A stretch of 29,500 bases of DNA from a bacterium. Its GTDB lineage: Bacteria; Patescibacteriota; Patescibacteriia; JAZDEU01. Of this stretch, positions 1 through 29,500 are shown piece by piece. The position numbers and the translations under genes are program-made. Numbering within the stretch: the stretch's first letter is position 1; each line of letters begins with the position of its first letter. The notes below the pieces were generated by a model. It searched no databases. It was given only the letters and a program-made list of their open reading frames with translations, and had not been told where the DNA came from. The stretch spans positions 1 through 29,500 of the forward strand of contig JAZDNE010000080.1 of assembly GCA_043800235.1 (NCBI GenBank). The letters run 5' to 3'.

Positions 1-138
1 TCCTAAATTCCCATATTTCGGTCAAATTTTCCAAAAAATTCTTTGGCTTAGCTTAGGCTAAACCGCAAAATTTGTTTGAAAAATTATGCCTCGAAATCTG
101 GAAATTTATGACTAAAGGAGCATTCGGCGACAGTCCCA
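1..138 (-). mobile_element. Foldback MITE-like element, family A, copy 1 (cut by window start)
   Basis: Reverse complement is near-identical to 29356-29500; ends in GCATTCGGCGACAGTCCCA followed by TAA (139-141). Confidence 0.85.
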
Positions 139-143
139 TAAAG

Positions 144-713
144 ATGAAGTTTGAACAGGCGGAAAAATTATCTGATGAAGAGCTTGTAAAATTAACCTTG
201 TCAAATCAGGATTATTTTTTATTTATTATACATAGATATAAAATTAGGCTCTTTAATTATATTCGAAGAGTAACTAATATAAGTTATGAAGACGCGGAAG
301 ATATTTTACAAGATGTTTTTATAAAAATATACTTTAATCTTAATGATTTCGCGCCTGATTTAAAATTTTCATCATGGGTTTACGCCATTGCCAGAAATCA
401 AGCAATAAGCAATTATAGGAAGTTGCGATCAAGAGCGGAAGGACATAAAACGGATTTTAATGATGATATAGTTAATGATTTGGTTTTTGAAATAGATATC
501 AATAAAAATATAGACGCAAAATTTTTAAAAGAGAATGTTCAAAAGATTTTGAGCAGTATGAATGGAAAATATAGAGAAGTGTTAGTTTTGAAATTTTTAG
601 AAGATAAGAGTTATCAAGAAATATCAGATATTATAAAAAAGCCATCAGGAACAGTAGGATCTATGATAAATAAAGCAAAGAAAATATTTAGGGATAAATT
701 AAATAATATATGA
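144..713 (+). CDS. ECF-type RNA polymerase sigma-70 factor
   Basis: Region 2 (DAEDILQDVFIK, KFSSWVYAIARN) and region 4 (YQEISDIIKKPSGTVGSMINKAK). ATG 144 preferred because 72-138 lies in the repeat. Confidence 0.9.
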   Translation: MKFEQAEKLSDEELVKLTLSNQDYFLFIIHRYKIRLFNYIRRVTNISYEDAEDILQDVFIKIYFNLNDFAPDLKFSSWVYAIARNQAISNYRKLRSRAEGHKTDFNDDIVNDLVFEIDINKNIDAKFLKENVQKILSSMNGKYREVLVLKFLEDKSYQEISDIIKKPSGTVGSMINKAKKIFRDKLNNI

Positions 714-1489
714 TTCAAAATAATGATTTTGATAAAAAATTATTAGATGCTATAAAAGATAAAAAAATATTCCCTAAGCCGAAATGGAAATTTTTATTTA
801 AAAAATTTATTATTTGGATAGCTGGCATATTATCGTTATTATTGGGCGCTATTGCTGTGTCTCTAATTATTTATATAAGTAAATTTGATGATAGAGGCGT
901 ATTTAGAAGGATAGGCAAAGGAATCCCAGAAGTTATTTTATTAAGCGTCCCTTTTTTTTGGATTTTATGTTTGGCTTTGTTTATTTTTTTAGTTTATCTT
1001 AATTTTAAAAAAACAAAAACAGGGTATCGTTATTCGATATTGGCGATTATCGCGAGCGCTATTTTTTTGAGTGTTTTATTAGGCGCTGTATTTTATCGCG
1101 CTGGGTTGAGTATGAAAATTGATGATATATTGGGAAGAAAAGCTCCATTTTATGATAGAATAATAAATCCGCATATACAGTTTTGGTCAAAACCTGAAGA
1201 GGGAAGATTGTCTGGTTTAATATTATCAAAAGGAGATAATTTTTTAACAGTAGTAGATAAATTAAAGCAAGAGTGGAATGTAAGTTTTAAAAATTTTCAA
1301 AATTTTGATAATATCAAAGCGGGAGTCCCAGCGCGGTTTATAGGAAAAAAATTATCTGTTAATGAATTTGAAGCATTTGAAATTTTGCCGATGAGATCCG
1401 GACGAGGATTTTATGATCGTTTTAGACCTAAATTCCTTTCTCCCGATCGCCATGATAAATTTAGACCGTATAAATTTATCGGTAAATAA
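710..1489 (+). CDS. Membrane protein with about 3 TM helices, probable anti-sigma partner
   Basis: Overlaps the sigma stop codon; three hydrophobic segments plus a soluble C-terminal domain. Function inferred from position only. Confidence 0.55.
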   Translation: MIQNNDFDKKLLDAIKDKKIFPKPKWKFLFKKFIIWIAGILSLLLGAIAVSLIIYISKFDDRGVFRRIGKGIPEVILLSVPFFWILCLALFIFLVYLNFKKTKTGYRYSILAIIASAIFLSVLLGAVFYRAGLSMKIDDILGRKAPFYDRIINPHIQFWSKPEEGRLSGLILSKGDNFLTVVDKLKQEWNVSFKNFQNFDNIKAGVPARFIGKKLSVNEFEAFEILPMRSGRGFYDRFRPKFLSPDRHDKFRPYKFIGK

Positions 1490-1496
1490 ATAATTT

Positions 1497-3578
1497 ATGG
1501 ATACTAAAGAAATTACAAAGAAAACTAAAAAAATTAGATTTTTTAAGACTAAAAAGTTTTTGCTGTTTGCTATAATAATTGTTTTTTCCGCAAGCTATTA
1601 TTTTTATAAATCTAAAAATACGCAAGTTGAGACGATTCAGTATGTTTTAGGCAAAGTTGAAAGAGGATCTATTTTAACTTCTGTTTCTGGATCTGGGCAG
1701 GTTGTGGTTTCTAATCAAGTAGATATTAAATCTAAAGTTTCGGGAGAGATAATTTATAGCAATATTAAAAATGGACAAGAAGTTAAAAGCGACGAGATAC
1801 TTTTTAAAATTGATGATCGCGACGCGCAGGGGGCGGTAAAAGACGCGAGCGCAGACCTTCAAACATCCAAACTTGAATTCGAGGAATTATTGAAGCCCGC
1901 GAGTGAAAGTGAAATTTTGCAGGCGGAAAATTCAATTAACTCCGCTAAAAGAAATTTGGAAAAATTATTAAATCCTCCTGACGCATTAGAACTTATGAAA
2001 GCGGAAAATGCTTTAAGCCAAGCGAAAGATAATTTTGAAAAATTAAAAGCGAGTCAAAAAAATACTTATCAGGAAATTTTAGATCAAATTAAAGAAGCCG
2101 AGTCTGATCTTGAGAAATCTTATGAGGATTCTTTTAATACGATAGCAAATAGTTTTTTAGATCTGCCAGAAATGATTACTAATTTGCGAGATATTCTTTA
2201 TAGCGAAGAAATCGCCGATAGTGAAATTACTATGGGGAATACTTGGAATATATCCGCTTTGAAAAACTCCATTTCTTCTTATGATTTTATGCAAGAATTA
2301 CAAAAATATATTGATAATTCGGAGTTAGTTTATAAAAACGCGAGAGAGAAATATGATGTTAATTATGATAATTATAAAAAATCAAGCCGCTATTCCAATA
2401 AAGATGTTATTGAAACATTATTGTCAGAAACATTAGAAACGACTAAGACATTTTCAGAAACAATTAAAAGCGAAGCCAATATGTTTGATTATTGGGTAGA
2501 TTGCCGTTCGCAAATGGGGCAGGAAATATTTAGCATGATAACCGAATATCAAGCTGAATTAAAAACTTACACATCAAAAATCAATGGACATATAACAAAT
2601 ATTTTATCCGCAAAAAGCGCTATTGAAAATAGTAAAGAAGCTAAAGCGAATGCTGAAACTGATCGTATAGAAATGGAACAAAATAATCCTTTAGATTTGC
2701 TTGCGTCAGAGCAGTCTATTAAAGAAAAAGAGCAGACGCTCGCAGATTTAAAAGCTGGAGCGGAATATTCCGAGATCGAAGCGGCAAAGGAATCTTTAGC
2801 GGAAAAAGAGATGGCTTTAAAAGAATTAAAATTGGGTCCGGATGAGCTTGAAATAAGAGCGAAAAAAATTGCTGTTCAGCAAAAAGAAGAAACATTGCGA
2901 AAAGCGCGAGAAGTTTTGACTGATTATAGCATTAAAGCTCCTTTTGGCGGCGTGATAGCGGAAGTATTAGCCTTTAAGGGTGAGGCAGTCTCGTCTGGAA
3001 CAAGTTTTGCAACGATCATTACTCGGCAAAAAATAGCTGAAATTACATTTAATGAGATTGATATCGCGAAAGTCAAAATAGGGCAGAAAGCAGTTTTAAA
3101 TTTCACTGCCATAGATGGTTTATCAATTAGCGGAGAAGTGGCTGAACTTGATAATATTGGAACAATAACGCAGGGGGTAGTAAATTATACAGTAAAAATA
3201 GCTTTTGATACGCAGGATGAGAGAATAAAACCGCAAATGAGCGTATCGGCTACGATTACCACTAACCAAAAATTAGACACTCTGATCGCGCCGAATTCCG
3301 CTGTTAAAAATTCAAATGGGCAATATTATGTGGAGATGATTGCCCCTGAAGATGAAATTTTAAGCGAAAGCGGAGTTAGTTCAAAAAAACCTTTGGAACA
3401 TAAATTAGTTGAGATAGGATTATCTAATGATGATAACGCGGAAATTTTAAGCGGGCTTGAAGAAGGCGAAAAAATTATTATAAAAATTATAAATAATAGC
3501 GCTAATCAAACTCAATCAAGACAAACTGGCGGATTGCAGTTGTTTGGAGGAGGAGGCAATATTCGGATGATGAGATAA
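1497..3578 (+). CDS. Efflux periplasmic adaptor (HlyD/MacA-like) with very long coiled-coil
   Basis: N-terminal TM, lipoyl-like halves (VSGSGQV..IKSKVSGEI; IKAPFGGVI), beta-barrel end (GVVNYTVKI..IKPQMSVSA), long helical insert. Confidence 0.85.
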   Translation: MDTKEITKKTKKIRFFKTKKFLLFAIIIVFSASYYFYKSKNTQVETIQYVLGKVERGSILTSVSGSGQVVVSNQVDIKSKVSGEIIYSNIKNGQEVKSDEILFKIDDRDAQGAVKDASADLQTSKLEFEELLKPASESEILQAENSINSAKRNLEKLLNPPDALELMKAENALSQAKDNFEKLKASQKNTYQEILDQIKEAESDLEKSYEDSFNTIANSFLDLPEMITNLRDILYSEEIADSEITMGNTWNISALKNSISSYDFMQELQKYIDNSELVYKNAREKYDVNYDNYKKSSRYSNKDVIETLLSETLETTKTFSETIKSEANMFDYWVDCRSQMGQEIFSMITEYQAELKTYTSKINGHITNILSAKSAIENSKEAKANAETDRIEMEQNNPLDLLASEQSIKEKEQTLADLKAGAEYSEIEAAKESLAEKEMALKELKLGPDELEIRAKKIAVQQKEETLRKAREVLTDYSIKAPFGGVIAEVLAFKGEAVSSGTSFATIITRQKIAEITFNEIDIAKVKIGQKAVLNFTAIDGLSISGEVAELDNIGTITQGVVNYTVKIAFDTQDERIKPQMSVSATITTNQKLDTLIAPNSAVKNSNGQYYVEMIAPEDEILSESGVSSKKPLEHKLVEIGLSNDDNAEILSGLEEGEKIIIKIINNSANQTQSRQTGGLQLFGGGGNIRMMR

Positions 3579-3585
3579 ATTTAAT

Positions 3586-4257
3586 ATGATAGAATGTATA
3601 AATATAAATAAAATTTATGAAAATGGCGAGGTGGTTGTTCATATATTGAAAAATATATCTTTTAAAATTAAGAAAGGAGAATTTGTAGCCATAACTGGAC
3701 CTTCTGGTTCGGGCAAATCAACACTTATGCATATCATCGGAGCGCTTGATTCTCCTACTGACGGGAAGTATTTTTTGAATGGCGAAGATGTGTCTCTATT
3801 AAGCGATGAAGAATTAGCAAATATAAGAAAGAATAAAATTGGTTTCGTTTTTCAGTCATTTAATTTATTGCCAAGATCTACTGTTTTGCGCAATATAATG
3901 TTGCCATTAGTATATGCGGAAATTCCAGTTGCCGATAGGGAAGAAATGGCAAAAAAAGCCTTAATATCAGCGGGATTAGATGAGGATAGGTGGCATCATC
4001 TTACCAATCAGCTTTCAGGAGGACAGATGCAGAGAGTCGCGATAGCGCGCGCTTTAGTAAATAATCCTTCAATAATTTTAGCGGATGAGCCAACCGGCAA
4101 TTTAGATACTAAAACAGGGCAAATCGTGCTTAATACTTTTAAGAAATTAAATCAGAAAGAGGGGCATACAATTATTTTAATCACACATGAAAGCGAGGTC
4201 GCTAAATATGCCGATAGAGTTATAAATATCAAAGACGGTATTATAATCGCGCAGTAA
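3586..4257 (+). CDS. ABC transporter ATP-binding protein (MacB/LolD-like)
   Basis: Walker [10 protein letters not shown], signature LSGGQMQR, Walker [13 protein letters not shown]-loop ITHE. Confidence 0.95.
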
Positions 4258-4271
4258 GTAAAGTTATTTTT

Positions 4272-5498
4272 ATGCTTTTATACGATTTATATCAGGAAAC
4301 ATTTTTAGCCGTTAAGGCAAATAAAGCAAGATCAGGACTAACAATTCTTGGGATTATTATTGGTATTGGGTCGGTAATAGCTATGGTTTCCATAGGTCAG
4401 GGAGCTCAAAAATCCATTGAATCAAGCATTGAATCGATTGGATCAAATTTAATTATGGTAATGCCTGGATTTCAAAGATCAGCCGTTGGCGGCGGTGTAA
4501 GCGCCGGACGCGGAAGCGCGCAAACTCTTAAAATTGAAGATGCGGACGCTATAAAAAATGAAATTTTACAAATTAAGGCGGTAGCGCCGGATTTATCTCG
4601 ACGGTATCAGATAACATTTAAGGGGAAAAATACAAATACTCAAGTAGTAGGGACATCGCCTTCTTACGCGGATGTTCGAAATTTAGAAATAGATCAAGGT
4701 TCTTTTATCTCTGAGCAAGACGCGCGAGCATTAAATAAAGTAGCAGTTCTTGCCCCTAATGCAAGAGATGATCTTTTTGGGGAAGGAGCTGAATCCATAG
4801 GGAACACAATACGGATAAATCAGGTTGATTTTAAAGTAATAGGAATTACAAAATCAAAAGGCGCGACAGGTTATGGGAATCAAGATGATATGGTTTTTGT
4901 TCCACTTTCTACAGCTCAACGATATTTATCAGGAGATAATTATTTATCAACAATAACTGTTCAGACTGAAAACCAATCCGCGTTGACTTCCGTTCAAAAT
5001 CAGATAAGAGATCTTTTATTGGCTCGCCATAAAATAAATGATCCGCAAATGGCAGATTTCCAAATTTTAAATCAGGCAGATATTATCGCCACAGCTTCTT
5101 CTGTAACAGGAACATTTACTATGCTTTTGGCGGCTATTGCCGGGATTTCTTTAATTGTTGGCGGAATCGGCATTATGAATATGATGCTCACAAATGTCAC
5201 AGAACGCACAAAGGAGATCGGTCTGCGCAAAGCTATTGGAGCTCAAAAGAACGATATAAGCAATCAATTTTTAGCGGAAGCGGTAATGCTTACTTTGATT
5301 GGAGGAATATTCGGTATTTTATTGGGATGGATTATTTCGCTTATTATATCAAAATTTGCGGGAATAGCGACTAATATTTCGATATATTCAATCATTTTAG
5401 CGTGTGGCGTATCTGCCGCTATTGGAATTATATTTGGGTATTATCCTGCCAGAAGGGCGGCTAGGCTTAATCCGATTGAAGCGTTGAGATACGAATAA
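4272..5498 (+). CDS. ABC transporter permease (MacB/FtsX family)
   Basis: RSGLTILGIIIGIGSVI, VGGIGIMNMML..VTERTKEIGLRKAIGA, C-terminal PARRAARLNPIEALRYE. Confidence 0.95.
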   Translation: MLLYDLYQETFLAVKANKARSGLTILGIIIGIGSVIAMVSIGQGAQKSIESSIESIGSNLIMVMPGFQRSAVGGGVSAGRGSAQTLKIEDADAIKNEILQIKAVAPDLSRRYQITFKGKNTNTQVVGTSPSYADVRNLEIDQGSFISEQDARALNKVAVLAPNARDDLFGEGAESIGNTIRINQVDFKVIGITKSKGATGYGNQDDMVFVPLSTAQRYLSGDNYLSTITVQTENQSALTSVQNQIRDLLLARHKINDPQMADFQILNQADIIATASSVTGTFTMLLAAIAGISLIVGGIGIMNMMLTNVTERTKEIGLRKAIGAQKNDISNQFLAEAVMLTLIGGIFGILLGWIISLIISKFAGIATNISIYSIILACGVSAAIGIIFGYYPARRAARLNPIEALRYE

Positions 5499-5500
5499 TA

Positions 5501-5640
5501 TTAGATTTTTGCCATATGCCCGTCATCCTTAAACGAGTCAAAGCGAGTGAATAATCTCTTGATTAAGCGAAAAAAACTTTGGGATTATTTGTTCCTTTTT
5601 CTCTCAGAATTACGGATAACGGCATTCGGCGACAGTCTCT
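5501..5640 (-). mobile_element. Family B element, decayed copy
   Basis: GTGAATAATC..AAGCGAAAAAAACT.TGGGATT..CTCAGAAT.ACG..CATTCGGC aligns with the reverse complement of 22294-22436; right end GGCATTCGGCGACAGTCTCT then TTA. Left end is degenerate. Confidence 0.75.
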
Positions 5641-5651
5641 TTAAAAAATTT

Positions 5652-6074
5652 ATGACTAAAAAATTTATTTTGATCGCTATTGGCGCTGTTATTATTGTTG
5701 GCGCCGCATCTTTTTATGGAGGGATGACTTACGGGAAGTATAATAAAAGTTTTCAGGCTAATATGTCGCAGAGAACTAATAGTAATTTTCAACAATTTAG
5801 GCAGGGAATGGGCAATAGAGCTGGAGAAGGTTTAGTAAATGGGGAAATAATAAAAAAAGATGATGAAAGCATCACTGTGAAATTGCGGGATGGCGGATCG
5901 AAAATTATTTATATATCAAACAAAACAGGTATTATGAAATCAGTAGATGGCGTTAAAGATGATCTTGAAATTGGAGAAAATGCGATGGTTAATGGAAAAG
6001 TAAATTCTGACGGGAGTATTGCGGCTGAAACTATTCAGTTAAGAAAAAATATCAAATTACAAAATAGGGATTAA
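5652..6074 (+). CDS. Membrane-anchored protein with OB-fold/DUF5666-like domain
   Basis: N-terminal TM then GEIIKKDDESITVKL..DLEIGENAMVNG..DGSIAAETIQ. ATG 5652 preferred because the upstream extension is repeat-derived. Confidence 0.6.
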   Translation: MTKKFILIAIGAVIIVGAASFYGGMTYGKYNKSFQANMSQRTNSNFQQFRQGMGNRAGEGLVNGEIIKKDDESITVKLRDGGSKIIYISNKTGIMKSVDGVKDDLEIGENAMVNGKVNSDGSIAAETIQLRKNIKLQNRD

Positions 6075-6092
6075 AAAATTGGTTTATTTTTT

Positions 6093-6136
6093 AAAAAGGC
6101 GAATTTTTGTCTTCGCAGGCAGAAAATCGCTTTTTT
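6093..6136 (+). terminator. Probable intrinsic terminator of the exporter operon
   Basis: Imperfect stem AAAAAGGCGAATTTTTGTCT / AGGCAGAAAATCGCTTTTT ending in a T-run. Confidence 0.55.
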
Positions 6137-6145
6137 GCTTTTAGT

Positions 6146-6173
6146 TTGACAAAAATTGGCAAGGGGGTATAAT
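6146..6173 (+). promoter_or_regulatory. Sigma70-type promoter for iscU-nifU-mutS
   Basis: TTGACA (6146-6151), 16-bp spacer, TATAAT (6168-6173). Confidence 0.75.
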
Positions 6174-6213
6174 TTGATTAGATTTATATAAATTAATTTG
6201 TTAATAAAAATAT

Positions 6214-6663
6214 ATGTACTCAAAACAAGTTTTAAAACATTTTAAAAATCCGCATAATCAGGGGAAGATGGAAAATCCTACTGTTATCGGGGTTGCGGGA
6301 AATCCTGTTTGCGGGGATACGATGAAGATATATATAAAAGTTTCCGCCAAAGGCGGATCCGCCTCTGGCGGAAAGAGTGGTAAAATAAATAATTGCGATA
6401 AAAAATCCTCCTTAATCCCACTTTGCGAAAGGGGGAAATGTAAGATTGAGGATATAAAATTTGAGACATTGGGATGCGCGGCTGCGATAGCTTCTTCTTC
6501 AGTTTTGACGGATATGGCAAAAGGAAAAACTTTAGGCGAGGCATTAGAAATTACAAAAGGAGATGTAATAAAAAAATTAGGCGGTTTGCCGTCGCATAAA
6601 GAGCATTGTTCGCTTATAGCGGTTGATGCGTTGAGAAATGCCATAGATAAATTGAAAAAGTGA
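6214..6663 (+). CDS. iscU: IscU/NifU N-terminal-type Fe-S scaffold with repeat-derived insert
   Basis: MYSKQVLKHFKNPHN, NPVCGD, KFETLGCAAAIASSS, K.HCS: the three conserved Cys are present. Confidence 0.85.
   Translation: MYSKQVLKHFKNPHNQGKMENPTVIGVAGNPVCGDTMKIYIKVSAKGGSASGGKSGKINNCDKKSSLIPLCERGKCKIEDIKFETLGCAAAIASSSVLTDMAKGKTLGEALEITKGDVIKKLGGLPSHKEHCSLIAVDALRNAIDKLKK
6343..6372 (+). repeat. Double-hairpin palindrome in frame in iscU
   Basis: TCCGCC-AAA-GGCGGA-TCCGCC-TCT-GGCGGA, encoding SAKGGSASGG. Confidence 0.85.
6403..6436 (+). repeat. C-run/hairpin REP-like repeat in frame in iscU
   Basis: AAATCCTCCTTAA followed by stem TCCCACTTT-GCG-AAAGGGGGA. Confidence 0.6.
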
Positions 6664-6677
6664 AAAAAATAATTATT

Positions 6678-6908
6678 ATGAAGAATAAAATTTTAAAAAT
6701 ATTAAACAGTAAAATTAAACCGATGCTTCAAGCCGATGGCGGAGATTTGGAGTTAATTGAAGTCGATGAGAAAAATGGAATTGTAAAAGTTAGGATGACA
6801 GGCATGTGTTCTCATTGTCCTATGGCCGAGATGACTTTTCGGCATGGCATTGAAGAAGTTTTAAAAAAAGAAATTAAAGAAATTAAAAAAGTGGAATTGG
6901 CGAAATAG
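6678..6908 (+). CDS. NifU C-terminal (Nfu-type) Fe-S carrier domain protein
   Basis: IKPMLQADGGDLELI..VKVRMTGMCSHCPMA (CxxC). Start at 6660 or 6678 uncertain. Confidence 0.9.
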   Translation: MKNKILKILNSKIKPMLQADGGDLELIEVDEKNGIVKVRMTGMCSHCPMAEMTFRHGIEEVLKKEIKEIKKVELAK

Positions 6909-6909
6909 A

Positions 6910-6946
6910 GAATTATAAAATTAGAAATTAAAAAATTACAAATTAT
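6910..6946 (+). repeat. Degenerate 7-8 nt tandem repeat (AATTA core x5)
   Basis: GAATTAT AAAATTAG AAATTAA AAAATTAC AAATTAT, followed by a T-rich tract. Confidence 0.5.
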
Positions 6947-6979
6947 TTTTGTTTTGTTGTTTTTTGGTTTTTGACTTTT

Positions 6980-9589
6980 ATGACCCCGATGCTCAAACAA
7001 TATTTTGAGATAAAAGATAAACATAAGGATAAGATCCTTTTTTTTAGACTTGGTGATTTTTATGAAATGTTTGGCGCGGATGCTGAAAAAGCGTCAGTTA
7101 TTTTAGACATTGTTTTAACAGCGCGGCATAAAGGCACTGAGAATGAAATCCCTATGTGCGGTTTGCCGTATCATGCGGCGGATCAGTATATCGCTAAATT
7201 AACTAAAGCGGGAATGAAAGTCGCGATTTGCGAACAAGTTAGCGATCCGAGTTTGCCGGGAATAGTAAAAAGAGAAGTCGCGCAAATTATTACTCCTGGG
7301 ACAACTATGAATTCTTCTTTGCTTGATAAAGGGGAAAATAATTTTCTTGCATCCGTTGCGAGTAAATTGTTTCAAGAGACATCATCCGACTTGGTCGGAA
7401 CGGAAGGAAATAGAGAGCTTTTCGGCGTTGCATTTGTAGATTTGACAACAGGGGAATTTAAAGTAATGGAAATTTTTGGACAAGATAATTTAATCGCGGA
7501 ATTAAAAAGAATAAATCCCGCTGAAGTATTGGCAGACAATTTATTAAATAAATCAATTCAATGCGGCGGCGGCGAGAAAGCGGCAAATTGGTATTATATA
7601 TTTAAGAATGTAAGCAAGTTCATACCCGCAAATTATTTTGAGCCTGATAAAGTTTTATGCGAGCAATTTGGAGTGAATGGTTTGGAAGGATTTGGAATAG
7701 AAAAAATGAGAATAGGAATTCGCGCGGCGGCTAATTTAGCGATGTATTTGAAAGACACTCAAAAGAGGCAACTTAAACATATAAATAAAATTTCAGTTCA
7801 CAATCCTTATGATTATATGATTTTGGACGAGGCGACTATTAAAAATTTGGATTTGATATATAATTGGCAGATGAAATCGAAAGAAGGGACTTTAATTTCC
7901 ACGCTTGATAAAACATCTACCGCTATGGGCGCGCGGTTATTAAAGCAATGGATTCTCCGTCCTCTTATAAATATAAGCAACATTAAAAAAAGGTTGGGAG
8001 CGGTTGAATATTTTTACGATAATAATGATTTGCGGGATGAGCTTAGGATATTGTTTAAACAAATTTTGGATATAGAAAGATTATTGGCAAAAGTCGGATG
8101 TTTGAGAGTTAACGCGAGAGATCTTTTAGCTTTAAAAGAAAGTCTTAAAGTCGCGGAAAACATAAAAATGTATATTGCGAACTATGGCAATGGGATTGAA
8201 GAAATTTATGGAGCGCGAGAGATGAATGATTTAAAGTTAAAAGTTATTATAGATTTGATAGAAAAGTATATTTTGGATGATCCGCCCGTTTTAATTACTG
8301 ATGGCGGAATAATAAAAGATGGAAATAACAGCGAGTTGGATGAATTAAGGAATATTTCTAAAGGCGGCAAGTCATGGATTGCCGAATTACAGCAAAAAGA
8401 GCGGGAGAGGACGAATATAAATTCTTTAAAGATAAAGTTTAATAGAGTTTTCGGTTATTATATAGAGATTAGCAATGCTAATATTTCATCAGCGCCGGGA
8501 GATTATATAAGAAAACAAACTCTTGCAAACGGCGAGAGATTTACCACAGCTGAATTAAAAGAATATGAAGAAAAGGTTTTAAACGCTGAGGAGAAAATAA
8601 AGGAAATAGAATATAATATATTTATGGAAGTTGTTTTAAAGATTGCGGAATATTCTAAAATAATACAAAAAACAGCTTCTATTATCGCGGAATTTGATAT
8701 TTTTTTGAATTTTGCGCAGATCGCGAGAGAAAATAATTATGTAAAGCCTTACATTTCCGATAGCGCAAAAATTGATATTAAAGAAGGACGGCATCCCGTG
8801 ATTGAGCATAATAGCGAAGTTGATTTTGTCGCGAATGATTCCTGTTTGGATAATGAAAAACGCCGGTTTATAGTTTTAACGGGTCCTAATATGGCAGGGA
8901 AATCGGTTTATCTAAGACAGAATGCTTTAATTTGTTTAATGGCGCAAATAGGATCTTATGTCCCGGCGAAGGAAGCGAATCTTTGCGTGTTGGATAGAAT
9001 TTTTACTCGGGTTGGCGCGAGCGATAATATTGCGAAAGGGCAATCCACCTTTATGGTTGAAATGCAGGAAGCGGCAAGAATTATCCATAATGCTACTCAA
9101 AAAAGCCTTATTATTTTTGATGAATTGGGACGGGGCACGAGCACTTATGACGGGGTAAGCATAGCTTGGGCGGTTATAGAGCATATTCATAATAAAATAA
9201 AGGCGAAAACAGTTTTTGCAACTCATTATCATGAATTGGCGGAATTGGCGAATAATTTGGATGGTGTTCAGAATTTTCGAATGGCAGTATTAGAAAATGA
9301 GGATGGCGTAGTTTTTTTGCATAAGATAATTAAAGGCGGCATAGATAAAAGTTACGGGATAGAAGTCGCGAAATTGGCGGGGATGCCGCAAGAACTAATA
9401 AATAGAGCAAAGGAAATATTAAATAAATTGGAAAATGGACATAATTTCGATAATAAAACATATCATACGCAAGAGCCGTTGATTAAGATAGAATCAGAAG
9501 CGGAGAGGATAATTAGAGATCTTAATTTGAATAATATGACACCGATGGAAGCTTTAAATTTTTTGAAAAAAATGCAAAATAACGCCTAA
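6980..9589 (+). CDS. mutS: DNA mismatch repair protein MutS
   Basis: TPMLKQY, FFRLGDFYEMF, GPNMAGKS, STFMVEM, FDELGRGTST, FATHYHEL, SYGIEVA. Confidence 0.98.
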   Translation: MTPMLKQYFEIKDKHKDKILFFRLGDFYEMFGADAEKASVILDIVLTARHKGTENEIPMCGLPYHAADQYIAKLTKAGMKVAICEQVSDPSLPGIVKREVAQIITPGTTMNSSLLDKGENNFLASVASKLFQETSSDLVGTEGNRELFGVAFVDLTTGEFKVMEIFGQDNLIAELKRINPAEVLADNLLNKSIQCGGGEKAANWYYIFKNVSKFIPANYFEPDKVLCEQFGVNGLEGFGIEKMRIGIRAAANLAMYLKDTQKRQLKHINKISVHNPYDYMILDEATIKNLDLIYNWQMKSKEGTLISTLDKTSTAMGARLLKQWILRPLINISNIKKRLGAVEYFYDNNDLRDELRILFKQILDIERLLAKVGCLRVNARDLLALKESLKVAENIKMYIANYGNGIEEIYGAREMNDLKLKVIIDLIEKYILDDPPVLITDGGIIKDGNNSELDELRNISKGGKSWIAELQQKERERTNINSLKIKFNRVFGYYIEISNANISSAPGDYIRKQTLANGERFTTAELKEYEEKVLNAEEKIKEIEYNIFMEVVLKIAEYSKIIQKTASIIAEFDIFLNFAQIARENNYVKPYISDSAKIDIKEGRHPVIEHNSEVDFVANDSCLDNEKRRFIVLTGPNMAGKSVYLRQNALICLMAQIGSYVPAKEANLCVLDRIFTRVGASDNIAKGQSTFMVEMQEAARIIHNATQKSLIIFDELGRGTSTYDGVSIAWAVIEHIHNKIKAKTVFATHYHELAELANNLDGVQNFRMAVLENEDGVVFLHKIIKGGIDKSYGIEVAKLAGMPQELINRAKEILNKLENGHNFDNKTYHTQEPLIKIESEAERIIRDLNLNNMTPMEALNFLKKMQNNA
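7385..7399 (+). repeat. Short palindrome within an apparent MutS loop insert
   Basis: TCCGAC-TTG-GTCGGA. Confidence 0.4.
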
Positions 9590-9625
9590 TGGGACTTTCG
9601 CCAGATGTACCCGCCCGTCACCATT
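9590..9625 (+). repeat. Solo left TIR of the family A/B type, starting right after the mutS stop
   Basis: TAA|TGGGACTTTCGCCAGATG..CCCGTCACC, resembling the start of family B. Confidence 0.6.
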
Positions 9626-9654
9626 AAAAGTTAAAAAATTTTTAATTATTAAAT

Positions 9655-11622
9655 ATGATTCGCATTTTAGATAATAACTTAATAAATAAAATAGCGGCTG
9701 GAGAGGTTGTCGATAGACCTGCTTCAGTTGTTAAAGAATTAGTTGAGAATTCGCTTGACGCAGGCGCAGATTTTATAAGTGTAGAATTAAAAAATGGCGG
9801 CATAGATTTAATAGAAGTCGCGGATAATGGCAAGGGAATGAATAAAGATGATGCTATGTTATGCGTGAAAAGGCACGCGACGAGCAAAATTGAAAAAATA
9901 GAAGATCTTAATAATATTAGAAGTTTTGGTTTTAGGGGAGAGGCTTTAGCGGCGATTTCTTCTGTGAGCAGATTTAGCTTGCAAACGAAAGAGAAAGGAG
10001 CGATAAGCGGGGTTATTTTATCTTGCGGGTCGGAATCTCTCATTATTGACAATGGCTGTTATATTGATAAGTCGTCTGCGGCGGATGATAATAAATGGGA
10101 AATAAAAGATATAGGTTGCTCTGAAGGCGCGAAGATTCGCGCGGAAAATTTATTTTATAATATTCCGGCGCGGAAAAAATTTTTAAAAAGCGCGCAAACA
10201 GAATTTAATCATATTTTAAACACGCTTACTGATATTTCGCTTTCTAATTTTGGCGTTAGATTAAAATTAGTTCATAATGGAAAAATAATTTTTGATTATT
10301 TGGCGGACGCGAAACAACGCGAAGAAGAGCATAAAACGATGCAAAAAAATGATAATTGGGATAATAGAGTAAAGGTTGTTTTAGGGAACGATAATTTTTC
10401 TAAGATGATTCCTTTTTATCAAGAAGCGGGAGAAATGATTTTATGCGGATTTGCGTCTTCTTTGACGGATACCCATTCAATCAAAGGGCAACAATATTTA
10501 TTCGTTAATAATAGGCCAGTGCGCAACAATATTGTTCACAAGGCTATTTATGAAGCATATAGAAATTTAGTTCCCGCCGGGAGTCATCCTAATTTTGTAA
10601 TAAAATTAGATTTAGAGCCTGAATTAGTTGATGTTAATGTCCATCCTCGAAAAATGGAAGTAAAATTTTTACGCCAGCAGGATGTTTTTAAAATGGTTGA
10701 AGCTGTTGTAAGAGAAGCGGTGACAGGCAGAAAATTTAGAAATTTAGAAACTAATAAATTAGACTTAAGTTATGGATATTTAGCCAGTGGAAATAATGTT
10801 GAAATTCGAAACAAATCACAAAATCAAAATTTAAAATTTCAAAATGTGGAACAATATAAAACGCAGGAAAGGAATAATATTAGCAGATTATCGTCTTTCT
10901 TGCCCTGCTCAAGGGAGGGACTAAACGAGTATGGCCGCGCTGTTGTGAAAGATGGCAAACAGCAAGATGCTGTTAGGTTTTTCAATGATTCAATGTTTGG
11001 CGCGGAAAAGCGCGAGGGAGAAGAGTCATCTTGGAAATTGATAGGGCAGATTAAAAATTTATATTTGATTGTTGAGACAATAGATGGAATAATTTTAATT
11101 GATCAGCATGCCGCGCATGAAAGAATAATTTATGATAGTATAATAGAAAAAATAAAACAGGAAAATTATAAATTTCAACAGCTTTTTGTTCCGTTAAAAA
11201 TAGAACTTTCTTTGCGCGAGATGGTAAATTTAAAACAGAATTTTGAAATTTTAAAGAAAATCGGATTTGAGATAGAAGAATTTGGAACAAATACTATTAT
11301 TGTTCAAACCGTTCCGCAAGATATTTCAGGAAAAAATGTTGAAGAAATTATTAGAGGAATTATAAACGACTTGCTTTCTTTTGGGAGTGAAGATTTGAAA
11401 TTTAACGAAAAAACATTAGAAGAGGCGAGGAATAAAGTTGTGTGTTATATTTCTTGCAGAAGCGCTATTATGGCTGGGGATAAGATTTCTTTAGAGGAAC
11501 AAACTGATTTAGTTAGAAAAGTTATGAGTGGCGAAGTGAAGGCAACTTGTCCGCATGGAAGACCTATAATATCTATTTTGCGGTGGGATGAAATAGGAAA
11601 GAGATTTAAACGCAATTCATAA
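9655..11622 (+). CDS. mutL: DNA mismatch repair endonuclease MutL
   Basis: NKIAAGEVVDRPASVVKELVENSLDAGA, GFRGEAL, DVNVHPRK, DQHAAHERIIYD, QQLFVP clamp motif, SCR, CPHGRP. Confidence 0.98.
   Translation: MIRILDNNLINKIAAGEVVDRPASVVKELVENSLDAGADFISVELKNGGIDLIEVADNGKGMNKDDAMLCVKRHATSKIEKIEDLNNIRSFGFRGEALAAISSVSRFSLQTKEKGAISGVILSCGSESLIIDNGCYIDKSSAADDNKWEIKDIGCSEGAKIRAENLFYNIPARKKFLKSAQTEFNHILNTLTDISLSNFGVRLKLVHNGKIIFDYLADAKQREEEHKTMQKNDNWDNRVKVVLGNDNFSKMIPFYQEAGEMILCGFASSLTDTHSIKGQQYLFVNNRPVRNNIVHKAIYEAYRNLVPAGSHPNFVIKLDLEPELVDVNVHPRKMEVKFLRQQDVFKMVEAVVREAVTGRKFRNLETNKLDLSYGYLASGNNVEIRNKSQNQNLKFQNVEQYKTQERNNISRLSSFLPCSREGLNEYGRAVVKDGKQQDAVRFFNDSMFGAEKREGEESSWKLIGQIKNLYLIVETIDGIILIDQHAAHERIIYDSIIEKIKQENYKFQQLFVPLKIELSLREMVNLKQNFEILKKIGFEIEEFGTNTIIVQTVPQDISGKNVEEIIRGIINDLLSFGSEDLKFNEKTLEEARNKVVCYISCRSAIMAGDKISLEEQTDLVRKVMSGEVKATCPHGRPIISILRWDEIGKRFKRNS
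10895..10925 (+). repeat. Decayed hairpin repeat in frame in the MutL linker
   Basis: CTTTCTTGCCCTGCTCAAGGGAGGGACTAAA (CCCT/AGGG stem plus G-run). Confidence 0.45.
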
Positions 11623-11633
11623 TTTTGTAAATT

Positions 11634-11660
11634 AGAAAGGAGCATTCGGCTAAAGTCCCG
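11634..11660 (-). repeat. Solo right TIR of family A, just after the mutL stop
   Basis: Reverse complement CGGGACTTTAGCCGAATGCTCCTTT matches the family A end GGGACTGTCGCCGAATGCTCCTTT at 22 of 24 positions. Confidence 0.75.
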
Positions 11661-11670
11661 CTATAATTTT

Positions 11671-11991
11671 ATGCCAATTAAACTTAATATATCTCTTCTT
11701 CAAGACGCTATCAATCGCGCTGGCATAAGAAAGCAAGTTGATTCTGTTTTGGTTTTGGAAAAATTTATAAAAATTGTTGAAAAAATATTTACAGAAGAAT
11801 ATTCGAAAGAGCGGGCGCGTGGAATTTTAACTGATTTTAAGCCTTTGCATTTTAAAAATAAAGTGATAACTGTCGCGTCATTAAACCCTTCTTTAAGTCA
11901 GGAGCTTAGATTAAGAGAAAGGACGATTTTATATCGACTTAACAATGAATTTGGAAAAAATATTGTTGATAGGATTTTATTTGTTGTTTAA
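11671..11991 (+). CDS. DciA/DUF721-family protein
   Basis: FKNKVITVASLNPSLSQELRLRERTILYRLNNEFG..VDRILF pattern. Confidence 0.75.
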   Translation: MPIKLNISLLQDAINRAGIRKQVDSVLVLEKFIKIVEKIFTEEYSKERARGILTDFKPLHFKNKVITVASLNPSLSQELRLRERTILYRLNNEFGKNIVDRILFVV

Positions 11992-12000
11992 AATCAGCTG

Positions 12001-12573
12001 TTATTTATCTACGACTCTTTCTACATACTCGCCGCTTTCTGTGTTTACTCGCACAATATTTCCTTCTTTTATAAAAAGAGGAGCTTGAATTTTTAATCCA
12101 TTTTCTAAAGTTATATATTTTGTCGCTGTTGTAGAAGTATCTCCTTTAACAGCATCTGGCGCTTCAATTACTTTATAGTCGGCTTTAGGCGGCAAATCTA
12201 TTGAAATCGGATTGTTGTTGTAATATAAAATATAAATTTCAAGACCTTCTTTTAAGAATTTTCCTTGTTCTCCTATTACATCTTTTGATATGCTTGCTTG
12301 TTCGTAAGTGTCCTGTTCCATAAAATTATAGTTTTCTGGTTCTTCATAAAGATATTGCGCTTTTTTTCTTTGAAGATCCGCTGTCTCCACCTGCTCGCCT
12401 GATTTAAAAGTAATTTCAAGAAGTTTCCCTGTTTGGCAATTTTTTATTTTTGTGCGCGTGAAAGCCGTCCCTTTGCCCGGGTTTACTTTTTGAAAATCTG
12501 CAATTACATAAGGCTCTCCTTTCCATAGAAGAGCGACGCCTTTTTTAAAATCGGAAGTTGTGATTGTTGGCAT
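12001..12573 (-). CDS. efp: Elongation factor P
   Basis: VNPGKGTAFTR, YLYEE, VKGDTST, IQAPLFIKEG.IVRVNTESGEYVERV. Confidence 0.97.
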   Translation of the reverse strand: MPTITTSDFKKGVALLWKGEPYVIADFQKVNPGKGTAFTRTKIKNCQTGKLLEITFKSGEQVETADLQRKKAQYLYEEPENYNFMEQDTYEQASISKDVIGEQGKFLKEGLEIYILYYNNNPISIDLPPKADYKVIEAPDAVKGDTSTTATKYITLENGLKIQAPLFIKEGNIVRVNTESGEYVERVVDK

Positions 12574-12580
12574 ATTTTAC

Positions 12581-12608
12581 ACACCCTCGGCACCTCTATA
12601 GAGGGAAA
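12581..12608. repeat. Decayed C-run/hairpin repeat in the efp leader
   Basis: ACACCCTCGGCA plus perfect 12-bp palindrome CCTCTATAGAGG (12593-12604). Confidence 0.5.
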
Positions 12609-12620
12609 CTAAGTTTTAAC

Positions 12621-12786
12621 AGGGGCTGTCGCCGAATGCTCCTTTAGTCATAAATTTCCAGATTTACCAGGCATAATTTTTCAAACAAATTTTGCGGTTT
12701 AGCCTAAGCTAAAGGGAAAAAATTTTTTGGAAAATTTGACCGAAATATGGGGATTTAGGACAAAGAGGTATTCGGCGACAGCCCCT
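12621..12786 (+). mobile_element. Foldback MITE-like element, family A, copy 2 (complete, 166 bp)
   Basis: Perfect 17-bp TIR AGGGGCTGTCGCCGAAT; TAA at 12617-12619 (one extra C follows) and 12787-12789. Confidence 0.9.
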
Positions 12787-13876
12787 TAATGCCTAAACCA
12801 TTTTTATACGCGATTGAACATGCTCCTTCTCTTGATACCATACACGGTCCTTGCGGATTTTCCGGCGCGCATTTTTTATTAAAATTCGGACACTTTGCCG
12901 GCTCTATATTTCCTTTTATAACCTCCGCGCATAAACAATCCTCACTTGATGATGGCGTTAAACTATTATTAAAATCACTGCGCGCGTTTAACAAATTTCT
13001 ATATATTTCTTTCGCATCTATATTAGCATATTTTGCGCGAAGTTCGAAACCGCTATTGTGAATAATGCCAAGCCCTCGCCAATCGCTATTTTTAATCTCA
13101 AAAACCTCATCAATCAATTTTATAGCTTTTTTATTCCCCTCGGCTCTAACAACTCTTTTGTATTCATTTTCAACTTCAGCTCTGCCCTCGATAATTTGGC
13201 ATAAAAGCATTATTATCCCTTTTAAAACATCCGACATTTCAAACCCTGTTATAGCTTGCGGGATATTTCCATAGAAAGAACGAAGCATCGCCCCGTTCCC
13301 ACAACCTGAATAATGCGTTTTAAAATCACAAAACGCATCCGATCCGACAATAGCCGCCACATGACCTGGAGAAATCAAACCATCTACTTTTATTTCCCCG
13401 TTTGCCAGTAATGTTTTCATTGCCGGAATAAAAGCCTTATGCGCGGAATAAATTTTTTTTCCCCTCTTTGCGATTGAAGCGCTCATTGGAGCTGTCGTTT
13501 CAAAACCGATAGCAAAAAAAACTATCTCTTCCGAAAATTTTAATAATTCTTCAACTCCATAAATTTCTTTTACTTTCGCGCCCATTTCTCGCGCGTCCGC
13601 TAAACTCATTTTCGAACCTTTAACTCTTATCATATCTCCATAAGTTGCGATAGGAACCCCGCTTATCGCCAGTTTTACAACAGCGTCGATATCATTACGA
13701 GATGTGACGCAAACAGGACAACCTGGACCTGAAATAAGTTTCACATTTTGAGGCAAAATTTCTTTTATCCCGGATTCAGCGATAACTTGCGTATGCGTGC
13801 CGCAAACCTCCATTAGTTTAACTTCTCTTTTTATCTTTTTCGCTAAATTTTTAATTTTATCCAAATACTCTTGCAT
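12755..13876 (-). CDS. hypD: [NiFe]-hydrogenase maturation protein HypD
   Basis: MEVCGTHT, GPGCPVCV, GFETT, PGHV and C-terminal C..C..C..PCMVS.EGAC motifs. Confidence 0.95.
   Translation of the reverse strand: MQEYLDKIKNLAKKIKREVKLMEVCGTHTQVIAESGIKEILPQNVKLISGPGCPVCVTSRNDIDAVVKLAISGVPIATYGDMIRVKGSKMSLADAREMGAKVKEIYGVEELLKFSEEIVFFAIGFETTAPMSASIAKRGKKIYSAHKAFIPAMKTLLANGEIKVDGLISPGHVAAIVGSDAFCDFKTHYSGCGNGAMLRSFYGNIPQAITGFEMSDVLKGIIMLLCQIIEGRAEVENEYKRVVRAEGNKKAIKLIDEVFEIKNSDWRGLGIIHNSGFELRAKYANIDAKEIYRNLLNARSDFNNSLTPSSSEDCLCAEVIKGNIEPAKCPNFNKKCAPENPQGPCMVSREGACSIAYKNGLGIKGLSPNTSLS
13272..13302 (-). repeat. Decayed GTAG-type REP-like hairpin in frame in hypD
   Basis: Minus strand GTGGGAACGGGGC-GAT-GCTTCGTTCTTTCTA; 9-bp stem with two G-T pairs. 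Confidence 0.55.
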
Positions 13877-13916
13877 AAATCTATAATGTTAATATATACT
13901 TATTTCTAAATACCAT

Positions 13917-14741
13917 ATGCCCGAACTTCCAGAAGTTGAAACAATTAAAAAAGAATTAGAAGAAAAAATTTTAGGCAAAAAAATTGCCAAAGCAGAATTA
14001 ATTTTGCCTAAAATAACAAACTTTAATCAAAAAGATTTTATTAAAAGAATTAAAAATTCTAAAATTATTTTTATAGAAAGAAAAGCGAAAAATTTAGTTA
14101 TAAAATTATCCAACAAAGAAAATATTTTGATCCATTTGAAATTGACCGGGCAGTTAATTTATTTTGCGCCGAAAAAATACAAAAAACAAAAATACACGCA
14201 TTTGATATTTTATTTTTCTGACGGCTCTAAATTATTATATAATGATTTAAGGCAATTTGGTTATGTTAAATTATTATCAACGGAAGAATTGGAAAAATAT
14301 TTCAAAAAACAAAATTTTGGGATAAATCCAATAGATAAAAATTTTACTTTAACAAAATTTAATGAAATGCTCAAAAAAAAACGAGGTAAAATTAAAGTTG
14401 TTTTAATGGACCAAAAATTTATAGCGGGAATCGGCAATCTGTATGCGGCGGAAATCTGCTATTTTGCCAAAGTCCGTCCCGATAAAGAAATCTCGAAATT
14501 AAATGGGAAAAAAGTAAGCGAATTATTCCAAGGCATCAAAAAAATATTGCAAAAAGCGATCAAATATAAAGGATCATCAGTTGAAAATTATGTGGATATT
14601 TATGGAAAAAAAGGGGAATTTGTCCCTCATTTAAAAGTTTATAGAAGAGAAGGAAAAAAATGTTTGCGATGCGGCGTCGAAATAAAAGCTATGAAATTAG
14701 GCGGACGAGGAACATATTTTTGCCCGCAATGCCAAAAATAG
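13917..14741 (+). CDS. mutM: Formamidopyrimidine-DNA glycosylase (Fpg/MutM)
   Basis: N-terminal MPELPEVET, HLKLTG, GIGNLYAAE, C-terminal zinc finger C.RCG..GRGTYFCPQCQ. Confidence 0.97.
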   Translation: MPELPEVETIKKELEEKILGKKIAKAELILPKITNFNQKDFIKRIKNSKIIFIERKAKNLVIKLSNKENILIHLKLTGQLIYFAPKKYKKQKYTHLIFYFSDGSKLLYNDLRQFGYVKLLSTEELEKYFKKQNFGINPIDKNFTLTKFNEMLKKKRGKIKVVLMDQKFIAGIGNLYAAEICYFAKVRPDKEISKLNGKKVSELFQGIKKILQKAIKYKGSSVENYVDIYGKKGEFVPHLKVYRREGKKCLRCGVEIKAMKLGGRGTYFCPQCQK

Positions 14742-14776
14742 GAGTATTTACTCATATTAATCAATCTTTCCGCAAA

Positions 14777-15229
14777 TTAGTCATCAATATATAATCCCGT
14801 TCTATGTTCCTGCGCTTTGCCTGCGGCTTTTATTAATTTATCAAGCGTATAATACGCGACCGCATAAGCTGACAAAGTTATAATTAAACCAATAATTACA
14901 TCTCTTATTATTATTTTCGCTTTACTTACTTGCTCATCATTTCCTCCAGCAGTCATCCATAAATATCCTGCGTAAACAGCAAGGACGACGAAAACTAAAG
15001 CCAAAAGACTCAAAATATCTTTAATAATCTCGGCTATAATAATAACTATCCCTCTTTCTTTTTCACCTGCTTCGCCAATATCTTGCTTATATTCAGTTTG
15101 CTCAACAACCTTATTTAAAGAATTTTCCCAATTATAAGAATTTTGCGCCTTAATAATAGGCGCCATTATAAAAAAACAATATATAAGCGACAATAGCAAA
15201 AAATTATAATTTAGGATCTTTTTTCTCAT
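14777..15229 (-). CDS. CPR-type pilin (TrbC/VirB2-like)
   Basis: Signal/TM then YAGYLWMTAGGNDEQVSKAKIII..IIGLIITLSAY. Confidence 0.7.
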   Translation of the reverse strand: MRKKILNYNFLLLSLIYCFFIMAPIIKAQNSYNWENSLNKVVEQTEYKQDIGEAGEKERGIVIIIAEIIKDILSLLALVFVVLAVYAGYLWMTAGGNDEQVSKAKIIIRDVIIGLIITLSAYAVAYYTLDKLIKAAGKAQEHRTGLYIDD

Positions 15230-15252
15230 AATTTCACTTTATAAATTTTTAT

Positions 15253-15702
15253 TTATAAATTACTAATTGTTCCCGAAATTCTGCCCATCACATAATAAGT
15301 AATAGCGTAAGCCAAAAATACTATCGCGATTCCTATAATTGCGTTGATAATATAACTCTTTGCTTGCGATATTTTTTCTTCATTCCCATCTGCGGAAAAC
15401 CATAAATATCCTGCGTAAATTATTAAAATAATAAGTATTATTCCGACAAAACTCAAAACTAATTCAACTCCTTTTCCAATAATCGCATAAAATTTATTTT
15501 CAACATTCACGCTGGTTATTGGCTCTTGTCCAACTAAAGTATTATAATTTCCGCTTGCTCCTTCCTCTAATATTTCCTTTGCGTTATGCTCATCTATATT
15601 ATACTTTTCCGCAGATTCAGCTTGCACTTTTGCCAAATTTCCATTAACCGCAAAAAAAATGCTTAAAACTAAAATACAGTTTATTAAAATAATTTTTTTC
15701 AT
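15253..15702 (-). CDS. CPR-type pilin (TrbC/VirB2-like), tandem paralogue
   Basis: YAGYLWFSADGNEEKISQAKSYIINAIIGIAIVFLAY. Confidence 0.7.
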   Translation of the reverse strand: MKKIILINCILVLSIFFAVNGNLAKVQAESAEKYNIDEHNAKEILEEGASGNYNTLVGQEPITSVNVENKFYAIIGKGVELVLSFVGIILIILIIYAGYLWFSADGNEEKISQAKSYIINAIIGIAIVFLAYAITYYVMGRISGTISNL

Positions 15703-15740
15703 ACACTTGATACTTTATACTGAATAATTTATACTAATTA

Positions 15741-15906
15741 TGGGACTTATGCCGAATGCTCCTTTAGTCATAAATTGAAAGATTTACCAGGCATAATTTT
15801 TCAAACAAATTTTGCGGTTTAGCCTAAGCTAAGGGGTAAGAATTTTTTGGAAAATTTGACCGAAATATGGGAATTTAGGACAAAGAGGCATTCGGCATAA
15901 GTCCCA
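15741..15906 (+). mobile_element. Foldback MITE-like element, family A, copy 3 (complete, 166 bp)
   Basis: Perfect 19-bp TIR TGGGACTTATGCCGAATGC; TTA direct repeats at 15738-15740 and 15907-15909. Confidence 0.92.
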
Positions 15907-15929
15907 TTATATCATATTTTCACACATCT

Positions 15930-17027
15930 ATGCAACAAAGAACTTCAAATCTTATCGCCAGAGCTAAAATAATAGCAAATATCAGAAAATGGTTTGAAAA
16001 AAATCATTTTATTGAAGTTGAAACGCCTATCTTAGTTGACTGTCCTGATTTATCGCCAAATTTTGATATTCTAAAAACTAAAATCCATAATTCCCGCCTT
16101 AGCGCGTTTCCATCATCCATTTATCCTTTTACAAATCAATCGCATTCACAGAACTGTTTTTGTTTAGCGGGAAATGACGACAAAGGAAATACTAAATCTC
16201 TATCAAAATTATCCGCCGCATCTATAAAATATTTAATAACATCTCCCGAATTTTCAATGAAAAAATTATTAGCGCTTGAAAAATTAAACAACATTTATAC
16301 AATCACAAAAGTATTTCGCGATAATGAAGAAAACACGGGCATACATAGCATAGAATTTACTATGCTTGAATGGTATCGCAAAAATGCGGATTATACAGAT
16401 ATTATGCAAGATACAGAGGAATTAGTAACTCATCTTATTTGCTTCGCGCGCCCATTTCCCCGCCTAAAAATATCCAACCTCTTTAAAAAATACGCTTGCA
16501 TAGATAATGTCGAAAAATTATCTATTCCAGTATTCACAAAAATTATTCATTCGAGGGAATATAGCAAAGATAAAAATTTAACCTACGAACAATGCTTCAA
16601 TTTAATTTTTCTAAACGAAATAGAATCTAAACTTCCCAAAACCCCTTTTTTTCTTATAGACTACCCCGCCCCGCTCGCGGCGCTGGCAAAATTTAAAAAA
16701 AATAATCCGCATATAGCCGAAAGATTTGAATTATACATCAACGGCATAGAACTTTGCAACGGTTTTTCTGAACTTACTGACGGGAAAGAACAATTATCTC
16801 GTTTTAAAAAAGAAAATATCCTGCGCAAACGGATGGGCAAACCGCAACTTCCAATTGATTATGAATTATGTAAAAAATTAGATTCTATTTCTATAAAAAC
16901 AAAGGGACATCCTGTTCATGCGGCAAAGACCAAAAAAAACGCTATGGTAGGAGGCAACGCGATAGGCATAGATAGATTGGTTATGATTTTATTAAACGCG
17001 ACAGCGATTGATGAAGTTATGTATTAA
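15930..17027 (+). CDS. epmA: EF-P lysyl ligase EpmA (GenX/PoxA) with inserts
   Basis: FIEVETP, YLITSPEFSMKKLLA, VFRDNEE..H.IEFTMLEWYR, AERFELYINGIELCNGFSEL, AIGIDRL; lacks the LysRS anticodon domain. Confidence 0.88.
   Translation: MQQRTSNLIARAKIIANIRKWFEKNHFIEVETPILVDCPDLSPNFDILKTKIHNSRLSAFPSSIYPFTNQSHSQNCFCLAGNDDKGNTKSLSKLSAASIKYLITSPEFSMKKLLALEKLNNIYTITKVFRDNEENTGIHSIEFTMLEWYRKNADYTDIMQDTEELVTHLICFARPFPRLKISNLFKKYACIDNVEKLSIPVFTKIIHSREYSKDKNLTYEQCFNLIFLNEIESKLPKTPFFLIDYPAPLAALAKFKKNNPHIAERFELYINGIELCNGFSELTDGKEQLSRFKKENILRKRMGKPQLPIDYELCKKLDSISIKTKGHPVHAAKTKKNAMVGGNAIGIDRLVMILLNATAIDEVMY
16086..16180. repeat. Decayed CGTC-type inverted REP pair in frame in epmA
   Basis: CATAATTCCCGCCTTAGCG..CCAT on the left and TTAGCGGGAAATGACG on the right (reverse complement CGTCATTTCCCGC). 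Confidence 0.55.
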
Positions 17028-17046
17028 AAAATTTAATTTTTTATTT

Positions 17047-18153
17047 TTACCCATGCCTAAAAAACATCACATCGCCATCGCAAATAATGTAATCTTTGCC
17101 TTCCACTCTCATAACGCCATTCTCCTTAGCGCCGTTCCAGCCATTACAGGAAATAAAGTCATCATAAGAGACAACTTCCGCGCGGATGAAATTTGACTCA
17201 AAATCAGTATGAATCACGCCCGCGGCTTGCGGAGCTTTCGCGCCATTAACTACTGTCCACGCGCGCGTTTCCATCTCGCCAGATGTAAAAAATGTGAGTA
17301 ATCCTAAAAGCTTATAACTTGCGACTATTAACTTATCTAAACCAGATTCCGTTATTCCAAGTTCTTTCATATATTCTTTCGCTTCTTCTTCAGAAAGTTC
17401 CGCAAGTTCAGATTCTATTTTTGCGGAAATGTTTATAAGAGGCGACTTGCCAATTGGCAAATTTAATTCTTCAAGAGAGAGTCCGTTCGACTTCGCTCCG
17501 CTCTGCTCAAAATAATATTTTTTCTCATCCACATTCGCCACGAAAAGCATCGGCTTTAATGTCAAAAGACTTAATTCTTTTATTAAATATTTTTCCTCAT
17601 TGTCTAATTCCGCGTCAGACGCAAGATGACCTTTCTCTAAAATTTTCATAACCTTTTCTAAAACCGCGTTAACTTCCGCGACATGTTTATTGCCAGCTCT
17701 CATTTCTTTTTTTATACTTTCCAATCTTTTCGCGACAACCGACATATCGGCGAAAATAAGCTCCAAATTTATAACTTCCATATCAGATTTTGGATCGACT
17801 TTACCAGAAACATGAATCACATTCGGATCGGAAAATTCACGAACAATATGGCAAATCGCGTCAACTTCTCTTATATTTGCTAAAAATTTATTTCCCAAAC
17901 CTTCTCCTTTATGCGCGCCAGAAACTAAACCCGCGATATCTACAAATTTTATCGTTGCAGGAATAATTTTCGCCGATTTAGAAATAACCGCTAATTTTTC
18001 CAACCGCGCGTCAGGCGCATTAACAATGCCGACATTAGGATCAATCGTGCAAAATGGAAAATTAGAAGCGTCAACTTGTTTTTTTGTTATCGCTTTAAAA
18101 AGCGTAGACTTGCCGACATTTGGAAGTCCTACTATTCCTATTGATAAGCCCAT
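17047..18153 (-). CDS. ychF: Redox-regulated ATPase YchF (Obg family)
   Basis: GIVGLPNVGKST, NFPFCTIDPN, DIAGLV.GA.KGEGLGNKFL, TGS domain AP.AAGVIHTDF. Start placed at ATG 18153. Confidence 0.97.
   Translation of the reverse strand: MGLSIGIVGLPNVGKSTLFKAITKKQVDASNFPFCTIDPNVGIVNAPDARLEKLAVISKSAKIIPATIKFVDIAGLVSGAHKGEGLGNKFLANIREVDAICHIVREFSDPNVIHVSGKVDPKSDMEVINLELIFADMSVVAKRLESIKKEMRAGNKHVAEVNAVLEKVMKILEKGHLASDAELDNEEKYLIKELSLLTLKPMLFVANVDEKKYYFEQSGAKSNGLSLEELNLPIGKSPLINISAKIESELAELSEEEAKEYMKELGITESGLDKLIVASYKLLGLLTFFTSGEMETRAWTVVNGAKAPQAAGVIHTDFESNFIRAEVVSYDDFISCNGWNGAKENGVMRVEGKDYIICDGDVMFFRHG
17483..17509. repeat. GCTCC/GCTTC-type REP-like remnant in frame in ychF
   Basis: CCGTTCGACTTCGCTCCGCTCTGCTCA, a GC-rich island in AT-rich context; encodes EQSGAKSNG. 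Confidence 0.55.
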
Positions 18154-18159
18154 ATCAAC

Positions 18160-18190
18160 AAAACAAAAAATCAATAAAACAAAAAATCAA
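18160..18190. repeat. 15-bp direct repeat x2 upstream of ychF
   Basis: AAAACAAAAAATCAA at 18160-18174 and 18176-18190. Confidence 0.6.
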
Positions 18191-18243
18191 AATTATATTG
18201 TTTTGTCGCTTTATTGCTTTTTTGCTTTTTTGAGTATATCCTA

Positions 18244-18272
18244 TTTAAAAACTTTTATCAATATGGTATAAT
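18244..18272 (+). promoter_or_regulatory. Extended -10 sigma70 promoter
   Basis: TTTAAA, 17-bp spacer, TATAAT preceded by TG at 18264-18265. Confidence 0.6.
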
Positions 18273-18304
18273 ATTATCAATAAAAAAATTTCTAATTTTT
18301 CGTT

Positions 18305-19444
18305 ATGTTTTTTTATAGATATAAAAAAATTATACATTTTTTACTGCTTGCCGCAATTATTGCGGCAGGAGCGGAATCATATTTTTATCTTACCTCAAAA
18401 ACCTCGCTTTCAGAAATTGTTATAACTAACCCATGTAAAAAATCCGCCATAAATGGAGTTGTAAAAATATCAGCCAAAACTGCGGGGATCGCGAATAATG
18501 TAAAATTCGAATTAAAGAACGATAAAAATGAAAACATTAAAGAGCTTTTAGCATACTACGAAACGGAAAATAACGAGTGGATTTATTATTTGAATAGTTT
18601 AGAATTATTAGACGGCTCGTATTCGCTTAATGCCGTCGCCAGCGAAGACAAAATTAAAAAAGAAAATTCATTAACTATAAAAATAGAAAATGGCTTGGAT
18701 GAAGATATAATAGCTTACGAATCAAAAAAACAAACTGATAAACCTCAAGAAATTACTGCAAAGCTTATTCCTTTAAAACAAGTTGCGGAAAAAAATTCGT
18801 CAACAACTGAAACCGCGCCCAAACTTGAACCCGCAAAAACTGATAAAGAAAAAAATTCTGAAAATAACGACAATTCTGAAAAAATAGCTTCAGCTGTGCT
18901 TAAAGCTTTATCTAATTTATACGATACGATAAGCGATGTCTCGACCTCAACAAACAATGGAGAATCGACTCAAGGGAAAATAGCTGGAGCGTCTCAAGAA
19001 AATCAAGAAACAATAAACCAACAAAATAATGGACCATCTTCTCAAAATACTGCGGAGGATAAAAACGCGTTGCTTGAAAATCTTGACGGCAAAATATCTA
19101 ACAGCGAAAAAACAAATAATTCCATTAACCCTCCTGAAAATAATTGGTTCAAATACAACTTAAAAATTATTGGACTCGAAAATGGGGAAAAAATAAATGT
19201 TCCATATAACTTAAGCGCGAATTGCAATAATCCCTTAGATTCAATGGAATTTATATTGGATAATTTAGAAACTGATGAAATTGATTATGTTCTGAAAGCA
19301 TCTAATAATTATGGATATTATACATATTGGACATATAAACTAAACAAAGATGTTATTAAAAAAGCGGATTATCTTCTATACGCGAAAGGAATAATAGACT
19401 GGCATTCGTATGAAAGCCCTGCGATTATTGTAAAAATCGAATAA
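18305..19444 (+). CDS. Membrane-anchored surface protein with two Ig-like domains and a low-complexity linker
   Basis: N-terminal TM; W.Y.LNSLELLDGSYSLNA and WTYKLNK..ADYLLYA bacterial Ig-like patterns; S/N/E/T-rich linker. Confidence 0.6.
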   Translation: MFFYRYKKIIHFLLLAAIIAAGAESYFYLTSKTSLSEIVITNPCKKSAINGVVKISAKTAGIANNVKFELKNDKNENIKELLAYYETENNEWIYYLNSLELLDGSYSLNAVASEDKIKKENSLTIKIENGLDEDIIAYESKKQTDKPQEITAKLIPLKQVAEKNSSTTETAPKLEPAKTDKEKNSENNDNSEKIASAVLKALSNLYDTISDVSTSTNNGESTQGKIAGASQENQETINQQNNGPSSQNTAEDKNALLENLDGKISNSEKTNNSINPPENNWFKYNLKIIGLENGEKINVPYNLSANCNNPLDSMEFILDNLETDEIDYVLKASNNYGYYTYWTYKLNKDVIKKADYLLYAKGIIDWHSYESPAIIVKIE

Positions 19445-19455
19445 AAAATTCTGCT

Positions 19456-20076
19456 ATGCGAACAAATAATAAAATAATAAACCGCTATTATCAACTAAAA
19501 AAACAATACATCCATCATAAAGGTCAATGGTCGCTTTGGCAAAAAAGACATAAAACCGAGCTGGAAAAAGAAGAAATAATAATCGGCGCGATTTTAACCC
19601 AGCAAACAAATTGGAATAATGTTTCTATCGCGATTAAAAATTTAAAAACAGCAAACCTTTTATCATTAAAATCTATTTATAATAAATTTTTAAATACAGA
19701 AAACGCGCAAGAACTAATTCGTCCAGCTGGTTTCTATAAACAAAAAACTGAATACTTGCTAAATACTGTTCGATTTATTATTGAAGAATATAAAACATTA
19801 AAAAAAATGGAAAAAGCGCCATTAGAAAAATTGCGCGAAGAACTTTTGAAAATAAAAGGAATCGGCGAAGAAACTGCCGATTCTATTTTATTATACGCTC
19901 TTGAAAAACCCGTTTTCGTAATTGACGAATACACAAAACGGTTTTGCAAAAAACATAATCTATCTGATAAATTTTCTTATTCTCATCTTCAAAATCTATT
20001 CGAAAAAAGCATTCCAAAAGATTATAAACTGTATCAAGATTACCACGCTCTAATAGTAATCGATGGAAAACTATAG
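19456..20076 (+). CDS. Endonuclease III-related HhH-GPD DNA glycosylase lacking the Fe-S motif
   Basis: GAILTQQTNWNNV, IRPAGFYKQK, LLKIKGIGEETADSILLYA, FVIDEY; no C-terminal Cys cluster. Confidence 0.88.
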   Translation: MRTNNKIINRYYQLKKQYIHHKGQWSLWQKRHKTELEKEEIIIGAILTQQTNWNNVSIAIKNLKTANLLSLKSIYNKFLNTENAQELIRPAGFYKQKTEYLLNTVRFIIEEYKTLKKMEKAPLEKLREELLKIKGIGEETADSILLYALEKPVFVIDEYTKRFCKKHNLSDKFSYSHLQNLFEKSIPKDYKLYQDYHALIVIDGKL

Positions 20077-20106
20077 ACATCGCGCTATGAAAACGCGATA
20101 TGTCCA
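20074..20106. mobile_element. Family C mini-element (internally deleted)
   Basis: TA|TAGACATCGCGCTATGAAAACGCGATATGTCCA|TA; 20 of 22 nt identical to the left end of 29160-29338. Confidence 0.7.
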
Positions 20107-20134
20107 TATATCAAAAAAATAATTTAAAATTTCA

Positions 20135-22436
<2,302 letters not shown>

Positions 22437-22471
22437 TTATTATTTTAGCATATCTAAAACTATCTGTCATC

Positions 22472-22525
22472 TTGACAAAGTTTGCTTTTTAAACTATTGT
22501 CTTTTCCCCATCCATAGAGTATAAT
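22472..22525 (+). promoter_or_regulatory. Tandem sigma70-like promoters
   Basis: TTGACA(22472)-17-TATTGT and TTGTCT(22497)-17-TATAAT(22520). Confidence 0.55.
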
Positions 22526-22561
22526 AAGGCTAAACTTCTCATAATCCCTTTCCTGCTAAGT

Positions 22562-23464
22562 ATGATAGAATATAATTTTCCATTAAACCCAATCTCAAAC
22601 AAAGATCTTGAAAGAGGCTATTGGTTTGTCACCCATAAAATTTTCCTAAAAAGATTAGGCTATTCTTTTTTCATTCTATTTAATATACTCATAATATCCT
22701 TTAACGCATATAAAATAATAAACTTCTATACTGTAGAAGCGGAAAAACACGAACGCGAGATGCAAGAACTTTTTTCAATGCATATAGATTATGAACCGAT
22801 TCATAAATCTAATCAACCGTCTCCTCCTCAAATTGGTCAAATTAAAATTCTATCAAGCGGGAGAAAGAATGATAAAGGAACTTACGATCTAATCGCCCAA
22901 ATATACAACCCAAATGAAAAATTTAAAATAGAATTCGACTACCAATTTATTTGCAATAGCCAGAGTCTAATTTTAAAACACACATATGTATTGCCTGGGC
23001 AGAAAAAAATAATCGCGGATTTCGGACTGAATTTATTAAACCATAACAATAACGCCCAAGTAAAAATAATCAACCTGCAATATGAGCGGATATCCGCCCA
23101 TGAAATCGCTGATCCTATAAGCTTTATCAATGATCGGCTAATTTTTGAAATAAAAAATGTGGAGATGAATAAAATAGAAGAGGCAAAAAATGTCTATAAA
23201 ATCTCTTATGACTTTGAAAATAAAAGCGCGTATAATTACTGGGATTTAGGGCTTACTACTCTTTTATACAAAGATTCCGAAATCGTCGGCATTGATTATA
23301 TTGCTCTTGAAAAATTTCAATCAGGAGAAAAAAAAGAAATAGAACTTACTTGGTATGAATATTTGCCTACGACAATAAAAGTATCCATAATACCTGAAGC
23401 TGATGTATTTGATAAAAATATTTATATGAAATTTGAAGGTAAACAAAAAGGGCTTGCGCCATAA
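22562..23464 (+). CDS. Single-pass membrane protein of unknown function upstream of rodA
   Basis: 300-aa ORF, one N-terminal TM, beta-rich extracytoplasmic part. Confidence 0.65.
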   Translation: MIEYNFPLNPISNKDLERGYWFVTHKIFLKRLGYSFFILFNILIISFNAYKIINFYTVEAEKHEREMQELFSMHIDYEPIHKSNQPSPPQIGQIKILSSGRKNDKGTYDLIAQIYNPNEKFKIEFDYQFICNSQSLILKHTYVLPGQKKIIADFGLNLLNHNNNAQVKIINLQYERISAHEIADPISFINDRLIFEIKNVEMNKIEEAKNVYKISYDFENKSAYNYWDLGLTTLLYKDSEIVGIDYIALEKFQSGEKKEIELTWYEYLPTTIKVSIIPEADVFDKNIYMKFEGKQKGLAP

Positions 23465-23493
23465 AAATCTAAATAACATTTTAAAACACTCTA

Positions 23494-24624
23494 ATGTTTT
23501 TTAAAAAACTCCTCTCTTATTTAAAAAAATTCGACTGGATAACGCTCATAATCGTTATTTTTTTTATTGCCTTAGGACTAATGAGCATTTATGGAATTTC
23601 TTTAGGAAGCGGAGAAAAAAATCTTTTAAGCTTTAAAAAACAAATTATATTCGCAATAATTGGCGTAATACTTATCTTTGCGATAAGCGTTATTGATTAC
23701 AAAACGCTGAAAACATACGCAATTTGGATTTACGCGATGTCCGTAGCTCTTCTTGTTGTGGTGCTATCTCTTGGAAGAATTGTTCGCGGGACCAAAGGAT
23801 GGTTTGATTTCTATGGTTTAAGATTCCAGCCTGTTGAACTTGCAAAAATAGCTCTAGTCATAATACTCGCAAAATATTTCAGTTCAAAAATTTACGAAAT
23901 AAAAAAATTTTCCCAAATTATCGCGAGCGCGGCTATTACTTCTCTATGCATAATTCCAACTCTTTTCCAGCCTGATCTCGGCTCCGCCGCAATTCTCTTT
24001 TTTATTTGGCTGGGAATGCTCCTTTTATTTGGAATAAAAAAAAAATATTTTATTTTACTGATTATTATAATGGCGCTTTTCGTTGCGGCATCCTTTATTT
24101 TTTTAAAAGATTATCAAAAAGCGCGAATTTATACTTTTTTAGATCCATCCCGCGATCCATTAGGAAAAGGCTATAACATCACTCAATCTCTTATTGCTAT
24201 AGGCTCAGGACAGCTGAAAGGGAAAGGGTTAGGTTCAGGCACTCAAACACAATTAAAATTTTTGCCTGAAACAAAAACTGATTTTATTTTTTCAGTAATT
24301 GCCGAGGAAATGGGGTTTGGAATAATTATTCTAATTTTTATCGGCTGGATCGCTATTCTTTATAGATTCCTGCGATTAGCAAAAATCGCTAATAATCCTT
24401 TCGCCAGTTTTCTTTCGCTCGGCATCTCTATACTTCTTTTTGTCCATTTTTTCATAAATGTAGCCGTAAGCATAGGAATATTGCCTGTTACGGGAATCCC
24501 ATTGCCATTTATGAGTTATGGAGGGAGTTTTTTGATTATATGTTTTATATCCATAGGTATAATAGAAAGCATATACGCGCGAACAAAAATATCAACTCTC
24601 AATATTAAAACAAGCGACATATAA
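23494..24624 (+). CDS. rodA: SEDS peptidoglycan polymerase RodA
   Basis: QPVELAK, QPDLGS, YQKARI, GYNITQS.IAIGSG, PETKTDFIFSVIAEEMG, GIPLPFMSYGGS. Confidence 0.9.
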   Translation: MFFKKLLSYLKKFDWITLIIVIFFIALGLMSIYGISLGSGEKNLLSFKKQIIFAIIGVILIFAISVIDYKTLKTYAIWIYAMSVALLVVVLSLGRIVRGTKGWFDFYGLRFQPVELAKIALVIILAKYFSSKIYEIKKFSQIIASAAITSLCIIPTLFQPDLGSAAILFFIWLGMLLLFGIKKKYFILLIIIMALFVAASFIFLKDYQKARIYTFLDPSRDPLGKGYNITQSLIAIGSGQLKGKGLGSGTQTQLKFLPETKTDFIFSVIAEEMGFGIIILIFIGWIAILYRFLRLAKIANNPFASFLSLGISILLFVHFFINVAVSIGILPVTGIPLPFMSYGGSFLIICFISIGIIESIYARTKISTLNIKTSDI

Positions 24625-24635
24625 AATTATTACTG

Positions 24636-24666
24636 TTGACAAAAATTAAAATTAAACATATATGAT
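24636..24666 (+). promoter_or_regulatory. Possible sigma70 promoter
   Basis: TTGACA (24636-24641) and TATGAT (24661-24666); the 19-bp spacer is non-optimal. Confidence 0.4.
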
Positions 24667-24747
24667 AGGGGATAAATATTTAAGATTGCTTAGTTAAATA
24701 AATTCATCAACTAATTTATTTAATAACGGCATCTTAAAATCCCCTAT
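24665..24747. repeat. 83-bp foldback ending immediately before the ATG
   Basis: ATAGGGGAT/ATCCCCTAT, TTTAAGAT/ATCTTAAA and TTAAATAAATT/AATTTATTTAA arms; loop CATCAACT. Confidence 0.75.
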
Positions 24748-25644
24748 ATGACTAAAAAAATTTATAAAATTTTAGCGTCAATAATTCCTATTATTTTATT
24801 TTTTCCTCTAATGGCGGTGGCGCAAGATTCAGTAAAATCTATGGATGCATTGATTGACGATGTTGTTATAAAAAATACAGATTTAAGCGGAAAAATAAAT
24901 TTTTTACCTGTGATCAGAAATAAAAATGTAAATGTAAAAATCGGATTAGGCGCCTGTTGGAATAATACCCCTTACGAAATTTCTGTTTTTGATGAAATTA
25001 GAAACTTAACAACTATCATAAATGGGACCGCGCCTGCGGAAAGAGATTGCAATGATTGGTTTAATAGCTCAACTGCCGTCCCGGCGCAATACACTATCGC
25101 TCATACAAAAAATTTTGCTGGACAATCAGTAATCTTTACTTACTCAGGTTTAATTCCTTATGCCCAACAATTAGAGATGCGCTTCTATGAAGAAATTTTT
25201 AGAGACGCGAGTTCCTCAAAATTGAATAATAAATATAAAGGATATGTGATGATTAGAGCCGAAAACAAGGGACAACTTTATTATATAAGCCCTGTAAGCA
25301 AAAAAGCCTACCATATCGTCATACCAAATCATACAAGACAGTTAATACTCGGCGCAGGCGTAGGAATAACAAATGAAAATATCGCAAAAATCCAGGTTGG
25401 AAGCGCGTGCCCGGCAACAATTCCGAATTGCGATTTCCCGTCAAAATATGATCAAAATTTCGCGAATAAATATAAAGGATATATTTTTCTGCAAACAGAG
25501 GAAAAAGGAGAGGCTTGGTATGTTAATCCAAAAGACGGCAAACGATACTATTTAGGAGCGCCTGAAAATGGATATAATATTTTAGCTTCAACGGCGATTG
25601 GCATAAGCGAAAAAGATTTCGCGGAATTGGAATTAGCGTACTAA
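24748..25644 (+). CDS. Secreted/surface protein with duplicated G.[AL][WY]Y[VI].P...K.Y domain
   Basis: Signal peptide; repeats GYVMIRAENKGQLYYISPVSKKAY and GYIFLQTEEKGEAWYVNPKDGKRYY. Confidence 0.7.
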   Translation: MTKKIYKILASIIPIILFFPLMAVAQDSVKSMDALIDDVVIKNTDLSGKINFLPVIRNKNVNVKIGLGACWNNTPYEISVFDEIRNLTTIINGTAPAERDCNDWFNSSTAVPAQYTIAHTKNFAGQSVIFTYSGLIPYAQQLEMRFYEEIFRDASSSKLNNKYKGYVMIRAENKGQLYYISPVSKKAYHIVIPNHTRQLILGAGVGITNENIAKIQVGSACPATIPNCDFPSKYDQNFANKYKGYIFLQTEEKGEAWYVNPKDGKRYYLGAPENGYNILASTAIGISEKDFAELELAY

Positions 25645-25676
25645 CGCATTAACGCCTTACATTCTTGCTATATTTT

Positions 25677-25707
25677 AAGAGTCAGACTCCAAAAGAGCCT
25701 GACTCTT
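25677..25707. terminator. Hairpin between convergent genes, probable bidirectional terminator
   Basis: AAGAGTCAGACTC-CAAAA-GAGCCTGACTCTT (13-bp stem, 1 mismatch). Confidence 0.65.
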
Positions 25708-25712
25708 GTTAA

Positions 25713-26456
25713 TTAAAAACTTTGCTTCTCCCCCGCGCATACTAAATTCGCGCCATCGCGCCAACCGGTTTTTACGCCATTTTTTTCATAATAACATTCC
25801 CTTACTTTAAAATCAGCCTCGCTAAACATTTTTCTCAAACCCCATTTCGTAAAAGCGTGATGATATCGCACAACTCCTTTTCCGCTAAACGGCGGGAGCA
25901 TAATGTCGCCAAAATCCATTCTGCCATATTTTCGCGAAGTTTTGTTCTCTATTCCGCGCAATTTCACATAATTGCAAAGAATATATTTCCTGTATTTATC
26001 TTGCCATAAATTCCAATTAGTCATTATCAAAATTCCTCCAGGTTTTAAAACACGCCCCATCTCAATCATCGCTTTTTTCCGCAATGCTTTTGAAGGAATA
26101 TGGTGTAAAACAGCGATGCAAAAAATAATATCAAATTCATTTTCTCGAAATGGCAACTCTAAAACATCCCCAATTATAAAATTAGCTCTAATTTCTAATT
26201 TCTTTTTAGCTTCTTCTATCAATTTTTCGCTATTATCAATTCCAAAATAATTTAATTCTTTGTCGCTAAATAATTCTGAAAGCCTGCCATTGCCACAACC
26301 AACATCTAAAATCCTCATCCCATTTTTTGCGTATTTATCCGCTAAATTTTTTATTTCTTCCCAATTATAAAAACGGGTCTTTGAAAATTCCTCAGCGCAA
26401 ATATTGTAATTATCCTTTACTTGTTGTAAGATAGATTGAACTAAACTATATTTCAT
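25713..26456 (-). CDS. Class I SAM methyltransferase, Trm9/ALKBH8-like (putative tRNA cm5U34 methyltransferase)
   Basis: YN..AEEFSKTR..W, LDVGCGNG, IAVLHHI..R, GG...TNW and C-terminal RYHHAF motifs. Confidence 0.7.
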   Translation of the reverse strand: MKYSLVQSILQQVKDNYNICAEEFSKTRFYNWEEIKNLADKYAKNGMRILDVGCGNGRLSELFSDKELNYFGIDNSEKLIEEAKKKLEIRANFIIGDVLELPFRENEFDIIFCIAVLHHIPSKALRKKAMIEMGRVLKPGGILIMTNWNLWQDKYRKYILCNYVKLRGIENKTSRKYGRMDFGDIMLPPFSGKGVVRYHHAFTKWGLRKMFSEADFKVRECYYEKNGVKTGWRDGANLVCAGEKQSF

Positions 26457-26479
26457 ACAAAATATAAATTAAATTTTTT

Positions 26480-28180
26480 ATGATCCCCGCTCTCCTAAAA
26501 CTATCTCCAAAAACGCCACAGCAACTCTCGGAAGCAAAGCGAAAATTAGCGGCTAAATTCAAAATTCCTATTCCGACAAACTCTCTTCTTATTAAAGAAT
26601 ACCGCAAATATATAAAAAAAGCAAAAATAAACTCCGATAAAGAACTTTTAAAAATTCTTAAACGACGGGGCGTAAGAACAGGCTCAGGAGTCGCTCCTGT
26701 GGCTATACTTACAAAACCTTATCTATGTCCGGGTAAATGTTTTTATTGTCCAAATGAAAAAGGAATGCCTAAAAGCTACCTGTCGAACGAACCCGCTGTG
26801 ATGCGCGCGATTCTAAATTCTTTCGATCCATATAAACAAATACATGCAAGACTCGCCGCATTAGAGGCTAACGGGCACCCGACTGATAAAATAGAAATAA
26901 TAATTATGGGCGGCACATGGTCATATTTGCCAAAAAATTATCAAACTTATTATATTATCAACTGCTTTAAAGCATGCAATGAGTTTAATCGCTCCTTTTT
27001 TGATGAAAGAGCTATGGCGGGGTTATCCAATATCCAGCCTATCAATATTAGCCGACTGCGCAAAAAAAACAAACAACAACTTCTTAAAAAACTCCAATCC
27101 CAAAATGAAAAATCCGCCCATCGAATAGTAGGGCTCACATTAGAAACTCGTCCTGATTATATAAATATTGACGAAATAAAACGAATGCGAGAACTCGGAT
27201 GCACAAGAGTAGAACTTGGAGCGCAAGCTATCGATGATAAAATATTATCATTAAATAAACGAGGGCATGGCGTAAAAGAAATAATAAATGCCACAAAACT
27301 GCTTCGCGAAGCGGGATTTAAAATATGCTACCATATGATGGTAAATTTGCCTGGTTCGACTCTGAAAAAAGATTTTGAAATGTTTAAAAAATTATTCTCT
27401 ATTTCTGATTTTCAGCCAGACCAAATAAAAATTTATCCTTGTGTTGTCACAAAAAACGCTTCGCTATATAAATGGTATAAAAACGGAAAATATATCCCTT
27501 ACACTGAAAAACAGCTTGTCGAGCTCTTGATAAAAATAAAAACTATCATTCCAAAATGGGTTAGAGTGATAAGAGTGATAAGAGATATCCCCTCTTCCTC
27601 CATAGAAGCCGGCAATAAAATTTCAAATCTGCGGGAAAATCTTGGTAAAATTATGAATAAACGAAAAATTTCCTGCCAATGCATAAGATGCCGCGAGATA
27701 GGAAAATTAAAAATTCAAAGCGCGAGACTTAAAATTATAAAATACAAAGCCGCGGATGGGATAGAATACTTTTTATCTTACGAAGATTTTAAACAAAATA
27801 AAATAATCGCGTTTCTTCGCCTGCGCCTGCCTTATAGTTCCCTCCCATTGGATGAGAACGCTAAAGCAAAATTTTCTATAACACACTCAGCCGTAATACG
27901 CGAAGTCCATACTTATGGTCCCGCGGTAAAAATTTCAAAAAAAGAGAGTCAAGCCGCGCAACATATCGGATTTGGGAAAAAACTAATCAAAAAAGCGGAA
28001 GTAATCGCGCAAAAAAACGGATATAAAAAAATCGCCGTTATTTCCGGCGTAGGCGCGCGCGGCTATTATCGCAAACTGGGTTATCGGCTAAAAAATACTT
28101 ATATGATTAAAAAAAACCATCAGGTCATCCTAAATCCTGATGGCATAAAAAGTAAATATTTGTCAATAAACAATGTATAA
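26480..28180 (+). CDS. elp3: Elp3 radical SAM/acetyltransferase (tRNA U34 carboxymethyltransferase)
   Basis: CPGKCFYCP, PKSY, MGGT, LETRPD, VELGAQ, KIYP, CIRCREI, REVHTYG, QHIGFG, SGVGARGYYRKLGY. Confidence 0.93.
   Translation: MIPALLKLSPKTPQQLSEAKRKLAAKFKIPIPTNSLLIKEYRKYIKKAKINSDKELLKILKRRGVRTGSGVAPVAILTKPYLCPGKCFYCPNEKGMPKSYLSNEPAVMRAILNSFDPYKQIHARLAALEANGHPTDKIEIIIMGGTWSYLPKNYQTYYIINCFKACNEFNRSFFDERAMAGLSNIQPINISRLRKKNKQQLLKKLQSQNEKSAHRIVGLTLETRPDYINIDEIKRMRELGCTRVELGAQAIDDKILSLNKRGHGVKEIINATKLLREAGFKICYHMMVNLPGSTLKKDFEMFKKLFSISDFQPDQIKIYPCVVTKNASLYKWYKNGKYIPYTEKQLVELLIKIKTIIPKWVRVIRVIRDIPSSSIEAGNKISNLRENLGKIMNKRKISCQCIRCREIGKLKIQSARLKIIKYKAADGIEYFLSYEDFKQNKIIAFLRLRLPYSSLPLDENAKAKFSITHSAVIREVHTYGPAVKISKKESQAAQHIGFGKKLIKKAEVIAQKNGYKKIAVISGVGARGYYRKLGYRLKNTYMIKKNHQVILNPDGIKSKYLSINNV
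28117..28143. terminator. Hairpin at the elp3 3' end between convergent ORFs
   Basis: CCATCAGG-11 nt-CCTGATGG, preceded by an A-run. Confidence 0.45.
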
Positions 28181-28187
28181 CTATATG

Positions 28188-28595
28188 CTACCTGCCTGCG
28201 CAGACAGAATACAATCTATTTTTTACTTGACATATAATGTTAAATAAAAATATTAGCACGCAATAAATTTTAAAACCAAAACTTTTCTGATAAGGGAAAA
28301 CTATATTCTTTTTCATATTGATAAGATATAGCTCTCCATTCATTTCTACTTTACTAAAACGCCCCTTACTTTCAAGAAATTTTATATCCATTTTTTTTTC
28401 TGTTTCAATTACTTTAATTTCTTTATTCTTTATTATTCCAAACCAACTTTTACCAAACAATCCTACGGAAAAAATAATAATCCCTTCTTTCAAACGAATT
28501 GTTGTTATTTCATATTCCCTTATAGGAATAAGAAAATTTCCGCAAGCCTTTCTAATTGATTCCAAAATATCACTTTTCTTGTCTTTCTTAATCAT
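28188..28595 (-). CDS. Hypothetical protein
   Basis: ATG 28595 is preceded by SD-like GAGGAGGGGG; no recognisable motif; the C-terminus runs into a repeat. Confidence 0.45.
   Translation of the reverse strand: MIKKDKKSDILESIRKACGNFLIPIREYEITTIRLKEGIIIFSVGLFGKSWFGIIKNKEIKVIETEKKMDIKFLESKGRFSKVEMNGELYLINMKKNIVFPYQKSFGFKIYCVLIFLFNIICQVKNRLYSVCAGR
28191..28207. repeat. Decayed CCTGCCTGC..GCAGGCAGG-type palindrome
   Basis: CCTGCCTGCGCAGACAG. Confidence 0.5.
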
Positions 28596-28686
28596 ATCCC
28601 CCTCCTCATTATAAAAAAAGAACAAAATACCACTACTCAATACTCTATTTTTATTGTATCTATTATTTTTAAACAAGTCAACATAA

Positions 28687-28821
28687 AGTGGACAAATTGT
28701 GGATAACCTTTAAAACTTATCTATATCCCCTATAATTTTTTATCCACAGCCAAATATTGTCCGATAAACATCAATAAAATTCCGTTAAAATAAGCCTAAA
28801 ATTAAAAGATAATTATCCACA
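28687..28821. promoter_or_regulatory. DnaA-box cluster (candidate oriC or DnaA-binding locus)
   Basis: Perfect boxes TGTGGATAA 28698-28706, TTATCCACA 28740-28748 and 28813-28821; two 2-mismatch boxes at 28687 and 28717; AT-rich tract follows. Confidence 0.7.
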
Positions 28822-29083
28822 TACGAATAATTGACCATAATCAAAAAAAATGATATACTACTAACATAATCAATGTTCTTTCTGAAAAAAAATTCTTGAC
28901 TATTTTTAAAAAATTTAGAAAAATAAACATAAGAAAGGTATAAAAAATAAATTTATTAAAACTAAATTTATAAAATACCAAAAAATAGTTAAGAAAAAAA
29001 GTCCTAAAAAAACTTGAAAACAAACTCTTCATAAGTCTATATAAAAATATATTAGGCTTATGAGGTGAGTTCAAGTTTACAAT

Positions 29084-29150
29084 GGACGCCGAACACGGCC
29101 TATAAAATTTATATTATTTATATAATAAAAGAGGCGCCAGTACGGCGTCC
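29084..29150. repeat. Inverted REP-like doublet with AT-rich spacer
   Basis: GGACGCCGAACACGGCC .. GAGGCGCCAGTACGGCGTCC; GGACGCCG/CGGCGTCC pair perfectly. Confidence 0.7.
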
Positions 29151-29159
29151 TTTTAATTA

Positions 29160-29338
29160 TGGACATCGCACTATGAAAGCGCGCTTAACAACTAAGAAAA
29201 ATTGATGAGTAACGAAGTTTTGCAAGTTTTAGGAAAACCGCAGATGTATCAGCAGATACGAAGAATATTTTCCTAAAATTAAAAACAAGCTAATCGCAAT
29301 TTTTATAGTTTATGGAGCGCGAAGTCATAGTGTGTCTA
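29160..29338. mobile_element. Family C 179-bp foldback element with TA flanks
   Basis: Nested stems CACTATGA/TCATAGTG, AAAAATTG/CAATTTTT, TTTTAGGAAAA/TTTTCCTAAAA, GTATC/GATAC; TA at 29158-29159 and 29339-29340. Confidence 0.7.
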
Positions 29339-29355
29339 TAGCCAATCATTTTTTA

Positions 29356-29500
29356 CGGGACTGTCGCCGAATGCTCCTTTAGTCATAAATTTCCAGATTT
29401 CGAGGCATAATTTTTCAAACAAATTTTGCGGTTTAGCCTAAGCTAAGCCAATAAATTTTTTGGAAAATTTGACCGAAATATGGGAATTTAGGACAAAGAG
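29356..29500 (+). mobile_element. Foldback MITE-like element, family A, copy 4 (cut by window end)
   Basis: TTA|CGGGACTGTCGCCGAATGCTCCTTTAG..; near-identical to copy 1. Confidence 0.88.

Follow-up and report, generated by a model that had tools for sequence, protein, structure and literature searches.

A modular hairpin-forming MITE family abundant in a Patescibacteria genome and its probable connection with IS5-superfamily transposases

The window analyzed here is the whole 29.5-kb contig C138 of a Patescibacteria MAG (G000; assembly 1.13 Mb, 87% complete), and both of its edges fall within the same repeat. What this repeat is, how it moves and how it affects the host genome are the questions that the locus raises. 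Four copies had been discerned by a sequence-only reading and were recovered at positions 1-137 on the minus strand, and at 12622-12785, 15742-15905 and 29357-29500 on the plus strand, with measured copy lengths of 162-165 bp instead of the 166 bp proposed. The terminal inverted repeat (TIR) pattern of the outer shell of the element occurs 10 times in the window compared to 0.13 expected occurrences. Genome-wide, the repeat, designated family A, is present at ~150 places as copies or fragments that total 20.5 kb or 1.8% of the assembly, and 56 of these are intact, internal copies. The suspicion that the contig breaks at the repeat proved correct: the window is an entire contig, and 70 of the 316 contig ends in the assembly lie inside a copy. 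Family A thus accounts for approximately one-fifth of contig breaks, which is relevant to the assembly or binning of CPR genomes.

Family A is bounded by 18-bp TIRs (GGGRCTGTCGCCGAATGC) which are perfect or near-perfect in the 56 intact copies. The element has no coding capacity, with stop codons in all six frames. Folding confirmed an imperfect hairpin that spans the full element, with a consensus MFE of -80 kcal/mol (z = -11 compared to shuffles); G-U pairs give the plus strand the better fold in 52 of 53 copies. The arms are ~75% complementary, every copy has the same mismatches and the ends are intermixed among copies, all of which is at odds with the proposal that the arms are homogenized within a copy. 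Internal subtypes were verified (GATTT-CGAGG vs. GATTTACCAGG, and loop GGGG vs. GCC). Concerted change of the two TIRs of a copy was evident for two copies in the window, but not genome-wide: the TTATG/CATAA variant is located at both ends in 2 of the 11 copies that carry it in G000 (Fisher p = 0.16), and TIR position 4 is weakly associated with the partner position (p = 0.024).

The copies in the window illustrate how the element is placed. Copy 1 is truncated by the contig start and retains element positions about 1-140; the ATG (144) of a gene for a sigma-70-type factor is positioned 6 nt past the copy end. Copy 2 is full length (164 bp) and is located between the 3' end of hypD and the start of efp. 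Its left TIR (GGGGCTGTCGCCGAATGC; 12622-12639, plus strand) is partnered by a TIR at 12768-12785, and the conserved core of ~103 bp (12652-12754, plus strand) comprises an inner hairpin, A/T tracts and a central TTAGC-CTAA-GCTAA stem-loop. The right arm of the copy (12755-12785, minus strand) forms the end of the hypD reading frame by encoding the last residues GLSPNTSLS and a TAA stop codon. The flanks of this copy are imperfect, with TTAAC plus A on the left and TTAAT on the right. Copy 3 (164 bp) lies in the spacer that separates two divergent genes, one T4SS-pilin-like and the other class II aaRS-like. It bears the TTATG/CATAA end variant at both of its ends and is bordered by a perfect 5-bp target duplication, ATTAT (15737-15741 and 15906-15910). 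Copy 4 is truncated by the contig end.

Throughout the genome, insertion duplicates 5 bp of target with the consensus W-T-W-A-W; the two repeats match perfectly for 25 of 55 intact copies (45%) vs. 1.7 by chance, and about half of the copies are without a perfect duplication. The 3-bp TTA/TAA duplication suggested previously is merely the center of this longer sequence. Three copies are nested in other repeats and thereby furnish filled and empty sites for comparison inside G000, as the uninterrupted paralogues possess one 5-mer. The copy at C113:3111-3274 interrupts a repeat whose seven intact paralogues have a single TACAA, and empty-site paralogues likewise exist for the copies at C60:3917-4078 (TATTC) and C83:1739-1900. 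The alternative that the copies are a conserved ncRNA fixed at syntenic positions was checked against G001, in which copy positions are non-syntenic with those of G000: at one site that is occupied in G001, the spacer in G000 is 8 nt. One insertion that seemed common to both genomes proved to be two independent events, one to each side of a conserved block of 114 nt. A metagenome relative of the efp region was considered as a further empty site; the best candidate, a contig with 88% protein identity, shares synteny on one side but lacks both the element and hypD, and therefore does not provide an exact empty site. An exact-protein look-up of EF-P for sister strains retrieved no record. Overall, the TIRs, target duplications, exact empty sites, absence of an ORF, high copy number and non-syntenic positions bear out the identification of family A as a MITE. 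The description of the family as recently active is moderately accurate: the median pairwise identity of copies in G000 is 93% without any identical pair, and fewer than half of the duplications are perfect.

Family A copies are confined to spacers or gene ends, with none inside a gene and a gene overlap of ≤31 nt. As anticipated, insertion beside start and stop codons is frequent, with many copies ≤30 nt from one or the other and three copies providing a new stop codon. Divergent spacers are enriched for copies (10 of 40 compared to a background of 9%, p = 0.003). Orientation relative to neighboring genes is unbiased (17 opposite, 8 same; p = 0.11), and a scan of the element for promoters and terminators revealed no such site inside it. 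Family A rewrites gene ends, including the C-terminus of HypD, and occupies divergent spacers that bear promoters.

Comparison with 401 genomes of the same bacterial class established that family A is modular, with a shell of ~30 bp at each end and a hairpin core of ~100 bp. The exact 16-mer shell end was found in 14 of the 401 genomes, compared to 0-1 for a reversed-pattern control, and in G069 and G161 the shell surrounds unrelated cargo with 5-bp duplications. The core also is present in 14 of the 401 genomes, representing 8 families, and is 79-87% identical among elements of at least 8 families though the shells differ. Many core-sharing elements carry other ends (AGACTTGTCGCG) with A-N-T flanks, and full-length alignment holds for all 17 elements compared. 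When genomes are compared, the two arms co-vary strongly: compensatory changes affect 29 of 56 pairs, whereas shuffles gave 15.4 (0 of 500) and slid controls 3-9; 12 of the compensated pairs are in inner helices, and 96.6% of cells pair in the cross-genome hairpin alignment. Stronger conservation of the core than of the tips and the deep compensatory changes are not predicted by a model in which the element is junk between two TIRs. As the shell is found with other cargo, the core in other shells, and both in a patchy set of genomes, the pattern points to module exchange and horizontal spread. Searches of phage and plasmid collections produced no match; 22 viral contigs with the 16-mer proved to be chance matches in coding DNA, mostly GC-rich, without a partner end.

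Since family A encodes nothing, its ends presumably depend on a transposase supplied in trans. The transposase-bearing element with these ends that was sought in G000 was not found there; no DDE_Tnp_4 or Tn3 transposase is present in this 87%-complete MAG. Several candidates were discarded. A 3.4-kb end pair on C25 combines a chance match in a gene with an end that belongs to a different element, and GroEL lies between the two. The only DDE_Tnp_1 insertion sequence (IS) in G000, an IS4-like element on C143, is single-copy with unrelated 17-bp TIRs (CACTAGTGTCGCGTTAA) and a duplication of ~7 bp. The rve-type genes on C3 and C87 are without family A ends, and none of the DDE_Tnp_1 genes in the carriers G069 and G003 is bracketed by them.

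A more informative link emerged from the relatives of family A. The AGACTTGTCGCG-type ends of core-sharing elements correspond to those of a 1.0-kb IS that carries a DDE_Tnp_4 (IS5/ISL2-like) transposase. In G040, a DDE_Tnp_4 transposase of 300 aa is the product of a 1045-bp IS (C65; L020:1021-2066) with the TIR GACTTGTTGCGCAATAGC; the same genome contains a sister MITE that has the family A core and the near-identical TIR GACTTGTCGCGTAATTAG. The sister MITEs, like the DDE_Tnp_4 ISs, have A-N-T flanks; the middle base is identical on the two sides in 27 of 37 complete IS copies, and IS ends of the type AGACYTGTTGC with these flanks recur in many phyla. The ends of family A itself align without gaps to DDE_Tnp_4 IS TIRs from the same class, with GTCGC..AAT in common, and intermediate tips (AGACCT, AGACTT, AGGTCT, GGGTCT and GGGACT) exist in other genomes. 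The proposed connection with IS5 and PIF/Harbinger elements consequently is retained in part: the gap-free ends make the DDE_Tnp_4 relationship the best lead, but a Tourist-type 3-bp TTA/TAA duplication does not apply. Neither a GGG tip nor a duplication of 5 bp is present in any of the ~40 DDE_Tnp_4-family ISs examined. No DDE_Tnp_4 gene was found in G000, G001-G004, G161, G266, G133, G217, G238, G383, G047 or G220, and a tblastn search of G000 with the G040 transposase gave no match.

Family A is probably a non-autonomous, modular MITE that is moved in trans by an IS5-superfamily DDE transposase. A staggered cut inserts the element and duplicates a 5-bp AT-rich target, as the duplications and exact empty sites show. 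Homology of the ends suggests an enzyme of the DDE_Tnp_4, ISL2-like type; since the tip is GGG and 5 bp are duplicated instead of 3 bp, this enzyme would represent a separate variant that is still unseen. In the host, copies survive only in spacers or the last codons of genes; they place a long hairpin in UTRs and spacers and break short-read assemblies.

Different enzymes would be required by two other accounts of the mobility. TIMEs reportedly are Tn3-derived inverted-repeat miniature elements (as named by Szuplewska et al. in 2014), and if family A were one its ends would be recognized by a Tn3-family TnpA that makes 5-bp AT-rich duplications. Tips of GGGG together with AT-rich duplications of 5 bp characterize Tn3-family ends and not those of IS5, and the ends of family A do begin with GGGG or GGGA and adjoin such a duplication. 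However, PF01526 (DDE_Tnp_Tn3) was detected in 0 of 10 genomes with the element or its ends, three of which are 98-100% complete, whereas control genomes were positive; perfect inverted repetition extends for 18 bp instead of ~38 bp; and the gap-free alignment to IS5/ISL2-type TIRs, bridged by intermediate tips, further renders a Tn3 derivation very unlikely. Mobilization of family A as a REPIN-like doublet by a RAYT (HUH Y1) transposase is improbable in the extreme. A truncated Y1_Tnp/RAYT-like ORF is located ~0.5 kb from a family A copy on C135 of G000, and G003 has a strong Y1_Tnp gene beside shell-type ends, but the Y1 genes are not enclosed by family A ends, which are without GTAG/CGTC heads. 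Moreover, HUH Y1 transposases are not known to duplicate the target, as established for IS200/IS605, whereas family A has variable 5-bp duplications and matching single-copy empty sites.

A further account holds that the hairpin core is a functional unit under selection, which transposition only spreads. The core could act as a structured RNA, such as the RNase III-type mRNA hairpin first suggested from the sequence or a stability element in UTRs, or as a DNA scaffold to which protein binds. Conservation of the core above the ends in at least 8 families, the excess of compensatory pairs, the better fold of the plus strand and the enrichment of copies in divergent spacers agree with this account. 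Nevertheless, the strand asymmetry was inherited from one ancestor and therefore counts once, arm covariation is also expected if one protein binds both arms, copy positions are non-syntenic and orientation is unbiased. The element also contains no promoter- or terminator-like site, and an Rfam search gave nothing at the gathering score, with generic hairpin (miRNA-precursor) matches far below threshold. Selection on the core as the primary explanation is decidedly doubtful. A related and unlikely prospect is that the ~100-bp core is a selected module that moves horizontally between shells and CPR lineages, as a structured RNA or as DNA that serves as a scaffold to the transposition complex or to a host protein. 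This prospect draws on the 79-87% conservation of the core and on pairing upheld by compensatory substitutions in at least 12 genomes from 8 Patescibacteria families, in which shells have been replaced.

The preferred reading, an IS5-related MITE, defines a search problem: the transposase that recognizes GGGACTGTCGCC ends and makes 5-bp duplications. Patescibacteria usually are described as having streamlined genomes with little mobile DNA. Here a single MITE family comprises 1.8% of a 1.13-Mb genome, and elements with the same ends add further mobile DNA. A search of the accessible literature found no description of MITEs in Patescibacteria. Family A is a new family within a well-known class, notable for its density and conserved hairpin core, and its modularity and patchy distribution among families supply a concrete marker with which to follow the horizontal flow of DNA within the CPR.

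Among known systems, the DDE_Tnp_4 ISL2-like ISs of the IS5 family are bacterial relatives of PIF/Harbinger. Family A resembles these ISs, exemplified by that on G040:C65, in ends that align by position (AGACYTGTYGC..AAT in the IS vs. GGGACTGTCGCCGAAT in family A), in occurrence in the same bacterial class, in an AT-rich target with a T-N-A or A-N-T center, and through the sister MITE that combines IS-type ends with the family A core. It differs in the outer three bases, in a duplication of 5 bp instead of 3 bp (A-N-T), and in the absence of the transposase from G000 and 12 other carriers searched. The features in common with TIMEs are tips of the GGGG type, a target duplication of 5 bp and a mosaic construction in which different elements use one end sequence; however, none of the carriers searched has a Tn3 transposase, and the family A TIR is shorter with homology to IS5-type TIRs. 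The closest counterparts in form are the long-hairpin MITEs, namely Correia/NEMIS (Neisseria), RUP (S. pneumoniae), ERIC, Nezha (cyanobacteria) and Rickettsia palindromic elements (see also PMC10969869). Like these, family A is 100-200 bp in length with TIRs, a target duplication, no ORF and a whole-length stem-loop; its intergenic copies number in the tens to hundreds and insert beside or into the ends of genes, and mobilization would be in trans. Unlike them, family A has no cognate IS in its genome, possesses GGGRCTGTCGCCGAATGC ends with a 5-bp W-T-W-A-W duplication instead of TA, has a core common to different end types, and makes up 1.8% of the DNA of a 1.1-Mb Patescibacteria host.

Family A was located in the window at 1-137 (minus strand), 12622-12785, 15742-15905 and 29357-29500 (copies 1 to 4, respectively), which agrees within one base with the positions assigned by the sequence-only reading. 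The end motif of the element occurs 10 times in the window compared to 0.13 occurrences expected. The genome-wide BLAST search proposed in that reading revealed 150 non-overlapping places that occupy 20,507 bp, or 1.8%, of the assembly of the host, a member of the Patescibacteria/CPR (G000: 1,128,793 bp, 158 contigs, 34% GC, 87% completeness, 0.5% contamination), the relatives of which have genomes of 0.7-1.3 Mb. By pairing of ends, 56 copies were recognized as intact and internal; these are 162-165 bp long, with inter-copy identity of 82-99% (median 93%) and a mean divergence from the consensus of 5%. A single long hairpin is the fold of the consensus (-80 kcal/mol, z = -11), in agreement with the proposed foldback structure. 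The window is the entire contig C138, and 70 of the 316 contig ends in G000 are inside a copy; thus, the suggestion that the contig breaks at this repeat was right. At two loci (C136:139-386 and C54:11433-11676) a full copy has an additional right half, beginning in the central loop (CTAAGCTAAGG), attached directly after it. The left flank of the structure on C136 is common with a family A copy on C26, and these 'one-and-a-half' arrangements could represent strain variation or assembly chimeras.

Alignment of all copies placed the boundaries of family A at a starting GGG and a terminal CCC, with the next five bases outside repeated. Of 55 copies, 25 have a perfect duplication, compared to 1.7 when the right flanks were shuffled, and in nine more the flanks nearly match. 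The consensus is W-T-W-A-W. Therefore, the 3-bp TTA/TAA flanks described previously are merely the center of a 5-bp duplication. Copy 3 is bordered by ATTAT (15737-15741 and 15906-15910), and the flank pair of copy 2 is imperfect (TTAAC+A versus TTAAT). At one copy (C157:2805-2967), the same 10 bp (ACTATATAAG), rather than 5 bp, are directly repeated on both sides. Empty sites were sought by joining the flanks of each copy with one 5-mer removed and searching G000 with the product. Three joined sites matched other repeats in the genome and are exact empty sites, each with a single copy of the 5-mer. The copy at C113:3111-3274 splits a member of a different repeat family: the filled site is TACAA-element-TACAA, and seven unsplit paralogues read ...CATCTTACAAGCTATTTT... 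with a single TACAA. The copy at C60:3917-4078, inside the end of another element, displays the same filled and empty pattern with TATTC, and the copy at C83:1739-1900 provides the third site. A second repeat family of ~155 bp, which starts with TTAGACTGTAGAATAATAGC and ends with ..TTCTACACCC, is present at C16:2910-3068 with at least nine paralogues (C61, C50, C41, C40, C60, C156, C149, C82 and C113), and its copies are empty sites for family A.

The gene content of the window is ordinary (sigma factor, mutS, mutL, efp, hypD, gyrB and a T4SS-type pilin). Family A has stops in all six frames and, by crude ORF calls in G000, no copies were inside genes and gene overlaps were ≤31 nt. New gene ends are supplied by three copies. 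The HypD C-terminus reads ...GIK-GLSPNTSLS, of which the final nine residues and the stop are encoded by the right arm of copy 2. Divergent spacers are enriched for copies (10 of 40 versus 9% of all spacers, p = 0.003). A scan revealed no promoter-like or terminator-like sites inside family A. A sigma-70-like promoter match, TTGATA-17-TATACT, is positioned immediately upstream of copy 3 (15707-15735); if used, it would make copy 3 the 5' leader in the transcript of the aaRS-like gene at 15930. Positions are not shared between G000 and G001, a genome of the sister genus: a G001 copy lies between two transporter genes that are separated by an 8-nt spacer in G000, and, in one spacer that is filled in both genomes, the G000 and G001 copies lie on different sides of a 114-nt conserved block and are independent insertions. 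These differences in position show that family A is not a syntenic conserved RNA gene, the alternative against which the sequence-only reading had set mobility.

The proposal that both TIRs change together within a copy did not hold across G000. Of 11 carriers of the TTATG/CATAA variant, two had it at both ends (p = 0.16), and G/A at position 4 was tied only weakly to its partner (p = 0.024). All four combinations of the subtype modules occur and all four gametes were detected in 134 of 153 pairs of informative sites, which together indicate that the copies are mosaic. Co-variation between genomes was assessed with an alignment of 17 elements from 12 genomes in which 96.6% of cells are paired. 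Compensatory changes were evident in 29 of 56 pairs, 12 of these 29 in the inner helices, versus 15.4 in shuffles, none of 500 of which reached 29; slid-partner controls produced 3-9 pairs. Arm complementarity thus is maintained across long evolutionary distances, which can reflect one protein reading both arms, a hairpin requirement or arm-to-arm conversion.

The element comprises a shell of ~30 bp at each side and a core of ~100 bp. Among 401 class genomes, 14 contain the 16-mer end GGGRCTGTCGCCGAAT (158 occurrences in G000), compared to 0-1 for the reversed-pattern control. In G069 and G161, unrelated palindromic cargo (115-223 bp) lies between such ends, and here too the duplications are of 5 bp. 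The core, defined as the central 103 bp of family A, was found in 14 of 401 genomes from eight families. It is housed within different ends, (A)GACTTGTCGCGTAATTAG, in G040, G004, G220, G167, G074 and G287, with GGGACT/GGGTCT variants in G217, G238 and G383, and with an AGGTCT tip in G047. In genomes with the other shell, the core is 79-87% identical to that of G000, similar to the value for G001 (86%), whereas over the terminal 30 bp identity is 93-97% with G001 and 23-45% with the other shell. Shell-type motifs (GGGACTTTCGCC.., 1-2 mismatches) also face each other across the whole of mutL in the window (9591-9606, plus strand; 11644-11659, minus strand), and the same type of end is on other, shorter elements with different cargo at 22295-22310 and 5624-5639 ('family B'). 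The same shell type with other cargo was observed in G003, G069 and G161. The density of family A in a reduced genome and the reassortment of shell and core give the element added interest.

Apart from the presence of its IS, family A qualifies as a MITE on every point tested. Derivation from a Tn3 transposon as a TIME is improbable: it would account for the tips and the 5-bp duplication, but searches of 10 carriers recovered no Tn3-type transposase. Mobilization as a REPIN by a RAYT is more doubtful still: G000 possesses a truncated RAYT/IS200-like Y1 transposase ORF (C135:12536-12772, positions 1465-1701 of locus L215, minus strand; 78 aa, C-terminal half only) that adjoins a short tandem repeat, with a family A copy ~0.5 kb away, but the target duplications contradict this mechanism. 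Maintenance of the core by selection for an RNA or DNA function, although unlikely, is the least remote of these alternatives. Core conservation, the compensatory pairs and better folding of the plus strand in 52 of 53 copies are in its favor, but orientation bias relative to co-directional genes was not significant (17 versus 8, p = 0.11) and synteny is lacking. A single-copy 1327-bp IS4-like IS (C143:3996-5322; DUF4372 and DDE_Tnp_1, 391 aa) with 17-bp perfect TIRs (CACTAGTGTCGCGTTAA) also was noted in G000. It is inserted near the center of another palindromic element whose outer inverted repeats are at 1141-1178 and 2669-2720 of the retrieved locus L015 (IS at 1317-2643), and G003 holds a 71%-identical copy.

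As a MITE, family A belongs to a known kind of element but is itself a new family; a literature search on MITEs in Patescibacteria found two incidental co-mentions only and no describing paper. The sister MITEs, which have the same core and other ends, include one in G040, where a 1045-bp IS on C65 has a 300-aa ORF matching DDE_Tnp_4 (PF13359, E = 2e-29) and a TIR, GACTTGTTGCGCAATAGCAAA, close to the end of that MITE. Homologous ISs of 1.0-1.07 kb were identified in 8 of 301 class genomes, as well as in cyanobacteria, Chloroflexi and archaea. These ISs have (T)AGACYTGTTGC..AAATA ends with A-N-T on both sides, and the middle base agrees between the two sides in 27 of the 37 complete copies; A-N-T flanks of the sister MITEs have an identical middle base in 5 of 8. 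A 3-bp ANT duplication characterizes the ISL2 group within the IS5 family. The IS ends are strikingly uniform (TAGACYTGTTGC) at loci L022-L031 and L088-L167 from CPR bacteria, cyanobacteria, Anaerolineales and several archaeal MAGs which, with the A-N-T flanks, suggests that horizontal transfer has carried the family very widely. The search for a cognate transposase that the sequence-only reading proposed recovered no DDE_Tnp_4 gene in G000 (87% complete) or in 12 other carriers. The best inference is that the cognate enzyme is an IS5/ISL2-like DDE transposase with a 5-bp stagger: the ends of family A align gap-free with those of the DDE_Tnp_4 ISs, with six bases from the tip to GTCGC, but differ from them in the tip itself and in the length of the duplication.

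Follow-up and report, generated by a model that had tools for sequence, protein, structure and literature searches.

Several families of small palindromic repeats lie in frame inside conserved proteins of a Patescibacteria genome. In our best reading, this in-frame insertion resembles that of Rickettsia palindromic elements (RPEs) and of intragenic REPs, but it involves new families and a new phylum. It is highly probable that REP/MITE-like selfish elements have colonised the genome and were kept where the reading frame was preserved and the loop was permissive. A reading made from the DNA sequence alone had proposed such an RPE-like, multi-family process for six proteins encoded in one stretch of this lineage's DNA. 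The process is clear for two of them, IscU and HypD, and for the genome as a whole, whereas it could not be extended to the inserts of MutS, MutL, EpmA and YchF.

Identities of the six genes and their extra residues

The window, which is the whole stretch of DNA analysed, is one complete contig of 29.5 kb. It belongs to a 1.13-Mb MAG of an uncultivated bacterium, with a GC content of 34%, which is 87% complete and was judged to be of the phylum Patescibacteria by the names of its homologues. The genome analysed here is referred to as G000, and G001, G002 and G003 represent three other genera of the same family. Pfam searches confirmed the identities of IscU, MutS, MutL, HypD, EpmA and YchF, and the reading frames of all six genes are open throughout. 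As confirmed by alignments with the orthologues of the three sister genera, all six proteins carry extra residues at the sites picked out by the sequence-only reading. That reading had also placed hairpin or repeat islands at these sites. Both fold and repeat searches supported the islands in IscU and HypD, but not those in MutS, MutL, EpmA and YchF. Folding is expressed as a z-score against shuffles of the same sequence, with 200 shuffles for IscU and HypD.

Two stacked elements in the IscU loop

The iscU gene (positions 6214–6663, plus strand) encodes a NifU_N scaffold of 149 residues, as assigned by Pfam. Relatives of the same class are 125–133 residues in length and have no insert; IscU of G000 contains about 32 inserted residues (45–76) between the first and the second conserved Cys, and the Pfam NifU_N match is split into two stretches. 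In the AF2 model, the insert is located between the strands 35–44 and 77–85, with pLDDT values below 50 at residues 47–69. The DNA of region 6337–6440 has a fold z of −4.36, and none of the 200 shuffles folded equally well.

The insert is built of two stacked elements, one of family D and one of family C. The family D element (6340–6376, plus strand; profile E 5.5e-12) is a twin hairpin, TCCGCC-AAA-GGCGGA followed by TCCGCC-TCT-GGCGGA, and is translated as SAKGGSASGGKS; it is identical at 38 of 38 positions to an intergenic copy on another contig (C132:5316–5353). The family C element (6401–6438, minus strand; profile E 1.7e-9) consists of CCCCCTTT-N3-AAAGGGGG and a second G-run. Its stem is partly decayed, and its coding-strand reading is KKSSLIPLCERGK. 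Related elements are present in the same loop of the G003 and G002 orthologues. Among the relatives, 19 carry different and nested elements in this loop, and most of the class carry none. A search of the genome contigs for IscU-like loci returned distant relatives only. The pair may have formed when one element inserted beside the other, the loop having been expanded before.

Repeat-derived insert and tail of HypD

The hypD gene (12755–13876, minus strand; Pfam HypD E 3.7e-116) encodes 373 residues, and the protein retains every column that is invariant across 24 homologues. Inside the gene lies a decayed hairpin of family B, which is GTAG-type and REP-like (13265–13311, minus strand; profile E 2.9e-7 genome-wide). 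This copy gives a 12-residue insert, residues 191–202; its fold z is −3.41, and 0 of 200 shuffles were equally good. The insert is missing from the orthologues of G001–G003 and from 22 of the 23 aligned homologues. One homologue, P0122, has a B-type peptide in a better state of preservation where G000 has its insert. P0122 is no closer to G000 than the insert-free genomes are; this requires the assumption of either a loss or an independent insertion.

In the AF2 model of HypD, pLDDT is below 50 at residues 191–200, between the strands 186–190 and 200–204. The same is true for the tail (residues 362–373); the final 11 codons of hypD and its stop codon (12755–12790) come from the right end of a family A MITE, which was located at 12622–12790 by the repeat search and overlaps the 3′ end of the gene. 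The repeat-derived segments are the only low-confidence segments in the IscU and HypD models. Mapping of the inserts on predicted structures had been suggested by the sequence-only reading; in the AlphaFold models, the IscU and HypD inserts form low-confidence turns between confident β-strands. As judged from the models, both appear to occupy fold-tolerated sites, namely surface loops, as is typical for RPE insertion.

Repeat families and their distribution in the genome

Each motif was counted genome-wide at coding and intergenic sites, as the sequence-only reading had called for. The motifs proved to be multi-copy, and the HypD insert is absent from close orthologues; the outcomes that would have refuted that reading were not found. 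Family A is a MITE of 162–164 nt with terminal inverted repeats of about 24 nt. It is present at 149 loci, 0 of which are inside a long ORF, and has a 5-bp target duplication, with identical flanks in 18 of 38 clean copies. A second full copy in the window (15742–15910) is located in the divergent spacer directly upstream of epmA and has ATTAT on both flanks.

Family B, the GTAG-tagged hairpin, has 29 loci, 9 inside long ORFs and 20 extragenic. Its core is a short imperfect palindrome with a stem of about 12–15 bp; the copies read ..TGTAGGAACGAGG.. or ..TGCAGG.., and the HypD copy has GTGG. Family C, the CCCCCTTT..AAAGGGGG hairpin, is patchy among the genomes of the class (7 of 41). It has 28 loci in G000, and 23–24 of these are inside long ORFs. 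C-type hairpins also form the inverted ends of a composite element of about 200 nt, which was found in ManC, MraY, SecA and a TPR protein. Family D, the twin TCCGCC-N3-GGCGGA hairpin, has 7 loci, including two on C20 and others on C21, C19, C68 and C132; the IscU copy is the sole one inside an ORF. The core motif of family D is present in 35 of 41 class genomes, compared to 0–2 for a control pattern. Families E and F are further low-copy families.

Related motifs had also been claimed between the genes of the window. Two of these are indeed multi-copy, but they belong to another family than the in-gene elements. At 22304–22440 lies a family F element of 137 nt with long inverted ends (inverted repeat I7; fold z −2.29), copies of which, with 96–99% identity, are found on C142, C32 and C72; the second, at 5542–5592, is a decayed, inverted and partial family F copy. 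The motifs at 12581–12608 and 28191 are single-copy with non-significant hairpins. Fold tests of 12575–12615, 28183–28215 and 5521–5615 were non-significant.

Perfect GC-rich hairpins with 6-bp stems number 279 in the genome, compared to 33–48 after local shuffling; roughly 130 are inside genes in 1.1 Mb. At least 20 ORFs genome-wide contain an in-frame element, and in at least 13 of them the element is inside the Pfam domain envelope. The hosts are real genes with Pfam domains on both sides of the element, among them SecA, MurC, MurG, MraY, IscS, PorA, PorB, PPDK, RecO, the NiFe-hydrogenase large subunit and GH15. Stems copied from the reversed host flank were considered as well and were not seen in the in-gene copies of families B and C, the stems of which end at the element core.

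It is hardly credible that these elements are artefacts of assembly or binning, produced by collapsed or chimerically joined repeats. The MAG is in 158 contigs that break at family A copies, and a MITE copy is located at both ends of the window; however, the host sequence runs on without a break and in frame to either side of every element. Moreover, elements occupy these loops also in independent MAGs from three further genera and in unrelated proteins from metagenomes.

Recurrent use of the same loops

In IscS, MurG and PorA, the same loop holds different families, or none, across genera. The same holds for MutL, EpmA, YchF and a second site in HypD. Many orthologues have no element at all; together, these patterns indicate that a site-specific function is not conserved. 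These observations speak against the in-gene hairpins being selected functional cis elements, such as mRNA stabilisers, attenuators, translation pauses, or uptake or recombination signals, or being segments that are lost ahead of translation or in its course. Copies of these families between genes could serve as RNA hairpins, the GTAG and CGTC REPs are thought to be partly RNA elements (PMC3733652), and wide conservation of the family D hairpin in the class would also be in line with a function. Nevertheless, the in-gene copies decay, as seen in the degraded stems of HypD and of the family C element of IscU, and an Rfam search of the window gave zero family matches. We therefore regard selected cis function as very unlikely, and insertion of selfish repeats as the better account of these hairpins.

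Inserts of MutS, MutL, EpmA and YchF

Orthologue alignments indicated that the inserts of MutS, MutL, EpmA and YchF are genuine indels. They fold no better than shuffles, however, and have no significant family match. The four inserts were also compared, using 7-nt words, with the complete set of 630 repeated regions in the genome, and nothing above the control level was found; in the control, 16% of random 80-mers from these genes score E<0.01 against the repeat set.

The MutS insert (7367–7399, plus strand; residues 133–143) varies between genera. It has no repeat match and its fold is not significant (z −0.72); the hairpin census recorded one perfect 15-nt hairpin with a 6-bp stem in it, TCCGAC-TTG-GTCGGA (7385–7399), which is possibly a D-like relic. 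The extra residues 130–141 of MutL (10042–10077, plus strand; z +1.06) are encoded by AT-rich (GC 0.31), non-palindromic DNA. Since G002 has a clean palindrome, GTAGAGACG...CGTCTCTAC, at the same site, the MutL insert may be a decayed relic, or it may be merely a variable loop. A hairpin elsewhere in MutL, at 10127–10142, sits in conserved sequence and was rejected as a chance palindrome.

EpmA has two inserts, neither with a significant repeat match. Residues 60–88 (16107–16193, plus strand; z +1.0), in a variable stretch of about 16095–16229, are encoded by DNA that is neither GC-rich nor palindromic; the corresponding site holds a perfect 28-nt palindrome in G003 and a long palindromic element of about 75 residues in G002. 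The second insert, 17 residues (322–338) in length, is non-palindromic and present in G000 only (16893–16943, plus strand; z −0.14). The GC contents of the MutL and EpmA inserts are 0.29–0.39. The YchF insert (17473–17511, minus strand; residues 222–234) is GC-rich (0.54) and non-palindromic, with a fold z of +0.87. It matches low-copy family E at 17 of 17 nt (17482–17498), but an iterated nhmmer profile failed to find this match, and YchF was therefore not accepted as a member of family E. At the YchF site of G001, two clean C-type hairpins are present.

Ordinary lineage-specific loop indels, due to slippage, to small duplications or to selection favouring new loops, would make the likeness to repeats incidental. 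The four inserts above agree with such an origin in G000, and their loops, such as the MutL linker and the MutS domain I–II junction, vary in length in all relatives. As an explanation of the whole, it is unlikely: it leaves unexplained the profile E-values of 1e-7 to 1e-12, the intergenic identity and the significant hairpins of IscU and HypD, as well as the approximately 33 copies that families B and C have inside other genes of the genome. Sister genera, in addition, have unmistakable palindromes in the same MutL, EpmA and YchF loops. Judged from the sister genomes, the MutL, EpmA and YchF inserts and the MutS mini-hairpin are likely but unproven decayed hairpins, left by the insertion of repeat elements that we prefer.

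Transposase traces and proposed route of insertion

Two C-terminal fragments of Y1_Tnp (RAYT-like) genes were found, both at contig ends. One is located at C110:2–163; the other, at C135:12572–12742, scores 28 bits, which is above the cut-off, and adjoins a GTAG-type palindrome, GTAGAGACAGG, and an array of 15-nt tandem repeats. The 87%-complete, fragmented MAG yielded no intact transposase and, different from REPIN–RAYT systems, no intact RAYT gene flanked by repeats. We infer that the elements are mobilised in trans, probably by a RAYT-like Y1 transposase for the hairpin families and by a DDE transposase for the MITE.

In the route that we propose, several families of small non-autonomous repeats would colonise the genome, and new copies would land anywhere. 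Copies that lengthen the gene by a multiple of three bases, bring no stop codon into the reading frame of the host and lie in a loop whose structure permits it would be tolerated and would escape selective removal. The tolerated inserts would then be translated into extra loop residues, probably disordered, and are presumably neutral; with time, the hairpins would drift towards the AT-rich background. The two IscU elements, the 12-residue HypD insert and the MITE-derived HypD tail could all have arisen by this route.

The sequence-only reading went further and held that surface loops are targeted. This is not supported as stated: insertion at random, with survival restricted to permissive loops, fits equally well. 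We think that survival is in fact the better fit; the stop-rich MITE is never found in an ORF whereas the stop-free short elements are in genes at about the coding density.

Comparison with known repeat systems

RPEs are about 100–150 bp in size and encode a conserved peptide of some 30–50 residues. The elements of the window are 30–47 nt in length and give 10–16 residues, and the C-ended composite of about 200 nt is the only one of RPE size. They differ from RPEs also in the host phylum, Patescibacteria, and in family C, of which 24 of 28 copies are in genes, close to what the coding density would give. The likeness is one of element features: several dispersed palindromic families, as in Rickettsia with RPE-1 to RPE-10 (PMC10969869), are present in a small, AT-rich and reduced genome, with many copies in frame in unrelated housekeeping ORFs at positions that appear compatible with the fold.

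GTAG REPs carry a GTAG tetranucleotide, or the degenerate GYAG/GTGG, at one end of the stem (PMC3733652). Family B resembles them as a 30–40-nt palindrome whose stem begins with GTAG (in some copies with GCAG, in HypD with GTGG), as a mostly extragenic family with an intragenic minority, and in the presence of the Y1 (RAYT-like) fragments in the genome. Families C and D, in contrast, lack the GTAG and CGTC tags, and most copies of family C are intragenic (4 of 28 extragenic). Di Nocera et al. (2013) described REPs inside genes, many of them replication and repair genes, in a survey that left out Patescibacteria (PMC3733652).

Family A is similar to bacterial MITEs in its terminal inverted repeats, 5-bp duplication, uniform length and number of about 150 copies, and in its ability to fuse to ORF ends, as in the HypD tail. 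Different from bacterial MITEs, it is never internal to ORFs here, and the in-frame inserts belong to the far smaller hairpin families, which gave neither definable terminal inverted repeats nor a definable target duplication. To our knowledge, in-frame selfish repeats are textbook knowledge for Rickettsia only, with scattered intragenic REPs reported elsewhere. Our literature search on palindromic, MITE or RPE-like elements in Patescibacteria/CPR found nothing relevant.

Implications for Patescibacteria

Taken at this strength, the findings suggest that several unrelated mini-families act in an RPE-like way in a free-standing, ultra-small lineage, and that different families independently entered the same loops in separate genera. 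They are relevant to how reduced genomes still make protein novelty and to which protein loops tolerate insertion. They are relevant as well to the annotation and alignment of CPR proteins, in which such elements may appear as spurious 'insertions' and low-complexity peptides. The GTAG hairpin of family B would offer a concrete substrate for the RAYT-like transposases of CPR.

A broader possibility, which we raise tentatively and consider rather doubtful, is that tiny ssDNA-hairpin elements are phylum-wide and still active in Patescibacteria, mobilised in trans by RAYT-like Y1 transposases and repeatedly entering and stacking in the same loops of essential proteins in different lineages. If so, much of the variation in protein length and of the new loop sequence in these reduced genomes would have them as a main source, and they might have a preference for inserting where DNA structure defines a site, beyond mere survival.

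Extra residues in six proteins of the window

The window spans the full length of one contig (C138). The source assembly is 1.13 Mb in size (158 contigs, 34% GC, 87% completeness); the names that homologues bear point to the Patescibacteria/CPR. Pfam agrees with the identities that the sequence-only reading had given to six genes: IscU (6214–6663, + strand), MutS (6971–9589, +), MutL (9655–11622, +), HypD (12755–13876, −), EpmA (15930–17027, +) and YchF (17047–18174, −). DciA and next EF-P (−) are located between MutL and HypD, and Fpg between HypD and EpmA. All frames in the window are intact, and the proposal that the six proteins exceed their homologues in length held when they were aligned with orthologues from three sister genera within the family (G001–G003) and more distant class members. 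The extra residues are 45–76 in IscU, 133–143 in MutS, 130–141 and 382–388 in MutL, 191–202 (12 residues) in HypD, 60–88 and 322–338 in EpmA, and 222–234 in YchF. The IscU of most class relatives is 125–133 aa in length and lacks the insert.

Repeat elements in IscU and HypD

All six inserts had been taken for palindromic repeats; profile matches and folding bear this out for IscU and HypD, but not for the other four proteins. The IscU insert contains two adjacent short hairpin elements. The family D element (6340–6376; profile E 5.5e-12) is a twin hairpin, TCCGCC-AAA-GGCGGA immediately followed by TCCGCC-TCT-GGCGGA; it is identical at 38/38 positions to an intergenic sequence on another contig (C132:5316–5353), and near copies occur on C20 (two), C21, C19 and C68. 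The family C element (6401–6438; profile E 1.7e-9) is a CCCCCTTT-N3-AAAGGGGG hairpin with a second G-run after it. The fold of the whole insert has a z of −4.36, equalled by none of 200 shuffles. Among 19 relatives the IscU loop holds varied combinations of elements; the closest homologue, P0002, lacks the D element, and in homologue P0009 a third element is nested within the C element. At 6390–6445 (residues 61–76), the repeat-derived insert brings three cysteines into this Fe-S scaffold protein; they are unconserved, with none in G003 and two at these positions in P0002.

HypD carries a decayed copy of family B at 13265–13311 (profile E 2.9e-7, fold z −3.41). Family B is an element of ∼47 nt with 29 genome loci; its stem starts with GTAG, or GCAG in some copies. 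The HypD insert is absent from G001–G003 and from 22 of the 23 aligned homologues; P0122, the remaining one, has a B-type peptide there that is better preserved. In G002, a second site of HypD, which is variable, holds a perfect C element. The final 11 codons and the stop of HypD fall within the right end of a 163-nt family A element (12622–12790).

In alignment-based AlphaFold2 models (mean pLDDT 82 for IscU and 86 for HypD), the inserts lie in low-pLDDT segments. The IscU insert is flanked by strands 35–44 and 77–85, with pLDDT below 50 at residues 47–69. Only three HypD segments fall below 50: 191–200, which is the B insert at a β-hairpin turn, 303–311, which is the variable site, and 362–373, the family A-derived tail. 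All columns invariant among the aligned homologues are kept in both proteins, which argues that IscU and HypD are functional.

The remaining inserts

The MutS insert contains one perfect 15-nt hairpin (7385–7399); its fold is not significant and it has no match in the genome repeat set. Those in MutL and EpmA are AT-rich, lack structure and likewise have no match in that set. The insert in YchF is rich in GC and has a 17/17-nt match to a low-copy family, whose profile did not recover it; its fold is not significant. In a control, 16% of 80-mers drawn at random from these genes reached E < 0.01 against the repeat set. None of the four inserts rose above this level, and we do not count them as members of the repeat families. 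Clean palindromes are present at the corresponding sites in sister genera (MutL of G002, EpmA of G003 and G002, YchF of G001); the MutL, EpmA and YchF inserts may be decayed relics.

In-frame insertion throughout the genome

The genome has 279 perfect GC-rich hairpins with a 6-bp stem, compared to 33–48 after local shuffling; by crude gene calls, 129 of the 279 are within genes. We counted loci by iterated profiles, scoring those in a long ORF with at least 25 residues on either side: 23–24 of 28 for family C, 9 of 29 for B, 3 of 9 for E, 1 of 7 for D and 0 of 149 for A. The in-gene motifs of these families are multi-copy, as had been supposed. The host ORFs are genuine genes in which Pfam domains lie to either side of the element; among them are SecA, MurC, MurG, MraY, cysteine desulfurase, PorA, PorB, PPDK, RecO, NiFe-hydrogenase large subunit, GH15, GT2, a ManC-like transferase, a ResIII helicase and a DNA methylase. 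A composite element of ∼200 nt, whose inverted ends are family C hairpins, adds roughly 50–65 residues in frame (C13:505–716, C2:4061–4262, C146:3928–4133 and C31:4927–5085, in the ManC-like transferase, MraY, a TPR protein and SecA); some copies have a second, CGTC-started hairpin between both G-runs. In-frame insertion is a genome-wide process.

Loops of IscS, MurG and PorA hold B, B and C elements, respectively, in the source genome; at the orthologous loops, the elements of sister genera are C-like, E-like or F-like, or there is none. Different families, or none, at the same loops indicate permissive loops that were independently entered. The loops could instead be ancestral; the pattern of which relatives have an element and which lack one favours repeated insertion. 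The core of family C was found in 4/4 genomes of the family (13–56 copies) and in 3 of the 37 class genomes searched outside it; that of family D was found in 35/41 genomes, reaching 105 copies at most. Controls with reversed patterns yielded counts of 0–2.

Intergenic repeats and family A

Related motifs had also been proposed between genes. The sequence at 22304–22440 does belong to a true multi-copy family, with a decayed inverted partial copy at 5542–5592, but this family differs from those within genes, and the motifs at 12581–12608 and 28191 are single-copy.

Family A has the features of a textbook MITE: its copies share a uniform size (162–164 nt) and ∼24-nt terminal inverted repeats, and 18 of 38 clean copies show a 5-bp target duplication. 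Its roughly 150 loci make up about 2% of the genome. Window copies are located at 1–142, 12622–12790, 15742–15910 and 29352–29493, and contig breaks occur at family A copies, both window ends included. Half-copies of its inverted repeat, in inverted orientation, bracket mutL directly 3′ of the mutS (9590–9607) and mutL (11636–11663) stops; solo halves at 5616–5643 and 22412–22439 each lie just upstream of a gene start, with an AAAGGAG Shine-Dalgarno-like motif. Within 108–141 of copy 1–142, an ATG is in frame with the downstream ORF 72–713, whose product may have a MITE-derived N-terminus and so mirror the HypD tail. A ∼180-nt repeat at 29153–29336, with about 29 genome matches, is unrelated to families A–F.

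Proposed mobilisation and survival of the elements

Rickettsia palindromic elements (RPEs), to which the inserts had been likened, are the classic in-frame case (PMC10969869). The in-gene elements functionally resemble RPEs and intragenic REPs; compared by length, the window elements differ from RPEs and are not members of RPE families as defined. Family B has the structure of GTAG REPs, the class recognised by RAYTs, and intragenic REPs were reported in other phyla (PMC3733652). We found no description of in-frame palindromic elements in Patescibacteria in the literature.

We interpret the small families as probable REP-like elements mobilised in trans. Y1 (RAYT/IS200-like) transposase genes are present as two C-terminal fragments, both at contig ends; beside one of them lie a GTAGAGACAGG palindrome and, with the same motif, a 15-nt tandem array. 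In the locus of this fragment (C135:11072–12945, bases 1690–1874), the RAYT-like Y1 gene breaks off or is interrupted at a GTAGAGACAGGTTT/GAAACCTGTCTCTAC palindrome, followed by a tandem array of 15-nt units up to the contig end. The search for candidate mobilisers also returned two small stand-alone GIY-YIG nuclease ORFs of about 103–108 aa (C158:4617–4838 and C107:7311–7520).

The in-frame, loop-only pattern is probably best explained by a survivorship filter: the stop-rich 163-nt MITE is never inside a gene, and the stop-free 30–47-nt elements occur in genes at about the coding density (83%, on a crude gene map).
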